The position numbers and the translations under genes are program-made. 64,000 nt of DNA from a virus. How positions within the stretch are numbered: the stretch's first letter is position 1; the number at the start of each line of letters is the position of its first letter. The notes below the pieces were generated by a model. The model was given only the letters and a program-made list of their open reading frames with translations, was not told the origin of the DNA and did not search any database. Below, piece after piece: positions 1-64,000 of this stretch. The stretch covers positions 1 through 64,000 of IMG/VR virus record IMGVR_UViG_3300045988_117192; one strand, written 5' to 3'.

Positions 1-248
1 TATTATTCATACTTCTACATATCATCATAATCCTATACATGATACCAAATACTACTTTTCTTACATATAACTAATCATAGTGCTACTATTATTCATACTA
101 TTATTTCAACACTTCTAGTAAACCTCTCGACATATCTCCCTCAAGATATGAAAGAAATAAGCCAAGAGATAATAAACTAGCTACTACACCTAATACTAGA
201 TATAGTAAACAAGTGATGATTTTGTTGATGATTTTCTTCATGCTTGTA

Positions 249-470
249 TTAATGAAATTCAATACATTTAATATCTTCTAATGGTACTAAATTCCAACTG
301 TTGAATGTAGTATTCCAAACATAAAGATAATGATTATCGATATAAGTATCTTCGTATTCTTCATCGCTGAAGTCTACAAATACTCTAAGTTTAGCTTTAG
401 TTACTACTACAAGCTCTTCTTTTAAAGTTCTACCAAACTCTAAAAGTTGTTTTACTTTTTCTCGTGTCAT
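249..470 (-). CDS. hypothetical protein (73 aa)
   Basis: ORF on the minus strand. It abuts a non-coding region that carries repeated upstream motifs. No recognisable domain. Confidence 0.4.
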   Translation of the reverse strand: MTREKVKQLLEFGRTLKEELVVVTKAKLRVFVDFSDEEYEDTYIDNHYLYVWNTTFNSWNLVPLEDIKCIEFH

Positions 471-691
471 AATTAGTCCTCCTAATATGATTTTAATTGT
501 TTATAATGTTAATTGCTTAAGGCATTATTACAAGATAAGATTAAACTAATGCTTATACGATAATTTAGCAAGTTTATAATGGAAGTTCTTGTCTTGTAGC
601 TACTGTTGATAGTCGTCATTGAAACGATGAAACGCTTATATGATGAACTAGCAACGCTTATACGATGAAGTAGCAAGCCTACATCGTAAGC

Positions 692-744
692 AAATCTTGG
701 TCAGTAGTGGAATGAGGTCAAATCTTGGTTAGTAGTGGTTGAGG
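692..744. promoter_or_regulatory. two tandem copies of the iteron-like motif AAATCTTGGTNAGTAGTGGWWTGAGG (692-717 and 720-744)
   Basis: Near-identical 25-26-bp direct repeats with a 28-bp period. They lie upstream, on the minus strand, of ORF 249..470. The same motif recurs at 1602-1626 and 1650-1674. Confidence 0.5.
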
Positions 745-869
745 TTGCACTATTTGTCAATTTGGTGTTTGTGCTTGTGTTGGTGGTTGTATTGTGTTTT
801 TGCAATTTTATTTTTAACAAAAACAAAAGCAGTACTAATTTAAGTACTGCTTTTGTTATGTTCATCTTG

Positions 870-1478
870 TTACATTCCAAAAGGGTTTGGAATAGCAGGA
901 GCTTTGACAATTGCAGGTGCTGTTGTTATTATCTTCATTAACATTTGTTCAAAGATAGGTTTAACATTCGGTTTAACGTCCGTAAATTCAGACGTGATGC
1001 AATCGCGTGAGTATAACTCATTGGAGTTCTTGCGCTGTTCATTTTCTCTGTGCGTTTCGCGCTTTATTGTTACTTGCGCGTTGAGCATAGAAAGGGAGAT
1101 GATTTGCGGATTTATCATTTTACCCATGGCCAAAGCGTCGGCCAATTGAATGTATGAAACAAATTGGCCTACCTGGTTTACTACTGCGTAGATGTTAAGG
1201 CCGAAAATGTTTGTACGCTTCACTTCGCCTGTCTTAAAGTCGATAGTGTTAAATTCTTTGTCAAGGACAAAAGAAACGCGCTCATCGTTGCCCTCTGGTA
1301 GCATTACCTTTGTAATGATACCCGTAATTACTTCGGGTTCTGAAGTGTCACCGTTTTCGGCTTCATCTTCTTGTACATCTTCTTGTACATTTGCTTGTAC
1401 ATTTGCTGCTGCTTGTGCTTGTACTTGTACATCTTCTTGTACTTGTACATTGTTGGTGTTAGTTGCTTCTGTGCGCAT
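870..1478 (-). CDS. hypothetical protein (202 aa) with an N-terminal low-complexity repeat (VQEDVQ)
   Basis: Long minus-strand ORF. Positions 1372-1462 contain a tandem 9-bp CTTGTACAT-like repeat with unusually high GC. This encodes the VQ/ED-rich N-terminus. Confidence 0.55.
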   Translation of the reverse strand: MRTEATNTNNVQVQEDVQVQAQAAANVQANVQEDVQEDEAENGDTSEPEVITGIITKVMLPEGNDERVSFVLDKEFNTIDFKTGEVKRTNIFGLNIYAVVNQVGQFVSYIQLADALAMGKMINPQIISLSMLNAQVTIKRETHRENEQRKNSNELYSRDCITSEFTDVKPNVKPIFEQMLMKIITTAPAIVKAPAIPNPFGM

Positions 1479-1601
1479 AACTTTACTAATTTAATTTGTT
1501 TAAAATATTGTTTTGTTGCTTTGTTGCCCTCTAAGATTTTCAAGGTTTTAAGAACGGGTTTCACCCCTCTTTGCAGCCTTTACTTTTTCTTTTCGAGTGC
1601 G

Positions 1602-1674
1602 AATCTTGGATAGTAGTGGATTGAGATTTATTAAAATTGGAACAATTTTAATCTTGGCATCGTAGTGGTTGAGG
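1602..1674. promoter_or_regulatory. two further copies of the AATCTTGG-N-AGTAGTGGWTGAGG motif (1602-1626 and 1650-1674)
   Basis: Same motif as at 692-744. These copies sit 125-200 bp upstream (minus-strand sense) of the ORF 870..1478 start at 1478. Confidence 0.5.
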
Positions 1675-1737
1675 TGGGGGTATTCGACTTCGCTTATTAA
1701 CTCCGGGGGACTCACTCCAATACCTCCCAACTCACAC

Positions 1738-2040
1738 AATTAAACCTTACTATAGTCTAAACATTTATCATAACCTTTATCATAACTATTATTATAATCA
1801 TAATTACAACTTTTATCATAAACATTTTAACATTAGGCTCTAATAATTAAAACTCTAACTAAATTTTCTATTAAAACAAATAACTAAAACATATGTTTAA
1901 GTTTTAATTAGACCTTACTATAGCCTGAAACTTTCATTACAATAACGATCTTAAACATTATTATAAAAACTATCATAATATTCATTACAATTATTATCAC
2001 AATTATCATCTCAAACACCGCAACAAACATTTTAACATCT
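1738..2040. repeat. two diverged direct repeats of ~130 bp (cores ACCTTACTATAGYCTRAAC at 1744-1762 and 1912-1931; each ends in AACATTTTAACAT) in a G-depleted top-strand region
   Basis: Repeat cores and shared flanks are visible. TTATCATAA-like submotifs are iterated through the region. The top strand is almost free of G from about 1740 to 2380, and also over 1-250. Confidence 0.5.
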
Positions 2041-2383
2041 AACTCATACAATTAGACCTCCAACACAACCTCCTACAACATCTGATTATTTATCTCATAG
2101 TGCATCTCATCTTTCATTATACTATTCATATAATCTTTTATCTTCTTAACTATATAATATATTATCATAATTTATATTACTTTTTTCAATAATGCTAAGA
2201 TTATAAGTTTTATTAATAATTAAAATATTAAGTCTAGCACCACAAAAACTAGAATAATAAAGTGTAGTAAGAGTATAATAAATATAACTAAAAATTTAAT
2301 AACTTAGAACTACAATTTTAATATTACTTACATCTACAGTTGCAATACTATGACTAGCACCTTTATAAACACTAAAACGAGCA

Positions 2384-2523
2384 CTGTTTGAAAAACAGGG
2401 CGAGGCAATAGCTTTTATATATTTTATTTATATATACGTAGTATATATAAATAAAATATATAAAAGCTCTATATTTTAAGATAAAAAATAATACTATATA
2501 CAAAGTATATAGTATTATTTTTT
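2384..2523. repeat. cluster of three palindromes/hairpins (2384-2398 CTGTTTgaaAAACAG; 2410-2468 with a 28-bp perfect inverted repeat and 3-nt spacer; 2483-2523 with a 19-bp inverted repeat and AAA spacer)
   Basis: The palindromes were read directly from the sequence. They lie in the ~1.4-kb non-coding region between the minus-strand and plus-strand gene blocks. Confidence 0.6.
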
Positions 2524-2940
2524 AGATTAAAATATATAATATAATAAATATAATATAATAAAATAAATAACATACACAATACTAGAACAAAATAAAATTT
2601 TAAAATAATTTTAGTATTATAAAACATGGTGTTCTAAATAGTACTCTAAGTTGGACTTATCCAGTTCCCAGTATTAGTATTATACTTTATTCTATACATC
2701 ATATTCAAAGTATATCTGAACATTATCAAATTCATAATACTAAACTTAATAATTGATACTCTAGCAAACATGATGCTGATTTTAATGATGAAACTAATAA
2801 TGAAATTAATAATCATAATATTGTTAAATATATTTAATCATTAACAAAATTATATACAATTTTCTTGTAGTTCAAAATTAAATTATTATATTTGTCATTG
2901 TAATAATTCACATATCAAACAAAGTAATAAACATAGTATT

Positions 2941-3480
2941 ATGATTAAATTTAGTACAAGTGGTAAAAATGGTAGTTTTGAAGTATCTCTACCTACTAGT
3001 CTTTCAGAAATTCCTAATGAATATCTTTATGATGTTACAAAAGATATTGTAATTGCTGATGATTATTCTTTAATTTGTATTTGTTATTGTGAAGCTTTAA
3101 GTTCTGTTCTTTTTGCTTCAAATACTAAAAAAGGTAAAATTACTACAGGTGTTGTTCCTATTTTTATAAAACATGGAGCTACTGATAATACTTATATTCG
3201 TAGTATTAATTGTGGTGATAAACTAGTAATAGCTCCTAGTGATATTGCTATGGGACATCATGTTGTTGCTCCTAATAATAAAATTACAATAGATAACATT
3301 TTATATTGTACTGAAGGAGATAATAAAATTTATCAAGAAGCTTTAAAATTTAATAAACATTGTTATTTCCTTGAATTTAAAATAGTTCCTAATTGTAATA
3401 TTCATGCTTCATATAAAAACAATGTAGAACCTAATAAAGGTGCTAATCTTTTTGTTAATAAAACTATGGTAGGGGCATAA
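2941..3480 (+). CDS. hypothetical protein (179 aa)
   Basis: First ORF of the long plus-strand block. It is followed at 3490-3535 by a motif-derived hairpin. Confidence 0.5.
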   Translation: MIKFSTSGKNGSFEVSLPTSLSEIPNEYLYDVTKDIVIADDYSLICICYCEALSSVLFASNTKKGKITTGVVPIFIKHGATDNTYIRSINCGDKLVIAPSDIAMGHHVVAPNNKITIDNILYCTEGDNKIYQEALKFNKHCYFLEFKIVPNCNIHASYKNNVEPNKGANLFVNKTMVGA

Positions 3481-3489
3481 TAACATAAC

Positions 3490-3535
3490 TCTTCTACGGG
3501 GGAGCTAGATTCCAACTAGTACTCTCGTAGAAGAT
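3490..3535 (+). repeat. dispersed 19-bp motif copy 1: forward TCTTCTACGGGGGAGCTAG (3490-3508), a 7-bp spacer, and a degenerate reverse copy CTAGTACTCTCGTAGAAGAT (3516-3535)
   Basis: Direct read. Intergenic, after ORF 2941..3480. The two copies form an imperfect palindromic dimer. Confidence 0.9.
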
Positions 3536-3553
3536 TAAACTTATACTACAAAT

Positions 3554-4057
3554 ATGAGTGAACAATTTAAATTTCCTAATGGTGGCTATGAAGTTACTGT
3601 TCTTCGTAAACAAGATATTTTAGATTGCATTAATGATAACATAATAGATAAAGAAATCGCTTTAGCTATTGTTGAACAATGTGAAATAGATGCAGCTACT
3701 TGTCTTAGTCAAGGTCGTTGGACTGGACTTCCATATATTGCTAACGTTCAAGTTCCAGCACATATACAAGAGTTTCATAAAAAAGAAAATGAAGAACTTA
3801 ATGATATAGCTAAAGAAGAACTTGAAGGAAAGAAATATGTAATGTTTCGTAAAGAACTTGCAGCTGAATCTGCAAAACATGCTAAACAAGAACGTTTATA
3901 TCGTTATTTAGTTAGTATTGCAGTAACATCTAATAGAAAGCTTTATAAAAGACTTTGTGATGAAAAAGGTGAGTTTTATGCTCGTATTTTTCTTTATGCT
4001 TGTAAAAATATAACTGCTGTTGATAATGAATTTATAATGCTTGAAGATAATGAATAA
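3554..4057 (+). CDS. hypothetical protein (167 aa)
   Basis: ORF with typical coding density. No recognisable motif. Confidence 0.55.
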   Translation: MSEQFKFPNGGYEVTVLRKQDILDCINDNIIDKEIALAIVEQCEIDAATCLSQGRWTGLPYIANVQVPAHIQEFHKKENEELNDIAKEELEGKKYVMFRKELAAESAKHAKQERLYRYLVSIAVTSNRKLYKRLCDEKGEFYARIFLYACKNITAVDNEFIMLEDNE

Positions 4058-4661
4058 TAATAAACTTCTTATAGATAGTTTACTTCTCCTTGATGATACA
4101 GGTATGCCTCAACCTCCTACTTTAAAACAACTTATAGATAGAGATGTTAGAGAGCTTTATCGTAGAGATAAAACTAAAGAAAAGAAGATGTACATTGCTG
4201 AATGTATTGTTATTTATTATCTTGGAGATCCAAAATCACCTGCAAAACAATCAGGACTTAGTGATCCAGAAGCTCTTAAAATGGCTATTGAACAAGCAGG
4301 TCTTCCTAAAACTTATATTCCAGATGTTTTAGTTCTTCGTCTTATTAAAAGATATTATGAAGAAAATATTACTGAAGCTGGTAAAGTTGTAGAAAATATT
4401 CTTAAAGGTGTACATAACATTAATCTTAGTATTGATGTTATTAATAGTTTACTTAATGAAAAGCTTAAAAGTAATCCTACTCTAGAAGAAATTCCTATTA
4501 TTTTAGATATGATGAAACGAGTTAATGAACAAGCTGGTGCTATACCTGCTATGCTTAAAAAACTTGAAGAAGCTAAACAAAATCTTATGTATGAAAAAGA
4601 AACTGAAGTTAGTCGAGGTGGTCAAACAGTTCTTAGTTCAATGGACTCCGAAGCATATTAA
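4041..4661 (+). CDS. hypothetical protein (206 aa)
   Basis: ORF. Its start overlaps the upstream stop, which suggests translational coupling. Confidence 0.55.
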   Translation: MKIMNNNKLLIDSLLLLDDTGMPQPPTLKQLIDRDVRELYRRDKTKEKKMYIAECIVIYYLGDPKSPAKQSGLSDPEALKMAIEQAGLPKTYIPDVLVLRLIKRYYEENITEAGKVVENILKGVHNINLSIDVINSLLNEKLKSNPTLEEIPIILDMMKRVNEQAGAIPAMLKKLEEAKQNLMYEKETEVSRGGQTVLSSMDSEAY

Positions 4662-4857
4662 AACTACTATTATACATAAACTAGGAGGTTATACTGTAGA
4701 TGACTATAAAGCTTATGGTAATAAACGTTATATGGATGGTGTTAAAGATAATAATAAATGTAATAAAGTTTATCTACAACATATTGAAGCTATAGCTTAT
4801 GGTAAATCTAAACAAGAATGGATTAATACAATTCATGATGCTATTAAAAAATTATAA
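4591..4857 (+). CDS. small hypothetical protein; tandem paralog A (C-terminus YGKSKQEWINTIHDAIKKL)
   Basis: Paralogous to ORF 4879..5091 (…LGG…YGKSKQEWIxxIHxAIKxL). The start is uncertain. The ORF track begins it at 4525; the first plausible ATG in the homologous region is 4591. It overlaps the 3' end of 4041..4661. Confidence 0.45.
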   Translation: MKKKLKLVEVVKQFLVQWTPKHIKTTIIHKLGGYTVDDYKAYGNKRYMDGVKDNNKCNKVYLQHIEAIAYGKSKQEWINTIHDAIKKL

Positions 4858-4878
4858 TATTATAAAAACATATCAAAT

Positions 4879-5091
4879 ATGATGAAGAATATTAAAACTA
4901 AGCTTATACATCTTTTAGGTGGTATATCTCAAGATGAAGCAAAGAAATTTATTAATAATGCTTTTCATGATGGTGATGTATATGGTAGATATATTACTAA
5001 ACGTTATTTTATATCATTAGAAGAAAAATTATATGGTAAGTCTAAACAAGAATGGATTGACATGATACATAAAGCTATTAAAAGTTTATAA
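4879..5091 (+). CDS. small hypothetical protein; tandem paralog B (70 aa)
   Basis: Clear sequence similarity to the preceding small ORF. Both end in YGKSKQEWI(D/N)xIHxAIKxL. Confidence 0.55.
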   Translation: MMKNIKTKLIHLLGGISQDEAKKFINNAFHDGDVYGRYITKRYFISLEEKLYGKSKQEWIDMIHKAIKSL

Positions 5092-5092
5092 T

Positions 5093-6100
5093 ATGAGAGA
5101 TACTAGATATGATGAAATTTATCTTTATTTTCAAGAAGAAGGTCATAAATATACAGATAGTTTAGGAAATAAATATTTTTCTGTTACTACTCTAATACAT
5201 GAAAATTATGTTCCTAAATTTAATCGTAAATATTGGCTTCATAAAAAAGCTAGAGAATTAGGTGTTAGTGAAAAAACATTAGCTAAACAATGGCAAGATA
5301 TAACAGATGAAGCTTGTTCTAGAGGAACTGCTACTCATAATGGTATAGAAGATGCTATTAAAGATGTTAGTATGTTTAAAAACGCAATACGATATTTAAA
5401 TCAAGTTGAAAGTGGTCGTGTTGTATCTGTTGCTGATATTCCTAATCTTAAAGTTAAACCTCTTGATGTTGAAGCTTTTAAAGAAGCTACACAAAATAAA
5501 TATCCTGAAATTTATAGAGTATTCCAATACTATACTGATAAAGGATATACTATTTATTCTGAAATAGGTGCTTATCTTATTGATTATCTTATTTCTGGTA
5601 CAATAGATATTCTTTGTATTCGAGATACAGATTTTGTTATTCTTGATTGGAAAACTAATCGTAATGGTCTTCAATTTGAAAGTGGTTATTTTAGAAAAGA
5701 TAAAACAACTATACCTGCTCAATTAACTAATGAATGGGTTCCAAAAAAAGAAGATATGCTTCCTCCATTAAATCATCTTCCTAATTGTAATGGTAGTCAT
5801 TATACTATGCAATTAAGTATGTATGCTAAAATGGTTGAACTCATTTTAGGAATACCTTGTACAGGTTTAGGTCTTTGTCATATAGGAAGTCCTTTTGTAA
5901 AAAATGCTTATGGTATGCCTTATAGAGATGTTGATAATCAATATCCTATAGATCCTAATGGTAAAGAAACAGTAAAATGGTATCGTATAACTTATAGACG
6001 TGCTGAAGCTGAAGCTGTATTAAAAGATAGACTTATTCAATTATCTAGTCAAAAAACTAATTCTGATAATAATCAATTAAATTTATTTCCAAATGATTAA
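5093..6100 (+). CDS. PD-(D/E)xK-type nuclease-like protein (335 aa), putative
   Basis: The segment GTIDILCIRDTDFVILDWKTN contains D…(hydrophobic)DxK, matching the PD-(D/E)xK motif II/III arrangement. No other recognisable features. Confidence 0.45.
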   Translation: MRDTRYDEIYLYFQEEGHKYTDSLGNKYFSVTTLIHENYVPKFNRKYWLHKKARELGVSEKTLAKQWQDITDEACSRGTATHNGIEDAIKDVSMFKNAIRYLNQVESGRVVSVADIPNLKVKPLDVEAFKEATQNKYPEIYRVFQYYTDKGYTIYSEIGAYLIDYLISGTIDILCIRDTDFVILDWKTNRNGLQFESGYFRKDKTTIPAQLTNEWVPKKEDMLPPLNHLPNCNGSHYTMQLSMYAKMVELILGIPCTGLGLCHIGSPFVKNAYGMPYRDVDNQYPIDPNGKETVKWYRITYRRAEAEAVLKDRLIQLSSQKTNSDNNQLNLFPND

Positions 6101-6713
6101 AACTGGTCTTTATAGTAAGTGTCTTACTTATGATTTTAAAAAACTATTTCAAGATAAAGGTTATGCTTGGTTTGATAAAGGTGCTTATAATTTAAATATT
6201 ATAGGTGTTCGTAAAAATAATCCAAACAATAAAATTACAAATCTATATGATGATATTCTTATAGTAGATTATAATACTGAAGTTGGTCATAAACGTCAAC
6301 TATTTAATATAACTACAGAACCTGGAGCTTATTATATGGAGAAACTTAGTAATCCATATGGTACTGCTATTTTAGTTCCTAATCAATATCGTGGTGCATG
6401 GCAGATAGGACTTCATCGTGGTAAGTATAAAGCTCTTGTACAACGTAAACCTGTAAGTGTTTATCGTGATGGTAATAAAAATGATGTTTATGATCTAGAA
6501 CCTACTTCTATCCAAAATGGATTATTTGGTATTAATATACATCGTTCTAATGAAACTTGGACTCGTAATACAATAGATCAATATTCAGCAGGTTGTCAAG
6601 TATTTAATAATCCTACTGATTTTCTTTCTTTTCTTAGACTTTGTGAAAAACAAAAAGCTAAGTATGGAAATAGTTTTACTTATACTCTTATTAACGAAAC
6701 TGATTTGAAATGA
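6093..6713 (+). CDS. hypothetical protein (206 aa)
   Basis: ORF overlapping its neighbours by 8 and 4 nt. Two small membrane proteins follow it. A cell-wall hydrolase role is only a positional guess. Confidence 0.45.
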   Translation: MIKTGLYSKCLTYDFKKLFQDKGYAWFDKGAYNLNIIGVRKNNPNNKITNLYDDILIVDYNTEVGHKRQLFNITTEPGAYYMEKLSNPYGTAILVPNQYRGAWQIGLHRGKYKALVQRKPVSVYRDGNKNDVYDLEPTSIQNGLFGINIHRSNETWTRNTIDQYSAGCQVFNNPTDFLSFLRLCEKQKAKYGNSFTYTLINETDLK

Positions 6714-7015
6714 TTATAAATAAAGAAGATTTTAAAAATGCTATTAAACATTTAATATATTTACTTTGTCTTATAAGTAGTTTAATTATAATATGTTTAG
6801 GTATAACTATACTTTATGATAAACATATTAGCCATAATAGCTCCCCCGTAGAAGAAATTCATAAAATAGATTCTGTTAAACTTGAAAATACTAAACTTAC
6901 TACTGAAATTAATGTTTTAGATAGTATTAAAAATAATAAAGTTAATGATGTTACGAAACTTAATAATGATAGTACTATTAAGTTATTCTATCAACTTATT
7001 AGCACAAAACAATAA
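6710..7015 (+). CDS. small membrane protein (N-terminal TM helix), 101 aa
   Basis: Hydrophobic segment LIYLLCLISSLIIICLGITILY. Contains a reverse copy of the dispersed motif (encoding SSPVEE). Overlaps the next ORF by 70 nt. Confidence 0.4.
   Translation: MIINKEDFKNAIKHLIYLLCLISSLIIICLGITILYDKHISHNSSPVEEIHKIDSVKLENTKLTTEINVLDSIKNNKVNDVTKLNNDSTIKLFYQLISTKQ
6838..6856 (-). repeat. dispersed motif copy 2 (reverse: TAGCTCCCCCGTAGAAGAA)
   Basis: Direct read. In-frame within ORF 6710..7015 (SSPVEE). Confidence 0.9.
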
Positions 7016-7286
7016 ATACTCTTCTACGGGGGAGCTAGATAGTGTACGTATTTCTTATAATGATTTACGTATAGTTAATAGTAAACTTATAGAACTTAAT
7101 TACACTAAGCAAATTAATAATAAATTATATAATATTATACGTAATGATAGCATAATTATAAATAATTATAAAAGTGTAAATGATAATTTTAATAAAACTA
7201 TAAATAAATATAAACGTCAACGTAATGTTGCTTTTATTACTTCACTTTGTGCTATTGTTGGTATAATTTTTTCTTTTGTAAAATAA
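6945..7286 (+). CDS. small membrane protein (N- and C-terminal hydrophobic segments), 113 aa
   Basis: N-terminal MMLRNLIMIVLLSYSINLLA and C-terminal VAFITSLCAIVGIIFSFVK. Contains a forward copy of the dispersed motif (encoding SSTGEL). Confidence 0.4.
   Translation: MMLRNLIMIVLLSYSINLLAQNNKYSSTGELDSVRISYNDLRIVNSKLIELNYTKQINNKLYNIIRNDSIIINNYKSVNDNFNKTINKYKRQRNVAFITSLCAIVGIIFSFVK
7020..7038 (+). repeat. dispersed motif copy 3 (forward: TCTTCTACGGGGGAGCTAG)
   Basis: Direct read. Forms a perfect 18-bp inverted repeat with copy 2; the two bound a 201-bp segment. Confidence 0.9.
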
Positions 7287-7287
7287 T

Positions 7288-9570
7288 ATGGCAAAAAGTG
7301 AAATAGGTATTGAAGAATTCATTAGAACTTATCCATTTCTTGAATATATAAATGAAGATAAATCTCATTATAAACATGCTAAAGATGAAGGTTATGATGA
7401 CCCTGATGATTTATTTCTTATAGGTGATAGTGGAGGATTTCTTCTAAATATTCAGCCAGGTGATAAATTTATTAATACTTATTTATTTACTGAAATGGCT
7501 GATTTTTATCGTAAGTATAAAAGATATACAAATTATAAAGAAGATACTATTCCTCATAGACAACTTAGAAAAAGAGAAGAATATCGTAGATTTAATGGTT
7601 TTATTGCTCCTTGTCTTTTACGTAATGGTGTAGTTCAAAATGTTCGTATTACAGGACATCATTATAATTTTCTTAATTATACTATGATGGAACAGCTTGA
7701 TACTAGTAAAGCTAAAGCCGGTAATAAAGCTAGTGTTGGTGCTAAACATTATGATTTTAGTAAATTTATAGATGCTCAATTTTGGACTTTTCATATTATA
7801 GATTTTGCTAAACGTAATGGTTTTCATCTTATAATAGATAAAACTCGTCGTGGTGGTTTTTCTTATATTATGGCTGCAAAGAGTGCTAATACTCTTAATC
7901 TTCAACCACGAAAAGTAGTAATTCATGTTGCTGCTGATAAAAAGTTTCTTACAGCTACTGGTGGTTTAACTGATTTTACTATTAATGATCTTAGATTTTA
8001 TGAAACTAAAACACCTTTTGTAAGAGGCATTCTTTCTACTGATAAAGAAAATTTTCGTTTAGGTTTTAAACTTCCTAATGGTGTTGTATCTCCTAAAGCT
8101 TGGCAATCTGCATTATTTAGTGTTTCAGCAATGAATAATCCTGATTGTGCTATCGGTAAAGATGCTATAGATGTAGATGTTGAAGAGCTTTCTACTATGG
8201 AAAACTTTGATGATTTTATGGCAGTTACTGAACCTGCAATGAGAACAGGTTCTTATGTTACAGGTAATCTTACTTGTTGGGGTACAGCTACTAGTGGTAA
8301 TATGCAAGTTTTTGAACAGAACTTTTATTCTCCAAAATCTTTTCATTTTATGCCTTTTGAAAATGTTTGGGATAAAGATTCTCGTAATGAAATTTGTGGT
8401 TATTTTAAATCTTATGCTTGGGGACTTCAAGGTCAATTAGGTGATAAGTTTGCAATGGATAAAGATGGTAATTCTGATTTAGAAACCGGTCTTCGTATTG
8501 CATATAATGAAAGAATAATCAAAAAACAAACTGCTAAGACTTTTGCTGATTATATCAATTATCTTGGTCAATATGCTTTAATGCCAGCTGAATCTTTTAG
8601 TAGTGCCACTGAAAATATATTTAGTAGTGAAGAACTTCTTGCTTGGGAAGAAAGACTTAGAACAGATAATAGTTTTAAATTTTATGTAGATGGTTGGTTA
8701 TTTGAAAATAGTGGAAAAGTTGAATTTAAAACTAATGCTCGTATAGAGGCTGAAGGTGGTGTATTTAATAAAGATTATTGGGATTGGATTGAAGGTGTTC
8801 CTCGTAAAGGACATGAACATCCTCATGGTTGTATTCGTAAATGGTTCAATCCAATGAAAGTTCCTTATCATGATAAACAAGGACAATTAATAACTGGAAC
8901 ACCACCAGGTATGTATTCTATAAGTTATGACCCTGTAGGTGTTAACAAAGAAAATAAACTTATTACTAATAAACACTCTCATAATAGTATTAATGTTTGG
9001 ATGAATCCATGTCAATATAATGGTTTTAAAACAGCATTAGTTTGTGCTTATTATGGTCGTCCTGAAAAACTAGAAGAAGCTGATAAAGTTTGTTTACTTC
9101 TTGCTAAATATTATAATTGTATTGGTACTACTGGTGTAGAAATTAATAGAGGTGAAACTGTAAGTAATTTTACAAAATGGAAGGCTCTTAAATATCTTAT
9201 GAAAGACCCTGTTCAGATTTGGGATACTACTCTTAAAGGTGCAACAGTTGGTACTTATGGTGTTAATATGGGTGATGGAGCAAAGAAACTTGAAGGACTT
9301 CGTTTACTTAAAGAAATGCTTTATACAGTTGTTGGTAAAGATGATTTAGGTAATGACGTATATTTATTTCAAACTATTTATGATTATCAAACTATTCTTG
9401 AACTTAAAAAATGGAATGCTTTAGGTAATTTTGATAGAGTTTCTCAAATGATTATTAGAGCACTTCAATGGAAACTTGAAGATATTGAAGCTGCTAAAGC
9501 CCTTGCTCATCGTAAAAAAGTTCTTGAAAATCCTGATACTCGTAATATTCTTATGAGAGATTGGTTTTAA
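7288..9570 (+). CDS. terminase large subunit, putative (760 aa)
   Basis: Large ORF two genes upstream of the putative portal, at the start of the morphogenesis block. Size and position fit crAss-like TerL. No canonical Walker A could be confirmed by eye. Confidence 0.4.
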   Translation: MAKSEIGIEEFIRTYPFLEYINEDKSHYKHAKDEGYDDPDDLFLIGDSGGFLLNIQPGDKFINTYLFTEMADFYRKYKRYTNYKEDTIPHRQLRKREEYRRFNGFIAPCLLRNGVVQNVRITGHHYNFLNYTMMEQLDTSKAKAGNKASVGAKHYDFSKFIDAQFWTFHIIDFAKRNGFHLIIDKTRRGGFSYIMAAKSANTLNLQPRKVVIHVAADKKFLTATGGLTDFTINDLRFYETKTPFVRGILSTDKENFRLGFKLPNGVVSPKAWQSALFSVSAMNNPDCAIGKDAIDVDVEELSTMENFDDFMAVTEPAMRTGSYVTGNLTCWGTATSGNMQVFEQNFYSPKSFHFMPFENVWDKDSRNEICGYFKSYAWGLQGQLGDKFAMDKDGNSDLETGLRIAYNERIIKKQTAKTFADYINYLGQYALMPAESFSSATENIFSSEELLAWEERLRTDNSFKFYVDGWLFENSGKVEFKTNARIEAEGGVFNKDYWDWIEGVPRKGHEHPHGCIRKWFNPMKVPYHDKQGQLITGTPPGMYSISYDPVGVNKENKLITNKHSHNSINVWMNPCQYNGFKTALVCAYYGRPEKLEEADKVCLLLAKYYNCIGTTGVEINRGETVSNFTKWKALKYLMKDPVQIWDTTLKGATVGTYGVNMGDGAKKLEGLRLLKEMLYTVVGKDDLGNDVYLFQTIYDYQTILELKKWNALGNFDRVSQMIIRALQWKLEDIEAAKALAHRKKVLENPDTRNILMRDWF

Positions 9571-9585
9571 TTAAAATTTAATATT

Positions 9586-10209
9586 ATGGCTGGAATTTAT
9601 GATATGTATTATGTAAATGATACAGATAATATTGATAAATCAAGAAATAATAGTTATGTAGTTCCTAATAGAACAGGTACTAGTTTACAAAAGAAACAAA
9701 AGAGTGGAAGTATTAATGATTTTGTTGCTTTTAGTTTTCCTAGAAATTATAATATAATGCGTACATTAGGTTTACCTAAACAATTAGCTTTACAAAGAGC
9801 TGTTGATATGACTATGCAACATGGTTTAGAAAGTCAATATGGCAGATCGAATGCAGCAGTTAATAAAAATAATAGAAGTGGCATGATGTCAAATGGTAAA
9901 ACTATTTATTATGCTACACCTGAATTAAACGATACAGCTATTGTTAAATCTTATAGAAATAATCCTAATTGGATGAGAGGTGTAAATAGTTCTAATAGTT
10001 ATGATTATTTTTATAATTTACAACATCCAAGAGCTAATGAACGTGCTTATGAAGGTAATATGATAAATACAAATGAATATTATAATAAAATAAGAGGTGC
10101 TAAAACATTACAAAAAACTATAGATGCTTACATAAAAGCAGGTAATACTAGGAATTGGACTATGACACCTATTAGAAGAGATTTAGATGATATGATGGTT
10201 TTAAGTTAA
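9586..10209 (+). CDS. hypothetical protein (207 aa)
   Basis: ORF between the putative TerL and portal. Start context ATTATGGC. Confidence 0.5.
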   Translation: MAGIYDMYYVNDTDNIDKSRNNSYVVPNRTGTSLQKKQKSGSINDFVAFSFPRNYNIMRTLGLPKQLALQRAVDMTMQHGLESQYGRSNAAVNKNNRSGMMSNGKTIYYATPELNDTAIVKSYRNNPNWMRGVNSSNSYDYFYNLQHPRANERAYEGNMINTNEYYNKIRGAKTLQKTIDAYIKAGNTRNWTMTPIRRDLDDMMVLS

Positions 10210-10221
10210 ACTTTTAATATT

Positions 10222-10881
10222 ATGGCTAGATATACATTAGAAGATGGTCAATATGAAGAAGATTGGTCTGATAAAATAGAACCTTGGACTGCTGGTTTGG
10301 GTTTAACTTCTGATGCAGTAGGTTTAGGCACTGCTGCTACCGGTGTTGGTGCTCCTATTGGAGGAACTATAGCTTTAATAGGTAATATACCTAATTTTAT
10401 AGTAGATGCTTATCAAATGGGTAGAGATTGGTATCGTTATTATAATGATGGTGGCGGTGATAATCTTAAAGGAGCTCTATGGAATACAGGTGAAACTGCT
10501 TTAGATATTGTAGGTGGTAAACTAGCATTTAAAGGAGCTAAAAGTGTAAATGATAAAGCTTTTGTTGAAGAACTTAATGGTAGAATAAAAGACGAAATTA
10601 AAAAGCGTCAAGGTCATAAATTTTTACTTAGAAAAAAAGGTATGACAGATGAAGAAATAGAAAGATACATATTACAAAAAGCTACAAATGCTGCTGTAAA
10701 TTCTAAAGATATAATAGATGCTAAACAACGTAGAAACGCTAGAAGTATTAAACAAGGACAAATAATAGGTAATATAATGAGTGGTATTCAAAATGGTCGT
10801 CAAGTAATAGTAGGATTACCTAATGATGCTACTAGAGTCAATAGACCTATTTATATTCCTCAACCGATTCAATTAAGATAA
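10222..10881 (+). CDS. hypothetical Gly-rich protein (219 aa)
   Basis: ORF with a Gly/Ala-rich hydrophobic N-terminal region (GLGTAATGVGAPIGGTIALIGNIPNFIV). Confidence 0.5.
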   Translation: MARYTLEDGQYEEDWSDKIEPWTAGLGLTSDAVGLGTAATGVGAPIGGTIALIGNIPNFIVDAYQMGRDWYRYYNDGGGDNLKGALWNTGETALDIVGGKLAFKGAKSVNDKAFVEELNGRIKDEIKKRQGHKFLLRKKGMTDEEIERYILQKATNAAVNSKDIIDAKQRRNARSIKQGQIIGNIMSGIQNGRQVIVGLPNDATRVNRPIYIPQPIQLR

Positions 10882-10888
10882 TATTATT

Positions 10889-13303
10889 ATGCAACCTAAT
10901 TATACATTAAAATTTCCACAACAAAAAGTTAGTGGTGCTATTAAAAGTAAAGCTGAATGGTACACTAATTGTATAGATTATGTTATTGATACAGGTCTTG
11001 TGATGAATGATAGAACAGAAGATGAAGTTAAACTTCGTATTCTTCGTGGAGATATTCCAAATAGTTTTTATAAGAAAACTCTTAATCCTTATAATGCTAC
11101 TAATGAAAAGTATCAAAGATTTCCTGCTACTATGAGAAATCTTGATATTATGTCTGATATTATTAGACGCTATGTTTCTGAATATTTTAAAGGTGTTCAT
11201 GAATTTATAGTTGGTGCTAATAATCCAGATATTGTTATTAATAAAAATGCTAAACTTAAAGAAAAGATTGGAGAACTAGCTCAACAAGCTTTTCAACAAG
11301 AATTTGAAAAAGCTTATCAACAAGCTATTCAACAAGCACAACAACAAGGTCAAGATCCTAGTACTATAAATCCTCAAGATAGTATGCCTGATCCTGAACA
11401 ATTTATTAAAGATTTTAATGAGAAATATATAGATAATGAAAGCAAACAAGGTCAAGATATGCTTGATTATATTCGTTCTATAACTCAAGATAATATAATT
11501 TATCTTTCTGCTTTCTTTAATTTTGTTTCTCTTGGTGAATGTTTTTCTTATTGTGATATTAGAGGAAGTAAAATAGTTAAAGAAAATGTTCCTGTTCTTG
11601 AAGCTTATCCTATTCCTAATGGAAGTTATTTTGTTGAAGACCATGATATGTTTGCTAGAAAAATGATGTTATCTTATCAACAAATTATGGATATGTTTGA
11701 AGATAATTTAGATGATAAAGATAAAGCTTTTCTTGAAACTTATTATAGTCAACAATCTGCTCATGGAGGAATAACTAGACTTACATATAATCAATATTTT
11801 GAAACTTATCCAGATGTTTGTGAAAAGTTTAATAAAGAAGAACGTGAACTATTTAAACGTGATCCTATAAACGTTTATGATGTTAATACTAATCTTTATG
11901 AAGTTTGGCATGTAGTTTGGAGAGGAGAAGCTAAAAGAGGTATTCTTACTTATATTAATGAATTAGGTTTAACTACAACACGAGTTGTAGACGAAGGTTA
12001 TACACTTAATAAAGAAGCTGGAGATATTAGTATAGAATGGACTTATGAACCTCAAGTTTATGAAGGTTATCGTATTGGTACTCGTTATACTGCAATATAT
12101 CCTATTAAAGCAAGACCTATAGCTTTTAATCGTGAAGGAAAATTACCTTATAATGGTATAATGGAAGTTCTTCCTATGATGGGTAAGTTTAGTATTATTA
12201 AACTTATTACTCCTTATCAAATTATGCGTAATATTTTTGCTTATCATCGTGAAATGGTAATCGCTAAAAATAAAATGCTTATTCTATTATTACCTGAAAG
12301 TCTTATAGCTTCAAATACTGAAGATAAGATTTATAAAATGGCTGCTGATGGTGTTCTTTTAGTTGATGATACTGAAGATGCTAATTCTCAAAAAATGGCT
12401 AATATTAGATTACTTAATGCTAATTTAGGTTCTTATATTACAGAACTTACTAATCTAATGGAAGCTACTAAACTTGAAGCTCGTGAAATGGTAGATATGA
12501 ATGTACAGCGTTATGGTGATATTGCTCAATCTGCTGGTGCTGCTACAACTCAAGAAGCTATTACACGTTCTTCAATGGGTATGGTTATTCTAGTTCAAAT
12601 GTTTGATGAATTTAGAAAAGCTGATTATAATAGAGATTTAGATTATTGTAAACTTGCTTATATTGATGGACTTGATACAAGTTATTGGAATGAATTAGGA
12701 CAAAAGAAATATATAAGTCTTGATGTAGATACTTTTATTAATTCTGATTATTCTACTACAGTTCGTAATGATTCTAAAGAACTTGATAAAGTTCAACAAC
12801 TTCGTCAATGGGCATTTAGTGCTGCACAAAATGGAGATCTTGATATGGCTCTTGCAGCTATAACTGGTGATAATGTTTCTCAAATTAAAGCAACTGTTCA
12901 AAAGTTTACTGAACTTAAAAGACAACATGAAGAACAAATGCAGCAAACTGAACAAATGCTTAAACAAGAAGAAATACAAAATAAACTTCGTGAGATTGAA
13001 GCTAAAGGTGAACAAGATAGACTTACTGAACAACTTAAATATCAATATGAACTTCAACTTAAATATATTGATGTTGATATGTCTTTACTTGGTCAAGAAG
13101 GAACTGATGATGGTTCTGAGAAAAGACTTGCAGCTTTAGCTGAACAAAATAAAGTTAACATTGAACAACAAAAACTTCAATTAGCTCGTGAACAAATGTA
13201 TGCTGATAGTTATTCTAAAGCTGCTGATAGACAAGTTAAAAGAGAAGATATTAAAACTAAACTTCAAATAGCTAAAACTAATAAAAATAAATACGATAAA
13301 TAA
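10889..13303 (+). CDS. portal protein, putative (804 aa)
   Basis: An ~800-aa ORF between the putative TerL and the scaffold/major capsid genes. It has a Q/E-rich coiled-coil C-terminus. It is followed at 13328-13366 by an intrinsic terminator. Size and synteny resemble crAss-like portals. Confidence 0.5.
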   Translation: MQPNYTLKFPQQKVSGAIKSKAEWYTNCIDYVIDTGLVMNDRTEDEVKLRILRGDIPNSFYKKTLNPYNATNEKYQRFPATMRNLDIMSDIIRRYVSEYFKGVHEFIVGANNPDIVINKNAKLKEKIGELAQQAFQQEFEKAYQQAIQQAQQQGQDPSTINPQDSMPDPEQFIKDFNEKYIDNESKQGQDMLDYIRSITQDNIIYLSAFFNFVSLGECFSYCDIRGSKIVKENVPVLEAYPIPNGSYFVEDHDMFARKMMLSYQQIMDMFEDNLDDKDKAFLETYYSQQSAHGGITRLTYNQYFETYPDVCEKFNKEERELFKRDPINVYDVNTNLYEVWHVVWRGEAKRGILTYINELGLTTTRVVDEGYTLNKEAGDISIEWTYEPQVYEGYRIGTRYTAIYPIKARPIAFNREGKLPYNGIMEVLPMMGKFSIIKLITPYQIMRNIFAYHREMVIAKNKMLILLLPESLIASNTEDKIYKMAADGVLLVDDTEDANSQKMANIRLLNANLGSYITELTNLMEATKLEAREMVDMNVQRYGDIAQSAGAATTQEAITRSSMGMVILVQMFDEFRKADYNRDLDYCKLAYIDGLDTSYWNELGQKKYISLDVDTFINSDYSTTVRNDSKELDKVQQLRQWAFSAAQNGDLDMALAAITGDNVSQIKATVQKFTELKRQHEEQMQQTEQMLKQEEIQNKLREIEAKGEQDRLTEQLKYQYELQLKYIDVDMSLLGQEGTDDGSEKRLAALAEQNKVNIEQQKLQLAREQMYADSYSKAADRQVKREDIKTKLQIAKTNKNKYDK

Positions 13304-13327
13304 AATAGTGCATTCTTAAACTACTCT

Positions 13328-13366
13328 ATGTCCTTATTATGATAATATTTATTGTAATAAGGACAT
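13328..13366 (+). terminator. intrinsic terminator-like hairpin (12-bp stem ATGTCCTTATTA/TAATAAGGACAT, 15-nt loop) followed by TTATTATTTT
   Basis: Perfect inverted repeat 25 bp after the portal stop, followed by a T-rich tract. Confidence 0.6.
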
Positions 13367-13379
13367 TATTATTTTATCG

Positions 13380-13402
13380 TATATTTTTATTTTAGATTTG
13401 AG
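13380..13402 (+). promoter_or_regulatory. candidate Bacteroidota-type promoter (TATATTTTTATTTTAGATTTGAG; -7-like element TAGATTTG = TAnnTTTG)
   Basis: The motif recurs almost identically at 23744-23766, with conserved downstream TTTATC/TATAG elements. It lies after a terminator and ~300 bp upstream of gene 13697. Confidence 0.45.
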
Positions 13403-13696
13403 AGCATATAAATTTAGACCTTTATAGTTTATCATTTGATAGATTAAAATTCAATAGAGAGAAAGAAAAGTGGCAAATAGACATAGTTTATAGTAAACAT
13501 TTATATACGAAAATATGATAAAACAGATTAGACTAAATAATCTAAGTAGTGTTAGCAGTAATATAGTTGATTATGTTTGTGTTTATATTAATGTTGTTAA
13601 AAATGGTCTAATTTGTTTGCCATTCGATAATAAAATTACTACTTTTGTATAACATAAACCAATAATAAGTTTAATTCTAATAATTATTTTAAAGTT

Positions 13697-15016
13697 ATGC
13701 CTCTAGCCGATATTGATTTTGAAGGTGCTGCTCAACAAACAGGTAGTTCTGGTGCTGCACAATCTACTGAAAATGGTGGCAATAATAGTGCTACCCAAGA
13801 AGACATGACCCATCTTAATGGTAATAATCAAGAAGATATTACTTCTAAAGATGGTGCAAATAACAATAATGGTCAACAAGAAGGACAATCTGATGATACT
13901 GGTAAAGATGGTAATCAGAATAATCAAGATGCCAACAACTCTTCTACGGGGGAGCTAGCTGTTGGAGATACTCTTGAGTTTGAAGGTTCTACTTATACAG
14001 TAGATAAAGATGGAAATCTTGTTGATGATAAAGGAAGTATTTTTAAACAAGCTAATGAAGTTTCTGATTGGTTGAAATCTATGGATGTAGATGATAATAA
14101 CCAAGTAAATGGTGGTCTTAATCTTGCATCTATTCAAGAAGCTCTTGGTGTTACAGTTACAGATTCTGATGGTAAGGCTGTAGAATTTACAGATGATGCA
14201 GATGGCGTTAAAGCTTATGTTAATTCTGTAATTGATTTGAAGTCTAATGAACTTCAAACTGCTGCTATTAATAAGCTTTATTCTGATAATCCTTTATTAA
14301 AGCAATTTAATGATTATGTTCAACTTACTGGTACTCCTCGTGGTTTTGGTGAAATTCCAGATAGAAGTGGTATTCAAGTTGAAAAAGATAATGAAGCTCA
14401 ACAAGTAGCTATTATTCGTATGGCTGCTCAAGAATTTGGTAATAAATCTCTTAATGAGAATTATATTAAATATTTGCGTGATAGTGGTGGTCTTTATGAT
14501 GAAGCTCGTAATCAACTTCAAGCTTTAGCTGAAAAAGATATTGCTGTTCGTAAAGAAATTGAAACTAGAGCTGCTACTCAACGACAAGAAGAAGCTGAAA
14601 ATGTAGCTAATTATTGGAAGAATGTTAGTAATGTTATTGACGGCAGAATGATTGCTGGATATAAACTTCCTGAAAGTTTTACTAAGGAAGTTAATGGTCA
14701 AAAAGTAGTTATTACACCTAATGACTTTTATAATTATCTAAGTAAAGCAAGTGAACAAGATGCTGATGGTAACAGAGTTACAGGTTATCAAAAAGATTTA
14801 AGTAATCTAAGTGATGCTGATTATTTAAATCGTGAATTACTAGATGCTTGGCTTATGTTTACAGGTGGTACTTATAAAGATTTAATTGATATGGCTGTTA
14901 AAGAAGATAAAGTTCGTCAGTTAAGAGTTAAGTCAAAAGAACAACGTACTGCAAAATCTGTTAAGATTATAAGAAAAGCAAGTAGTAAAGCTGATATTAA
15001 TGATATTATTCTTTAA
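13697..15016 (+). CDS. scaffold-like acidic/coiled-coil protein, putative (439 aa)
   Basis: Sits between portal and MCP. The N-terminal ~100 aa are low-complexity acidic (N/Q/D/G-rich) and the C-terminal half is helical. Contains one in-frame forward copy of the dispersed motif (NSSTGELAV). Confidence 0.45.
   Translation: MPLADIDFEGAAQQTGSSGAAQSTENGGNNSATQEDMTHLNGNNQEDITSKDGANNNNGQQEGQSDDTGKDGNQNNQDANNSSTGELAVGDTLEFEGSTYTVDKDGNLVDDKGSIFKQANEVSDWLKSMDVDDNNQVNGGLNLASIQEALGVTVTDSDGKAVEFTDDADGVKAYVNSVIDLKSNELQTAAINKLYSDNPLLKQFNDYVQLTGTPRGFGEIPDRSGIQVEKDNEAQQVAIIRMAAQEFGNKSLNENYIKYLRDSGGLYDEARNQLQALAEKDIAVRKEIETRAATQRQEEAENVANYWKNVSNVIDGRMIAGYKLPESFTKEVNGQKVVITPNDFYNYLSKASEQDADGNRVTGYQKDLSNLSDADYLNRELLDAWLMFTGGTYKDLIDMAVKEDKVRQLRVKSKEQRTAKSVKIIRKASSKADINDIIL
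13940..13958 (+). repeat. dispersed motif copy 4 (forward)
   Basis: Direct read. In-frame in gene 13697..15016 (SSTGEL). Confidence 0.9.
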
Positions 15017-15054
15017 TATCTTATTTTTATTGTTTAATTTTATATTAATTTATT

Positions 15055-16530
15055 ATGTACAAACTTAGAGAAGTATCTCGTGGTAATTATGATGACCGTG
15101 GTTATTCTAATGAAGAAACCATTGCACATCTAATGCTTGCTAAGCCAGAAGAAATTAATAATGTTCTGACTTATACTTATGGTATGGATGATGATCGTTT
15201 TCCTCTTACTTTTCTTACTGAAGGTCAAGGTTCTACTGGTGTTGTAGATATTGCTACTGTTCAGTGGACTTGGAAAACTATGGGTCGTATGAAGTTTAAT
15301 GATTATGTTCTTTATTTTAATTTAGCCAATACTACTCCTGGTAAAGGTGGTGCTGTTTTTGAAGTAGAATTTAAAACTCATTGGCTTATTGAACAATATG
15401 GTTTGATTGCACCTGATGGTGTTACTCAAGTTCGTATTATGAAAGATCTTGGTGAAGGTACTCATGGTGGTTATCTTTATCGTTTGAAGCTTACTAATCC
15501 AGATCCTAATGCTTATGTTGATCCTGAACATCTTAAGCAAGGTAAATATTGGTCTATGACTGCTCCTACTATTAGTGAAAGTTACAGTAAGGGTAATCGT
15601 TCTAATGTTATGGGTCCAGGTAAGATGCAAAGTCAACTTGAGTTCCACCGTTATTCTAAAGAAATTGCTGGTAATATTTCTAATGTTGTAGTTACTTATG
15701 AATTTAAGACTAAGAGTGGTGGTACTACCAATCTTTGGATTAATGAAGAAATGCGTCAACATGATATTACTTGTCGTATTATGGATGAGGAACGTCTTTG
15801 GCTTGCTGAATATAATAGGGATGTAAATGGTGAAATTAATCTTATTGATCCTGATAATGGACAGCCTATTCCTCATACTGCTGGTATGATTCAAATTTGT
15901 CGTGAATCTAATTACGACACTTATGGAGAGGTTCTTACTTTGAATAAGATTGAACGTACTATCGGTGATATTCTTGATAAGGATACTGATACTGGTTCTA
16001 TGGAAGTAGTTCTTATGGGTGGTAAAGGTTTTATGGAAGATTTCGACCAAGCTATTCGTAATGATGCTCGTTCTGAAGGTTTTGCTACTCCTCTTGGTGA
16101 TAAGATGATTGAAGATTTCAATGGAGGTCTTTCTTATGGTAAGTATTTCCGTCGTTATAAGACTGTTGATGGTCATGTAATTACTGTTCAACATCTTCCT
16201 TTCCTTGACCATGGAACTCTTGCTGAAAATGCTAAGGCTAATGGTATGATTCATCCTCGTTCTGGTCGTCCTATTACTTCACATCAAGCATTCCTTATTG
16301 ATATGTCTACTTATCAAGGTGTTCGTAATGTACGTAAGGTTCGTCAAAAGGGACAAATTTATAAGTGTGGTGTTCTAAAGGGTCTTACTGATATTCCTGC
16401 TGCTTGGGGTTCAGTTCCTACTAATTCTATTTCTACTGATGTTGATATGTCACGTTATGAAATTAAGAATAGTTATGGACTTCAAGTAAATAACGCAACT
16501 AAGATGTTGCAATTAAAGTGTGTAATTTAA
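15055..16530 (+). CDS. major capsid protein, putative (491 aa)
   Basis: A ~490-aa ORF immediately downstream of the scaffold-like gene in the head module. Size and position match crAss-like MCPs. High-coverage ORF. Confidence 0.55.
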   Translation: MYKLREVSRGNYDDRGYSNEETIAHLMLAKPEEINNVLTYTYGMDDDRFPLTFLTEGQGSTGVVDIATVQWTWKTMGRMKFNDYVLYFNLANTTPGKGGAVFEVEFKTHWLIEQYGLIAPDGVTQVRIMKDLGEGTHGGYLYRLKLTNPDPNAYVDPEHLKQGKYWSMTAPTISESYSKGNRSNVMGPGKMQSQLEFHRYSKEIAGNISNVVVTYEFKTKSGGTTNLWINEEMRQHDITCRIMDEERLWLAEYNRDVNGEINLIDPDNGQPIPHTAGMIQICRESNYDTYGEVLTLNKIERTIGDILDKDTDTGSMEVVLMGGKGFMEDFDQAIRNDARSEGFATPLGDKMIEDFNGGLSYGKYFRRYKTVDGHVITVQHLPFLDHGTLAENAKANGMIHPRSGRPITSHQAFLIDMSTYQGVRNVRKVRQKGQIYKCGVLKGLTDIPAAWGSVPTNSISTDVDMSRYEIKNSYGLQVNNATKMLQLKCVI

Positions 16531-16558
16531 AAGTATAAATCAGATAAATAATAAAACT

Positions 16559-17665
16559 ATGCCTCTTAATATTCCTACTACTAAGGATGACGCTGATAAA
16601 GTTCAAAGTCAAGTTGAAAGTAAACCTACTGCAAGTGCAGAAACGTTTGAAGAAGATTTAAATAAAGAATATGTAGATAAGCGTACAGTTACTATTAGTC
16701 TTGTTCATAATTATTCTAATTATCGTAAAGTTAATATGAAAGTTCTTGGACAACGTAAAGAGACTATTGGTAGTTCTATTACTTCTTGTCGAGTTCTTTC
16801 TTCTAATCGTGGTGAAGTAGAAGCTTACTTCCCTGCACTTATAGGTCTTTCTCCTAATAATCCTGATTTTATTACTCGTGTAAAAGGTTGGCTCAGTAAT
16901 ATTCAGTTTATTGTTAATGATAATGATAAGAGTTTAGATATTTCTTTTGTATATAATAAGAAGTCTGATTATCTTGATTTTAAAAGAAAAGAAGAAGCTA
17001 TTGACGCAGAATATGCTAAAACTGATAGAGCTAATACAGCTCAAATTAGAGAAGCTGTTAAAAAGAGAATAGATTCTCTTAATACTCTTGAAAGTAGTAA
17101 GTATAAATATGGACATCCTGTTAATCTTCAAGATTATTTGATGTATCGTCATTGTCTTCTTTATCGAGATGTAGCTAAAGATCCTGCTTTGATTAATGCT
17201 GATCCTAATCTTCGTTTTTATATTAAAGATGAAGCTAAAGAAGCTGAAAAGCAAAAACAACTTACTCAAGAACGAGTTAAAGCTATGCGTAACTTTATTG
17301 AACTTAATGCTTCAGAGCAAAAGTTTAATGCAGTATATATTGCTATGGTTGCACTTCGTAACGAGAATGTTGCTGAGGCTCTTCTTAAAGATAGGAATGA
17401 AAAGACTTCTAATCTTATGGACTTTGTAAATAAGTCACCTGATAAGTTTAATAAACTCATTGCTGATAAGAATATTGTTACTAAAGCTCTTATTGAAACT
17501 CTTATTGTTCGTGGTGAACTTATTCGTGCTGAGTACAATCAACAAATTTCATCCGCAGATGGTAATTTTATTGGGTCTAATATGAATGAAGCAGTAGCTT
17601 ATTTCAATAATCCTAATAATAAAGATATTCGTACTGCTTATGAAAATAAACTAAAAATGTTTTAA
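16559..17665 (+). CDS. virion structural protein, putative (368 aa)
   Basis: ORF directly following the MCP. Confidence 0.5.
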   Translation: MPLNIPTTKDDADKVQSQVESKPTASAETFEEDLNKEYVDKRTVTISLVHNYSNYRKVNMKVLGQRKETIGSSITSCRVLSSNRGEVEAYFPALIGLSPNNPDFITRVKGWLSNIQFIVNDNDKSLDISFVYNKKSDYLDFKRKEEAIDAEYAKTDRANTAQIREAVKKRIDSLNTLESSKYKYGHPVNLQDYLMYRHCLLYRDVAKDPALINADPNLRFYIKDEAKEAEKQKQLTQERVKAMRNFIELNASEQKFNAVYIAMVALRNENVAEALLKDRNEKTSNLMDFVNKSPDKFNKLIADKNIVTKALIETLIVRGELIRAEYNQQISSADGNFIGSNMNEAVAYFNNPNNKDIRTAYENKLKMF

Positions 17666-17680
17666 TTTAATATTAGAACT

Positions 17681-18475
17681 ATGAATATAGCTGAAATGCA
17701 CGTGTGGTTTCGTCAATATGCTCAACAAATGGGTTTACAAAATGTTCGTGCTATCCTTCCAGAGCAAATTGACTTAGTTATTAATACGAGTATTACAGAT
17801 ATAGTCAATCAAATAATCACACAAAATATTGGTGTTACTAATGACAGAATTATTACTGATAATTCTAAAATTAGTCAAATAAATGCTTTAAGGTCTTTAT
17901 ATAAAACTATCGAAAGTGATTTAAGCGATACTACTATATGGACTAACGTAATAGAAACTCCTATTAGATCTATATCAGCTGATATAGCAAAAATAAAAGG
18001 TATTAATAAAACTTTTGATTATTTGTTTTTAGTAGATTTATCTATTAGGTATAGTTATTTATACAATGGTAGTAAAAAATTATCTACTAATTTATTTCCT
18101 GTAAGACTTATAGATGATAGTTATTTAGCTGATACTTTAAATGATTTTATATTGCGTCCTAAATTACGTTCACCTATAGCAGTTATAGCTAATGAAAAAT
18201 TAGAAGTTTATTATAAAAATGATTCTGATATTAGAGCAACAGAATTAACACCTTATTATTTAAGAATATCTTATATTGCTAAACCAGCTAAAGTAGCATA
18301 TTTAGCAGATCTTGGAGGTACTAATGTAGATTGTGATTTACCTGAATATCTTCATGTTGATATTCTTAAACACGCGGTTGATTTATATCGAATTGCTGTT
18401 AGTGGTCAACTTCATAATTCTCAGCAACAAGCTCAACCACAACAACAAGGTCAAACTCAACAACAAACTCAATAA
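17681..18475 (+). CDS. virion structural protein, putative (264 aa)
   Basis: ORF in the head module with a Q-rich C-terminus (QQQAQPQQQGQTQQQTQ). Confidence 0.5.
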   Translation: MNIAEMHVWFRQYAQQMGLQNVRAILPEQIDLVINTSITDIVNQIITQNIGVTNDRIITDNSKISQINALRSLYKTIESDLSDTTIWTNVIETPIRSISADIAKIKGINKTFDYLFLVDLSIRYSYLYNGSKKLSTNLFPVRLIDDSYLADTLNDFILRPKLRSPIAVIANEKLEVYYKNDSDIRATELTPYYLRISYIAKPAKVAYLADLGGTNVDCDLPEYLHVDILKHAVDLYRIAVSGQLHNSQQQAQPQQQGQTQQQTQ

Positions 18476-18491
18476 TAAAATTTAATAAATT

Positions 18492-19391
18492 ATGAAGCAA
18501 TTACTTCTTTTAAGTAGCGATGTATATCCTTCAGAACTTAATGCTTATGATGTAACGAAGATTCCTGTTGGTCAAATTGCTGTTATGCAAAATGGTAGTA
18601 TTGTTACTTCTGTAGCTTCACTCAAAGATAAAAATTTTACAATTCTTTATCGTAAAAGTAAAGATACTCAAGTTAAAAATTTTGATGTAGATTATAACAG
18701 TCTTAGTATTGTTAAATCTGTATCACAAGCATCTAAAGCTAAGAAGATGACAGTTACTGTTCCTGCAACTGTAGCTAAGGAAACTTACGCTTTTACTATT
18801 GTAAAGAAAGGTAAAACTTTTAACGAACGTATTAATTATAGCTATTCTGAATATGCTAAAGCTGATGGTAAGCAAGCTGATGTAGCTGCTGCTCTTGCTA
18901 AAGTAGTTAATGCTAATACTGAAAATACAGGTGTTAAAGCTACTGTTTCTGCTGATGTTATTACTCTTGAAAATGTAGTTAATGAAGATTTTAATGTAGT
19001 TAGTGAACTTTGTACTATTGCTACTATTCAAGAATTTGCTCCTGCTATTCTTGATGCAGCTTATGTAAAAGATTTAGCTCAACGCTGTATTGCTGGTAAA
19101 GGTATTCAATATCTTGCAGAAGATGGTAAAGAACTTTATCCTGGTTATCCTGAAGCTGTAGCAGATGGTTATTATGCAATGTATACTCTTCGTTTTGCTA
19201 ATAAACGTGCTGCTAGTAGTCAACATAGTGATAATGTTTATCAACTTATTCATGTTGTATTCCCTGTTAAAGCTGTAGAAGGTTCTGGTACTGGTACTGC
19301 TACTACTAGTGTTTTTGAAAAATTAATCAATAGTGGTGTTCCTGTTCCTCCATCTAGTGATGTTACAGACAAAACTAAAAGTATTATTTAA
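18492..19391 (+). CDS. virion structural protein, putative (299 aa; Ala/Val-rich)
   Basis: ORF followed at 19408-19432 by a perfect intrinsic terminator, which suggests a highly expressed structural gene. Confidence 0.5.
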   Translation: MKQLLLLSSDVYPSELNAYDVTKIPVGQIAVMQNGSIVTSVASLKDKNFTILYRKSKDTQVKNFDVDYNSLSIVKSVSQASKAKKMTVTVPATVAKETYAFTIVKKGKTFNERINYSYSEYAKADGKQADVAAALAKVVNANTENTGVKATVSADVITLENVVNEDFNVVSELCTIATIQEFAPAILDAAYVKDLAQRCIAGKGIQYLAEDGKELYPGYPEAVADGYYAMYTLRFANKRAASSQHSDNVYQLIHVVFPVKAVEGSGTGTATTSVFEKLINSGVPVPPSSDVTDKTKSII

Positions 19392-19407
19392 CTTAATGAT
19401 TAATAAT

Positions 19408-19432
19408 TAGCTCTCTTTATAAAAGAGAGCTA
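19408..19432 (+). terminator. intrinsic terminator (stem TAGCTCTCTTT / AAAGAGAGCTA, loop ATA) followed by TTATTGCTTTT
   Basis: Perfect 11-bp inverted repeat immediately after the stop at 19391, with a T-rich tail. Confidence 0.7.
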
Positions 19433-19435
19433 TTA

Positions 19436-20071
19436 TTGCTTTTAAAGATGAATGACCTACAATCAATTAATGATTTAATTAGTAGTGCAGTTAAAGATTC
19501 ATCTTATATCACAGTTATTATTTCTAGTTGTGTTTTTCTTATTTATACAGCTATTGTTAAAATTGTTGATATAGTTAAAGCTAAAGACAGAGCCAAACCA
19601 TTACTTGAAATGGCAAATGCTGTCAAAGAAATTAGTCAAAATGTAGTTAAACTTAATACTGTTTTAGATAAAACAATTAAAGATTCTGAAGCTAAAGAAA
19701 TTAGTAGAATAAACCAAGTGATAAATGTTTCATTTGATAGTTTTAAATCTTCTGTATTAGATGAATGTATTGATATAATTATACATAATAATATAGAAAC
19801 TAATAGAGAAAGTATTAAACAAACTATTTATAAATGTGTAAATACTGAATACTATAAAGTTTATTCTATTTTTTCAGCTTATGAACATGATGATGTTAAT
19901 GTTTCTACTAGTATAAAAGAGGAATGGATTGATGATACTACTAGTGAATGTCTTCAGATAATATATAACGGACAAGATTCTGTTAGTCGTATAAGACAAT
20001 TAAATAACAAACTTAATATTATTACTGAAGAATATTCTATTTATATTAAAAATAAAGTATTTAACCATTAA
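19436..20071 (+). CDS. membrane-anchored hypothetical protein (211 aa)
   Basis: N-terminal hydrophobic helix YITVIISSCVFLIYTAIVKIV. Confidence 0.5.
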   Translation: MLLKMNDLQSINDLISSAVKDSSYITVIISSCVFLIYTAIVKIVDIVKAKDRAKPLLEMANAVKEISQNVVKLNTVLDKTIKDSEAKEISRINQVINVSFDSFKSSVLDECIDIIIHNNIETNRESIKQTIYKCVNTEYYKVYSIFSAYEHDDVNVSTSIKEEWIDDTTSECLQIIYNGQDSVSRIRQLNNKLNIITEEYSIYIKNKVFNH

Positions 20072-20184
20072 TAAGATGTTCTTATTATTATGAATGCTGA
20101 TTATTAAATATTTAATTGTTCTACTAGAATTACTATAGTTAGTAATTTTAGTAGAACTTTTTTGTTATTAAAATTATAATTATT

Positions 20185-20808
20185 ATGTTTAAACAACTTT
20201 GTAAAAATCTTATTGATAGTTTAGGTGTTAATACACTTATAGGAACTAGAGTTAAATCTATATTAGATTTTATATCTAATGATAATGAAGCAACTAATTA
20301 TAGAATTAAAGAACTTCAAAATGAAACTATTATAAATACAGATGTTATTGATAAATTAGTTAATTTAAATAATTTTGCTACTAGTGAATTTACTGAATGT
20401 ACAGAACCTAGTCATAAAGCTACAGCTCAAAAAATTTATATAAGTGAAAGTGTTCAAAAAATACCTATATTAAGAAGTATTACAATTAAAATATCAGCTG
20501 ATGCGTCAGATACTAATCCTATAGGAATTACACTTACAGATAAAACTCAGAGTATTATATTTGGTAAATCTAGTAATTATATAACGCAAGCAGATAATAA
20601 AAATAAATTTGTTACTTGGTATTTTGATTATGTAACTATACCTAGTGGACAACTTAATATTTTATTTAAAAATAAAAAAGATGAATTACATTCTTGTCGT
20701 TTACATGCTGCTGTTAAATCTGAAAATGTTATTTGTGTAAATAATGATGCTGAATATAATAATATTTGTCCAGCTTTAGGTATTAATAAATCTATTAATA
20801 ATGATTAA
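20185..20808 (+). CDS. hypothetical protein, paralog of 21698..22450 (207 aa)
   Basis: Shared C-terminal block (…SSNYI(T/I)Q(A/S)DN(K/I)NK(F/Y)VTWYFD…CPA(L/I)G(I/F)N). Confidence 0.5.
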   Translation: MFKQLCKNLIDSLGVNTLIGTRVKSILDFISNDNEATNYRIKELQNETIINTDVIDKLVNLNNFATSEFTECTEPSHKATAQKIYISESVQKIPILRSITIKISADASDTNPIGITLTDKTQSIIFGKSSNYITQADNKNKFVTWYFDYVTIPSGQLNILFKNKKDELHSCRLHAAVKSENVICVNNDAEYNNICPALGINKSINND

Positions 20809-21004
20809 TGAAAAACTTATAAATAAAGATATAGTTAAAGTTACAAATATTATTTTAGAAGTTGAGTCATTAGGATATATTCCTAATACTAAAAAGTATC
20901 TTAAACTTAATAAAAATATTATTTGTAAGAAATTAAATAGATACAATACTATATTTAATTCTGTATTTAGACAGAATGTAATACACTTTTATAATAAATT
21001 ATAA
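20801..21004 (+). CDS. small hypothetical protein (67 aa)
   Basis: ORF overlapping the upstream stop. Confidence 0.35.
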   Translation: MINEKLINKDIVKVTNIILEVESLGYIPNTKKYLKLNKNIICKKLNRYNTIFNSVFRQNVIHFYNKL

Positions 21005-21009
21005 AGAAT

Positions 21010-21696
21010 ATGGAAATAATTAATGCAAATCTTTTATATCTTTGTATTCCTAAAACTTGGAACAATACATATTATAAACTTTTATATTTACTTGCTGAAG
21101 AAGGTAAAGATATAATAGATGATTGTAATTATATTTGTTCTAATAAAGGCAATAATGTTTTTACTTGTTGGAATCTTTTTCAAAGTGCTATTGCAGCAAA
21201 TGAAATAGGTGAAAATAAAAAAGCTAATTTATTTATTAATTATATAGATAAACAATTAGATTATTATAGCAAAAGTAAAAATATTATAATACCTAATATT
21301 GATGAAAACAAAGAATATCCTAAAATAAGTATAGAACCTAATGATGATGATACTTTTACTGTTGTATTAGAATATAAAGATAAACAATCTATTATTAAGT
21401 TTTCTACTATTGAAACTCCAGTTATATATTATGGAAGTAGTAATACTAATATAGCTAATGGTGTAGATTTAAAAATACTTACTAAAACAGATAATAGTAT
21501 ATTTAATAAAAATATTACTATTGAAACAACTAAGTTTGATAAATATATTTGGTTTGTTTCTACAGTAGAACTCACATTTACTTGTGGTAATATTCCTGTA
21601 ACTTTAAATCAAACTAATATTAATAATTTATATTATTATAATACAGATGCTTTAATTGCTGGAAATGATAATGTTTTTATTATAAATAAAAAATAG
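21010..21696 (+). CDS. hypothetical protein (228 aa)
   Basis: ORF between the two paralogs. Confidence 0.5.
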   Translation: MEIINANLLYLCIPKTWNNTYYKLLYLLAEEGKDIIDDCNYICSNKGNNVFTCWNLFQSAIAANEIGENKKANLFINYIDKQLDYYSKSKNIIIPNIDENKEYPKISIEPNDDDTFTVVLEYKDKQSIIKFSTIETPVIYYGSSNTNIANGVDLKILTKTDNSIFNKNITIETTKFDKYIWFVSTVELTFTCGNIPVTLNQTNINNLYYYNTDALIAGNDNVFIINKK

Positions 21697-21697
21697 T

Positions 21698-22450
21698 ATG
21701 GAAACTAAATATCCTAATACTCTAGTTTCTTCTAGAGAAGATAAAAAGTTAGTTTATGGTAATGATGTTTATAGTAAATATTATGGTAAATCTATTGAAG
21801 ATAAAGTAATGGATTTAGATAATGAACATTATACTATAAAAAATGATATAAAAACTAATAAAGAAGATATTAAACATATAAAAGGTACAATAGAACATAT
21901 TACTGATGTTATGTCTACACAATATTATACTAATACAGAAGTAGATAATAAATTAGGTAATATTATTGAAAATACTTGGTGTACTAAAGAACTTTTAAAT
22001 TGTTTAAATAATAATGATACTCATAAATTATATGTTGGCAGAATAGATATTCCTAAAACTATAAGTAATGTAAATTATTTTACTACAATTACTATAAAAT
22101 TAGCTAAAGATTCAACTAATAGTAATTCTTTAAAAATAAGAGTATTAGATACTGAAGATAATTTTATAGCTGATAGTAGTAATTATATAATACAATCAGA
22201 TAATATAAATAAATATGTAACATGGTATTTCGATCCTATTATAATTCCTCAAAATGGTGTTCATATTAGATTTATAGATTTAAATAATAAATATGACTAT
22301 TTACGTGTTCATGGAAGTATGGATGATGTAGGTATAACTTGTTTAGGTATGGATTTACAAGTTTATGCTATGTGTCCTGCTATAGGCTTTAATGTAACAC
22401 CTTTAGTTCATTTAGATTTATATAATAAATTTGTTTCACTTAATGTTTAA
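21698..22450 (+). CDS. hypothetical protein, paralog of 20185..20808 (250 aa)
   Basis: See 20185..20808. The conserved C-terminal domain is duplicated. Confidence 0.5.
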   Translation: METKYPNTLVSSREDKKLVYGNDVYSKYYGKSIEDKVMDLDNEHYTIKNDIKTNKEDIKHIKGTIEHITDVMSTQYYTNTEVDNKLGNIIENTWCTKELLNCLNNNDTHKLYVGRIDIPKTISNVNYFTTITIKLAKDSTNSNSLKIRVLDTEDNFIADSSNYIIQSDNINKYVTWYFDPIIIPQNGVHIRFIDLNNKYDYLRVHGSMDDVGITCLGMDLQVYAMCPAIGFNVTPLVHLDLYNKFVSLNV

Positions 22451-22456
22451 ATTATT

Positions 22457-22579
22457 ATGGCTAAAAAATCTTCTTCTACTCCTAAAAGTCAAAATGGTAC
22501 TAAAATTACTCGTACTAACAGTCCAAAACCTTTAATTCCTAAAGCTGGAGTAACACATTCTGGACAAAGATCTTATTAA
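22457..22579 (+). CDS. small basic protein, 40 aa (MAKKSSSTPKSQNGTKITRTNSPKPLIPKAGVTHSGQRSY), not in the ORF track
   Basis: ATG in the typical ATTATGGCTAAAAAATC context, identical to the gene at 57443. Uninterrupted to TAA at 22577-22579. Confidence 0.3.
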   Translation: MAKKSSSTPKSQNGTKITRTNSPKPLIPKAGVTHSGQRSY

Positions 22580-22583
22580 TATT

Positions 22584-22790
22584 ATGGAACATTTTAGTAT
22601 AAAGTCTATATGTTTTGAAGAATGTAAAGAAGAATCTTCACGTAATCATCGTTATGATGATGAAGACGAATATGATAAATATTCATCTAAACGTAAGAAT
22701 CGTAGAGATTACGATGATGAAGATTATGATGATTACGATGATGATTATAAGCGTTCATCTAGACATTCTTTTCCAAGAAGCAGATATTAA
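22584..22790 (+). CDS. small highly charged D/Y/E-rich protein (68 aa)
   Basis: Contains DDEDEYDKY…RDYDDEDYDDYDDDYKR. Intrinsically disordered, acidic and tyrosine-rich. Confidence 0.4.
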   Translation: MEHFSIKSICFEECKEESSRNHRYDDEDEYDKYSSKRKNRRDYDDEDYDDYDDDYKRSSRHSFPRSRY

Positions 22791-22817
22791 TAAATTGTAT
22801 ATCTAAAAGTTTCTAAT

Positions 22818-23240
22818 ATGAAAAGAGATAGTCTTGATAGTTTTGATGTTCTTCCTGAAGATATGATTAATTATCTTCGTTATAATGGTAGACATTTTAA
22901 TCATAAACTTTGTAGTTATGCAGTTTCTAGAATGAAATCCAAAGTTTCTTCTACGGGGGAGCTTAAATCAATCACTCCTATCACTAAAGAAGCTTTAGAT
23001 GCTAAACTAGATGATTATAATATAAAACTTAAAGAAAATCAACTTTATGATTATGTTTATGTAGCTAATATGTGTAAAGCTGATTTTCTAGGTAGTAGTA
23101 TTGATGATGAAAGACATCTTTGTTTATATGTAAAAGATGTTATAGATGATCCTGATGGTTATGATGGACTTGTATTTAATCGTTGGTATGCTGATATGTG
23201 TAGACAAGGTATTCCTATAGATTGGCATGAGTTTATTTAA
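22818..23240 (+). CDS. hypothetical protein (140 aa)
   Basis: ORF with an in-frame forward copy of the dispersed motif (VSSTGELKS). A terminator follows. Confidence 0.5.
   Translation: MKRDSLDSFDVLPEDMINYLRYNGRHFNHKLCSYAVSRMKSKVSSTGELKSITPITKEALDAKLDDYNIKLKENQLYDYVYVANMCKADFLGSSIDDERHLCLYVKDVIDDPDGYDGLVFNRWYADMCRQGIPIDWHEFI
22947..22963 (+). repeat. dispersed motif copy 5 (forward, 17-nt TCTTCTACGGGGGAGCT)
   Basis: Direct read. In-frame in gene 22818..23240. Confidence 0.9.
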
Positions 23241-23253
23241 TAGTTGTAAAATT

Positions 23254-23295
23254 AGTAGTAATAATAGTTGAAAAACTGTTATTACTACTTTTTTA
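23254..23295 (+). terminator. intrinsic terminator (11-bp stem AGTAGTAATAA / TTATTACTACT, 14-nt loop) plus TTTTTT
   Basis: Perfect inverted repeat right after the stop at 23240, followed by a T-run. Confidence 0.7.
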
Positions 23296-23404
23296 TTTCT
23301 ACTATTTGTTCTTATAGTTAATTAAACGTAATCATTTTGATGATTAAATATAAAATAATATATTTGTTTATGATAAAATTATATATAATCTAATTAATTA
23401 AATT

Positions 23405-23737
23405 ATGATAGAAGAAGTTATTAGCAATATAGTAAATACAACTATTGCTAGTTTTGATTTTCCTTATTGTGTTATTGTTAACCTTTTAACTTATCTTACT
23501 ATTAAATATATTAGTATTCGTAAACCTAAATGGTTTGGTACTTGGAGTAAACGTTTAGTATTTTTTATAATTTCTATTTTAGTTGCTATTGTTTATTGTT
23601 CTAGTGGTAGTGATTATAAAATTATTTTTAATTCTATTATTCTTGCTCCTGTATCATGGTCTTGGATATTTAAACCTATTTGTAATAAACTTAATATTGG
23701 TTATAAAATTGATAAAGAACTTCATGATATACTTTAG
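23405..23737 (+). CDS. small multi-pass membrane protein (110 aa)
   Basis: Three hydrophobic segments. It is an isolated gene with its own flanking non-coding DNA. Confidence 0.45.
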   Translation: MIEEVISNIVNTTIASFDFPYCVIVNLLTYLTIKYISIRKPKWFGTWSKRLVFFIISILVAIVYCSSGSDYKIIFNSIILAPVSWSWIFKPICNKLNIGYKIDKELHDIL

Positions 23738-23743
23738 TTCTTG

Positions 23744-23766
23744 TATATTTTTATTTTAGATTTAAG
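23744..23766 (+). promoter_or_regulatory. candidate Bacteroidota-type promoter (TATATTTTTATTTTAGATTTAAG; -7-like TAGATTTA)
   Basis: Second copy of the 13380-13402 motif, ~190 bp upstream of the tail-gene block starting at 23951. Confidence 0.45.
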
Positions 23767-23883
23767 CCAGTTTATCTTATAGCTTATAACTTAATCAGTC
23801 AATTATAAAGAATGGCTTAAATCGAAGATATACTATGAAATTCGTAATGTTTACTTGAATTTATAACTTTGACTAAAACTAAT

Positions 23884-23902
23884 TAGCTCCCCCGTAGAAG
23901 AG
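23884..23902 (-). repeat. dispersed motif copy 6 (reverse: TAGCTCCCCCGTAGAAGAG)
   Basis: Direct read. Intergenic, 50 bp upstream of gene 23951. Confidence 0.9.
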
Positions 23903-23950
23903 TATTATAATGCTCTAATTAAATATAATTATAAACTTAATATTAATAAT

Positions 23951-24637
23951 ATGGCAAGTATTGCAATGTTAGTTAGTGAATTTGCTCATAGTTTAAAGCA
24001 ACCTAATAATAAAGCTTTACGTCAAAACATTAAACAACTTATTATTCATACTCGTAATGAAATTATACGTAGAAGTTATGAAAATCATGGATATGTAGAT
24101 AAAGGTTTAGTACAAAGATTTAAAGTTTCTCTTATTGATGTTTTAGATGGTGAATTAGAAATTCCTAATGATTTAGAAGATGTAGATATTACTACAATAA
24201 AGCGAACTAAAGATAAAGTTCCAAGACCTGTAAGACTTACTAATAATCTTCCTTTTGATAGAGTTAGTAGTATAGGTTTTAAAACAAATAAAGAATTTCC
24301 ATTTATTAAAGAAACTAGTGCTAGATTTAGAAGTTCAGTTCCTGGTTTATGTGGCATTCCTTGTTATGATTATATAAATGGTTATATTTATATTTTTCCT
24401 ACTAATAATAAACCTATAAATATTAATAATATATGTATTGAAAGTGCTTTTGAACATCCTAATGAAATTCAAGAACTTAATAAAGAAGTTGATGAAATGC
24501 AATTATTTATGGATGAAAATGAATGGTTACTTAGTGAAGATATGATTGGTCAAATTAAAGATATTATTTATAAACGTGATTTACTTAGTACTGTTAGAGA
24601 AACAAATGAAATCCCAAATACTATAAAATATAATTAA
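23951..24637 (+). CDS. tail-module protein, putative (228 aa)
   Basis: First ORF of the long tail-gene operon. Confidence 0.5.
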   Translation: MASIAMLVSEFAHSLKQPNNKALRQNIKQLIIHTRNEIIRRSYENHGYVDKGLVQRFKVSLIDVLDGELEIPNDLEDVDITTIKRTKDKVPRPVRLTNNLPFDRVSSIGFKTNKEFPFIKETSARFRSSVPGLCGIPCYDYINGYIYIFPTNNKPININNICIESAFEHPNEIQELNKEVDEMQLFMDENEWLLSEDMIGQIKDIIYKRDLLSTVRETNEIPNTIKYN

Positions 24638-24643
24638 TAAATT

Positions 24644-25606
24644 ATGGCAATAAAAAATGTACCAGTAGGTGTTAGGCATTATCATAGAAGTATGCTTAAT
24701 ACTTTTAGTAAGAAAAGAGAAGAAGCTCTTACAAAACTTAACGAACTTAATAAAAAAATTAAAGTTGAACATGATGAGATTAAATCTAATCTAAATGTAT
24801 ATAAAGACATTTGTGGTGTTAATCTTTTAGATTATGATGAATTTGTAAATAATAAATATAATAATGGTAAGTTTTTAAAACTTACTAAAGGTATGTATAT
24901 AAATCGTTCTAATAATTATGAATTAGTTAGTGATTTATTTAATGTTCATACTTTAGCTATTCATCAAAAACAAATAAATGAACTTGAAAAAGAAGTAAGT
25001 TTATATGATAAATGTCTTAAACTAAAACCTAATGATTATTTTAAAATTCTTCGTACTTTTTATACTGAAGTTCATAAACAAATGATTGTTAATGGTTATG
25101 GTTATGCTTATACTGGTCGTTTAGGTTGGATTTGTGTTAATCGTGTTGTTATTAAAGGTCATCGTAAACAAGTTCTAGATTGGCAAGCTACTAAGAAAAG
25201 AGAAGCTGAACTTAAAGCACAAGGTAAACGTATTTATAATAAAGAAGAAGCTGAATGGTGTGCTAGAAATGGTATAGAATATAAAGCTGAAGATAAACGA
25301 GTTTATATGAAACCAGAATCTTATTATGAACTTTGTTTATGTAATTGTCAACTTCCTAATGCTACAGGTTTTGTTCCTGAATTTGTAGATTATAGAGCTG
25401 CTGGACTTAGAGGTAAAACTAATCAAGATTTAATCAACGATTGTCATAATAATGTTGAAGAAATTACTCAACTGCCTATAGATCTTAAAACTAAAGTTAT
25501 ACTTTGTAATAAAGTAGATCCTATTTTATATACTAAATTTATACGTAATGAAAATCAAGCAACATACACTAAAGATAAGTCGTCTTATTGGAAAAATAGA
25601 CAATGA
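24644..25606 (+). CDS. tail-module protein, putative (320 aa)
   Basis: ORF. Confidence 0.5.
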   Translation: MAIKNVPVGVRHYHRSMLNTFSKKREEALTKLNELNKKIKVEHDEIKSNLNVYKDICGVNLLDYDEFVNNKYNNGKFLKLTKGMYINRSNNYELVSDLFNVHTLAIHQKQINELEKEVSLYDKCLKLKPNDYFKILRTFYTEVHKQMIVNGYGYAYTGRLGWICVNRVVIKGHRKQVLDWQATKKREAELKAQGKRIYNKEEAEWCARNGIEYKAEDKRVYMKPESYYELCLCNCQLPNATGFVPEFVDYRAAGLRGKTNQDLINDCHNNVEEITQLPIDLKTKVILCNKVDPILYTKFIRNENQATYTKDKSSYWKNRQ

Positions 25607-26294
25607 TTTTAATATAAGTGAATCTGATTGGATACCTAGAGTTGCAGCTTGGGTTATTGATGCTCTTTCACAAATGAAAGTTCTTCCTATGGAACGTAAA
25701 CGTAGAGTACTTGAAGTTAGTGAAAGAATTGCTCAATTTCCTTGTTGTATTAATGCAGATGAAATTAAAGTTTATGATAAAAATGGTTGTGAAATATCGC
25801 AATTAGATAGTAATAGTTCTTGTGGATGTAATATTAATGATAATAATTATAGTCCACAAGAAATTGCTGTTATTGATGATAATAATAAAAGTGGTGTAAA
25901 CTTTATGAATGTTGGAACTGTTGTTAATAATAGTAATCGTAATTTTGTTCTTCAAGGTAATAATATAGAACTTAATTTTAATACTGATAAAATTATAGTT
26001 GAAACTTTAGAAGTAGCTACTTATTATGATGAATATTATGATTGCGAAGTTCCTTATATTTATGATGATGGTTTGCTTTTAGAAGCTCTTGCTTGGTATT
26101 GTTTATTTAAATATCTTAGTAGAGGTAGTAAGCATACTATTTATGATTTAAAAAGTACTAACGCTGTAATCAATCCTTATATGCAATGGCAAGCTCTTAA
26201 AGTTAAAGCTGCTAATTCTGTTAAAATTAAACTTAATCAAGATAAAGGTTGGCGTAGTTTCTTTTATAATAGTACATTCATTCCAAGAGGTTAA
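25548..26294 (+). CDS. tail-module protein, putative (248 aa)
   Basis: ORF overlapping its upstream neighbour by 59 nt. The true start may lie later. Confidence 0.45.
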   Translation: MKIKQHTLKISRLIGKIDNDFNISESDWIPRVAAWVIDALSQMKVLPMERKRRVLEVSERIAQFPCCINADEIKVYDKNGCEISQLDSNSSCGCNINDNNYSPQEIAVIDDNNKSGVNFMNVGTVVNNSNRNFVLQGNNIELNFNTDKIIVETLEVATYYDEYYDCEVPYIYDDGLLLEALAWYCLFKYLSRGSKHTIYDLKSTNAVINPYMQWQALKVKAANSVKIKLNQDKGWRSFFYNSTFIPRG

Positions 26295-26297
26295 ACT

Positions 26298-29200
26298 ATG
26301 GCTAATATTGTTCCTAAATTAAATCTTAATAGAACACCTAGTATTATTACTAATAATAGTATTGTGTTTGCTAAAAATATCAGAATCGATATTGATGGTA
26401 GTATTCATAAAGATTATGGTATAGAATCTTTACAAAATATAAATATGTTTTTTCATGATAATCTTTTAACTAGAATTATATATGATTTTGAAAAGAAAAA
26501 CACAAGTATAGCTAAATATTATTTAGATATTTTAAAAGAAAGTAATACTACTGATTATTCTATTATAAAAGTAATTCCAGATAATAAATCTTTTTATGTA
26601 TTACTTAATATAAGTGTATATAATGAAGATAAATATATTATAGTAAAATTTGATGAAGAAGCTGATTCGTTTTATCCTTGTGATTGTAATTGGTCATATA
26701 GTGGAGGTGTTATAACTGGTTCTGTTATAAATAATCTTTTAGGTGAAACGATATTAATTATTGCTGAAAAAAATGATAATAAAGATATACCATTAAAATG
26801 TATAAATCTTTCTAAATCTTCACATAATGATAATGAAAGTATTTATACACAAACTCCTAAAATACCTATTACTAATCTTATTTATACAGGTGATTTTAAG
26901 TTTTCTATACCTAATGGTGTTTATCAATTTTTTATAAGATATAAAATTAGAGATAATTTTTATACTAATTGGTTTCCTGCTAGTAAAGAATTATTTGCTG
27001 GTAACAAACATACAACTGATACTATTTTTGGTACTTTCGGTTATCATGTTAATAATATAAATTCTGATAATAGTTTTATATTTACAATTCAGCATTTACT
27101 TTATGATAATATTGCTAATTTTGAAAATTTTCAAATAGGTTTTATTGTATCAAATGATGGTGCTATTAAAGGAAGAGCTTGGAAACATTTTTCTTTTAAT
27201 ACTAGGCAAATTAATTTTGATTATAAACCTTCAGAAGCTGAAGAAGTAGAAATTACTGATTTTACAAAACCTATATTTAATGTTTATAATGTAGGTAATG
27301 TTTGTTCTTTTAAAAATAAATTATATATTAGTAATTATAAAGAAACTGATTTTAATCAAAAATTACAAGATTATGCAGATAATGTAAAACTTAATATAAC
27401 TTATAAAGATCAAACTATTGATACTCCAGATAAGGGTATAGTTTATAATGATAAGATATGTATTTTAGATGATGACAACAATATTATAGGTTTAGATTTG
27501 AATTATGTAGGTTCTCAACAATTAAATGAATTAATAAAACCTACACTTAATAATGTTCTTCTTAATGCTATAAATGCAAAAGTTCCTTATGAAAAAAAAG
27601 AAAATTGTACTTATTATATAGGTGGAGGTTTAGGTTCTACAGATATTGGTATATATTTGAATATTAATAAAGAAACTTGTAAAATAAATAAACCTGATAT
27701 AATAACTTTACAAGATTATGTTGGTGATGATAATTACTATGATTTAAATAATAATACAGAAGATGATTTAATTGGATCTATTTATGATTTTGTTTATAAA
27801 TTTATAGCTTATTATAATTTAGGTTATATTGATACACATAATTATAACTTTTTTTCTGCTGGTACTGATAACACTAATGGTTATTTTAAAGAACCAAAAG
27901 AATATCTTGTACAACCTAAAACTGAAATAACAACAATAACTATCGGATTAGCTAGTAAAAGTAATTACAATACAGATGACCCAAATACTTATGATACAAT
28001 AACTATAGATATTAGTATTGATCCATCTTTAATAAGAAATGATACTATTCCTGTTATAAATAATACAACTTTAATACCTTATCAAGTATATAGATTTTAT
28101 ATACATTACATGAAAGATACTGGAGAAATAACTAATGGTTATTTTGTAGATGAAGTAAAAATAAATCAAACAACATATACTTGTGATAAAGTTATATATC
28201 CTGTTTTTAATAATATAACAATTCCTGAAGGATATAATGCTTGTTTTTTTACTATAGCTCATGTAAGAAATCAAACTAGTGTTATATATAATATAATAGA
28301 TAATAATAGTTTTATTGAAGGTACTTGTTTTGAATTAAATACTAGATTGTTTAATTTTAATTCAAATCCTAAAATATATCTTAAAAATAATACAGGTGAT
28401 AAAGATATAACTGTTGAAGGGGAATATTACAATAGTGCTGATACAGAACATTGTAGATATTTTGGAGCAGAAGGTCTTGTTGTATTTCGGAAAAGTAGTA
28501 TTGGAAATGATCCTATAAAAGACCATTTAACTGATAAAAAAATTTTTATAGTAAATAATTATAATAATGTTGATGAAACTAATTTAGAGTTAATTAAATG
28601 TACTCCTTATATTACAAGTAAAACATATACTAATTATAATAATTATAATTTATTAGGTTATATTTGTTCTATATATCCTTTAAATAGAGAAAAGACTACT
28701 ACTATATATACTGATGCTTCCAATATATACAAAAAAAGTAATAGTGTAGAATCTATAGATAAATTAAAACTTGTAGAATATAATAAATATAAAGAAACTA
28801 ATAGTGATTATAATACTAATTTTTTAGGTGATTTAAATATAGTTACAACAAAGCCTACTTTAATATATTCTAATTTTAATTTAAACTATATAGAACTTAG
28901 CGAAGATTTTAAATCTAAATATGCTACTTATTATAATAGAAGTGAAGCTGATACAAGTGGTAAGAATAATACAAATGAAACTAAAATTTTTAAATTAACT
29001 CCTAGTCAAACTTTAGCTACTGTTTATAAATTAAATTCTGTTTATTATAATTATACTAGAAAAACTTATAATATTTATAATAAAAATGATATTTATAAAT
29101 TTGATAATACAGTAAGAAGTAGTAAACTTGCAGGTGATGAAGATAGATTAAGTATTTTTGAATTTAATGCTGATGATTATTATAACATTCCTACAAATAG

Positions 29201-30374
29201 AGGTAAAATTTCAAATTTAATATCTATAGGTGATGTTATACTAGTTCATACAAGAGATAGTATGTTTAAATTTACAGGTAGTAATACGCTTCAATCTAAT
29301 ACTGGAGAAATTCAACAAACGGAAACTGATGTTTTTCAAACAGGTGTTAGTGAAGTTTTTGGTTCAGATTTTGGTTTTGCTGGACTTCAAAATAAAAATG
29401 CTGCTATTACTACAGAAGCTGGATATATATTTTATGATGCAGATTCTAAAATTATATATATGTATTCAGGTAATGGTCAAATAGTTAAACTTAGTGATAG
29501 TATAGAAAAACTTTTTAGATATAATATACTTAATGATGTAAGTTTCGCTAATGATTATTATAATAATAGATTTTTTACTTGTTTACATTTTAATACTGGT
29601 ACTATTACTCTTTCTTATAATTTTAATCAAGAAATTAAATCATTTATATCATTACATGATTTTAAATTTAATGAAGCTTTTAACACAAAAACTAAATGTT
29701 ATTTTATAAGTAATCAGTCAACTAATATTTGTAGAATAGATAAATTTACTTATGGTTTGTATAGACATTTGAGTATTAATGATAATATTTATCCTTATAA
29801 TAAAACTATTGTTACTGAACATTATTTAAGTAGTAATGGTATGGATAAATCTATTAATGCTGATTTATTCGATTCTATAATAGATATTATTGAAAATACA
29901 AACTATGAAAATGTTAAAACTCTCAATTATATTAATTGGAATTGTTCTATCATAAATGATGAATTTCCTATATATGCTGATAATTCTAATCATTTTAATG
30001 CTTTAGCATCATCTGATAAAAAATATCCTTGCAAAAGTATAACTATTTATACAGATACTTGTTCAACAGATGAATTAGATTGTAATAATATAAGTAATGA
30101 TAAAAGTATTCAAGATATAAATCAATCTCCTTATTATAAATATCCTAGATATAATCAAGGATTTTGGACTTTAAATTATTTTAGAAATATACTTAATGCA
30201 GATGATAAATTTAATTATTTAAATCAAAATTATGATAATAGATTAGAAGCTACTTATCGTTCAGATAATAATTCTCTTATAGAAGGTAAATATTTTGTTG
30301 CTAGATTTACTTTTGATTATAATAAAGATTTTAAATTTGAAACTATTAATTTTAATTACGATACTAAATTATGA
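26298..30374 (+). CDS. large tail/tail-fibre-like structural protein, putative (1358 aa; N/Y/T-rich)
   Basis: Very large ORF in the tail module. Its low-complexity Asn/Tyr-rich composition is typical of fibre or receptor-binding proteins. Confidence 0.5.
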   Translation: MANIVPKLNLNRTPSIITNNSIVFAKNIRIDIDGSIHKDYGIESLQNINMFFHDNLLTRIIYDFEKKNTSIAKYYLDILKESNTTDYSIIKVIPDNKSFYVLLNISVYNEDKYIIVKFDEEADSFYPCDCNWSYSGGVITGSVINNLLGETILIIAEKNDNKDIPLKCINLSKSSHNDNESIYTQTPKIPITNLIYTGDFKFSIPNGVYQFFIRYKIRDNFYTNWFPASKELFAGNKHTTDTIFGTFGYHVNNINSDNSFIFTIQHLLYDNIANFENFQIGFIVSNDGAIKGRAWKHFSFNTRQINFDYKPSEAEEVEITDFTKPIFNVYNVGNVCSFKNKLYISNYKETDFNQKLQDYADNVKLNITYKDQTIDTPDKGIVYNDKICILDDDNNIIGLDLNYVGSQQLNELIKPTLNNVLLNAINAKVPYEKKENCTYYIGGGLGSTDIGIYLNINKETCKINKPDIITLQDYVGDDNYYDLNNNTEDDLIGSIYDFVYKFIAYYNLGYIDTHNYNFFSAGTDNTNGYFKEPKEYLVQPKTEITTITIGLASKSNYNTDDPNTYDTITIDISIDPSLIRNDTIPVINNTTLIPYQVYRFYIHYMKDTGEITNGYFVDEVKINQTTYTCDKVIYPVFNNITIPEGYNACFFTIAHVRNQTSVIYNIIDNNSFIEGTCFELNTRLFNFNSNPKIYLKNNTGDKDITVEGEYYNSADTEHCRYFGAEGLVVFRKSSIGNDPIKDHLTDKKIFIVNNYNNVDETNLELIKCTPYITSKTYTNYNNYNLLGYICSIYPLNREKTTTIYTDASNIYKKSNSVESIDKLKLVEYNKYKETNSDYNTNFLGDLNIVTTKPTLIYSNFNLNYIELSEDFKSKYATYYNRSEADTSGKNNTNETKIFKLTPSQTLATVYKLNSVYYNYTRKTYNIYNKNDIYKFDNTVRSSKLAGDEDRLSIFEFNADDYYNIPTNRGKISNLISIGDVILVHTRDSMFKFTGSNTLQSNTGEIQQTETDVFQTGVSEVFGSDFGFAGLQNKNAAITTEAGYIFYDADSKIIYMYSGNGQIVKLSDSIEKLFRYNILNDVSFANDYYNNRFFTCLHFNTGTITLSYNFNQEIKSFISLHDFKFNEAFNTKTKCYFISNQSTNICRIDKFTYGLYRHLSINDNIYPYNKTIVTEHYLSSNGMDKSINADLFDSIIDIIENTNYENVKTLNYINWNCSIINDEFPIYADNSNHFNALASSDKKYPCKSITIYTDTCSTDELDCNNISNDKSIQDINQSPYYKYPRYNQGFWTLNYFRNILNADDKFNYLNQNYDNRLEATYRSDNNSLIEGKYFVARFTFDYNKDFKFETINFNYDTKL

Positions 30375-32212
30375 GATATAAATTAAAAAATGGAGGCAAA
30401 AGTCGTCCTAAAGCTTTATTTGGTGTAGATGGTGCGATTAATGCTGCTGCTACTTTAGCTGCTGCTGGTATGACAACTGCTGCTACTCTTAAAGCAGCAA
30501 ATCAGCAATCTAAAGCTGTTGAATCTTCTGCTAGAACACAAGCAGAAGCTATTAAAGCTCAAACTGCTAATAATACTGATCTTCAAAAAGAAAGTATTAA
30601 TTTTCAAAGACAAATAAATCAAGAAAATAGACAACAACAACAAGATATTCAAACTACTCTTCAACTTATGGCTGGTCAACAAAATATGAATGATAGGCTT
30701 AAAGCTACTCAAGAAGTTGCTAAATATGGTGGTAGACCTAAAAGAAAAAAGTTGTCTAAGATGACTTCTGATATACCTTCCTACGGGGGAGCTAGAATAC
30801 CTTTCCGTGTTACAGATGGTGGTGGAGTAATTCCAATTCAAATAAATGATGCAGGTTATGGTTTGTATGAACTTTATGGTAATGATCATGACCATTATCA
30901 CAAGACATCTGGAGGTAAATACAAATCAGGTGTTGGTATTAAATTTGCTGATGGTAGTACAATAGAAGGTGAAGGAAATCAAAATACTAAACAAGGTGAA
31001 TTACTTTATGTAACACCTTATGATAATATGTTTATATCTAAACATGATATTAAAGGTTTTAATCCTGCAGAAGCTGTTAATGAAGGTATGAATCCTCAAT
31101 ATGCTTTTGATATTCAACAACAACTTAAAGCTATTTATGGTATTAATGATGATGGTAGTAAGATTGATAAATCATCTTATAAACAAATGGCTAAATGTGG
31201 AGGACATTATAAACTTAAATGTGGTGGTCGTATTAAAAGAGTTAATGGAGGTTTTTGGCAAAATCATGCAGGAGCTACTTATAATGCTGTTGGTAATTTA
31301 CTTGGTGCAGGTATTACAGCTATAGGTAATGGTATTGCTGGTCGTAAACTTTCTAATGCTTATAATAATGCTGGTAATATATTAGCTGATGCTTATTCTC
31401 AAATGCATGGAATAGATTTATCTGAAATAAGTAAAAGTGACTATACTCCAGCTCATGTTATGGCAATTGTTAGTAATGCAGATACTAATATAAATCCTCA
31501 ATTAGAACGTATTCGTAGAGATGCTGCTGCTCAAACTAAGCAAGTAAATAATTCAACTATGAGTTCTGCTGCTAGACAACAACGTCTTGCTGGAATTAAT
31601 GATAGAAGTTTACAACGTGCTACTGAGCAATATGCTTATAAACAAAATGAAGATCAAAAAATTCAACAAGCTAATGCTGAACGTATTCAACAAGCTAGTG
31701 CAACAAATGCTCAACTTGATTCTCAAGCAAATCAAGAATATGCTAAATCTAGACTTGCTTTAATGCAATACAATAATGATATTGAAAATAGTAAGATTGC
31801 TGGAGCTGCACAAGCTAGAGCTGATGCTATGACACAAAGTAGTACAGCTAGTGCTACAGCTTGGCAAAATTCTATGAATGCTATAGGTTCTGCAATAGCT
31901 AATACAGGACAAGGTTTTGCTTCATCTTATGAAGCTATTCGTAAATCAAATGATGATTTTGCTAATACTTATGCTGGATTGGGTAATGAACAACAAGTTA
32001 AAGCTGCATTACTTCGTTATGAAAGAACTGGAGATGATAGTTATATTAATAGTTTGTTAAATAGTAATATGATTAGTGATTCAGAAAGAGTTGCTTTAAA
32101 TAGAGCTAAAGCTAATAAAATTAGAATAAAAAGAAATAAATTAAGAGCTACTCCAGGTAATATTTTACCAGATTATACAAATAATAGTAGTAATCCTAAT
32201 TATTATGCTTAA
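30371..32212 (+). CDS. tail structural protein, putative (613 aa)
   Basis: ORF overlapping upstream by 4 nt (ATGA). Contains an in-frame forward motif copy (PSYGGAR) and Q-rich helical segments. Confidence 0.5.
   Translation: MRYKLKNGGKSRPKALFGVDGAINAAATLAAAGMTTAATLKAANQQSKAVESSARTQAEAIKAQTANNTDLQKESINFQRQINQENRQQQQDIQTTLQLMAGQQNMNDRLKATQEVAKYGGRPKRKKLSKMTSDIPSYGGARIPFRVTDGGGVIPIQINDAGYGLYELYGNDHDHYHKTSGGKYKSGVGIKFADGSTIEGEGNQNTKQGELLYVTPYDNMFISKHDIKGFNPAEAVNEGMNPQYAFDIQQQLKAIYGINDDGSKIDKSSYKQMAKCGGHYKLKCGGRIKRVNGGFWQNHAGATYNAVGNLLGAGITAIGNGIAGRKLSNAYNNAGNILADAYSQMHGIDLSEISKSDYTPAHVMAIVSNADTNINPQLERIRRDAAAQTKQVNNSTMSSAARQQRLAGINDRSLQRATEQYAYKQNEDQKIQQANAERIQQASATNAQLDSQANQEYAKSRLALMQYNNDIENSKIAGAAQARADAMTQSSTASATAWQNSMNAIGSAIANTGQGFASSYEAIRKSNDDFANTYAGLGNEQQVKAALLRYERTGDDSYINSLLNSNMISDSERVALNRAKANKIRIKRNKLRATPGNILPDYTNNSSNPNYYA
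30776..30795 (+). repeat. dispersed motif copy 7 (forward variant CCTTCCTACGGGGGAGCTAG, with a 1-nt insertion)
   Basis: Direct read. In-frame in gene 30371..32212 (PSYGGAR). Confidence 0.85.
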
Positions 32213-32233
32213 TATTATAAATATAATACAATT

Positions 32234-33550
32234 ATGCCAACTATACCTACAATGAGTTTAAAAACAGCACCTATACAATTTGCTGAATTTAAACCTGTAC
32301 AATATACTCCTCAAATTGCTGATAGTACTCTTTTAGCTAAATCTTTATCAATGCAAGAAGCTAGAGCTAAAGAAGCTAGAACTACTTTAGGTAATACTGA
32401 TACTTTATTAAATGGTATTAGAAATGCTATTAATCCTGAAGAATATACTTGGTTTGAAAATCAAGCTAATGATATTAGAAAAAAAATAGATGATCAAATA
32501 GCTTTAGGTAATACAGAAACTGCTATTAGATTTGCTCAAGAAGCTGGAAGAGATTTAGCTAGAAGTATTGATATGAATAATAAAGTAAAAGCTAATGCTA
32601 TATATCAACAAGAACTTAATAAAATTAAAAGTGGTGCTTATAGTGAATTAACTAAACGTAGATGGGAAGATACTAACACTTATTATGATAATGGTACTGG
32701 TAATTGGAAAGCTGAAAACTTTATTCCTGTTAAAGATATTTCTGTATCAGATGTTTGGGCTAATGCTGTAGCTAAAACACCTACTAGAAGTAAATCTTCA
32801 GGTGGTAATAGAAGCAATACTAAAGAAACTACAGTAGATAATGCTGGTAGACCAATTAAGGCTTTTACTAAAGAAACTGTAAATGGTAAATCTGATACTA
32901 TTATTAATAATAACGTATTAGGTGTTGCTAAAACAATTACTACTAGTAGTAATTGGTCATCTGGTTATAATAGTAAAAGTAAAGAAGATATTATGAATAT
33001 CTTTAATGATTTAATGAGTGACCCAAATATATATGCTGGAGTTAAACAACAATATGATAATTTAGTATGGCTTTATGATAAAAGTACAAGTATTATTAAT
33101 AATCCTAATAGTACACCTGAACAAATAAAGCAAGCTAAAACTGATTTAGATACAGCACAAGCTTCATTAGAAGATAAAGATGGCTTTCTTCATAAAGATG
33201 ATAATTATTTTAAAACTTGGGTTCAAAAACAAGCTAATAGATATGCTGAACATAGTAAGTTTTATAATACTTCAAGTAGTAAAGGTAGTAGTTATGGAGA
33301 ACATTACGGTGATGTGTTTACTAATATAAATAATAATAGAGCTGAAAATTATGTAACTGACTTATCTCCTGCTGCTGATGGTATTGTACCAGGTCCTAAT
33401 CGTTCTTTTACTGTAGGTACAGTTTTTCCTAGTAATCAATCTAGCAATCAATCTAATAATTCAGGTAATTTTAATTATAATATTGTAAGTACAGATGCTA
33501 ATGATTATACTAGTCTTTATGAACAAAATGATAACACAAACTCTAATTAA
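32234..33550 (+). CDS. tail structural protein, putative (438 aa)
   Basis: ORF. Confidence 0.5.
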   Translation: MPTIPTMSLKTAPIQFAEFKPVQYTPQIADSTLLAKSLSMQEARAKEARTTLGNTDTLLNGIRNAINPEEYTWFENQANDIRKKIDDQIALGNTETAIRFAQEAGRDLARSIDMNNKVKANAIYQQELNKIKSGAYSELTKRRWEDTNTYYDNGTGNWKAENFIPVKDISVSDVWANAVAKTPTRSKSSGGNRSNTKETTVDNAGRPIKAFTKETVNGKSDTIINNNVLGVAKTITTSSNWSSGYNSKSKEDIMNIFNDLMSDPNIYAGVKQQYDNLVWLYDKSTSIINNPNSTPEQIKQAKTDLDTAQASLEDKDGFLHKDDNYFKTWVQKQANRYAEHSKFYNTSSSKGSSYGEHYGDVFTNINNNRAENYVTDLSPAADGIVPGPNRSFTVGTVFPSNQSSNQSNNSGNFNYNIVSTDANDYTSLYEQNDNTNSN

Positions 33551-33572
33551 ATAATTAATTTAAAATAAACAT

Positions 33573-35363
33573 ATGGCTATATTTAATCCTCAAGAATTAC
33601 AAGTATATTTTGATACTAGAAATTATGCAGGTGCTGCTGAGTATCTACGTAAAACTCAAGCTAAAGATTATGCTTCTCAATTAACTCTTAATAGTAGAAT
33701 ACATGATCTTGAAAAATTAGCTGCTAAACAAAAATCTATATATGCTGATTTAAATAGTGACCAACAACAAGCTTATGATTTTATGTCAGCTATGCTTGGT
33801 GATGAAGGGAGTGTACCTAGAACTAGAGTTTATAAAGAAAATGGTCAAGAAAGACAACAAGTAAATATTTATGGTACTGAATATTTAAATAAAATTAATA
33901 ATTTAAAAAGTAATGATGGTAATAATATACATCGTATAGCTATCGATATAGAAAATGATGATGATTTACAAGCTTTAAGTAAAAGTTTAGGATACGGAAA
34001 TATTTATGATAATACTTTAGGTATATCTGTAGTAAATTTAGGTAAAAATAAAGGTAATAGATTGATTATAGATAGTTCTAATAAAAATCTTTATAAATTA
34101 TTATCTGCTACAAATAAACTTAGTGATAAAAGTGGTTGGGATATATTTAATAATATAGGTAATGAAGCTACTAAATGGGGTTTAGGTACTGGAGCTATAG
34201 GTGCTACAATTGGTTCTGTAGCTCCAGGTGTTGGTACTACAGTAGGTGGTGCTATTGGTGGTTTAGGAGGTATGCTTGTTGGTACTGTTAAAGGTGGTAT
34301 AGATGAAATATCTAATGCTATTTATAGAAGTAATAAATACAAAATTAGAGGAATAGATATTGATGGTAAAGTTTATAATGATGGAGATTTTAATTATGGA
34401 GATTTACAAGACGCTATTGAAATAGGAGATAAAGCTAATGATATAATGGAAGATGTTAAAGCTACTAAAACTAGACAACAAACTTTTGTAGCTGAAAGCG
34501 TTGTAAGTAATTTTTTAGGAGCTGGTCACGCTGAAGCTTATAAGCTTTATCAACAACATAAAATAGATTTTGATACATATAATAAAATAGAAGCTAATTG
34601 GAAAAAAGCTTATGATACTCTTATAAATCAAGCTGATTTTACTAAAAAAGAAGTTTATGCTTGGTCTGCTGATTCAGGAGAAGGTGTAAATCTTAAACTT
34701 GTAAACAATCCAGATATTCCTAATCTTAAAGGTGAAATTATGGCAGCTATGCATGATAATAGAGTTACATATTCTCTTTGTGTATCTGATGGAGAACTTG
34801 GTACTCTTATCACTATAGCACCTAAAGCTCAAAGTGGTGATGATAAAACTGATTGGTCTAAGAAAAAAGGTGAAATTCAAAAACAAATTTGGGTTAAAGG
34901 TTTATTTGAAGGTAGTGCTGAAAGAGCATTCGAATCTGATAGTAAAACTAAAGCAGCAAGAGATAATGCTGATATGAAAAAATTTAATTATGAATTATCT
35001 CTTGCTAATGGTAAAACAGTAGGATATAAACCTGGAACTGGAGCTTATTCTAAAACTACAGATAAAAATGGTAACACTGTTTATACTAATATAAGTGAAG
35101 AAGAAATGATTCACAATCTTAATGAAAACAATATTATAGAAGAAGGAGCATTAACTGCTTTAAATAGTTTAAATAATGATTCTAATAATTATAATACTAG
35201 CAATATAATGAACAGAATTAATACTTTAGCTATTTCAGCTACTAATGAACTTTATCCTCAAGGTAGTGCTACTGATACTGAAAGAGAATATTATGCTAAT
35301 GAAATTGCTAGAACTATGGCAAATCTTGTAGCTAGATATTATAAACTACAAAATCAAGAATAA
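33573..35363 (+). CDS. tail structural protein, putative (596 aa)
   Basis: ORF with Gly-rich internal segments (GTGAIGATIGSVAPGVGTTVGGAIGGLGGMLVGTVKGG). Confidence 0.5.
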   Translation: MAIFNPQELQVYFDTRNYAGAAEYLRKTQAKDYASQLTLNSRIHDLEKLAAKQKSIYADLNSDQQQAYDFMSAMLGDEGSVPRTRVYKENGQERQQVNIYGTEYLNKINNLKSNDGNNIHRIAIDIENDDDLQALSKSLGYGNIYDNTLGISVVNLGKNKGNRLIIDSSNKNLYKLLSATNKLSDKSGWDIFNNIGNEATKWGLGTGAIGATIGSVAPGVGTTVGGAIGGLGGMLVGTVKGGIDEISNAIYRSNKYKIRGIDIDGKVYNDGDFNYGDLQDAIEIGDKANDIMEDVKATKTRQQTFVAESVVSNFLGAGHAEAYKLYQQHKIDFDTYNKIEANWKKAYDTLINQADFTKKEVYAWSADSGEGVNLKLVNNPDIPNLKGEIMAAMHDNRVTYSLCVSDGELGTLITIAPKAQSGDDKTDWSKKKGEIQKQIWVKGLFEGSAERAFESDSKTKAARDNADMKKFNYELSLANGKTVGYKPGTGAYSKTTDKNGNTVYTNISEEEMIHNLNENNIIEEGALTALNSLNNDSNNYNTSNIMNRINTLAISATNELYPQGSATDTEREYYANEIARTMANLVARYYKLQNQE

Positions 35364-35364
35364 T

Positions 35365-38300
35365 ATGGATGTACAAAGTGTTTTTAACGCAGGTGGTACT
35401 GTTATAAAAAATCCAAGTTATACTAAAAAAAATGGTCAACCTGAATATATAACTGTAGCTGATTTAAATAATCCTGTAATACCTGAAGGTAGTAAAACAG
35501 CTGATATAATGTATCAAGCTGCTGCACAAGGTAATCAAGATATTTTAGGTCGTAATGGAGAATTAGATAAATATATTGAAAGAGGTATTACACCTACTGA
35601 TAAAAATATACCAACATTGGATAAAATGTTAGCTGATAGTCAAAGTGCTATAGCTAAATGGTTTAATGGTTTAAGTCAAGCTGTTGTCAGTGAAGTAGGT
35701 TTAGGTACTTTAAAAGGTTTTACTGATCTATTTGATTTTGTTACTAGTAAAATATTACATTTAACAGAAGATGATTATCAAAATTCTGCTAGTACTGCTA
35801 TACAAGAATGGCAAGATTATTTTGATAATAATATAGCTCCTATATATAGAGATGAAAGTCTTAATATACAAAATGGAGGTTTCAAAGATGCAGGTTGGTG
35901 GGCTAGTAATCTTCCTAGTGTAGCTAGTACTTTAACTTTATTATTTCCAGCTAAAGGTATTAGTAGTGTAGGTAAATGGATAGGTAAAACTACTAATTTA
36001 GGTAAAGCTGCAAGTAAAGCTAGACGATGGGCTACAGGAGTTAATGAAATTCAAGATGCTAATAGACTTAATAAATTACAAATAGCATTAAATAATCCTT
36101 TAAATATAACTAAAGCTAATAAAGCAGCTGAAAGTATAACTGAAGGTTTGCTTATGCGTACTATGGAAAATTATCAAGAAGCTAGAGATACAAATATTCA
36201 AATGTATCAAGAAGCTTCAGATAAACTTAATAGTATGTCAGATAATGATTATAAAGCTTGGATTGAAAAAAATAAAAATATTTTTGATAAAGACCTTGAT
36301 GTAAATAATAGAGATAAAGTTGCTAAAGCCATTGCTAAAAAAGCTGCTGATAGAACTTTTAGTATGGACTTTAGTAATGTGATTTTTGATATTATGCAAT
36401 TACATGGTCTTAAAAATATAGGAAAAGGTGTAAAAGACGCATCAGGTAGAATTGTAAATGAAGCACAAAAAACTAGTTTAACTGCTGCTAAAGCATTTGC
36501 AAAAGGTGGTACAGAAAGTGCTAAAAAAGCAGTTGAAGAAGCTGCTAAAAAACCTTTATATAAACGATTTGGTCAAGGTATTTTAGACTATGGTAAATAT
36601 AATGCTAAGACTATATTAGAAGAAGCTACAGAAGGTATAGAAGAAGCTGTAAACTATATAGCACAACAAGAAGGTCTTACTTATGGTAAAGCTATTCTTG
36701 AAGGTAATGCCAAAGATTATAGAGCTACAACAGGTATAAATAGTTATTTAACTTTAGGTATTCCTAATATAATATCTACTTGGAGTAATAGACAAGGAGA
36801 AATACATGAATATATGAAAACACCAGAACTTCAAGAAAGTGCTTTTTGGGGTGTTTTAGGTGGTGTTGTATTTCATAATGTAGGTAGTGCTTTAAATAAA
36901 GGTAAATTAGCTCTTTATAGAAAAGCTCAAGAAAAAGCTCGTGCTACTAATAGTACAACTGGTGAAAGTATTAGTGATGCTAATGGTTGGTTTAATCTTC
37001 TCGAACTTCCTGAAGATAAAGCTGCTCGTGTTGCTATAGAAAAACGTATAGCTAGACTTGAACAAGTATCTAGTGATTTGAAAAATATTGAAAATGATAT
37101 TGATATTTTTGGACAAAAAGCTGAAGATGGTACATTACCTAAATTTGATGGTGATGTAGAAACTAAAAAAGCATTGGCTCGTAGACGTATTGAAGCTGAA
37201 TTTAAAGCTAATATAGCTATGGATGCCATGAATAGTGGTACTTATAAACAATTAATTGATTATTTTAAATCTGATGAAGTTAAACAAGCAATGGTTTCTG
37301 CTGGTTTAGCTAAACAAGAAAATATAGATAGTTATACAGAAGAAACTGTAAAAGATTTAGAAGATATAAAAAATCTATATGCTAGACAATCTACTCATGT
37401 TCTTAATCAAATAGCAGCTTTAAATGCTTCTAAAAAATATGATCAAACTATTCCTCTAGAATATGCTCAAATTATAGCTAAACGTAATGTAGATAGACTT
37501 TTAAATATTAAACAACTTGATAGACAAATTGCTGATGTTGAAAGTCTTGCAGCAGAACAAGAAGCTATAACTAGAGAAACTAATCCAGATGTATTATTTG
37601 ATGAGGCTAAAAATACTACAAAATTAGCTTCTTTAATTGATATGTATGGTAGACTTACTTATGAAGGTAAAGAAATAGATAAGGCTATAGAAGAACAAGG
37701 AGCTAATTATAAATTAGATAGACAAAAAGAAAAAAATAATAGACAAAAAGAATTTATAATTAATGGAATAAAACAAACAACTTTAGCTGGTAATGATGCT
37801 GGATTATCTGCTGTATTTGCGGCTGTAAAATACGGTAGAAGTTATCGTAAAGCAGATGATGGTACTTATTATCAAGATAAAAAAGCTTTTGAAGAAACAG
37901 ATGAACAAATATTAAAGGAGGCTAAATCTATATATGATGATGATAGTTCAAATTTAAGTGATGATACTATTATACAATCTGCAAAATCTATGTTAAGTAA
38001 TGTAGATAACATTCTTGGTAAAAAAGGTTTAGCGAATGTTAATAGTACATTACTTTCACATTATGTAACTATAGGTCAACTTAAACTTCAACAAGATATT
38101 GAACGTTCTCAAATATCTAGTACTCAAACTCAAATACAGGATGATGTAGATTGGGAACATAATAATCTTAATGAAGCTCGTGCTAAAATGATTGATTTAG
38201 CTACATCTACTGTTATTAAAGCACTCAAACAATATGATGGAATCTTAACTGATAATTATGACAATCTTATAGATACTGTTTATAAGATGTATTCACAAGA

Positions 38301-41300
38301 TAAACAAGAAGCTAGACGTATTGCTGAAAAGTTTATGACAAATGATGGTAGTAAAGGTAATGTAACTGCTTCTGAATTTTTAGATGCTTTAGATGTATTT
38401 AATTTTTCTAATAGAACTAATCAAAGTCTTTATGAATATGTTACAAATATAATTGATATGTATAAAATGAGTCGTAATCAGCAAAGAGCTGAAGACACTC
38501 TAGAAGATGAGACAAGTTCTACAGAAAATCAAGAACAGATTACAGACACTGAAAATCAAAACTTGAATAATCCACCACAACCAAATAAAGAAAACGACAC
38601 AGACCAAGCAAATGGGCAAAATCAACCTATAGCACCATCATCAGAGCAACAAGAAAACCAAAACAAAGGTAAAAAGAGTAATGTTACATTTAATATTAAT
38701 AATAAAGGTAATATTGTATCTATTAAACATACTGGTAAATCCAATTCTTCTACTGCTAAAGTTATAGATAATGGAGATGGAACATATACTCTTGATATTA
38801 GTTCTAAACCTAAAAATGCACAACTTAGATATGTTATAGGAGGCTTATTTGATGGAAGTGTTGATTTAATTGATGTAGATGCTGATTGGGTTATTAGTAA
38901 AAATCCTATAGTTAAACGTAAAGGTAATGATTATATTATAATAGAAAAAGGTAAAATTAGAACTACTAAATATAATAATATAGATGAAGAAGAATATCAA
39001 TCTTTTAAGGAATTAGTTGACAGTGATGAAAATTTTAAAAATGATTTATTAAATAATCCTGATAGTGTTAGAACTACTGTTCTAGAAGTTTTAGATACAA
39101 CAGATGAAGATAAAGCTAATAGCTATATAGAACGTTATCTTGATGAAAATAAAGTTGATTCTAACTCCCCCGTAGAAGAAAGTGATGATACTTTTTTAAG
39201 TGATGGCCAAGATACTAATCAAAGTACTCAAGGTACTCAAGATACTAATCAAGGTACTCAAGAAGGTTCTAATAATCAAACACCACAAAACTCTTCTACG
39301 GGGGAGCAAGAGTCTAACTCTAGGATAAGTCCTACTACTACTCCTGCTACAACTAATGAACCTGGAAGTACAAATACTCCTTCTACTAGTACTACTAATA
39401 ATAAAACTAATGAAGATTTAGATGAGATTAGAAGAGGTATAGCTCAAACATTTGGAAAATATATTCCAGATATGAGAGTTAAAGATATAAATTTTGATGA
39501 AATTAGTAATAAAGTTGAAAAAGAACTTCTAGATATTAAAGATAGAGTTGGTTTAAGTGAAGAAGAAATTAAAGTTGAAGTAGCTAGACAAAAGCAAATG
39601 TTGAAAGATGCTCATGATAAACTTATGAGTTTACAAAGTAAACTTGCTCAAAATGGTGCTAATTTAGCTTTTGCTTCTAAACTTGAAGAAGTTGATACTA
39701 CTGATTTTAGTTTAATGTTTACTAATGCTGTGGAAGCTTTTATGTCTGAATATAAAAAGATAGTAGTTACACCTACAGTTGATGGTAGACAAGTTGTTAG
39801 ATTAGAAGATATTTTAAGAATTTGTAATAATGTTTATCCTACATCTGATATTAGTGTTGCTAAATCGATGTATAATGTTATTTATAATTATCTTAGAAGT
39901 CCTATTGGTCAAGCTAAATATTTAACTATTGATTTAAATAATGGTAATAAAGTATTAGATAATATTACTAAAACTACTGAACAACTTCAAAAAGAAGTTG
40001 ATGAACAATATGATCCTTTTAGAGTTAATATTAATGATTTTATAGAACAGGCTTTAATAAGTAATGATGATGTTAAAGATGAATATTTTAAAGCTTTAAA
40101 TTCATTGAATACAGGTGATGAACTTGATATGCTTGCAACTGATAGAGAATTAATATTTAGACATGGAAATGTTACTATAGGTAATATGCCTAAACCTAAA
40201 ATTAAAGGTGATACTTTTATTCAAATAAATGAAGGTTGGATTACCGATGTTAAATTAGATAATAAAGGTGATGTTGTAAGTTCTCTTAAACCTATATTTG
40301 AAGATATATTTTTAACAGATACTAGTGCTCATAAAGCTTTAAGAGAATTATTAATAAAAAATGCTATACTTGATAGAGGAAGTGAAAATTATAAAACTGA
40401 ATTTGATAGTTTAGTTAAATCTTTTAGTAATAATTTTGTTATTAAACAATTAGTTGAACAAGCTAGAAAAGATAAAGCTAAAGGTGAACATAAAATATTT
40501 ATTAATGATGCCAGTGGTATAATAGACTATGATAGATTATTAAATCATCTTACTAAACTTTGGAATTATACTCAAGCAGGAAATAATGCAAATAGTAAAA
40601 CCGAAGCTGAAGATAACATTAGAATTAGTTTAAATAGATGGTTTAATAATTTATATAAAACTTATAATACTACTTATAATATAACTAAAGATAGTAAAGT
40701 CAAAATTACAAAATTAAATGAAGGTCAAATTAATAGAGCTGTAGAAAAAGATGATTTAAATACTGTAGAAAATTATGATAAATTACCTTTAGTTAGAGAT
40801 GCTGTAGCAAAAAAATTTAAATGTAAATTAGGTATTGTTGAAACAAAAGAAACATATATTGATATAGCTGGAGATAATGCTTTTAATGTAAAAAAATGGA
40901 CAGCTAATAGTACATTAATTGCTGTATTTAGTAAAAATGAATTACCTGATTATATTAAAGCTATTGGTGTAAAATTATCTGAAGCTAAAAGTTTAGGTAA
41001 TAATAGTATAGTAGGTTCTATAGCTAGAGCTTCTATGATACATTTACAAGAAACTTTTCAAGAATATATAGATAAAAAAGGTTTTGGTGATATAAATAAA
41101 ATAGAAGATGTAATAAGAAGTATTATAGCTATTGTAGGTGATGAAGATAGAATACCTTTATTTAGAGCTATTTCTGGTAAATTTTTTATAGAAGACATAA
41201 ATGCTCCAAATAGTAATGCTAGAGGTATAAGTATAGTTTATAAAGGTAATAACAGAGAATTTAGACGTTTTAGAATTTATACTAATAATAAATATAATAA

Positions 41301-43008
41301 TTCTAATTTTGGTTATAAAGATACTAAAACTAATGAAACTAGTTATTTAGGTGATAAAAATAAAAATGATATAGCTTTTAATGCTGCTTTAGCTTTTTCA
41401 AGATTTATAGCAGATACTTGTAATATAAATATAAGTCGTAAAGGTATTATAAATGATAATACAAAAGCTGATATAAATAAAGGTTTTATTACTAGAAAAG
41501 ATGGTAAATTTAATATTGATATAATTAATAAAACTAAAAATAGTTTTAATCAAGAATTTGATAGTTATAATGATTATATTATTAAAGGAAACCTTATAAG
41601 AGTTAATACTAAAATAGGTGAAAACGGCAGTAATTTTACAAGAAAAGGAAATAAACAAACAGCAAATCAAATTTTATATGTATCTTTACCAACAGTAAAT
41701 GATAATAATAAAAAACTATCTACAACAAATAAAGATATTCAACCCACTTCAGATGCTGATACATTCAATAAAGTAAGACAAATTACAGAAACTAATAAAA
41801 TATCTGTTGGATTAGAAATATTTCAAACTATATTAGGTGATGAAGCTTATAATCAGTTTAAAGAAATATCTGAAGATTTTAACATATTAAATGATATTCT
41901 TCCTAAAAGAATTATGTTTGATGCTAAAATGATAGATAAACAAACTGGTAATAAACGTAGTCCTATTATTGTAACTAAAGTAAATAGAATATCTGATGTT
42001 TACGATAAAAAACAAAAGAAAATAGTTAGAAAAAATGTACTTTATGATGATTATCATAAAAAAGTAAATGGTGAACGTATTACTGCAAATATTCCAGCTT
42101 CAGAAGTTATGGTTATCGGTAATTACTTTTTAAATCAAGCTTCTTCTAATGAATTAAGCAAACGTAAAGAAATTATTAGAAAATTAATTCATGAACAATT
42201 ACATGTAAATTTTGAAAATAAAGGTATTGTTAGTTTTAAAACTATGACCGAAGTTGCTGAAATTTATGAAGAATTTAATAAACATTTAAAAGAAGATTTA
42301 AATAATTGTGATAAAAATAGTAATAAATATAAAGTTCTTAAATCTATAGATTTTTCTACTACAGGTTATAAAGATGATCGTTTAATAGAAGAATTTATAG
42401 TTGAAAGTCTTACTAATCAAACTCTTTTTAAATATCTTAATAGTATTCAAGTTGAAGATGGTAAAGATAATAAAAAAGAAGATACTTTATTTACTAAAAT
42501 CGCAAAAGTTATAGCTAAATTCTTTGGTTGGAATATAGAAGATAATTCTCTTTATATGAAAGAACTCAACGTTCTTAGAAATTTAACAAGTCGTAAAGAA
42601 GGTGAACCATTAGATAAAAATGATAATATAAAAGAAACAAATGATAGTGTTAATAATGAAACTTCTGAAGATAATAAAACTTTAAAAGATAATAAAGATT
42701 CAGAAAATAACAAAGATAGTAAAGATGATGAAAATAATGAAGTAGATACTAGTGAAGGTTTTGATATAAATTCTATAAACGAAGATTTAGATTTAGATTT
42801 AGATGATGATTATGATGAAGATGATGATTATGATGATAATAATACTAAAAAAGCTTATGGTGCTACTATTGAAGAAGTTAATGTTGATAATGAAGGTTTT
42901 AAACCAATAGTTAATCTTGATGTATTCCAAAGTAGATTACCAAATCATTTACAATCTAAATTTAAGCACTTAGCGAGCCAAGGTTGGTTTGAAATTAAGT
43001 GCAAGTAG
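35365..43008 (+). CDS. giant virion-associated protein (2547 aa), putative ejected/cargo or tail-tip protein
   Basis: An uninterrupted 7.6-kb ORF. It contains two in-frame motif copies (39162-39180 reverse, 39291-39310 forward) that flank a tandem-duplicated Q/T/N-rich segment. The C-terminal tail is acidic (DEDLDLDLDDDYDEDDDYDD). Confidence 0.6.
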   Translation: MDVQSVFNAGGTVIKNPSYTKKNGQPEYITVADLNNPVIPEGSKTADIMYQAAAQGNQDILGRNGELDKYIERGITPTDKNIPTLDKMLADSQSAIAKWFNGLSQAVVSEVGLGTLKGFTDLFDFVTSKILHLTEDDYQNSASTAIQEWQDYFDNNIAPIYRDESLNIQNGGFKDAGWWASNLPSVASTLTLLFPAKGISSVGKWIGKTTNLGKAASKARRWATGVNEIQDANRLNKLQIALNNPLNITKANKAAESITEGLLMRTMENYQEARDTNIQMYQEASDKLNSMSDNDYKAWIEKNKNIFDKDLDVNNRDKVAKAIAKKAADRTFSMDFSNVIFDIMQLHGLKNIGKGVKDASGRIVNEAQKTSLTAAKAFAKGGTESAKKAVEEAAKKPLYKRFGQGILDYGKYNAKTILEEATEGIEEAVNYIAQQEGLTYGKAILEGNAKDYRATTGINSYLTLGIPNIISTWSNRQGEIHEYMKTPELQESAFWGVLGGVVFHNVGSALNKGKLALYRKAQEKARATNSTTGESISDANGWFNLLELPEDKAARVAIEKRIARLEQVSSDLKNIENDIDIFGQKAEDGTLPKFDGDVETKKALARRRIEAEFKANIAMDAMNSGTYKQLIDYFKSDEVKQAMVSAGLAKQENIDSYTEETVKDLEDIKNLYARQSTHVLNQIAALNASKKYDQTIPLEYAQIIAKRNVDRLLNIKQLDRQIADVESLAAEQEAITRETNPDVLFDEAKNTTKLASLIDMYGRLTYEGKEIDKAIEEQGANYKLDRQKEKNNRQKEFIINGIKQTTLAGNDAGLSAVFAAVKYGRSYRKADDGTYYQDKKAFEETDEQILKEAKSIYDDDSSNLSDDTIIQSAKSMLSNVDNILGKKGLANVNSTLLSHYVTIGQLKLQQDIERSQISSTQTQIQDDVDWEHNNLNEARAKMIDLATSTVIKALKQYDGILTDNYDNLIDTVYKMYSQDKQEARRIAEKFMTNDGSKGNVTASEFLDALDVFNFSNRTNQSLYEYVTNIIDMYKMSRNQQRAEDTLEDETSSTENQEQITDTENQNLNNPPQPNKENDTDQANGQNQPIAPSSEQQENQNKGKKSNVTFNINNKGNIVSIKHTGKSNSSTAKVIDNGDGTYTLDISSKPKNAQLRYVIGGLFDGSVDLIDVDADWVISKNPIVKRKGNDYIIIEKGKIRTTKYNNIDEEEYQSFKELVDSDENFKNDLLNNPDSVRTTVLEVLDTTDEDKANSYIERYLDENKVDSNSPVEESDDTFLSDGQDTNQSTQGTQDTNQGTQEGSNNQTPQNSSTGEQESNSRISPTTTPATTNEPGSTNTPSTSTTNNKTNEDLDEIRRGIAQTFGKYIPDMRVKDINFDEISNKVEKELLDIKDRVGLSEEEIKVEVARQKQMLKDAHDKLMSLQSKLAQNGANLAFASKLEEVDTTDFSLMFTNAVEAFMSEYKKIVVTPTVDGRQVVRLEDILRICNNVYPTSDISVAKSMYNVIYNYLRSPIGQAKYLTIDLNNGNKVLDNITKTTEQLQKEVDEQYDPFRVNINDFIEQALISNDDVKDEYFKALNSLNTGDELDMLATDRELIFRHGNVTIGNMPKPKIKGDTFIQINEGWITDVKLDNKGDVVSSLKPIFEDIFLTDTSAHKALRELLIKNAILDRGSENYKTEFDSLVKSFSNNFVIKQLVEQARKDKAKGEHKIFINDASGIIDYDRLLNHLTKLWNYTQAGNNANSKTEAEDNIRISLNRWFNNLYKTYNTTYNITKDSKVKITKLNEGQINRAVEKDDLNTVENYDKLPLVRDAVAKKFKCKLGIVETKETYIDIAGDNAFNVKKWTANSTLIAVFSKNELPDYIKAIGVKLSEAKSLGNNSIVGSIARASMIHLQETFQEYIDKKGFGDINKIEDVIRSIIAIVGDEDRIPLFRAISGKFFIEDINAPNSNARGISIVYKGNNREFRRFRIYTNNKYNNSNFGYKDTKTNETSYLGDKNKNDIAFNAALAFSRFIADTCNINISRKGIINDNTKADINKGFITRKDGKFNIDIINKTKNSFNQEFDSYNDYIIKGNLIRVNTKIGENGSNFTRKGNKQTANQILYVSLPTVNDNNKKLSTTNKDIQPTSDADTFNKVRQITETNKISVGLEIFQTILGDEAYNQFKEISEDFNILNDILPKRIMFDAKMIDKQTGNKRSPIIVTKVNRISDVYDKKQKKIVRKNVLYDDYHKKVNGERITANIPASEVMVIGNYFLNQASSNELSKRKEIIRKLIHEQLHVNFENKGIVSFKTMTEVAEIYEEFNKHLKEDLNNCDKNSNKYKVLKSIDFSTTGYKDDRLIEEFIVESLTNQTLFKYLNSIQVEDGKDNKKEDTLFTKIAKVIAKFFGWNIEDNSLYMKELNVLRNLTSRKEGEPLDKNDNIKETNDSVNNETSEDNKTLKDNKDSENNKDSKDDENNEVDTSEGFDINSINEDLDLDLDDDYDEDDDYDDNNTKKAYGATIEEVNVDNEGFKPIVNLDVFQSRLPNHLQSKFKHLASQGWFEIKCK
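39162..39180 (-). repeat. dispersed motif copy 8 (reverse variant TAACTCCCCCGTAGAAGAA)
   Basis: Direct read. In-frame in the 2547-aa gene (NSPVEES). Confidence 0.85.
39291..39310 (+). repeat. dispersed motif copy 9 (forward variant CTCTTCTACGGGGGAGCAAG)
   Basis: Direct read. Forms an inverted pair with copy 8; the two bound a 148-bp segment containing a tandem 30-nt duplication. Confidence 0.85.
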
Positions 43009-43074
43009 AATTATAAAGCTATAAAAATAAAATCGCTTAAAACGAAAATAAACTTATAATAAAACTTTTAATAT

Positions 43075-46000
43075 ATGAATTGTTTTGCTCGTATATCTAG
43101 TTCTAAAACTGGTAATGAACTTAGAAAATTAATTGGTGATAATGATGTTCTTTTTACAACTATGCTTCTTGAAGCTTCGGATGTAAATGGTTTTACTGAA
43201 GATTTTCAAAAAGTATATAAAGAATCTAATAAGGGTGCTATTGCACCTTTATTAGATCCTAAAACTAAACCTCAAGCTTCTAAAATAGCTAAGGCTATTT
43301 ATAATTATTATTATAAAAAACATCCTAGTATAGATAGTACTGTAAGAAATCAAGATAGTGATAACAATACTACTCTTTTTGGTTATAGTAGTATTTTTAA
43401 TAGAGAAAAAGGTAAGGCTCATGTAGCTACTTTTATTCTTGATACTTTTAATAATCTTCAAAATAGTGGAGCAGAACTTAAAAAGAATAAATTAGAATAT
43501 TATCGTAAACAAGCTAAAAAAGCATGGCTTAATATGATATTTGATTCTATTTCTAAACGTGATAATAAAAAGGTTGATGATTTAAAAAAAGAATATAAGA
43601 ATGCTGAAGATAAAGCTTCTTATATAAATGAATTACTTGGAGGTAATGAAAAGAATATTACTTATAGTAATTATTATGCTGTATATCAAGAATTATTTGC
43701 TTCAGATAAAACATCTCTTAATTATATAAATGAAGTATTTACTAATCCTAATTTAGCTGATGTATATCATCAAATTAAAGGAGATTTAGATGAAGAAAAT
43801 TCTAAATTAGGAGCACAAGGTAATGAAGAATTAAATGGTAAAAATCCTGAAGGTTCTGAAGTTAATGACGTAGAATTAGATACTAGTATTACTACTTTAA
43901 ATAATCATATCGGAGTTTATACTTCCTTTATGACTCATGTAGGTCCTCGTATTAGAAATTATTTTAATACTTTAAGAAAACTTGCTAGTCCTACTATAGG
44001 TGATTTTGATACTAGTAATGATTATGGTATTGCTGAAACTATGGATGCTAATGCCTGTTCATCTATGCTTTATAATCAAGCTACATTTCATAATGTAGAT
44101 GATATGATTAAGAGTATTCAACATATAGGTCAAACTGTTTCAGGTTTTGAAGCTTTTGTTAAACTAGCTAAAGATCTAGAAGATAATCCAGATTTTGCTA
44201 CAGAAATGTTTACTGTATTTGCTAAAACTAAAATAGATAAACTTGAAACTGTAGTTAAAGATGGTATGCCTATTACTAGAATATCTAATGCTTCAGCAAC
44301 TCCTAGAAATGTATTAGTTTTTGACTTACGTAATGATATTAAAGGTGTTATTAGAGATAATAATGCTTTTGTTATTGCAAGTTATATTAAAGTATTAGAT
44401 GATAATACAGACGAAGCTTTAAAGAATATTAAAAAACTTTCTGATAAAAATTATTCAGAAAAAGATAAAATTAATTTTAAAAATAAAGCTGATAATACTT
44501 TAGGTAAAGCTAAACAAGAAATTATAAGATTAATAAAAACATATTATCCTTCTGTTCAAGATGCAGCTATATTATCTTATATAGAAATGAATAATAATGC
44601 TGCTGGTAATACTAAAATACAATTAGAAAATATACAAGCTCTTTCAAAAGATATAAACGATGCTTGTAAAGCTACTGATAGAAGTTATAATGCTTTACAA
44701 CAGATGACTATACGAGCTGCTAAAATTAAAGAAAATAATGATAATTTGGATAAAGCTCGTAAAAGAGGTGAAATAATTGATTTTAACGAATATCAAAACG
44801 AAAAGAGCGTATATTCTGATGATTTTATTGAACCTCAAGATGCTAGTATTCAAAAAATAGTAAACAAATTATTACCTTATAGTATTATTAATACACAACT
44901 TAATTCTCGTAATATTCATGGTAATAATACTTCTAACATTATCAATAATAGTTTAATTACTCAAATTGATAAAATGTTAAAAGATAATTATGAAGAAAGA
45001 GTATATGATGCTAATGGAAAATTTCTTTATACTAGAATACGTAATAAAACATTAGAGGCTTGGGGTCTTGAAAAACTTAGAAGTAAACAATATAAATATA
45101 GTAATATTCTATTAGAACAAACTGATGAAAATGGTAAAGTTTTAAATAGAGGTATTTTTAAATATGTAAATGGTCAATTAGTTATATCTGAAAATGCAGA
45201 AAATCTTATTAAATTAAGATTATTTGATGGTGCTGGAAATATGGATAATAATACTAATCTTTCTTATTCTGAAATGACTAGTGGTGATTATCTTCCAACA
45301 GATTTTATTAATTTCTTTAATACTAAAACTAATGAAATCAAAGATGTTGCTAATTATTTTCTTCGTACACCATCTGATGCTCCTAAAACTTTTACTATAA
45401 GAGCACCTAAATATAATACTCATGATTTATTTACTGTAGAAGATAAAGAAAGTTTTAATGATACAATAAATGATATAGTTAAAACTCATGCTAATGTATT
45501 AACTGCTGAAGATTATAATAATAAATATCGTCCCGATTCTAAGAATTTTTATTTTTCTAAACTTCAAACTTATAATATAGAAAATTATTTAACTCCAACA
45601 GAAAATACAACTATTCCTATAACAGATGTACGTTCTATTAAAAAAATAGAAGGTACTGAAAAAGAAGATGGTAGTTATGAAGCTTATGTTACTTATGGTG
45701 ATGACAAAACAGGTGACATAGTAGTTGTAAAAGGTACTATTGAAAAAACTAAATCACAAAAAGGTTATCATCTTATAAATGTTTCTTATGAGGGTACCTT
45801 TAATAACACAAAAAATTATGAAAATGGTATTCCTACTAATGTAAGTAGTTATTTAACTAAATATTATCATACTGAATTATTAAAACATGATATTACTATA
45901 AATGATAAAACATGGACTAAAGCTGAACAAATAGTAAATGTCAATCATCCTGTTTATAAAATGATTAAAAATCAATTTAAACAAGAAATGCTTGATGCTG

Positions 46001-49000
46001 CTGTAGCTTTGTCTCATTATTTTAATTTTAGACAAGATGAAGATGGTTATTATAGTATAGAACTTAAAAAACTTCCAAATGATGAAATTTCTAAAGAACC
46101 AAAGTTCAAAGAAGGTATGTCTAATACTAAAGGTTATAAATTTTATCATTTAGGTTCTAATGGTACTGTTTTAGAAAAAAATGGAGAAGGTTTTAAACTT
46201 GCTGGTAATGTGTTTCATAGTAATAAGTTTACTTTAGCTGTTGAAAGTGCAGATGGTACTATTAGTAAAAAAAATTATCTAGATGAAATTATAAGTAATG
46301 ATTTAGATAAAAGATATGATGGTTCAATCAATCTTCTCTACGGGGGAGCTATGAGGATAGTAGCTACTCTAGAAGAAGATGGTAATTATAATGTAGAAGA
46401 TGTTATTTTTAGTGATCTTCAACAAGAGAAAATAAATAAAGCTCTTTCAGATTTTCTTACAGAATATCAAAAACAAGCTATTAATAAAATAGATAGTTAT
46501 AAAAACTTTATTCAAGGAGTTGATATTACTAGTGAAAATATAACAAGTTTTGCTATTAATAATCTTCTAATGCACTATAATTATGATGAATTATTTGAAG
46601 GTAATACTAAATTTTATAAAGATAGTCAAACTATTTTAAAACGTGCTAAAGAATATCAAGGTTCTGGTGTACCTTATGGTATTGCTAATTATAATATTTT
46701 TAATAATGAAGATTTATCTGATGTAACAAAACATTCATTTCTTAATAATGGCACTATAGAAGAAACTAGTAAAGATTCTGAAGGTAAAGAAATAATTAAT
46801 AAAGTTAGTATTCAAGATTTATTTAAAGGTACTTTATTTGAAGGTACTACTCAACGATATGGTTTTAGAGGTGTTACCATTAAAAATACTCAACGTACAA
46901 ATGTATCTGCTCTTGAAGAACTTGTTAAAAAACTTGTAAAAGATTCAAAAATAGATGAAGAAGCTGCTAGAGAAATTCTTTTTGGTCCTATTGTAATTAA
47001 AAATGGTAAAATAGTTAGAGATAAAGAAGGAAATCCTGTTCGTAAAGGTGGTTTTACTGAAACTAAAGTTAATGATGCTCAATCTTATATAACTGTTCAA
47101 GAATGGGTTCGTCGTATTTCAGCTCGTGGACAACTTCAACGCTATCTTCCTTTAATAAAAAAAATAATTGAAGCTGATAAAAATCCTGATATTAAGCTTG
47201 ATGCTAAGACCATTAAAGAATTTGTTCAAGTACAAAAAAATTTTTATTATGATATGCATTATGATAAAAATTATGGTATTTATGTTCCTCGTCAAATTAA
47301 AAATGCTGAATTTGTACTTATACCTAGTCTTATAAAAGGTACACAACTTGAATATGTGTATAATATGATGAGAGAAGGCAATATTGACCAACTTAATACT
47401 ATTGAAACTAGTAAAGCAGCTAATGAAGAAGTTCTTACTATTTGGGATAATGATGCTAAAATTAAAGGTTTAGATGGTGTTGTTGATGAAGATGAAATAG
47501 CTAAAGCTACTAGTAAGTATGCTAGACAACTTGAAGAAAATGCTCAAATATATTCTTATAATAATTTATATACTCAGCAAGAAACACCTCAACATATGAA
47601 TGCTGAAAATAAAGCTGGTATTCAACTTATGAAGAAATTGGTTGATAATCTTCCTGATGATGATAGTGATCTTGGTAAACTTAAAAAAGAATATTTTAAA
47701 TTATTTACTCGCAATATAGAAGAATCTTTTACTGATTTACTTGATAATTTTGAAATTCCTTATGATGAAAATGGTAATATTGAATTAGATGATCTTAATC
47801 ATATTAAAAATGTTAATCTAAAAGTTTTTTATAATAAACTTAAAGAAGAATTAATGCGTACAGGAATTGATAGTAACTTAAATGATTATGTTACTATTCC
47901 TGAAGGTTCTAGTATACCTAGTATGCCTGCTGCTCTTATGAACAATGTTCTTACTAAGTTTGAATCTGTTGTTCAAAGTTTATTTAATAATAATATTACT
48001 AGACAAAAACTTCCAGGTTTTCATGCTGCTCAAATTACAAATGTTGGTTGGAGTCCTTTAAATGAAACTATAGAAGATGTTAGTTACAATAAAACTTTAA
48101 AATATCATCCTGAAGGTGAACCTTATATTGAAGTAATGCTTCCAGCATCATTTTTAGGAATAAACAAAAATGATGAGCATTATAAAAATATGACAAATAA
48201 AGAAATTATAGCTGAACTTGAAGCTAAAGGTTTAGATATGATTATTGGTTATCGTATTCCTACTGAAGGCAAACAATCAGTATGTAATATGAAAGTTGTT
48301 GGTATAACTGATGATGCTTTTGGTTCTACTATTGTTGTTCCTGATGATTGGGTTTCTCAAACAGGTTCTGACTTTGATATTGATAGTGTTTATGGTATTC
48401 AATTTGAAACTTATAAAACTAAATCTGGTGAAGTATTTCCTGTAGAATATAAGGAAGCTAAAAATAGAACTAAATATGATTGGTTTAATTATATTCTTAA
48501 ATTTGCAAAAGATGATAGTTTAGATCCTAATGTTAAAAGTAAAATAGTTGATGCTAAAAATAAAATAAAATCTGAACTTCAAACTGAATTAAATAAATTA
48601 CAAAATGAAGAAAAAGAAGTTTGGAATAAATTTGATAAAAATGCTCAAAAGATTATTAAACAACGTCAAGATAAAATAACTCAAGCTATAAAAAAACAAG
48701 GTCTTGAAGGCGAAGATGCTTATCATTATAGACTTACTAAACTTATTAGTTTTTTAAATAATACTAAAAAAACTGCTAAAAATAAAAATACTAATTTTAT
48801 TAAAATAATTGATGAAACTATACCTACTATTAAAGCTATTGATGATTTTATAATAACTCAAGAAGGTAAATATAATGAAAAAAGTAAAAAAAGAATAGAT
48901 AGTATTCTTAATGAAAAACTTGATACATTTAATAATGCTGCTAAAAATGGTGGACTTCTTACATTAGATGACTATCTTAAATCTGAAAATGATTTAAAAG

Positions 49001-52000
49001 CTAATACTAGAAAAGCTAGAAATAATAAACTTCTTAGTATTATGAAAGAAATTCTTTCAGATCCTAAAACTCTTGAAGAAAATCTTTCTCGTTCTAATTA
49101 TGATGATTTAGTTCGTGCTTGTAATGCTGTAATGAATCCTAATGTTAAAGCAGCTAGAGATGGTAGAAGTCCTTATAATGTATTTGACCAAATAGATTAT
49201 CAAGAAGATGCGATGAGTGGTGCTAAACTTAAAGCTTTTAGTGTTACACTTGATACTTTTTGTTCTGTTTGTAATAAAGTTAGACCAACATTAGAAAAAC
49301 CTGTTTATATTGTTTATAATACAGATGATTATAAAAATCCTCAAGCTATTTTAGATAGATTTAATGCAGGTAAGCTTAAAGATAAAGCTAAAACTTTTGC
49401 TATAAAACATAGTACTTATGGGTGGAGCAAAGATAATAGAAATGTAGCAGGTAAAATTCTTACAGCTTATTCTTCTCAAACTACAGCATTTATTCTTGAT
49501 GCTATCAAAGAAGGAGCTATACCTAATGTTAATGATTATACATTTTCAGTATTTAAAACTCTTGCTAATATAGGTACAGATTATAATACTTCTGTTGCAT
49601 TTATTATGCAACCTGGTATTGAAGAAATTGTAAAAGCTAATAACAGTAATAAATCTGTTTATTCTACAACTTCTGGTAATCCTATTCATCAAGCTATTAG
49701 AACTATTGCTAAACGATTAGAAATAAATGCTGAAGATAATGTTCCTATTACAACAGTACTTGCTTCTATTAATAAAAAATATAATAAAGAATTTAATAAA
49801 ATATTTAAACAACAAGGTGATGATACTATTACTATTAGTTTAAAAGAAGAAGATACTAAAAATCTTCCTATAATAGCTTCTATGCTTGTTGATAGACTTA
49901 AAAACACAGGTAAGTTTAGTAAAAGCTCCCCCGTAGAGAAGTCTTTGTTTGATTTAGGTGTTATACTTAGTTTTAATAAATTACATGATACAGCTAATAC
50001 TATAGGTGATATAGCTAGATGTTGTAATCCTGATAGATTTGGTGCTAAACAAACTGTTTTTGAAACTCGTCAAGTATTTACTAGTATAGATCAAACTATG
50101 TTTAATCAAGAAGTTTCTCCTGATACTGGTAGTATTATTAGACAATTAAGAGAACCAGTACTTTCTGTTAATGGTAAACATATATTAGCATCTATATATC
50201 CAGGCAGTGATGATATTAATAGTGATAGTAATGGTATAATTAATAATTTACTTAGAACTAACAGAATTGCTGAAAGTAGTTATCCATCATTATATGCTTT
50301 CTTAAAATATGCTTCTGCTACTAGTATTGTTGTTGCTAAAACAATATTTGATACGCAAGATGATGGTTTTGTAAAACTTATAACAGATTTTAAAGATGTA
50401 CTTAATGGTTATAATCAAACTATTAATGAAGATACATATAATGATTTACAAAAATATGTATTAAGTTCTTTATATAAACAAGTTCCTGCAATTAGATATC
50501 TTGTTAATGTTAGAACTAATGATAAAGGAGAAATTGAGATAACTCAAAATATTCCTACAGAAATCGATAAAATAGAAGAAGCTTCTAAAGCAGAAATTAC
50601 TAGAATTTATGGTTATGAACGTGATAATAGTATTTCTATTATTAATAAAGAAACCTATAAAGACGATAATGGTAAAACTAAAACTAAAACTATAATTACT
50701 AATTTTGAAGTAAAAGATATTAATAATCCTACAAAGGATGAAATGGAACTTTATGAACAACTTTCTCCTGCTCAAAAAGTTCAATTTATAAAATCTAATT
50801 TTAGTAATGCTGGTATATTTAGTTTACTTAATGTTAGTCTATTTAATAGTACTGCTAGAGGTAAATGGGTTGGTATGCAAACTTTAGAATATAAAGAACA
50901 AAATATAAATCCTAATGTAGTTTATGCTGAATTTAGAAAAGCTTTTTATAATAATAATCCTTTAATTGTTTCTGCTGCTATTGATTTAGTTAAATATGCT
51001 GCTCAAGTTGAAGGAATGAGAATGACTGCTACAGCTATTAATAAAATTATAGATAATAAATGTCTTGTACAACCTTTTGGTAGAAATGGATTAGGTTTTG
51101 TAGATAGTATTAAACAAACTATGAATGATATCAAAAATGGTAAAGGACATTTTGGTTATAATTTAGATGAAAATAATGATGTTAATTCTGAAGTAGAAAC
51201 TCTTTATGAAAATTATCTTAGAAGTCATCCTGAAACTAAAGGTATTAAAACTGTTTATTTAAGTAAAAGAACTCAAAGTAAATATGGATTATATAAACAT
51301 GATTTTGGTACTTATTATTTAAAGGTTAATGATGATAAGGATTCTCCTGAAGATAATCTTAAAGCTTTTAATCAAAGATTAGCTAATATAGGTATTAAAA
51401 CTTATCTTCCATTAAGTGATAAATACAAGACTAATAAATATATTAGATTTAGAGATAGTAAAAGTAATAATTTATACAGAATAGTTGAAGGTGATGGATA
51501 TATTGTTTTATATCCTTTATCTAAGCTAGAAGCTAATGAAAATAGTGAATGGTCTGCTAATGAAGATAATAATAGAGGTATTCTTAGTAAAAGAGCATAT
51601 ACTGTATTAACTAATGATTTTGCTAAAGTAAAAGATAGTCAAGAATTTACACATAACTTTATAAAAGAACGTATGGAACATTATAAAGAAACTGGTGAAA
51701 AGAAGACTTTCTTTTATAAAGAACGTAAGAATTATAATAGAAATGTTCCTGCTGCTGATTTTAGTATTGAAAAAGAAGCTGAAGATGGAGGTTCTATGGC
51801 TATTCTTCGTCAGCAAATAATTAATCATTTTAAAAATCCTCTTGCAGGTAGATTATTTGTTAAAAATGGTGCTTTAACTAATTATATATTTAGTCCTGGT
51901 GTAGAAAATGGTAGTGAACAAACTATTCATTTTGGTAATAATGATACTAGACGATTTATATTATCTATTCCCGATAATTTAAATAAAGTAGAAAAACAAT

Positions 52001-55000
52001 GTTTAAAAGGTGATAAAGATGGAAATAAAGTAAGTGTTAATAATATACAAACTCCTAGTCTTAGAACTATTGTTAAAAATGCTCAAGATGCTGGACTTAC
52101 TAGATTATCGGGAGTTGTTGAAGTTATACCTGTAGTTGAAAATGAAGCTTATGCTGCTAGTTTAGAAGAATTAGATTCTAATAGTATAGATTTTGCACAT
52201 AGTAGACGTGCTGCTAAAAATGATCAAGCTTCTATTGATTATCTTGAAAAACTTAGATCTAATGATATTAATGCTAGTATTGAAAGTATAGGTAAAACTG
52301 ATGAAAGTAGAAAATTAACTACTAGAGAAACAGCTAAATATGCTAGACATACTGCTGATTATATTAGAACTAAATTGTTTAATCAATTTATAGAAGATCC
52401 AGATAATGCTGATGCTTTTATTAGTATTACAGATGATAGAATTATAGCTATGATTAAAAAAGATCCTAAACTTATGGATAAGTATATGGAAGCTGTAAAC
52501 ATAGCACAAGCATTTATTAACGAATATACACCTTATCGAGAATTTGATGCTACATCTGAAGATTCAGAAATTAGAATGTATATTAATGATATAAAACAAG
52601 CTCTTGATGATGTAAGTAAACTTCCTTTATCTGATGTATTACAAAAAGGTGCTCAAGCTACACTTGATAAATATTCTACTAATCCTTTAGTTAAAGAAGG
52701 TCTTATTGATGTGATGGATGGTTATTGGAAAACTTACGGTGTTGCATGGCAATTTAATGATATAATGGAAAATGGTACTCCTATTTTACAAGTTATGCTT
52801 AAAAATGTCATGGATGATATAGATGCTAGAGATAAAGCTTTTCAACATAAAACTAAAAAAGAATTTTGGAATAGAATACGAGAAATTCAAGCTGAAGCTA
52901 GACGTAAAGGTGAAACTATTGATTGGAATCATATAGTTGATGAAGATGGTAGATTTATTCAAGATTATGATAATAAGTTTATTGATGATATGCAAGAACT
53001 TAGAAATAAAATGAATGAAGAAGCTAGACTTAACGGTTATGGTAGTTTACCTCATCTTAAAACTAAACTTGAATATGATCAATTTAAAGCTAATCATTGT
53101 AATCAACCAGCTGCTGGTATGTATTATCAAAGAAAATGTGCTTTAGAAAGAGCTATTATTTATGGTTATGATGTTAAAGGTGATCCAAATTTACCTTTTG
53201 AAAGTATTGATAGACATGTTCCAGGTTTTCCTGATATATATTCTAAATATATGAAGCTATTTTATAAACGTCTTGATATATTTCATTATATGTCTAATGA
53301 TGGTCTTAATGAAAATCAAAGACAAGAGCTTAATAAGCTTAATCAAGAGATGTTTAATCTTGTAAGACCTGGTATTTATGCTGATGAAAGTGGTAGATTA
53401 CAAGAAAGACCTTATGTTGATGAAGGTATGGCTGTTACAGATAATGATACTTTAAAATTTTATAGTAGAGAATCTCAAAGAGCTTTAAAAACTTTTCTTG
53501 ATAATATTGCACAACTTAATGATGAATATTTCGCTTATGATTCAGCTTATGGTTTTGAAGATCAACTTAAAATAAATTTAAATATTATTGCTAGTTATGA
53601 AAACAGAGATGCTAATGGAATTCCTCAAAAACCACAAGATTGGTTAGATGCTCAACCTGAATATTATGAAGCTAAACAATGGGTTCAAAATAATGCTAGA
53701 TTTGTATTAAATACAGCTAATGATGAAAATGGTGAAGCTAATAGTATAGGAGCTAAACTTAAAGAATCTTTCAGATTGTTAGGTTTAACTAGTAGTGGTA
53801 AAAATAGAAGTGCCGCTGATGTTATGCGCAATCATAATAATGGTGAAGGTATTTATGATGAAAATCATGTATTAGATGGTAGAAAACTATCTGATGAGGA
53901 ATTAGCTGAAGTAAAAGATAAACAATTATATGATTATAAAACTAAAGATTGTCCTCCTTTTACAGATAGAGTATTAATTTCTAATGCTAAACCTGATAAT
54001 ACTGTTTTTACTAGTGACTTTTACGAAGGTATGAGTAAAAGTAGAACTAATAATGCTAATCAAGCATATTTAGCATGTGTAACTGAACTTAATAAACTAT
54101 TAGAACCTTATTATAACAATGTAGATGGTAATATTCATTTTGAACAAATTCCAGATACAGATGAAGGTATCGAACTTCTTAAAAAAATAGCTCAAAAATA
54201 TCAAGAAATTAGAGCTTATAAAGAAACAGATAATACTGACAGAAGTGTATCAGATTTTATAAAAGATAATGTTGAATTTGTTACTAATAAAGTTGCTTGG
54301 AATGGTCAAATAGCTGCTATAAAAAGTGGTAATTTTAGTGATGATTTTAAAAACGCTTTTATATTATTAGCTTATGAACGTAAATCTAATGGTGATTTTG
54401 TTCAAAGAAATGGTAATTTTGTTCCTAATAGATTCCTTTATAGTTACGCTAAACCACAAGGTAAACCTGGAGATCCTTCTTATGAACGTTTTGTAGATCA
54501 TAAACGTAATGAAGCTTTAAATCTCGTTAATCAAATTTATCGTAAAGTTTCTACTAAATATTATTATCAATCAATGCACGAAGCTATGGCTAAAGCCCAA
54601 AAGAATGGTAATTATAATTATATGGATTGGTATGTTGCCAATCATATATACAATCCTTATACTCGTAAAATGCAACCATTAGATTGTTGGCTTACTAGTG
54701 AAGTTCGTGATGAATTATTTAAAGATAATACTTTTGAAGGTAAATGGGTTCCTAGAAGTAATCAAAGAGATAAAGTAGTTCGCGATGGTACTTTTAGTAC
54801 TGTTGTAGCTGGACAAAAAATTAGTGCTTATGATAAAGATCGTGATATGAGAAATCATGATTATAATCCTGATCTTGGTCTTATAGGCAATTACGTAAAA
54901 GGTAGCCAAAAAGGTAAATATGATAGTAAAATAGTTATGAATGATTCTGAAAAAGCTATGCGAGATTATCTTCAAAAAATTCTTATGCAAACAGCTAATG

Positions 55001-57360
55001 TAGAATCTGCTCGTAGATATTTTGAAAGAGGCTATTTACCTGCAAGTTTAAAACCTAAAGATACAGATCTTAAAATGCTTGGTAAAGAAGGTTTAAAATT
55101 AGTTGGTATTGGTATTTCTTCTGAAAATGGTAAGAAAGATTGGTATAATGAAATAGGTTATGAGTTTGATAAAACTCCTTTAATGCCTATGACTAAACTT
55201 CTTGAAAGTAAACAAACTATTGATTTACAAAAGAAAATTAAACAAATTAATGAACGTACTATTACAAGAGAACAATTCAATACTGATGAAGAATTTAATA
55301 AAGCTATTACTGAACATGATGAAAAAATAACTGCATTAGAAGCTCAATTAAAGAAAGAAAGAAATGCTCTTCTTAATAGAGATTGGTTAAATGTTATAGA
55401 CTGTTATCTAGAACAAGCTAATAGATATAATGCTATTAATGATAATAAAACTAAATTATATTTTCTTCATAATGTTCTAAAAAGTATGCAAATGTATTCT
55501 AGAAAATATGGTCTTACAGGTGATTTAGATAAAAATACTAGAAAATCTTCTGAAGGTAATATTTATAGTAAAAGTGTTGATGAAAATCTTATCAAACAAT
55601 ACGAGAATACTTTACGTAGACTTTTATTTGACCAATGGAAAGCTAAAGAAGGTAATATAACAAAATATGCTAATACACTTCAAGGATTTGTTTCAGCTAA
55701 CTATATGATGTTAAATGTTAGAGGTGGTATTTCTAATGTTACATTAGGTGAAACAGGTATTTTAGCTGAGGCTTTTGCTGGTGAATTTTTTAGTAAAGGT
55801 GATTGGGTTTTTGGTACTAAAGAATGGACTAAGGGTTCTTTAGGTTTTGCTAGAGGAGGTTTTGAAGCTATGTTTAATCATGAAGGAACTTCTTATAACA
55901 AACAAGATGCTATTATTAAATTTTTTAATGTAGTTGATTATGATGAAATAGCTGGTGTTGTTCATGAATTAAATCTTGAAGAATATAGTAAAAAACTTCG
56001 TGATGCTATGTTTAGTTCTCAAACTATAGGTGAACATTTTATGCAAAATAGTGTATTATTTGGTATGCTACATGGACATAAAATTGTTACTATGCTTGAT
56101 GGTTCTGTTATGGCTATGAATAAAAGACAGTATATTGATTATCGTCAAAGTCAAATTCTTGATAGTATTTTATCTGAAGATCAACTTAAAACTTATAATG
56201 AATTTAAAGAAAATATTAAAAAAGATCCTAATAAACTTAAAGATTATGCTTGGTTTAGAAGAGATGCTTTAACTGATTGGGTTTATCTTCATACAAGTAA
56301 AGAACAATCTGATAAATTCTTTGCCGAACGTAATAAGAAAGAAAAAGAATTTGCTAAAGAATTTGATGATAAAATTAATATGTATGACCAAATAGAACTT
56401 GGTAACGATGGTAAACTTGCTTTTAAAGAAGGTTCTGAGTTGGCTGAGTTAGATAAAAAACCCCATAATGGTTCTTCTGAAATAAGTGAAGCTATGGCTT
56501 TAGTTGGTGCTTTTTCTAACAAAGTTCGTAAAGTAAATAATAGAATACATGGTGCATATAATAGGCAATCTGCTGCTTATATCGAACGTACATGGTGGGG
56601 TAGTTTAGTTATGCAATATCATAAACATTTACCTATAGGTATTCTTAAAAGATATATGGCTAGAGGTCATTATAATGAAACTAGAGGTAGTGTTGATAAA
56701 GGTATGGTTCAAACTATTAAAGATTTGTTTAGACTTAATTGGGATAAAATTAAAGTAGATGCAGGTCTTACAGATGAACAAGCTGAAGCTGGTAAAAGTT
56801 TTACTTTTATTTTAGCACATAGTTTTGATTATCTTACTCAATTAAGACAAACACTTAAAGTAATTCCTCCTTATGAAAAAGCTAATATTATTAGAAATTT
56901 AGGTGATCTTACAGCAGTATTAGGAGGTATGGCAATGGTTGCAGCTCTTTGGTATATTGCAGATGACGATAATGAAATGCAAGATAGTATTTGGTTTAAT
57001 ATGTGGCTTTATGAAGCTGATAGACTTACTTCTGAAGGTTTCTTATATAATCCTTTAGGTTTAGCTAATGAAACTAAAAAGATAATGAGTACTCCTATTG
57101 CTGCTCAAAGTATTATAACAGATGGTTTAAATACTATCAAAGGTATTATTGAATGGATGTTTGATGATGAATATGATCCTTATTATCATAGTGGTCGTTT
57201 TGCTGGTGAACGTAAAATATCTGTTTATATTCAAAGACGTATTCCTATATGGAATGGTATTAGAGGCGTTATTGATAGTCCTACAAATAATCATTATTAT
57301 AAAGTTGCTGAGAATCCTATTGGTATATTTGATATTAAAAAACGAGTAACTGGTGATTAA
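43075..57360 (+). CDS. giant RNA polymerase-like virion protein (4761 aa) carrying a DxDxD (DFDID) motif
   Basis: An uninterrupted 14.3-kb ORF. DFDID is encoded at 48370-48384 within TGSDFDIDSVYG. This resembles the double-psi beta-barrel catalytic motif of crAss-like virion RNAPs. Two in-frame motif copies lie at 46332-46351 and 49924-49941. Confidence 0.6.
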   Translation: MNCFARISSSKTGNELRKLIGDNDVLFTTMLLEASDVNGFTEDFQKVYKESNKGAIAPLLDPKTKPQASKIAKAIYNYYYKKHPSIDSTVRNQDSDNNTTLFGYSSIFNREKGKAHVATFILDTFNNLQNSGAELKKNKLEYYRKQAKKAWLNMIFDSISKRDNKKVDDLKKEYKNAEDKASYINELLGGNEKNITYSNYYAVYQELFASDKTSLNYINEVFTNPNLADVYHQIKGDLDEENSKLGAQGNEELNGKNPEGSEVNDVELDTSITTLNNHIGVYTSFMTHVGPRIRNYFNTLRKLASPTIGDFDTSNDYGIAETMDANACSSMLYNQATFHNVDDMIKSIQHIGQTVSGFEAFVKLAKDLEDNPDFATEMFTVFAKTKIDKLETVVKDGMPITRISNASATPRNVLVFDLRNDIKGVIRDNNAFVIASYIKVLDDNTDEALKNIKKLSDKNYSEKDKINFKNKADNTLGKAKQEIIRLIKTYYPSVQDAAILSYIEMNNNAAGNTKIQLENIQALSKDINDACKATDRSYNALQQMTIRAAKIKENNDNLDKARKRGEIIDFNEYQNEKSVYSDDFIEPQDASIQKIVNKLLPYSIINTQLNSRNIHGNNTSNIINNSLITQIDKMLKDNYEERVYDANGKFLYTRIRNKTLEAWGLEKLRSKQYKYSNILLEQTDENGKVLNRGIFKYVNGQLVISENAENLIKLRLFDGAGNMDNNTNLSYSEMTSGDYLPTDFINFFNTKTNEIKDVANYFLRTPSDAPKTFTIRAPKYNTHDLFTVEDKESFNDTINDIVKTHANVLTAEDYNNKYRPDSKNFYFSKLQTYNIENYLTPTENTTIPITDVRSIKKIEGTEKEDGSYEAYVTYGDDKTGDIVVVKGTIEKTKSQKGYHLINVSYEGTFNNTKNYENGIPTNVSSYLTKYYHTELLKHDITINDKTWTKAEQIVNVNHPVYKMIKNQFKQEMLDAAVALSHYFNFRQDEDGYYSIELKKLPNDEISKEPKFKEGMSNTKGYKFYHLGSNGTVLEKNGEGFKLAGNVFHSNKFTLAVESADGTISKKNYLDEIISNDLDKRYDGSINLLYGGAMRIVATLEEDGNYNVEDVIFSDLQQEKINKALSDFLTEYQKQAINKIDSYKNFIQGVDITSENITSFAINNLLMHYNYDELFEGNTKFYKDSQTILKRAKEYQGSGVPYGIANYNIFNNEDLSDVTKHSFLNNGTIEETSKDSEGKEIINKVSIQDLFKGTLFEGTTQRYGFRGVTIKNTQRTNVSALEELVKKLVKDSKIDEEAAREILFGPIVIKNGKIVRDKEGNPVRKGGFTETKVNDAQSYITVQEWVRRISARGQLQRYLPLIKKIIEADKNPDIKLDAKTIKEFVQVQKNFYYDMHYDKNYGIYVPRQIKNAEFVLIPSLIKGTQLEYVYNMMREGNIDQLNTIETSKAANEEVLTIWDNDAKIKGLDGVVDEDEIAKATSKYARQLEENAQIYSYNNLYTQQETPQHMNAENKAGIQLMKKLVDNLPDDDSDLGKLKKEYFKLFTRNIEESFTDLLDNFEIPYDENGNIELDDLNHIKNVNLKVFYNKLKEELMRTGIDSNLNDYVTIPEGSSIPSMPAALMNNVLTKFESVVQSLFNNNITRQKLPGFHAAQITNVGWSPLNETIEDVSYNKTLKYHPEGEPYIEVMLPASFLGINKNDEHYKNMTNKEIIAELEAKGLDMIIGYRIPTEGKQSVCNMKVVGITDDAFGSTIVVPDDWVSQTGSDFDIDSVYGIQFETYKTKSGEVFPVEYKEAKNRTKYDWFNYILKFAKDDSLDPNVKSKIVDAKNKIKSELQTELNKLQNEEKEVWNKFDKNAQKIIKQRQDKITQAIKKQGLEGEDAYHYRLTKLISFLNNTKKTAKNKNTNFIKIIDETIPTIKAIDDFIITQEGKYNEKSKKRIDSILNEKLDTFNNAAKNGGLLTLDDYLKSENDLKANTRKARNNKLLSIMKEILSDPKTLEENLSRSNYDDLVRACNAVMNPNVKAARDGRSPYNVFDQIDYQEDAMSGAKLKAFSVTLDTFCSVCNKVRPTLEKPVYIVYNTDDYKNPQAILDRFNAGKLKDKAKTFAIKHSTYGWSKDNRNVAGKILTAYSSQTTAFILDAIKEGAIPNVNDYTFSVFKTLANIGTDYNTSVAFIMQPGIEEIVKANNSNKSVYSTTSGNPIHQAIRTIAKRLEINAEDNVPITTVLASINKKYNKEFNKIFKQQGDDTITISLKEEDTKNLPIIASMLVDRLKNTGKFSKSSPVEKSLFDLGVILSFNKLHDTANTIGDIARCCNPDRFGAKQTVFETRQVFTSIDQTMFNQEVSPDTGSIIRQLREPVLSVNGKHILASIYPGSDDINSDSNGIINNLLRTNRIAESSYPSLYAFLKYASATSIVVAKTIFDTQDDGFVKLITDFKDVLNGYNQTINEDTYNDLQKYVLSSLYKQVPAIRYLVNVRTNDKGEIEITQNIPTEIDKIEEASKAEITRIYGYERDNSISIINKETYKDDNGKTKTKTIITNFEVKDINNPTKDEMELYEQLSPAQKVQFIKSNFSNAGIFSLLNVSLFNSTARGKWVGMQTLEYKEQNINPNVVYAEFRKAFYNNNPLIVSAAIDLVKYAAQVEGMRMTATAINKIIDNKCLVQPFGRNGLGFVDSIKQTMNDIKNGKGHFGYNLDENNDVNSEVETLYENYLRSHPETKGIKTVYLSKRTQSKYGLYKHDFGTYYLKVNDDKDSPEDNLKAFNQRLANIGIKTYLPLSDKYKTNKYIRFRDSKSNNLYRIVEGDGYIVLYPLSKLEANENSEWSANEDNNRGILSKRAYTVLTNDFAKVKDSQEFTHNFIKERMEHYKETGEKKTFFYKERKNYNRNVPAADFSIEKEAEDGGSMAILRQQIINHFKNPLAGRLFVKNGALTNYIFSPGVENGSEQTIHFGNNDTRRFILSIPDNLNKVEKQCLKGDKDGNKVSVNNIQTPSLRTIVKNAQDAGLTRLSGVVEVIPVVENEAYAASLEELDSNSIDFAHSRRAAKNDQASIDYLEKLRSNDINASIESIGKTDESRKLTTRETAKYARHTADYIRTKLFNQFIEDPDNADAFISITDDRIIAMIKKDPKLMDKYMEAVNIAQAFINEYTPYREFDATSEDSEIRMYINDIKQALDDVSKLPLSDVLQKGAQATLDKYSTNPLVKEGLIDVMDGYWKTYGVAWQFNDIMENGTPILQVMLKNVMDDIDARDKAFQHKTKKEFWNRIREIQAEARRKGETIDWNHIVDEDGRFIQDYDNKFIDDMQELRNKMNEEARLNGYGSLPHLKTKLEYDQFKANHCNQPAAGMYYQRKCALERAIIYGYDVKGDPNLPFESIDRHVPGFPDIYSKYMKLFYKRLDIFHYMSNDGLNENQRQELNKLNQEMFNLVRPGIYADESGRLQERPYVDEGMAVTDNDTLKFYSRESQRALKTFLDNIAQLNDEYFAYDSAYGFEDQLKINLNIIASYENRDANGIPQKPQDWLDAQPEYYEAKQWVQNNARFVLNTANDENGEANSIGAKLKESFRLLGLTSSGKNRSAADVMRNHNNGEGIYDENHVLDGRKLSDEELAEVKDKQLYDYKTKDCPPFTDRVLISNAKPDNTVFTSDFYEGMSKSRTNNANQAYLACVTELNKLLEPYYNNVDGNIHFEQIPDTDEGIELLKKIAQKYQEIRAYKETDNTDRSVSDFIKDNVEFVTNKVAWNGQIAAIKSGNFSDDFKNAFILLAYERKSNGDFVQRNGNFVPNRFLYSYAKPQGKPGDPSYERFVDHKRNEALNLVNQIYRKVSTKYYYQSMHEAMAKAQKNGNYNYMDWYVANHIYNPYTRKMQPLDCWLTSEVRDELFKDNTFEGKWVPRSNQRDKVVRDGTFSTVVAGQKISAYDKDRDMRNHDYNPDLGLIGNYVKGSQKGKYDSKIVMNDSEKAMRDYLQKILMQTANVESARRYFERGYLPASLKPKDTDLKMLGKEGLKLVGIGISSENGKKDWYNEIGYEFDKTPLMPMTKLLESKQTIDLQKKIKQINERTITREQFNTDEEFNKAITEHDEKITALEAQLKKERNALLNRDWLNVIDCYLEQANRYNAINDNKTKLYFLHNVLKSMQMYSRKYGLTGDLDKNTRKSSEGNIYSKSVDENLIKQYENTLRRLLFDQWKAKEGNITKYANTLQGFVSANYMMLNVRGGISNVTLGETGILAEAFAGEFFSKGDWVFGTKEWTKGSLGFARGGFEAMFNHEGTSYNKQDAIIKFFNVVDYDEIAGVVHELNLEEYSKKLRDAMFSSQTIGEHFMQNSVLFGMLHGHKIVTMLDGSVMAMNKRQYIDYRQSQILDSILSEDQLKTYNEFKENIKKDPNKLKDYAWFRRDALTDWVYLHTSKEQSDKFFAERNKKEKEFAKEFDDKINMYDQIELGNDGKLAFKEGSELAELDKKPHNGSSEISEAMALVGAFSNKVRKVNNRIHGAYNRQSAAYIERTWWGSLVMQYHKHLPIGILKRYMARGHYNETRGSVDKGMVQTIKDLFRLNWDKIKVDAGLTDEQAEAGKSFTFILAHSFDYLTQLRQTLKVIPPYEKANIIRNLGDLTAVLGGMAMVAALWYIADDDNEMQDSIWFNMWLYEADRLTSEGFLYNPLGLANETKKIMSTPIAAQSIITDGLNTIKGIIEWMFDDEYDPYYHSGRFAGERKISVYIQRRIPIWNGIRGVIDSPTNNHYYKVAENPIGIFDIKKRVTGD
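46332..46351 (+). repeat. dispersed motif copy 10 (forward variant TCTTCTCTACGGGGGAGCTA)
   Basis: Direct read. In-frame in the RNAP-like gene (LLYGGAM). Confidence 0.85.
49924..49941 (-). repeat. dispersed motif copy 11 (reverse variant AGCTCCCCCGTAGAGAAG)
   Basis: Direct read. An exact reverse complement of copy 10, including the CTC variant. In-frame in the RNAP-like gene (SSPVEKS). Confidence 0.85.
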
Positions 57361-57373
57361 TGTAGTTTAGTAA

Positions 57374-57392
57374 TAACTCCCCCGTAGAAGAG
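57374..57392 (-). repeat. dispersed motif copy 12 (reverse: TAACTCCCCCGTAGAAGAG), followed by a truncated forward copy CTCTTCTAC at 57411-57419
   Basis: Direct read. Intergenic, immediately after the 4761-aa gene. Forms a terminator-like hairpin. Confidence 0.9.
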
Positions 57393-57419
57393 TTGTGTAT
57401 AATCTACCAACTCTTCTAC
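57385..57419 (+). terminator. hairpin (12-bp stem GTAGAAGAGTTG / CAACTCTTCTAC) built from a reverse motif copy plus a truncated forward copy
   Basis: Lies 25 bp after the giant-gene stop. Perfect inverted repeat with an 11-nt loop, followed by TTAATAATAAAT. Confidence 0.5.
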
Positions 57420-57442
57420 TTAATAATAAATTAAATAATATT

Positions 57443-58894
57443 ATGGCTAAAAAATCATTACAAGATATAAATCCTTTAGAATATGATTTAAGTACTAATG
57501 TTTCTGTATCTCCTAAGCAACAAACAGATAGACTTATTCAATTAGGAAAAGGGGTTTATAAAGATAAAATAAGTGGTAAATTACTTTATAATTATAATGA
57601 AATGCCTACTGCTGAAGTTGTAGGACATAAAAAAGAAAAATCAATTAATGATAATTGGCAAAAGGCTTATGCTAAAGGCATTCCTAGTGGTACTATGGCA
57701 TCAGATATAGAAACTATGAATGCTGTTACAGGTGGTGGTATGAATTTAATAAGTCCTTCACAAGTAATAGGTGCTGCTATACATTCTGATAAACCACAAG
57801 ATTATTTTCTTAATTTATTAAAAGGTAATAGTGGTATAGTAACAGATAATTTTAATAAAAATCATCCTTATTGGAGTATTGCAGCTAATGGTGCTTTCGA
57901 TGCTTTTACTGGAAGAAGTTTATATAATATAAATCATTTGAATAAAACAAAACCTTTATTAACTTCTATAGGTAAAGGAATAGGAAAAACTATAGTAGAA
58001 GTTCCTTATAATATAGTTACTAATAAAAATGTTCAAACTTATGGTAAAAAAATTGTAAATCCTATTATAAATTATGGTAGAGATGTTATAAATCCTATTG
58101 AAACTATAAAAGCTATTAAAGATGGTAGATATATTCCTTTTATGACTAAACAACAAGCTAAAAATTTACTTATAAAAAATTCAAGAAGATTACAAAGTAG
58201 ATTTAATGATGCTTATGATTTTAATAAAGAAATAGAAGCTAATAAATCATTTCCTGTAGATGTAAATGAACAATATAAAAGTAATATAGATAATTGGGAT
58301 ATAGCTTGGAAAGAACGTGAAAGTATAGGAGATATTAATGATGCACCTTATAAAAATAGTAAGCCTTTATTGCATATAGACCCTCTTAAAACTAATGCAG
58401 GACAAAAATTTTATGATGCTTATGCTTATTACACTGGTAATAAAGTATATATTCCTTCTAGAACTTCCAAACATATATTAACCGACCCAAATTCTTTTAA
58501 AATAAGACATATTTTATCACATGAAATAAATCATCACATACAAGATGTTATTCCTAAATATAGAGATATTGGATATTTTGATAAAAATGTAGGTTATTAT
58601 GTAGTAAATGAAAATAATGATTTAGCAAATAAAATATTTGCTCCTATTAAAAAAAACTCTTTAAAAGAAAAAACGAATTGGGCTGGAAGTCCTTATGAAG
58701 TACAATCAGATATGGCAGGACTTAAATATATATTAAATAATCCTACTAATTATAATAATCAACCTTGGTATAATAAACTTTATATGAAACATTATATTAG
58801 TAAACATTTTAATATATCTTTTTCTGAAGCAGATAAAATGTTAAATGATATGTCTAGACATTCATTTGCTATGGGAGGACATATTAATAATTAA
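57443..58894 (+). CDS. HExxH motif protein, putative zinc metallopeptidase (483 aa from the proposed start)
   Basis: SHEINHH (HEINH encoded at 58520-58534). Start re-assigned from the track's 57395 to the ATG at 57443 (ATTATGGCTAAAAAATC context). The track's start lies inside the upstream terminator hairpin. Confidence 0.5.
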   Translation: MAKKSLQDINPLEYDLSTNVSVSPKQQTDRLIQLGKGVYKDKISGKLLYNYNEMPTAEVVGHKKEKSINDNWQKAYAKGIPSGTMASDIETMNAVTGGGMNLISPSQVIGAAIHSDKPQDYFLNLLKGNSGIVTDNFNKNHPYWSIAANGAFDAFTGRSLYNINHLNKTKPLLTSIGKGIGKTIVEVPYNIVTNKNVQTYGKKIVNPIINYGRDVINPIETIKAIKDGRYIPFMTKQQAKNLLIKNSRRLQSRFNDAYDFNKEIEANKSFPVDVNEQYKSNIDNWDIAWKERESIGDINDAPYKNSKPLLHIDPLKTNAGQKFYDAYAYYTGNKVYIPSRTSKHILTDPNSFKIRHILSHEINHHIQDVIPKYRDIGYFDKNVGYYVVNENNDLANKIFAPIKKNSLKEKTNWAGSPYEVQSDMAGLKYILNNPTNYNNQPWYNKLYMKHYISKHFNISFSEADKMLNDMSRHSFAMGGHINN

Positions 58895-58914
58895 ATTAAC
58901 AATAACATTAAACT

Positions 58915-59415
58915 ATGGCTAAAGATAAATTTAATAAATGGCTTAGAAGTATAGCTGATATGAGAGGTTGGAACGTTAATGAAATGCTTAATGACCCTAC
59001 TTATAATTATGAACATTTTTATAATGTTCAACCTCAAATAGCTTATGCTATGCTTAAAGATTCACCTGATGCTCACTTTACAGATATTGCTAAAACAGCA
59101 TTTCATCCTACTTTTAGTATTGAAAGTGATTATAGTGGAAGACCTAGTGTATTCAATCCTAGAGGTATAGTAGGTGGTAGATGGAGTGATGCTCCTAGAT
59201 TAGGTAAAAGAGGTTCTAGATATACTCTTTCTGATTCTCAAATGAGAAATGGTTGGGATGTTGGTAGAACTATAGATTATGTTGGTTTCAATGAACCTAA
59301 TGGAGCAGAAGTTAGACTTCCTAATGGTACTATGCCAAGGTATGATGGTGCTTATTTTGATGCAGTTCTTCCAACTGTCGAAATTATTGGTAAAAGTAAA
59401 AGAAAGAATAGATAA
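58915..59415 (+). CDS. hypothetical protein (166 aa)
   Basis: Last ORF of the plus-strand block. Start context ACTATGGCTAAAG. Confidence 0.5.
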   Translation: MAKDKFNKWLRSIADMRGWNVNEMLNDPTYNYEHFYNVQPQIAYAMLKDSPDAHFTDIAKTAFHPTFSIESDYSGRPSVFNPRGIVGGRWSDAPRLGKRGSRYTLSDSQMRNGWDVGRTIDYVGFNEPNGAEVRLPNGTMPRYDGAYFDAVLPTVEIIGKSKRKNR

Positions 59416-59617
59416 TTATTTTAAATAATTTAATAATATAAAAGTTGATATTTATAATAATTCTTTCTATATTTGCATTCGTATTCAAACACCAAACAAT
59501 GTTTGACTAACTAAGCTTCATAAGAGTATATCTCTTATATGTTCTATAGGTAATATTTACCTTATGTTCCACGAAAAAGAATTACTAGTTTTCTCACTCC
59601 TTTCTGTAACTAGTACT

Positions 59618-59653
59618 GGTAGATGTTCTTCGTCCGTTCTTAATCTACCTTTT
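59618..59653 (+). terminator. hairpin (7-bp stem GGTAGAT/ATCTACC, 18-nt loop) followed by TTTT
   Basis: Inverted repeat immediately upstream of the first tRNA. Weak and terminator-like. Confidence 0.3.
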
Positions 59654-59725
59654 GGGACAATAGTTTAATGGATAAAACAGTAACTCGTTAAGTTACAGTT
59701 GTAGGTTCGAGTCCTACTAGTGCCC
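59654..59725 (+). tRNA. tRNA-like gene, anticodon GTT (Asn) if the fold is correct; acceptor stem has two mismatches
   Basis: Manual cloverleaf: TA at positions 8-9, D-arm GTTT/AATGGATA/AAAC, anticodon arm GTAAC-TCGTTAA-GTTAC, T-arm GTAGG-TTCGAGT-CCTAC. The acceptor GGGACAA/TAGTGCC pairs at only 5 of 7 positions, so this could be a degenerate tRNA. Confidence 0.45.
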
Positions 59726-59733
59726 ACATTTAA

Positions 59734-59804
59734 TGTTCTATGGTGTAATGGTAGCACTAGAGTTTTTGATTCTCTCAGTCATCGTTCGAATCGGTGTAGA
59801 ACAA
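59734..59804 (+). tRNA. tRNA-Gln (anticodon TTG), putative
   Basis: Manual cloverleaf: acceptor TGTTCTA/TAGAACA (7/7), D-arm GTGT-AATGGTA-GCAC, anticodon arm AGAGT-TTTTGAT-TCTCT (U33, A37), variable CAGT, T-arm CATCG-TTCGAAT-CGGTG. Discriminator A. No encoded CCA. Confidence 0.6.
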
Positions 59805-60254
59805 CTGCTTATTGTAGTCTGATTGTTAATGCTAAAATGTATTCTTTTTGGTTGTGGTAATACCCACTTATTTCATGGTAATTGAGTTGATAAAACTAAT
59901 TATTTTGCTCCTATTAGTTGTAAAACTAGTAGGAGTTTTTGTTTTTATATATTTTGTATGTGTTCCAACTAATTATAAAAAAAAAGATGTAAATAAAGAT
60001 AATACTTTATTTACTATTAATGATAAGTTATACAATAATTTTATTTTAGATTTAAGCAAGTCAAATATAATTTGCTGATAAGTTATCAGCTAACATATAA
60101 AAAAACCAACAGAGCTAAGAAAAAGCTATAAATTAGGCCATATTTGATTACATTCAACCATACAAAATATTCATTGATACTCTTGTAAGTTGTCTGTAGC
60201 ATTAAAAAAAAAGGCTAGTAGCATTACTGCCACCAGCCCAAACAACATAACAAA

Positions 60255-60512
60255 TTAAAACTGTAAAGTTTCTATTAATTCTTTAATTTTTCTAGCACTT
60301 TTAGTACCACTAAAATGATACCTAATAACATCATTTTTAATAAATACTAGTGTAGGAAAATCAGTAAGTTTAACATTAGTTTTAATCCAAAGAGGAACAA
60401 ATCTAACATCTTGTACTCTTATTCTAATATTACTAAAATTATTATCAAGAATATCTTTCATGATTTTACATCCTTGACAACCTTCGGTAGTAATAAGATA
60501 TAAATATTTCAT
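60255..60512 (-). CDS. glutaredoxin/thioredoxin-like CxxC protein (85 aa)
   Basis: N-terminal TEGCQGCK (CxxC redox motif) on a small protein of thioredoxin-fold size. Confidence 0.5.
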   Translation of the reverse strand: MKYLYLITTEGCQGCKIMKDILDNNFSNIRIRVQDVRFVPLWIKTNVKLTDFPTLVFIKNDVIRYHFSGTKSARKIKELIETLQF

Positions 60513-60859
60513 TCACGTATAATTCTATCAGTAATATTACCTTCGTTACATCTAACTTGACAATCATCTTCATGTCTAGCTTCACATTCATCACTAGAAT
60601 AACCAGAATGATGAACACAAGGTTTAGCTAAATGTGCAAAATATTGACCATCTTCACAAATAATATCTTGATTTTCAAGTCTTGCACGAAGAGCTTTTTC
60701 ATAAGTCCTCATAGCACTAAGCTGAATACATTTATTAGCAAATTCAATCTTATCATCTTTATCACTTTTTTTGCTATAAACGTAATCATTAAGTTGCTTA
60801 ATACGTTCAACAAGTTCAGAATGTTCAATCATCATACGTTGTACAAAATTCGTAGCCAT
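60509..60859 (-). CDS. hypothetical Cys/His-rich protein (116 aa)
   Basis: ORF overlapping its neighbour by 4 nt. The C-terminal CVHH…DECEARHEDDCQVRC cluster may be a metal-binding site. Confidence 0.45.
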   Translation of the reverse strand: MATNFVQRMMIEHSELVERIKQLNDYVYSKKSDKDDKIEFANKCIQLSAMRTYEKALRARLENQDIICEDGQYFAHLAKPCVHHSGYSSDECEARHEDDCQVRCNEGNITDRIIRE

Positions 60860-60871
60860 AATAATTTAAAT

Positions 60872-61102
60872 TTAATCTTTAATACAAATGTTATTTACTT
60901 TACTATATTCATCAATATACCATTCTTTCTTATTCATATTATATGTAACTTCAAAATAGTTAGAAGAATTTTTAACTCCAACAAGATATTTTCTGTTACC
61001 TAAAATATAACAAGACCAAACTATAAACATATCGTTTATATCAGTATTTTCATATTTATCATTAAGATAATCATATATAAGTTTAAATACTTTTTCTTCC
61101 AT
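60872..61102 (-). CDS. hypothetical protein (76 aa)
   Basis: ORF in a compact minus-strand operon. Confidence 0.4.
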   Translation of the reverse strand: MEEKVFKLIYDYLNDKYENTDINDMFIVWSCYILGNRKYLVGVKNSSNYFEVTYNMNKKEWYIDEYSKVNNICIKD

Positions 61103-61126
61103 AATTTAAATTATAATATAATTGTT

Positions 61127-61579
61127 TTATTTAATACCAGTGTGACCAAAACCACCATTACCACGTTTGGTATCTTTAAGTTTAAAAACTTCTGTTAGTA
61201 AAACTTGTTCAACTTGAGCAAATACAATTTGAGCAATTCTATCACCATGATGTACATCAAAAGTATCATTACCATGATTAATTAAACAAACTCCAATTTC
61301 ACCACGATAATCAGCATCTATAGTTCCTGGTGTATTAAGTACTGTAATACCATATTTTAAAGCTAAACCAGAACGAGGTCTAATTTGAGCTTCATAACCA
61401 TAAGGTAATTGAATATAAAGACCTGTAGGAATTAAAACTCTTTCACCAGGAGCAATACTTATAATTTCATCATTTCCTTCATCATCTTTTAGATTAGCTC
61501 TAAGATCCATACCAGCACTATATTCAGTACTATAATTAGGCAAAGGATTAGAAGATTTATTTACTATTTGTACTCTCAT
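61127..61579 (-). CDS. dut: dUTP diphosphatase (dUTPase), 150 aa
   Basis: All five trimeric-dUTPase motifs are present: [50 protein letters not shown]. Confidence 0.85.
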
Positions 61580-62160
61580 TTTATTTTAGATTTACGTTTG
61601 AGATTTAAAATATTAATAGTTTTACGTTGTTGTTCTTCTTTTTCAAGTTCTTCATTAGTTTTATTTATTTCAGCACAATCTTTTTTATAAAGACTAAGCA
61701 TTTTATTAAGATTACCTTTATAAACTTTTTTAAGAGGAATACAATATGTATCTCTTTCTATTTCTTCAATTAAATCTTTATCTATTAATTCTTTTATACT
61801 TTTAGATATACTAGCATCTGAAAGTTCAAGAAACTCTTTAAGTTCATTACGAGTTATTTTTACAATATTTGTATTATTATTTAATTTATATAATATAGTA
61901 ATATAAACTCCTAAAGCACTTTTACTACCATTATATAAACTTATTAATGTATCTATTCCAACTCTAACTGAATTACTTAGATAATAAATTGTTTTAGTAT
62001 ATTCTAAGTTATTATCATCTTTATCTTTAACTTCCATAGTAGAAACATCTTGTATATATTTATCTATAGATTTTCTATTATGTATTATCATATTACTAAT
62101 ATCATTATCTGAAATTTTTGTTATATTGCAAAAATAGAAAAAAACTTTTACTTTTTTCAA
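61576..62160 (-). CDS. hypothetical protein, possible winged-helix DNA-binding protein (194 aa)
   Basis: ORF overlapping dut by 4 nt. The K/E-rich segment [22 protein letters not shown] resembles a wHTH. Weak evidence. Confidence 0.4.
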
Positions 62161-62382
62161 AAAATGAAAAGAAAATCTTTAGAATTTTAGAAAATCATAG
62201 ATTAACTTTTTCAAATTATGAAAATAAAAAACTCGCTAAGTACTTGATACTCAACGAGTTATAACAAAAATCCCAGTCCTTATAATATATATAATATAAT
62301 AAATATAATAAGGTACATCTAATACTGCAAATATAAGAATAAGATTAATAATAACAAAGAGTATAGAATAAAATTACATAAC

Positions 62383-62401
62383 TCTTCTACGGGGGAGCTA
62401 G
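62383..62401 (+). repeat. dispersed motif copy 13 (forward, canonical)
   Basis: Direct read. Intergenic, to the left of the small membrane gene 62458..62706. Confidence 0.9.
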
Positions 62402-62457
62402 AGTGCAACTATTAATTCTAACAAAAAGAATATAATTAGCTACACTCTAGTTTTACT

Positions 62458-62706
62458 TTAATACGTTCTATCCATAATATCTTTAATTAAAGACATTAAT
62501 TGACGTACACCAATAGGTATATCTTCATCTTCTTCATTATAATCAACTCTAATTTTATTATATTTATTTTTTATCGTAAAAAGTCTATCCTTATATATTT
62601 TATCATCTGTTGGAATTTTAGAAGTATAACATTTAGTAATATATAAATAAAATCCTAATAAAATAATAATAGCTAAAATAATTATAGTAGAACAAATATA
62701 AATCAT
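62458..62706 (-). CDS. small membrane protein (82 aa)
   Basis: N-terminal TM helix IIILAIIILLGFYLYI. The gene is bracketed by an inverted pair of the dispersed motif (62383-62401 forward, 62763-62781 reverse). Confidence 0.45.
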   Translation of the reverse strand: MIYICSTIIILAIIILLGFYLYITKCYTSKIPTDDKIYKDRLFTIKNKYNKIRVDYNEEDEDIPIGVRQLMSLIKDIMDRTY

Positions 62707-62709
62707 AAT

Positions 62710-63774
62710 TTAAGCAATTTTTAAATTAACAGCTGAAACTAGTGCTTTATTCATATTTCTGTTAGCTCCCCCGTAGAGAAGTGAATCAACACGTTTTTCA
62801 TTTTCTAAATTAGCAACATTAGAATAAAAACCTGTAACAGCATTATAAGCACCCCAAGCAGTACCTGCAATATCTTTTTGACCAATACCATCCATATAAT
62901 ATTCAAACATATTAGTAATTTGATTTATTTTACGTTGACTGATATTAGTATGTTCCATAAGAAGATACTCACTATTAAATAATTTTTTATAACCATTTTT
63001 GTTATCATAATCAAGAAGAGCTAATCTTTCAGCTTCAGTAAGTTGTAAATCAGCAATATATTTCATTACTTCTTCATCAGACATTTTAATAGTTAGAAGA
63101 CTATCATAAAGTTGTTTAGCATTATTAGCATGTTCACAAGCTATTTTTAAAATTTCACTACCACGTTCAATTTTATCTCTAGCAGATTTAGTATGTTTAA
63201 TACGAATATATGAATGAGCACTATTTAAAGCACTATTTAACATATTAGTACAAATAACTCTAATAGGAGAAAATAAAATATTTATAGAAGAACTACCATC
63301 ATGAGAATTACTAAATACAAGATAATTATCTACTACATCTTTTCCTACTTTAGTAGTATAAGGTAATTTAGCACTAACAAATATTTTATGTCCATAACCA
63401 AATTTACCAGCTTTATCCCATTGAGCTTTATTAACTCCAATAGCATCATTAAAGAAATTAAAAGCTTCAATATTTTGAATAACTTCATATTTATCTTTAA
63501 CTAAACCTAAAGGTGTATTAGTATCTGTACGATAAGTAGCATAAGCTTTAGGACAATCTCTATAAATATAACCATCTTTAGCAAACTCACCACCTAATTC
63601 ATTAAATTTATTATTACCGTTAATACTAAAAGGCATACGAGCAACTAAATCACATTTATCCACATAAAAATCAAGTCCAGCTTTTTGCATAACTTCTTGA
63701 GCTGTAGTACAATCTGAAACATCTTTTCCTATACCACTAGCCCAAGGTAAACCGTTAATATTATATTTACTCAT
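62710..63774 (-). CDS. hypothetical protein (354 aa)
   Basis: Long minus-strand ORF. An in-frame motif copy near the C-terminus encodes LLYGGAN. No confident family assignment. Confidence 0.55.
   Translation of the reverse strand: MSKYNINGLPWASGIGKDVSDCTTAQEVMQKAGLDFYVDKCDLVARMPFSINGNNKFNELGGEFAKDGYIYRDCPKAYATYRTDTNTPLGLVKDKYEVIQNIEAFNFFNDAIGVNKAQWDKAGKFGYGHKIFVSAKLPYTTKVGKDVVDNYLVFSNSHDGSSSINILFSPIRVICTNMLNSALNSAHSYIRIKHTKSARDKIERGSEILKIACEHANNAKQLYDSLLTIKMSDEEVMKYIADLQLTEAERLALLDYDNKNGYKKLFNSEYLLMEHTNISQRKINQITNMFEYYMDGIGQKDIAGTAWGAYNAVTGFYSNVANLENEKRVDSLLYGGANRNMNKALVSAVNLKIA
62763..62781 (-). repeat. dispersed motif copy 14 (reverse variant TAGCTCCCCCGTAGAGAAG)
   Basis: Direct read. In-frame near the 3' end of minus-strand gene 62710..63774 (LLYGGAN). 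Confidence 0.9.
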
Positions 63775-64000
63775 AATTTCATTTTTATAAAATCATCAAC
63801 ATCATAATAATCAATACCAAAATTAATAGCAGTTTGTTTATCACTATCACTAAATTGACCTTCTTTACCTGAAGCATCACCTATCATACACATATTTCCA
63901 TCATGAATATGTCGATTATCATTAAGAATGAAAGCTTCAAGTAAATTTAATAGCATTCCTGTATTAGGTTTTCGATAAGAATTATTTTTGTCATTAAGAT
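63771..64000 (-). CDS. hypothetical protein, N-terminally truncated by the window edge
   Basis: The minus-strand reading frame stays open upstream of the track's ATG at 63956, all the way to the window end. The gene probably starts beyond position 64000. Confidence 0.4.
   Translation of the reverse strand, partial: LNDKNNSYRKPNTGMLLNLLEAFILNDNRHIHDGNMCMIGDASGKEGQFSDSDKQTAINFGIDYYDVDDFIKMKL

Follow-up and report, generated by a model that had tools for sequence, protein, structure and literature searches.

The DNA analyzed here (64,000 nt of the AT-rich genome of a crAss-like phage, IMG/VR record IMGVR_UViG_3300045988_117192; hereafter the window) contains a GC-rich 19-bp word, TCTTCTACGGGGGAGCTAG, dispersed on both strands at a density of approx. 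one copy per 4.5 kb. Its 11-bp core, CTACGGGGGAG, has 14 exact matches in the window versus 0.07 expected, the 19-mer (with up to three mismatches) was found 13 times in the window versus 0 in 100 dinucleotide shuffles, and 14 of the 16 GGGGG runs in the 64 kb lie within the motif. These results bear out the first-pass annotation, which had described 14 dispersed, non-random copies at coordinates within 1–2 nt of our recomputed starts (Table 1). The two partial copies that it had listed (3516 and 57408) are also real, each being the inverted partner of an adjacent full copy in a hairpin. We found no published description of the dispersed motif.

Table 1. Copies of the dispersed motif in the window, their setting and their counterparts in related phages (the first coordinate is the start of the 19-mer or partial copy).
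Copy	Position	Strand	Setting	Encoded peptide	Relatives
Full copy, TCTTCTACGGGGGAGCTAG	3490..3508	+	Intergenic, 10 nt past stop of ORF 2941-3480; 5′ arm of hairpin		Orthologous in cr271_1, ctcc615, cr8_1
Degenerate inverted partner, TCTTCTACGAGAGTACTAG on − strand	3516..3534	−	3′ arm of 3490 hairpin		cr271_1 also has an inverted partner (3546-)
1 mismatch	6837..6855	−	ORF 6710-7015, antisense to gene; divergent pair with 7020	SSPVEE	Orthologue in jaberico
Exact	7020..7038	+	ORF 6945-7286 (lipobox, C-terminal membrane helix; spanin-like)	SSTGEL	Orthologous in five genera
Exact	13940..13958	+	ORF 13697-15016 (gene upstream of major capsid gene)	SSTGEL	Orthologues in five genomes, including p-crAssphage
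2 mismatches	22947..22965	+	ORF 22818-23240	SSTGEL	Degenerate in cr271_1, with a + copy ~1 kb away instead
1 mismatch	23883..23901	−	Intergenic, 50 nt upstream of tail ring protein 2 gene (23951-24637)		Orthologues in ctcc615, cr271_1, cr8_1
3 mismatches, core exact	30777..30795	+	ORF 30371-32212	SYGGA	Orthologue in cr271_1; + copies ~200-300 nt off on map in cr8_1, jaberico
1 mismatch	39161..39179	−	2547-aa gene, antisense; divergent pair with 39292 within low-complexity linker	SPVEE	
1 mismatch	39292..39310	+	2547-aa gene	SSTGEQ	Orthologues in cr271_1, cr8_1; p-crAssphage + copy ~200 nt off on map
Variant TTCTCTACGGGGGAGCTAT	46334..46352	+	4761-aa RNAP-like gene	LLYGGA	LYGG written TAC-GGG-GGN in 6/6 Intestiviridae genomes
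Variant, core exact	49922..49940	−	RNAP-like gene, antisense	SSPVEK	Orthologous (SPVE or LPVE) in five genomes
2 mismatches	57373..57391	−	Intergenic, 13 nt past RNAP gene stop; hairpin arm		Same placement in cr271_1, ctcc615, cr8_1
Partial copy, CAACTCTTCTAC	57408..57419	+	Pairs with GTAGAAGAGTTG of 57373 copy (12-nt inverted match)		
Exact	62383..62401	+	Intergenic, in minus-strand gene block, antisense to transcription		Orthologues in cr271_1, ctcc615
Variant TTCTCTACGGGGGAGCTAA	62762..62780	−	Near 3′ end of DUF932 gene (62710-63774), sense	LLYGGA	SLL(Y/W)G(G/N/S)AN in other codons, without motif, in three relatives

Open reading frames of the mechanical list contain ten copies, one more than previously counted, and every copy keeps its frame open, as had been claimed. 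The encoded peptides are SSTGEL or SSTGEQ (four copies), (S/L)YGGA (three) and SSPVE(E/K) (three). The restriction to few frames arises because TAG is present in one forward frame (the third) and in two of the reverse ones. The motif is found wherever it can be accommodated by the DNA; within coding sequence it occupies the frames free of stops and thereby dictates SSTG, LYGG or SPVE.

The motif is under purifying selection at the DNA level, and is not a case of protein-level conservation. Its codons are the rarest of this genome (GGG 0.7%, ACG 0.8%, CCC 1%) and, given the peptide, the chance of finding the motif's rarest synonymous codons is 1e-7 to 1e-8 per site. Comparison with the closest relative (IMG/VR 3300045988_099931, approx. 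94% identical over 28.5 kb) revealed 0 differences in 152 motif positions versus 56 in 640 positions of the 40-nt flanks (Fisher p = 9e-6). Both observations uphold the earlier suggestion that selection acts on nucleotides rather than on protein. In 25 homologues of the spanin-like protein, the T and G of the linker's STG are invariant and the S nearly so, in a linker whose length otherwise varies through indels. The first-pass annotation had considered that relatives might carry the same residues in unrelated codons, or that the copies might be confined to the window. Neither proved to be the case: the codons used are not unrelated, and further copies are present in the 94%-identical relative, in parts of the genome outside the window.

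All six Intestiviridae genomes examined, including the prototypical crAssphage of the human gut (p-crAssphage) and the cultured Rudgehvirus jaberico, contain 13–31 copies: 16 in ctcc615, 17 in cr271_1, 26 of CTCCTYTACAGGGGWK..TTACA in jaberico, 28 (27 unique) of ACATACCTTTTACGGGGSGGCTAGA in cr8_1 and 31 of CCATCCTCYACGGGGRGT in p-crAssphage. The core common to the family is YYTCYAC(G/A)GGGG, around which each genus has a "dialect" of its own in the flanks, followed by all copies of one genome. Position and strand are kept at at least ten sites across both subfamilies, the genes at orthologous sites being those for primase, SNF2 helicase, UDG, RNAP (two sites) and the giant RNAP-associated protein, together with the lysis cassette and the gene that precedes the capsid gene. 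Two losses were identified in one genome, each with a same-strand replacement 1–2.5 kb away. The single genomes of Crevaviridae and Steigviridae that were analyzed carry different dispersed motifs of similar behaviour.

One dialect per genome is a pattern of concerted evolution, and GC-rich islands lying in both orientations and in frame in an AT-rich genome, with inverted doublets like REPINs or terminal inverted repeats, recall a functionless selfish or neutral repeat, be it a miniature mobile element (like RPE, Correia, REP/REPIN or mitochondrial GC-cluster sequences) or a sequence that gene conversion has spread and homogenised. We consider this origin extremely unlikely. Gene conversion had been proposed for the copies at 46334 and 49922 on the strength of a private CTC insertion, which is in fact a same-length variant (TTCTCTAC for TCTTCTAC) present also in a third copy, at 62762; moreover, the orthologous pairs of cr271_1 and ctcc615 mismatch. 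In-frame mobile repeats such as RPEs or Correia elements, likewise proposed, are not supported either. The 62762 copy was born in place by substitution, not by insertion, because relatives encode the same peptide in ordinary codons; it was built upon a pre-existing SLL(Y/W)G(G/N/S)AN stretch of unchanged length. At least ten sites are fixed, in position and strand, across two subfamilies, and neither flanking target duplications nor a transposase was seen. The lack of substitutions in the motif (0/152), together with the same-strand exclusion described below, points to selection on each site. Flipping of the segments between inverted pairs disrupts the ORFs that contain them, with 6 and 40 stop codons, which argues against a selfish repeat. 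The motif is not an inverton.

The arrangement of the copies is far from random. Orientation alternates in all six genomes (p = 0.0008–0.03), and the minimum distance between same-strand copies is 2.1–3.9 kb versus a random-placement median of 150–600 bp (P <= 0.01 per genome); these P-values are not independent, as the six genomes share ancestry, and the search patterns were picked after inspection of the data. In the pooled data, same-strand pairs numbered 0 below 1 kb (19 expected) and 2 at 1–2 kb (19 expected), while opposite-strand pairs, often 28–270 bp apart, numbered 18 below 300 bp (6 expected), 31 below 1 kb (20 expected) and 8 at 1–2 kb (20 expected). Part of the spacing is therefore independent of orientation, as indicated by the depletion of opposite-strand pairs at 1–2 kb. 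In some genomes the strands are covered only patchily, and gaps reach 38 kb. Orientation is unrelated to transcription (70 sense and 60 antisense copies among 130); 70% of the copies lie within genes, and intergenic DNA, with 39 of the 130, is approx. 3-fold enriched, 24 of these 39 being antisense to local genes. Since little further regularity was left when a hard exclusion zone was imposed, avoidance of short direct repeats could yield the strand pattern without any polar function; such repeats are a deletion hazard in this phage family, in whose relatives a RecT-type annealing protein and a PD-(D/E)XK exonuclease are encoded.

This avoidance is central to a possible, though rather unlikely, explanation, namely that the motif is a non-polar double-stranded DNA site for a phage-encoded architectural protein, silencer or global regulator (stoperator, parS-, Noc- or SlmA-like). 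Strand alternation would then be a by-product of the avoidance of close direct repeats, and the inverted doublets would reflect cooperative binding or scarce permissive intergenic DNA. A site of this kind is consistent with the irrelevance of transcription, the 1–2 kb depletion of opposite-strand pairs, the small residue of regularity under the hard-core null, the intergenic enrichment, and a long, asymmetric word with genus-specific dialects. In addition, p-crAssphage has been reported to persist as a phage-plasmid (10.1101/2024.03.20.585998), and a global silencer or partition sites could be of use in such a lifestyle. However, a non-polar site predicts equal exclusion on both strands, in contrast to the counts below 1 kb (0 same-strand versus 31 opposite-strand pairs), and the deletion hazard of a 19-bp repeat should fade with distance, unlike the observed same-strand deficit (still 2 of 19 expected at 1–2 kb). 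The window yielded no conserved candidate for a DNA-binding protein. The "IHF-like" genes are those of the tail ring proteins, and the sole helix-turn-helix candidate of the window (61576-62160) was below threshold and not conserved in the 94%-identical relative.

Of the intergenic copies, 41% (2% in the null) have an inverted partner that is 10 nt or longer and lies no more than 130 nt away, as do approx. 10% of the intragenic ones. The predicted plus-strand RNA fold of the 3490 hairpin has an energy of −26.4 kcal/mol (z = −4.0), and that of the 57373 hairpin a z of −3.8. An inverted pair gives a stem from either transcribed strand, and the antisense intergenic copies of cr8_1 often lie approx. 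10–30 nt past stop codons (map comparison). These features would suit an RNA-level element, whose inverted copies pair in polycistronic transcripts, locally or over kilobases, into 19–26-bp duplexes that would be processed by RNase III, confer stability or be targeted by small RNAs. Such a role is very improbable, given that most copies are intragenic and few of those partnered, that single intragenic copies are conserved as strongly as paired ones, and that cutting within the mRNAs for RNAP, primase or helicase would be detrimental. The motif was also rejected as a general terminator: the hairpin-plus-T-run terminators of the window (13328, 19408, 59907, 60239 and 62260) lie elsewhere than at motif hairpins, and the terminator match at a motif copy (49926-49941) is just the 6-bp stem of the motif itself. 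The G strand has the potential for a small hairpin, CUCUUC-UACG-GGGGAG, which is not maintained in cr8_1 (GGGGCGG variants) and whose covariation is weak and confounded by lineage. The simple RNA stem suggested in the first-pass annotation is not supported, given that the small hairpin is not kept in other lineages and that the orientation of the copies is unrelated to transcription.

The motif could also be a start of RNA synthesis by the giant crAss-type RNAP or a primase (a phage-specific promoter or primer start at the G run), comparable to T7-group promoters (...TATAGGGAGA), N4 hairpin promoters and the mitochondrial OriL primer site. Promoters of single-subunit phage RNAPs are similar to the motif in length, copy number, lineage dialects at orthologous positions and possession of a G-run, a likeness that may speak for such a start, as may the small hairpin of the G strand and the position of the sense intergenic copies of cr8_1, approx. 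20–75 nt upstream of start codons (map comparison). The template preference of the virion RNAP of phi14:2, which in vitro transcribes only single-stranded or denatured DNA, points in the same direction, and no early promoter motif is known (10.1101/2020.03.07.982082). Nevertheless, a start site is improbable in view of the many antisense copies (60/130 overall, 24/39 intergenic), the presence of both orientations inside the RNAP, helicase and primase genes, the absence of the motif from the window's divergent control region (1.4 kb), and the fate of the small hairpin in cr8_1.

The layout of the motif is like that of USS/DUS and Chi. Its density (approx. one per 3–4.5 kb, on both strands) and G-richness resemble those of Chi sites, an analogy that might suggest a signal read by the host, be it an uptake-type sequence, an AddAB/RecBCD Chi site or a copied operator of a host regulator; a Gam-like nuclease inhibitor is annotated in cr271_1, cr8_1 and p-crAssphage, showing that host end-processing nucleases matter to those phages. 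The likeness to uptake sequences, noted earlier, holds for the layout (both strands, spaced and frame-restricted copies, inverted intergenic pairs) but not for a host element. In the representative genomes of 185,579 species, the exact 18-mer occurs almost only on contigs of approx. 80–97 kb, which we read as phage contigs binned into MAGs; it is absent from bacterial chromosomes, and no multi-copy bacterial genome match was found. Furthermore, crAss001 and jaberico, both of which infect Bacteroides (B. intestinalis and B. cellulosilyticus, respectively), carry different versions of the 19–29 bp word, as do different genera of the family. A host-read signal is thus scarcely probable, and we infer from the same two observations that the reader is phage-encoded.

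Of the alternatives listed in the first-pass annotation, the best fit is a site recognised by a phage-encoded protein that binds, nicks or modifies DNA. We tentatively favour the explanation that the motif is a DNA-level cis-acting signal, maintained by purifying selection, at least as old as the common ancestor of the Intestiviridae and read by a putative co-evolving phage-encoded factor. The inverted intergenic pairs and partial partners could form 10–21-bp hairpins, whose role as RNA or cruciform DNA may be secondary. Among phage sequences, the motif resembles the nick-site words of T5, tf and phiKMV. Phage nick-site words are 7–19 bp long (approx. one per 3.3 kb in tf), and relatives within the tf/LUZ24 group have them at similar positions but with different words (PMC3517423). 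The known nick motifs occupy one strand only (PMC3517423), whereas the Intestiviridae motif occupies both. Nicks on opposite strands 28–130 bp apart would risk a double-strand break, yet such pairs are enriched.

The motif is a family-wide signal. If, as its arrangement suggests, this signal is strand-polar and tiling of both strands is required, it would therefore serve a DNA transaction that acts on a single strand or unidirectionally across a few kb, for which the candidates are site-specific nicking, strand-specific priming or loading of replication-recombination enzymes, and a Chi-like "self" signal.

The window, which belongs to a crAss-like phage, is AT-rich (GC content about 27% overall, 20% to 33% across 2-kb windows), and a GC-rich 19-bp word (the motif) is dispersed through it in 14 copies, eight on the plus strand and six on the minus strand. 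The recurrence reported in the first-pass annotation was confirmed: the 19-mer given there had 13 matches at no more than three mismatches, as opposed to none in 100 shuffled sequences, the core CTACGGGGGAG occurred exactly 14 times against 0.07 expected, and the coordinates agreed to within 1-2 nt. Of the 16 GGGGG runs present in the 64 kb, 14 lie inside the motif. A crude ORF finder assigned ten copies (and not nine, as originally counted) to ORFs and four to intergenic regions. The peptides encoded by the genic copies are those read previously, i.e. SSTGE(L/Q), (S/L)YGGA and SSPVE(E/K), and only these three readings occur because the remaining frames contain TAG. Two partial copies, initially described as degenerate, are real, but they proved to be the inverted partners with which the copies at 3490 and 57373 form hairpins.

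Codon usage in all long ORFs of the window is strongly biased. GGT accounts for 78% of Gly codons and GGG for 0.7%; ACG (0.8% of Thr), CCC (1% of Pro), TCC (0.5% of Ser), TAC (4.4% of Tyr) and GAG (4.4% of Glu) are also rare, and third-position G or C is almost absent (CCG 0%, CTG 0.2%), so that any GC-rich word is conspicuous and costly to encode. At every copy the motif is made up of the rare codons GGG, ACG, CCC, TCC and TAC, and the probability of these codons, given the peptides, is 1e-7 to 1e-8 per site. The outcome named at first reading as speaking against a DNA element, namely the same residues encoded by unrelated codons in relatives, was not observed. These codons, together with the non-coding location of 4 of the 14 copies, rule out a motif conserved at the protein level. 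The nearest sequence overall is the IMG/VR contig 3300045988_099931 (94% identical over 28.5 kb; referred to as the 94% relative); the eight copies that it has in common with the window are free of differences (0/152), as opposed to 56/640 in their 40-nt flanks (p = 9e-6). The motif also persists in more distant relatives, in which the flanks diverge and gain or lose bases. Selection targets the DNA and not the protein.

In the protein encoded at 6945-7286, T and G of the motif-derived STG are invariant and S is nearly so among 25 homologues, within a length-variable linker. This ORF and the one that precedes it each carry one copy of the motif and belong to a likely lysis cassette (see the table). 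The protein (106-113 aa) carries a lipobox (LLSC/S) at its N-terminus and a membrane helix at its C-terminus, by which it appears to resemble a unimolecular spanin. The best-conserved motif site lies in the small ORF that encodes this protein, upstream of the terminase gene, and we discarded the idea of a TerS/pac site since, on account of the lipobox and membrane helix, this ORF looks spanin-like and not like a small terminase.

The nearest GenBank relative of the window phage is cr271_1, an uncultured pig-gut phage of the Obtuvirinae (Intestiviridae); around the capsid gene the two are 82% identical in nucleotide sequence. An exact 16-mer of the motif matched 99 stretches in IMG/VR, mostly on contigs of roughly 90 kb. 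The check in related crAss-like genomes that the first-pass annotation had proposed revealed 16-31 copies in each of five further complete genomes: cr271_1 (17 copies, in the same dialect, or version of the motif, as the window), ctcc615 from mouse (16 copies, consensus YYTTCTACGGGGGWGSTMR), cr8_1 from human (28 copies, 27 of them unique, consensus ACATACCTTTTACGGGGSGGCTAGA), the cultured Rudgehvirus jaberico of the Crudevirinae (26 copies, consensus CTCCTYTACAGGGGWK..TTACA) and p-crAssphage (31 copies, consensus CCATCCTCYACGGGGRGT). The core YYTCYAC(G/A)GGGG is common to the family, and the flanks differ between genera but are constant within each genome, which is the pattern expected of a cis-element co-evolving with a trans-acting reader. 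When all sites were mapped onto cr271_1 coordinates, at least ten were found to keep position and strand across both subfamilies; these include sites in the genes of the primase, the SNF2 helicase, UDG, the RNAP (two places) and the giant RNAP-associated protein, in the gene upstream of the capsid gene and in the lysis cassette. At orthologous sites, the peptides that the motif imposes (LYGG, SPVE and SSTG) are conserved as well. The motif has been at the same places since the ancestor of the family.

The strand counts in the six Intestiviridae genomes (8:6, 11:6, 9:7, 14:13, 13:13 and 13:18) are close to even, and orientation ignores transcription, with 70 copies sense and 60 (46%) antisense. 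The intergenic copies (15 sense, 24 antisense), as assigned by the same crude ORF finder, make up 39/130 of the total, an approximately 3-fold enrichment. In statistics drawn from these six genomes, which share ancestry and were searched with patterns picked after inspection, orientation alternated beyond chance in 6/6 genomes (in cr8_1, in 22/27 neighbour pairs, p = 0.0008), and the minimum same-strand gap was 2.1-3.9 kb, compared with a median of 150-600 bp for random placement (P <= 0.01 in every genome). In the pooled genomes we observed 0, 2 and 5 same-strand pairs at distances of under 1 kb, 1-2 kb and 2-3 kb, respectively, where 19 were expected in each class; opposite-strand pairs were in excess under 300 bp (18 observed, 6 expected) and depleted at 1-2 kb (8 observed, 20 expected). 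Same-strand exclusion is the feature underlying the alternation, and regularity beyond the imposed exclusion zone reached significance on just one strand of p-crAssphage. Within 130 nt, 41% of the intergenic copies have an inverted partner 10 nt or more in length (2% in the null); genic copies rarely have one. Two cases resemble turnover: the window copy 22947+ is degenerate in cr271_1, which has a plus-strand copy about 1 kb away, and 39161- is matched there by a minus-strand copy at a distance of about 2.5 kb. Our results show a DNA-level element that is conserved across the family, co-evolves by lineage and is spaced in a strand-dependent manner.

We infer a phage-encoded reader that would act on the motif strand-specifically, so that both strands would need copies of their own a few kb apart. 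Candidate activities include site-specific nicking, strand-specific priming or loading, and a Chi-like marking of self. The main rival explanation is a non-polar DNA-binding protein, in which case the strand pattern would result from selection against direct repeats. Pfam and PHROGs scans of the window, covering some 30 of its small and medium-sized ORFs, yielded no candidate reader; an IHF-like protein was rejected, the genes labelled "IHF" being those of crAss tail ring protein 2. The ORF adjoining the 62383 copy gave a weak winged-helix (MarR-like) match below the Pfam cut-off, and has no counterpart in the 94% relative.

The first-pass annotation had likened the motif to in-frame mobile repeats of the RPE or Correia type. 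Like these elements and the GC clusters of yeast mitochondria, it is a short GC-rich repeat of an AT-rich genome, present in both orientations and in frame; unlike them, it is much shorter, leaves no insertion footprints, arises in place and keeps its positions across subfamilies. At the 62762 site, three relatives encode SLL(Y/W)G(G/N/S)AN by ordinary codons, at the same length and without the motif, and this copy was therefore created in place by substitution. Mobile in-frame repeats and MITEs (RPE, Correia, REP/REPIN) were rejected, as the 62762 copy arose in place and the motif at other sites is retained while its flanks gain and lose bases, and recent mobility is ruled against by the sites of conserved position and strand. 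Comparison with orthologues likewise gave no support to the gene conversion suggested earlier for the pair of copies in the RNAP gene. In the roughly 30 small and medium-sized ORFs of the window that were scanned against Pfam and PHROGs, no transposase was detected. Selfish spread of the motif is, for us, less likely than a non-polar protein.

Intragenic invertons were excluded by in-silico inversion, which created six in-frame stops in the segment 39161-39310 and 40 in 46334-49940 and broke the ORFs between the other inverted pairs as well; furthermore, the 94% relative is collinear with the window across every inverted pair that it covers. Its identity profile has no breakpoints at motif sites, which speaks against recombination or mosaic boundaries; BLAST alignments start at 13940 or 62762 because a conserved domain adjoins a variable linker there. 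Intrinsic (Rho-independent) terminators were also rejected: the hairpins followed by a T-run do not coincide with the motif hairpins (see the table), the single terminator-scan match on the motif is its own stem inside a gene, and 70% of the copies in the six genomes are located inside genes.

At the RNA level, the hairpin CUCUUC-UACG-GGGGAG with its UNCG tetraloop folds in the window genome, but it is not kept in the other dialects, shows no clean covariation and is disfavoured. Stem positions 1-4 always pair, trivially, since a pyrimidine tract faces an invariant G run; the weak mutual information at positions 5-6 (0.07-0.09 versus 0.01-0.02 when shuffled) is confounded by lineage, and the GGGGCGG variants of cr8_1 break the small stem. 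The motif matched no Rfam family, and a scan of the window for tRNAs and known RNA families returned only tRNA-Asn and tRNA-Gln, with no link to the motif. An RNA duplex role of the doublets (close inverted pairs of copies) ranks behind the non-polar protein.

Promoters of single-subunit RNA polymerases (T7, T3, SP6) are about 19-23 bp long and highly conserved, occur in 15-30 copies and are sometimes located inside upstream genes. The motif resembles these, and the hairpin promoters of the N4 virion RNAP, in that versions particular to each phage occupy orthologous places, with a G run at the presumed start and a small hairpin possible on one strand. Unlike the motif, promoters of the T7 and N4 types are co-oriented with genes, and crAss-like phages encode a different, two-barrel RNAP without a known promoter. 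The near-even split between sense and antisense copies and the absence of any copy from the divergent control region at 1500-2940 speak against phage RNAP promoters; no enrichment of sigma-70-type promoters was found either. An RNAP or primer start site at the motif is accordingly ranked below the non-polar protein. A preprint on the RNAP of phi14:2 describes no motif shared by early transcripts, and sigma-70-like middle promoters solely in another subfamily (10.1101/2020.03.07.982082).

A scan with an exact 18-mer of the representative genomes of 185,579 species returned ten stretches, nine of them on contigs of about 80-97 kb (seven on a single 93.8-kb contig), which we take to be phage sequences binned into MAGs; none of the bacterial chromosomes in this set was found to have many copies. 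This absence rules out a host repeat or a host uptake sequence, and of the DNA-uptake idea raised at first reading only the likeness in layout stands. The phages crAss001, which infects B. intestinalis, and jaberico, which infects B. cellulosilyticus, have different words, which makes a host reader unlikely as judged from their sequences; we place it, too, after the non-polar protein.

By analogy, the layout is most like that of the uptake sequences (USS/DUS) of Haemophilus and Neisseria, while the phage context is most like nick-site motifs or T7-type promoters. USS/DUS are short asymmetric words present in many spaced copies on both strands, with lineage-specific dialects; their genic copies are frame-limited and give recurrent peptides, and the intergenic ones form hairpins as inverted pairs. 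The motif shares the near-equal strands, the spacing, the intergenic inverted pairs and the frame-limited genic copies. It differs in belonging to a virus and not to a competent bacterium, in its length (19-29 bp) and in being about 3-4 times less dense. As uptake machinery plays no part, the process that the motif serves must differ.

Nick-site words of phages (T5/BF23, phiKMV-like, tf/LUZ24-like) have a consensus of 7-19 bp, with 14 copies in the 46 kb of tf; in the tf/LUZ24 group their positions are similar among relatives and the word differs slightly, for which co-evolution with the nickase was proposed (PMC3517423). Their function is unknown even in T5, and all known nick motifs are on one strand only (PMC3517423). 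Among phages, the words of tf, T5 and phiKMV provide the closest precedent for the motif, which resembles those of the tf/LUZ24 group in its multi-copy consensus, similar positions and variation of the word between relatives. Unlike them, it is carried about equally by both strands and enriched in tight opposite-strand pairs.

The stoperators of Cluster A mycobacteriophages are asymmetric 13-bp operators, present in about 25-35 intergenic and coding copies and bound by one phage protein. The motif is a similarly scattered asymmetric word; stoperators, in contrast, are oriented with transcription, in temperate phages with a known repressor. Chi is a G-rich polar word of 5-8 nt, found about once per 4-5 kb and mostly within genes, which serves as a species-specific mark of self for a helicase-nuclease. 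The motif is also G-rich and mostly genic, but Chi is a target of host enzymes and is enriched in the host's own chromosome, whereas the motif is longer and specific to phage lineages, its full word being absent from the bacterial genomes scanned. In every family tested, the motif lacks a defining feature.

Other crAss families were represented by one genome each. The Intestiviridae motif was not found in cr127_1 (Crevaviridae), in which a different GC-rich word of 45 bp (..TAATGGCCACAAGGGCGAGAGGTGTTCCGAAAT..) occurs ten times, on both strands and with three inverted pairs at spacings of 170-560 bp. The CCACAAGGGCGAG part of this word is loosely similar to the core CCACGGGGAG of p-crAssphage. 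In crAss001 (Steigviridae) the 9-mer CTTCTGGAG occurs 27 times against 0.36 expected, on both strands, with orientation alternating in 19/26 neighbour pairs (same-strand spacing, P = 0.002); this word is a near-palindrome and contains a BpmI-type site, CTGGAG. By analogy, these two genomes suggest that the phenomenon is wider than the Intestiviridae. We consider it improbable that a genome-tagging system extends over all Crassvirales, with a strand-polar word per lineage (YYTCYACRGGGG with its flanks in Intestiviridae, the 45-bp GGCCACAAGGGCGAGAGG in the Crevaviridae genome, CTTCTGGAG in crAss001) tiled over both strands and read by a hallmark crAss enzyme. One candidate reader would be the giant QDE-1-like RNA polymerase, requiring single-stranded templates, which could start primer or antisense RNAs, or load the replication-recombination machinery, at the words.

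Several further features of these genomes are collected in the table. Two independent circular assemblies from different genera have a 55-nt terminal overlap at one orthologous inverted motif doublet, and the ends of two more fragment contigs lie 8 and 26 nt from a copy; four contig ends are within 32 bp of a copy. These ends are ambiguous, and conceivable causes are nicks or physical ends, an inverted spacer, a poly-G run of variable length, and chance (estimated roughly at 0.004). In p-crAssphage, a tight divergent doublet is located about 270-540 bp upstream of each of the annotated RepL-like replication initiator genes, gp43 and gp88. Two adjacent AT-only palindromes may indicate a replication origin or a bidirectional terminator; the non-coding region of roughly 1.4 kb in which they lie, between divergent gene blocks, has no motif copy. 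In both cr271_1 and cr127_1, the annotation splits the DNA polymerase gene into two pieces about 400-600 bp apart, which suggests an intron, an intein or another interruption.

Positions of features in the window and in related genomes
Feature	Sequence	Position	Remarks
AAATCTTGGNNAGTAGTGGNTGAGG, roughly 27 nt	window	690, 718, 1599, about 1650	four copies within 690-744 and 1599-1684, flanking the ORF 870-1478
Minus-strand ORF	window	870-1478	202 aa, relatively GC-rich; Pfam: no match
12-nt tandem repeats	window	1355-1454	inside the ORF 870-1478
GGGGG runs outside the motif	window	1676, 1705	the only two; beside AAATCTTGGNNAGTAGTGGNTGAGG copies
AT-only palindrome	window	2410-2468	28-nt arms, 100% complementary
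AT-only palindrome	window	2470-2536	32-nt arms, 94% complementary
Likely lysis cassette	window	6093-7286	directly upstream of the terminase gene
Endolysin-like ORF	window	6093-6713	
Small ORF	window	6710-7015	
Spanin-like ORF	window	6945-7286	
Hairpins with T-run	window	13328, 19408, 59907, 60239, 62260	
Stem of a motif copy	window	49926-49941	6 bp
tRNA-Asn and tRNA-Gln	window	59654-59805	
ORF with MarR-like match	window	61576-62317	gap in the alignment with the 94% relative, 61585 to 62317
Motif doublet	window	62383-62780	orthologous to the doublets at both assembly breaks
Assembly break	cr8_1	L114/L115 ends	overlap ends exactly after the G run
Assembly break	IMG/VR 3300045988_056679	L079 start / L030 end	
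RepL-linked doublet	p-crAssphage	L118 28077/28175	
RepL-linked doublet	p-crAssphage	L119 45745/45867	95745/95867 in p-crAssphage
45-bp word (examples)	cr127_1	11356, 28698/28871, 42040/42232	
Two-piece DNA polymerase gene	cr271_1	83336-86033	L002 33336-36033
Two-piece DNA polymerase gene	cr127_1	L120 12271-15205	

A full-text literature search, which included literal strings of three dialects and whose incomplete coverage leaves room for an earlier description elsewhere, returned no description of the motif, and a preprint on the culturing of p-crAssphage makes no mention of it (10.1101/2024.03.20.585998). We file the element as a dispersed cis-acting genomic recognition word, and there is a real chance that it is categorically new for viruses.

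Of all viruses in the human gut, crAss-like phages are the most abundant and, to our knowledge, their promoters, replication origins, packaging signals and mechanism of persistence are largely unknown. The prototypical crAssphage and its cultured relatives contain a sharply bounded DNA signal that forces rare codons and fixed peptides upon polymerase, primase, helicase and structural genes, and its exact sequences and coordinates are now defined for experimenters. The dialects may serve as compact lineage markers, and matter to the recoding or engineering of these genomes. If the order-wide tagging system were real, its word would supply crAss-phage biology with its missing cis-element and would constitute a new kind of viral "self" signal. 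If the reader of the motif can be found, a core step in the DNA metabolism of crAss phages should come to light.

Follow-up and report, generated by a model that had tools for sequence, protein, structure and literature searches.

The window analysed here, 64,000 nucleotides of a viral genome, derives from an Obtuvirinae crAss-like phage and includes a 2547-aa open reading frame homologous to a crAss-like protein annotated as 'RNAP-associated protein fused to zincin protease', an annotation because of which the product would be regarded as a virion cargo protein. No DNA-level similarity of this giant gene to GenBank phages was found, and the giant proteins of the compared genomes are only ~28% identical. 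The BLASTP alignment of the 2547-aa protein to its cr271_1 homologue breaks at a linker that is probably disordered, the residues S, T, N, Q, G, P, E and D making up 0.78-0.97 of its 40-aa windows. Two inverted arms, GATTCTAACTCCCCCGTAGAAGA to the left and TCTTCTACGGGGGAGCAAGAGTC to the right, were located here by sequence inspection and a repeat finder; each is 23 nt long, they are 87% complementary and 112 nt apart, and a perfect core of 15 nt pairs 39165-39179 with 39292-39306. The preliminary description had placed the arms at 39162-39180 and 39291-39310, which the repeat finder bears out to within a few bases, and its translation and maintained frame likewise hold, the open interior reading NSPVEE, SDDTFLSDGQDTNQSTQGTQDTNQGTQEGSNNQTPQN, SSTGEQ. 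NSPVEE is encoded by the left arm and closes the conserved N-terminal half of the giant protein, and SSTGEQ is encoded by the right arm. Both arms are kept in the same orientation in 6/6 relatives, the left arm being conserved together with its flanks. The 148-bp structure consists of two opposed copies of a genome-wide signal, situated at both borders of the linker; these and the other features of the window are collected in the table.

Table. Copies of the signal and associated features in the 64,000-nucleotide window
Feature	Position	Strand	Remarks
Forward noncoding copy (3489-3507) with degenerate inverted partner (3516-3534)	3489..3534	+	just past gene end; RNA hairpin in which the partner pairs the G-run via G-U wobbles; compensatory changes in cr271_1 and ctcc615
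Reverse copy, encodes SSPVEE	6838..6856	-	after membrane anchor, 101-aa ORF (6710-7015)
Forward copy, encodes SSTGEL	7019..7037	+	113-aa ORF (6945-7286), right after its signal or lipoprotein-like N-terminus; orthologous in many relatives
Forward copy in gene upstream of major capsid gene	13939..13957	+	~1.1 kb before capsid start; most widely conserved motif site
Forward copy, encodes VSSTGELK	22946..22964	+	140-aa ORF
Noncoding reverse copy	23884..23902	-	
Forward copy in 613-aa gene, read PSYGGAR	30776..30794	+	cr271_1 orthologue in another frame, LLRGSY
2547-aa ORF, giant protein	35365..43008	+	homology to crAss-like annotated protein
Low-complexity inter-domain linker, ~residues 1260-1360	39142..39444	+	composition, BLASTP break
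Reverse-oriented signal copy (left arm)	39157..39179	-	core CTCCCCCGTAGAAGA at 39165-39179
In-frame Q/N/S/T/D/G-rich interior	39180..39291	+	length polymorphic among relatives
Degenerate coding microsatellite, ~9-nt unit CAAGGTACT/CAAGATACT	39208..39262	+	repeat analysis
Forward-oriented signal copy (right arm)	39292..39314	+	core TCTTCTACGGGGGAG at 39292-39306
Forward copy, encodes LLYGGA	46333..46351	+	4761-aa giant gene, relative position 0.23; degenerate inverted partner nearby; orthologous in all genomes compared
Reverse copy, encodes SSPVEK	49923..49941	-	4761-aa gene, relative position 0.48; orthologous in cr271_1, ctcc615 and cr8_1
Reverse copy (57374-57392) with pairing segment	57374..57419	-	directly past stop codon of giant gene; GTAGAAGAGTTG (57384-57395) pairs with CAACTCTTCTAC (57408-57419); placement and hairpin with compensatory changes kept in cr271_1 and ctcc615, placement in cr8_1
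Weak winged-helix (RepL-like) gene	61576-62160	-	
Noncoding forward copy	62382..62400	+	222 nt upstream of weak RepL-like gene
Copy at 3' end of DUF932 gene (62710-63774)	62763..62781	-	sense orientation, encodes LLYGGAN; orthologous in ctcc615

The interior had been thought to carry a 30-nt tandem duplication. The segments 39208-39232 and 39238-39262 are indeed 96% identical at 30-nt spacing, but Tandem Repeats Finder gives only a degenerate array with a period of 9 or 21, and the repeat is a small coding microsatellite with no clean 30-nt duplication. The suspected length polymorphism among close relatives is real: the interior measures 102, 105 or 114 nt, lengths that are all divisible by 3, and the length differences among relatives correspond to copies of a 9-nt unit, whose number differs in L202. 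The interior is ordinary, fast-evolving, slippage-prone coding sequence between two copies of a family-wide cis-signal.

The GC-rich motif that forms the arms can be written as AACTCTTC-TACG-GGGGAG-CTAGA, with a core of 18 nt and a full consensus of up to ~27 nt, which in the window reads ACATAA-CTCTTC-TACG-GGGGAG-CTAGA. With two or fewer mismatches to TCTACGGGGGAG the motif is found 14 times in the window, where 0.42 would be expected and none of 100 shuffles gave more than 3, and p-crAssphage, BK010471, has 31 copies against 0.18 expected, so that shuffles of both the window and p-crAssphage rule out a chance origin. Most copies in the window are single rather than paired. The preliminary description had likened the pair in the giant gene to a structure at 6838-7038, where motif copies are found at 6838(-) and 7019(+), and it correctly recognised the motif as the conserved unit, the interiors of the two pairs being unrelated.

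Beyond the window, cr271_1 and ctcc615 have 17-19 copies each and cr8_1 has 15 in its first 50 kb, the signal being kept at 14-31 evenly spaced places per genome, prototype crAssphage included. Gene positions and orientations of the copies are orthologous across Obtuvirinae and Crudevirinae, with some difference in copy positions between genera. At a density of ~1 copy per 3-5 kb and intervals of ~3-6 kb, the spacing CV is 0.43, 0.36 and 0.62, compared with ~0.93 under random placement (P<0.0002, P<0.0002 and P=0.04). The motif also occurs in clade dialects in which all copies shift in concert (GGGGGAG, GGGGGGG/GGGCGG, GGGAGG and CCTC(T/C)ACGGGG(G/A)GT), and its conservation reaches past any hairpin into the ACAT... 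and ...CTAGA flanks. It is phage-specific: a survey of 185,579 bacterial genomes gave only 2 exact matches, at least one of which is a mis-binned crAss-like contig ('Bacilli'), and a host-derived element, a CRISPR repeat or a REP is ruled out by these counts. The motif is absent from crAss001 (Steigviridae), the published data for which are therefore not transferable.

Motif orientation does not track transcription. Coding copies in four genomes number ~36 sense to 19 antisense, counts that include orthologous sites and so are not independent; the sense excess arises because the reverse complement has stops in two of its three frames, and in p-crAssphage, where this stop-codon constraint is weaker, the ratio is 11 sense to 9 antisense. 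By a hand count, orientation in p-crAssphage alternates in 21/30 transitions, against 14.6 expected.

Codon usage shows that selection at the nucleotide level maintains the signal. Among 56 distinct sequences of one site, the motif codons are ACG in 48/51, GGG in 50/50 and GAG in 30/32 cases, whereas elsewhere in that gene conserved Thr codons are ACG in 1/51 and conserved Gly codons GGG in 0/161 cases; Thr ACG, Gly GGG and Glu GAG are thus near-invariant at the motif although the genome is AT-rich. The commonest motif variant is the nonsynonymous change GAG>GGG, and one orthologous copy changes reading frame between the window and cr271_1. A protein-level motif (for instance, a protease site SSTGE) was rejected, since the copies extend to noncoding DNA and, within genes, are read in three forward frames and in reverse; the kept rare codons and the frame change between orthologues also speak against it. 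The signal is placed wherever proteins tolerate it, that is, in linkers, just past signal peptides, and in intergenic DNA.

We consider it possible, at a little less than an even chance, that the Intestiviridae carry an unrecognised genome-wide code of ~14-31 evenly spaced 20-27-nt copies, in any frame or orientation and in lineage dialects, that is read by a putative phage factor. On the same tentative footing, the motif may be a recognition site for a phage-encoded sequence-specific factor that would read it on DNA regardless of the direction of transcription. Its genomic behaviour resembles that of bacterial DNA uptake sequences in even spacing, use of both orientations, concerted dialects and permissive coding frames, an analogy of distribution only, and at gene ends the inverted pairs may serve at the same time as RNA stem-loops or terminators. 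The process served would, as a guess, lie in the handling of the genome itself, for example in starting or restarting replication, in recognising self DNA, or in packaging and organising the genome, and not in the expression of particular genes; a candidate reader is the RepL-like winged-helix protein, whose gene adjoins motif pairs.

A second reading places the signal at the level of RNA: each copy would form a small, stable cUACGg-capped hairpin and each pair a long stem, in sense or antisense transcripts, and these could act in 3'-end formation, termination, processing or decay protection, perhaps together with an RNA-binding protein of the phage; comparable elements would be the C(UUCG)G hairpins of T4 and the T7 RNase III sites. 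All dialects consist of a pyrimidine tract followed by YACG and a G-run, an RNA hairpin is predicted in every one of them, and C and T are the only alternatives in the 5' arm, which is what pairing of that arm with G would lead one to expect. The UACG-capped hairpin of the window type reaches -6.9 kcal/mol (z -3.2; 1/200 shuffles as stable), but that of p-crAssphage is no better than shuffles (z -0.75), and the GGGCGG dialect introduces a C-C mismatch into the stem. The three innermost stem pairs are pairable in 132/132 instances; for the outer pairs -5:+8 and -6:+9 pairing is more frequent than in shuffles (P=0.03 and P<0.0005), a weak support that is confounded by phylogeny and clade structure. 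However, the unpaired flanks are conserved too. The hairpins formed by gene-end copies show compensatory changes and G-U wobbles on the strand of sense orientation and run into U/A-rich tails; for these sites at the least, such features speak for a role at the level of RNA. The 39162/39291 pair would fold the mRNA into a ~25-bp stem with a 112-nt loop, and predicted folds of the window sequence and of a relative both contain this long-range stem (z -5.8 and -5.9), an A>G change in the relative preserving a U-G pair, yet a strong stem within an essential 7.6-kb ORF has no obvious benefit. As a rho-independent terminator the pair was rejected, for it lies inside an ORF and has a 112-nt loop and no U-tract; some copies at gene ends or in relatives do fit that definition. 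Coding copies have no U-tracts, the canonical hairpin-plus-U terminators of the window do not carry the motif (a scan of 1-20000 gave 10 terminator-like sites, none with the motif, and no excess of sigma-70 promoters), and about one third to one half of the copies are antisense to their host gene, in orientations that are conserved. Rfam returned only two tRNAs at gathering score and no sub-threshold match overlapping a motif copy; the resemblance that we take the motif to have to 16S rRNA helix 14 (CUCC-UACG-GGAG) is treated as coincidental reuse of a stable tetraloop. On balance an RNA-level element is unlikely as the explanation of the whole set of copies, though by no means negligible.

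Rather less probable is that the motif is addressed to the giant RNA polymerase of the phage itself, as a promoter or as a sequence-specific site of termination or pausing, in which case copies in the two orientations would insulate against run-on transcription or drive antisense RNAs. T7-type promoter sets are likewise ~23 nt long and asymmetric, with clade dialects, a G-run at +1 and copies in coding sequence. The long asymmetric consensus and the concerted shifts of its dialects would suit such a signal, as would the likeness of CTAC|GGGGGAG to the initiation region of phage promoters and the divergent pair 95751-/95869+ of p-crAssphage, which falls exactly in the divergent intergenic region between two gene blocks; moreover, no promoter is known for crAss-type virion polymerases. 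However, orientation is unrelated to gene direction, many copies lie deep in long genes and far from gene starts, and crAss001 packages such a polymerase yet lacks the motif. A replication element read on single strands, serving as a priming or (re)initiation site for a phage primase or RNA primer, is very unlikely. With copies on either strand, the two templates would both be served, and an inverted pair would act as a bidirectional origin; analogues are the G4-type ssi signals, the hairpin promoters of N4 and the CSBII G-run of mitochondria. The even spacing, the two orientations with their excess of alternation, and a process independent of transcription accord with this, and pairs adjoin both RepL-like genes of p-crAssphage, gp43 and gp88, and lie upstream of the RepL-like gene of the window; but a single copy has no stable fold as ssDNA (-0.6 to 0 kcal/mol, no better than shuffles in any dialect tested), and known DnaG-type primases need only trinucleotides. 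For want of a stable ssDNA fold, an N4-type DNA-hairpin promoter or an ssi signal acting by ssDNA hairpin was rejected.

The preliminary description had favoured a small mobile or recombinogenic inverted-repeat element, inserted in frame in the cargo gene and expanding, a reading that is now highly improbable; such an element would be comparable to a MITE or an RPE. What suggested it was the presence of inverted arms around a variable, length-polymorphic, in-frame interior, to which can be added a lineage-specific reverse copy, absent at 39162 in cr271_1, ctcc615 and cr8_1, and the partial difference in copy positions between genera. Against an inserted module, all homologues examined, from four genera and p-crAssphage, have a low-complexity mid-protein linker (relative position 0.45-0.52) with a forward copy in it (cr271_1, ctcc615, cr8_1 and p-crAssphage), the more distant genera having the same disordered linker with the forward copy only; because the low-complexity region is uniformly present, which the preliminary description itself had named as a ground for refutation, the insertion reading is refuted. 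Nor does the motif itself behave as mobile: its copies occupy orthologous positions in kept orientation in genomes with giant proteins of such low identity, and the fixed sites and orientations therefore indicate purifying selection, over family-level divergence, rather than current mobility. Copies are mostly single, with unrelated interiors and no shared internal sequence, and the six closest relatives include no empty-site variant. The annotations of cr271_1, ctcc615, cr8_1 and p-crAssphage list no transposase, and no transposase, recombinase, reverse transcriptase or, on unsystematic inspection, target-site duplication is evident. The lineage-specific reverse copy speaks for gain of motif copies over long timescales. 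An intragenic inverton, in which a recombinase would flip the segment enclosed by the arms and so alter the protein or turn it off, is barely credible. Bacteroidales and their phages are rich in invertons, and a perfect 15-bp inverted repeat does surround a short intragenic segment, but the flipped segment would contain six in-frame stop codons, 7/7 natural sequences have the same orientation, and no invertase or site-specific recombinase is annotated in four related complete genomes (the ORFs of the window were partly scanned); furthermore, a recombinase acting on 14 copies in both orientations would scramble the genome. A diversity-generating retroelement was rejected as well, the repeats being inverted and not direct, the relatives having no annotated reverse transcriptase, and the differences from relatives including indels, where substitutions alone would be expected. 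There is no mobile insertion and no inverton at 39157-39314, and no mobile cassette in the cargo gene, which removes a false lead.

A literature search, which may have overlooked motifs presented in figures alone, found no mention of the motif, and the signal apparently has not been described before. The only crAss promoter motif described is that of the middle promoters of phi14:2, a member of the beta-crassvirinae; it is sigma-70-like and differs from the present motif, and the early transcripts of phi14:2 have no common motif. If the proposed code is true, it would serve a genome-level process (self-DNA recognition, replication initiation or restart, or polymerase control) in a way undescribed for any phage. 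The prototype crAssphage is among the most abundant human-associated viruses. To our knowledge, the replication of crAss-like phages and the way in which the giant RNA polymerase that they inject locates its targets are largely unknown, and few such phages have been cultured; an element that is conserved, evenly spaced, easily scored and present in p-crAssphage itself may offer a handle on replication and polymerase targeting. The motif also explains the GC-rich islands of rare codons (ACG-GGG-GAG) in AT-rich crAss genes, which might otherwise be mistaken for insertions, it marks linker positions in giant cargo proteins, and its dialects may serve as lineage markers.

Comparison with known systems brings out partial likenesses. 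The promoters of the N4 virion RNA polymerase share with the present case a giant injected RNA polymerase and a small conserved hairpin-capable element, but N4 has three promoters, at the early genome end, in one direction and as DNA hairpins, whereas the crAss motif is dispersed, occurs in both orientations and does not fold as DNA. T7-like promoters and RNase III sites form sets of ~10-20 near-identical asymmetric ~20-nt elements per genome, some of them coding and covarying with lineage, as here, but the T7 elements all follow transcription and lie at gene boundaries, which the crAss copies do not. The stoperators of cluster A mycobacteriophages and the C1 operators of phage P1 likewise comprise dozens of dispersed asymmetric sites, which in their case bind protein; they are, however, 13-17 bp long, situated mainly in short intergenic gaps and oriented with transcription, and they belong to temperate phages with a known repressor, whereas no repressor or lysogeny module was seen here. 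Rickettsia palindromic elements, MITEs and the GC clusters of yeast mtDNA are also GC-rich and palindromic and lie in frame within genes of AT-rich genomes, encoding tolerated peptides, but they are 50-150 bp long with conserved interiors and presence/absence polymorphism, whereas here only the ~20-nt arm is conserved, copies are mostly single and sites are anciently orthologous. The extra-stable tetraloop hairpins of the C(UUCG)G type, which Tuerk and co-workers reportedly described in 1988 from the intercistronic regions of phage T4, resemble the crAss motif in their cUNCGg tetraloop (here UACG), in a short G/C-containing stem, in belonging to an AT-rich phage and in the location of some copies past gene ends; they differ in that here the whole 18-27 nt is conserved and not the fold alone, and in that the copies are mostly intragenic, many of them antisense, at orthologous positions across a virus family.

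The uptake sequences of Pasteurellaceae (USS) and Neisseriaceae (DUS) have a short asymmetric core in a longer consensus, are over-represented in both orientations with even spacing and clade dialects, lie in tolerated frames or weakly constrained protein regions, and form inverted pairs that act as terminator-like stems at gene ends. The crAss motif differs in residing in the genome of a lytic phage and not in a competent bacterium, with no uptake machinery, and in its density, ~1 per 3-5 kb compared with ~1 per kb in USS/DUS. It shares with them the design of core and consensus, the abundance and over-representation in both orientations, the even spacing, the lineage dialects, the inverted pairs with terminator-like stems past genes and the placement of its copies within genes.

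By its gene complement the window belongs to a crAss-like phage. Matches to crAss PHROG families were obtained for the terminase, the portal and the major capsid protein. The last of these shares 92% identity with its counterpart in cr271_1 (an uncultured phage; Hacihdavirus, Obtuvirinae, Intestiviridae), 89% with that in ctcc615 (Wotdevirus), 76% with that in cr8_1 and 67% with that in p-crAssphage (BK010471.1). The window and cr271_1 have their genes in collinear order. The G+C content is 20-33%, and the window has no suppressor tRNA and therefore gives no sign of stop-codon reassignment. The 2547-aa ORF that holds the inverted motif pair is homologous to an 'RNAP-associated protein fused to zincin protease', an annotation from which its product would be a virion cargo; it shares only ~28% identity with its cr271_1 homologue, and a search of GenBank phages for similarity to the ORF at the DNA level detected none. 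The antisense ORF inside the major capsid gene probably arises from codon bias and does not represent a gene.

The inverted pair itself is real: its arms, 23 nt each and 87% complementary, have a perfect 15-nt core in common and enclose 112 nt that are in frame and encode the Q/N/S/T-rich peptide quoted in the preliminary description. The 30-nt duplication reported there is correct as to spacing, but the repeat is 25 nt long (96% identical) and sits within a degenerate array with a 9-nt unit. A Q/N/S/T/E-rich linker carrying the forward motif copy is found mid-protein in all homologues examined, and the BLASTP alignment to cr271_1 breaks exactly at this linker; the reverse copy at 39162 is confined to this lineage. 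In six relatives (77-95% amino-acid identity) taken from IMG/VR and ENA assemblies, the two arms are retained together with their flanks and in unchanged orientation. The interior does vary in length, measuring 102, 105 or 114 nt and so remaining divisible by three; between the window and the closest relative the difference consists of copies of the 9-nt unit. Because of this variation the interior reads as a slippage-prone coding linker. The proposal of an inserted, expanding mobile module was mistaken; the pair is one instance of a dispersed signal. Intragenic inversion of the inter-arm segment was also rejected, as flipping would bring in six stop codons. In RNA predictions the arms pair as a long-range stem (-54.3 kcal/mol, z -5.8, in the window; z -5.9 in one relative).

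The TCTACGGGGGAG motif occurs in 14 copies in the window against 0.42 expected, with a consensus from aligned copies of approximately ACATAA-CTCTTC-TACG-GGGGAG-CTAGA, in which information is concentrated at positions -6 to +11 with no conservation further out. There are 17-18 copies in cr271_1, ~19 in ctcc615 and 15 in 50 kb of cr8_1, the last in a clade-specific version, or dialect, tACATaCCTTT-TACG-GGG(G/C)GG-CTaga. In the cr8_1 clade this dialect has two subtypes within one genome: GGGGGGG, whose copies are mostly sense to the genes, and GGGCGG, most of whose copies are antisense or paired. The p-crAssphage dialect, CCATCCTC-(T/C)ACG-GGG(G/A)GT..., is present 31 times against 0.18 expected, including six inverted pairs (e.g. 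95751-/95869+, 28083-/28177+, 22907-/22932+); one divergent pair falls exactly in the divergent intergenic region next to RepL gp88, and a second pair is located upstream of RepL gp43. A search of Bacteroides phage crAss001 (Steigviridae; MH675552.1, 1-50000) for YACGGGG gave zero copies. A different 9-mer, CTCCAGAAG, is over-represented there (14 copies in 50 kb, ~89-fold). It occurs in either orientation, chiefly within coding sequence, and contains CTCCAG, the complement of the BpmI/GsuI site. Among 185,579 bacterial genomes the exact 19-mer matched only twice: JAFRAK010000011.1 (93,767 bp, from a MAG labelled 'Bacilli bacterium') has tblastx homology to the giant gene of the window and is therefore a crAss-like phage genome that binning has placed in a bacterial MAG, and for the second, JAZSIL010000032.1, no such match was reported.

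Copies recur at orthologous sites, which identifies the motif, with high confidence, as a family-wide, positionally conserved signal. The start of ORF 57395-58894 is probably an ATG near 57445 (…AATATTATGGCTAAAAAA…).

Features of the window and motif sites in common with related genomes (rel., relative position in gene)
Feature	Position	Strand or sense	Remarks
2547-aa ORF	35365-43008		
Arms of inverted pair	39157-39179, 39292-39314		
Second pair	6838, 7019	-, +	Named in preliminary description; present
Two small ORFs	6710-7015, 6945-7286	+	Overlapping, just upstream of terminase gene; one motif copy each, right after anchor
Terminator	13328-13366		After portal gene; hairpin plus T-tract, 18-bp AT-rich stem; no signal
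310-aa ORF	15322-16254	-	Inside major capsid gene; antisense ORF annotated at same place in ctcc615 (55050-56270)
Terminator	19408-19432		Canonical hairpin plus T-tract, perfect bidirectional palindrome (19.4 kb); no signal
ORF	57395-58894		Listed GTG start (57395) within conserved hairpin 3' of giant gene
tRNA-Asn(GTT), tRNA-Gln(TTG)	59654-59805	+	Side by side, end of structural block
194-aa ORF	61576-62160	-	Motif copies 222 and 603 nt upstream
Largest gene (4.2-4.8 k aa)	rel. 0.20-0.23	sense	All five genomes
Largest gene	rel. 0.45-0.48	antisense	Obtuvirinae
Largest gene	immediately 3' of stop codon	antisense	Obtuvirinae
2.3-2.7 k-aa gene of the pair	rel. 0.45-0.52	sense	All five genomes
2.3-2.7 k-aa gene of the pair	rel. 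0.76-0.85	antisense	Four genomes
Capsid gene	~1.1 kb upstream	sense	Most of 33 full-length IMG/VR relatives; p-crAssphage gp75
SNF2/helicase gene	rel. 0.36	antisense	cr271_1, ctcc615, p-crAssphage
Uracil-DNA glycosylase and DUF932 genes			Further common sites

Judged from sequence comparison, selection acts on the motif nucleotides and not on the encoded peptide. In 56 distinct sequences of the site that precedes the capsid gene, threonine is ACG in 48 of 51 motif codons against 1 of 51 conserved codons elsewhere in that gene, glycine is GGG in 50 of 50 against 0 of 161, and glutamate is GAG in 30 of 32 and mixed elsewhere (32 GAG vs 22 GAA at one conserved codon). The commonest variant here, GAG to GGG, is nonsynonymous and lengthens the G-run, and an orthologous copy in the 613-aa gene reads PSYGGAR in the window and LLRGSY in cr271_1. 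Copies are also found in noncoding DNA and in reverse orientation, where the window-type motif has a single stop-free frame (SSPVEE). Coding copies occupy permissive places: low-complexity linkers, the residues just after signal or membrane anchors (the two small ORFs before the terminase gene) and the point where a variable N-terminal region gives way to a conserved domain. These two ORFs look like a spanin-type pair: one has an N-terminal membrane anchor, and the other has an N-terminus resembling a signal or a lipoprotein (LLSCS in relatives) and a membrane segment at its C-terminus.

An RNA hairpin is suggested by the retention in all dialects of a pyrimidine tract, YACG and a G-run, which are predicted to fold into a small UACG-capped hairpin whose 5' arm alternates solely between C and T, facing invariant G. 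At gene ends, moreover, longer hairpins incorporate the motif, either as an arm or as their apex; from genus to genus these hairpins show compensatory changes as well as G-U wobbles on the sense strand, and U/A-rich tails follow them. Against a purely RNA-based role on the sense strand, orientation is unrelated to gene direction once reverse-complement stop codons are allowed for (coding copies ~36 sense to 19 antisense overall, 11:9 in p-crAssphage), conservation is as strong in antisense as in sense copies, unpaired flanks are conserved as well, the p-crAssphage hairpin is no more stable than its shuffles, and the canonical terminators of the window lack the motif. An Rfam search returned no family matching it.

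Folded as single-stranded DNA the motif gave no structure, which speaks against hairpin promoters of the N4 type and priming signals of the ssi type. Motif loci are more evenly spaced than random (CV 0.43, 0.36 and 0.62 against ~0.93), adjacent copies tend, by hand count, to alternate in orientation, and the sharing of a dialect by every copy in a genome implies that the signal has co-evolved with one trans-acting reader. Since these features together match the distribution of uptake sequences, the reading favoured, with low confidence as to function, is a signal in duplex DNA that would be recognised by a phage-encoded factor acting on the whole genome; the use of inverted pairs as RNA stems would be a secondary co-option. 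A possible reader of this signal, or replication initiator, is the product of the 194-aa ORF, whose winged-helix/MarR/HTH_36 matches are weak and below threshold and which is distantly similar to 'RepL' gp43 of p-crAssphage (pairwise E=1e-6); a winged-helix/RepL-like gene adjoins motif pairs in both the window and p-crAssphage.

Full-text searches and a set of crAss-phage papers gave no description of the motif, though motifs shown in figures only could be missed; the one promoter motif published for crAss phages resembles a sigma-70 element and comes from another subfamily. The element is rated as belonging among dispersed genomic recognition signals, already a known kind of element, with the 39162/39291 pair as one instance. 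Bacterial uptake sequences are known for such a genomic distribution, and the motif resembles them in behaviour, with no homology claimed.
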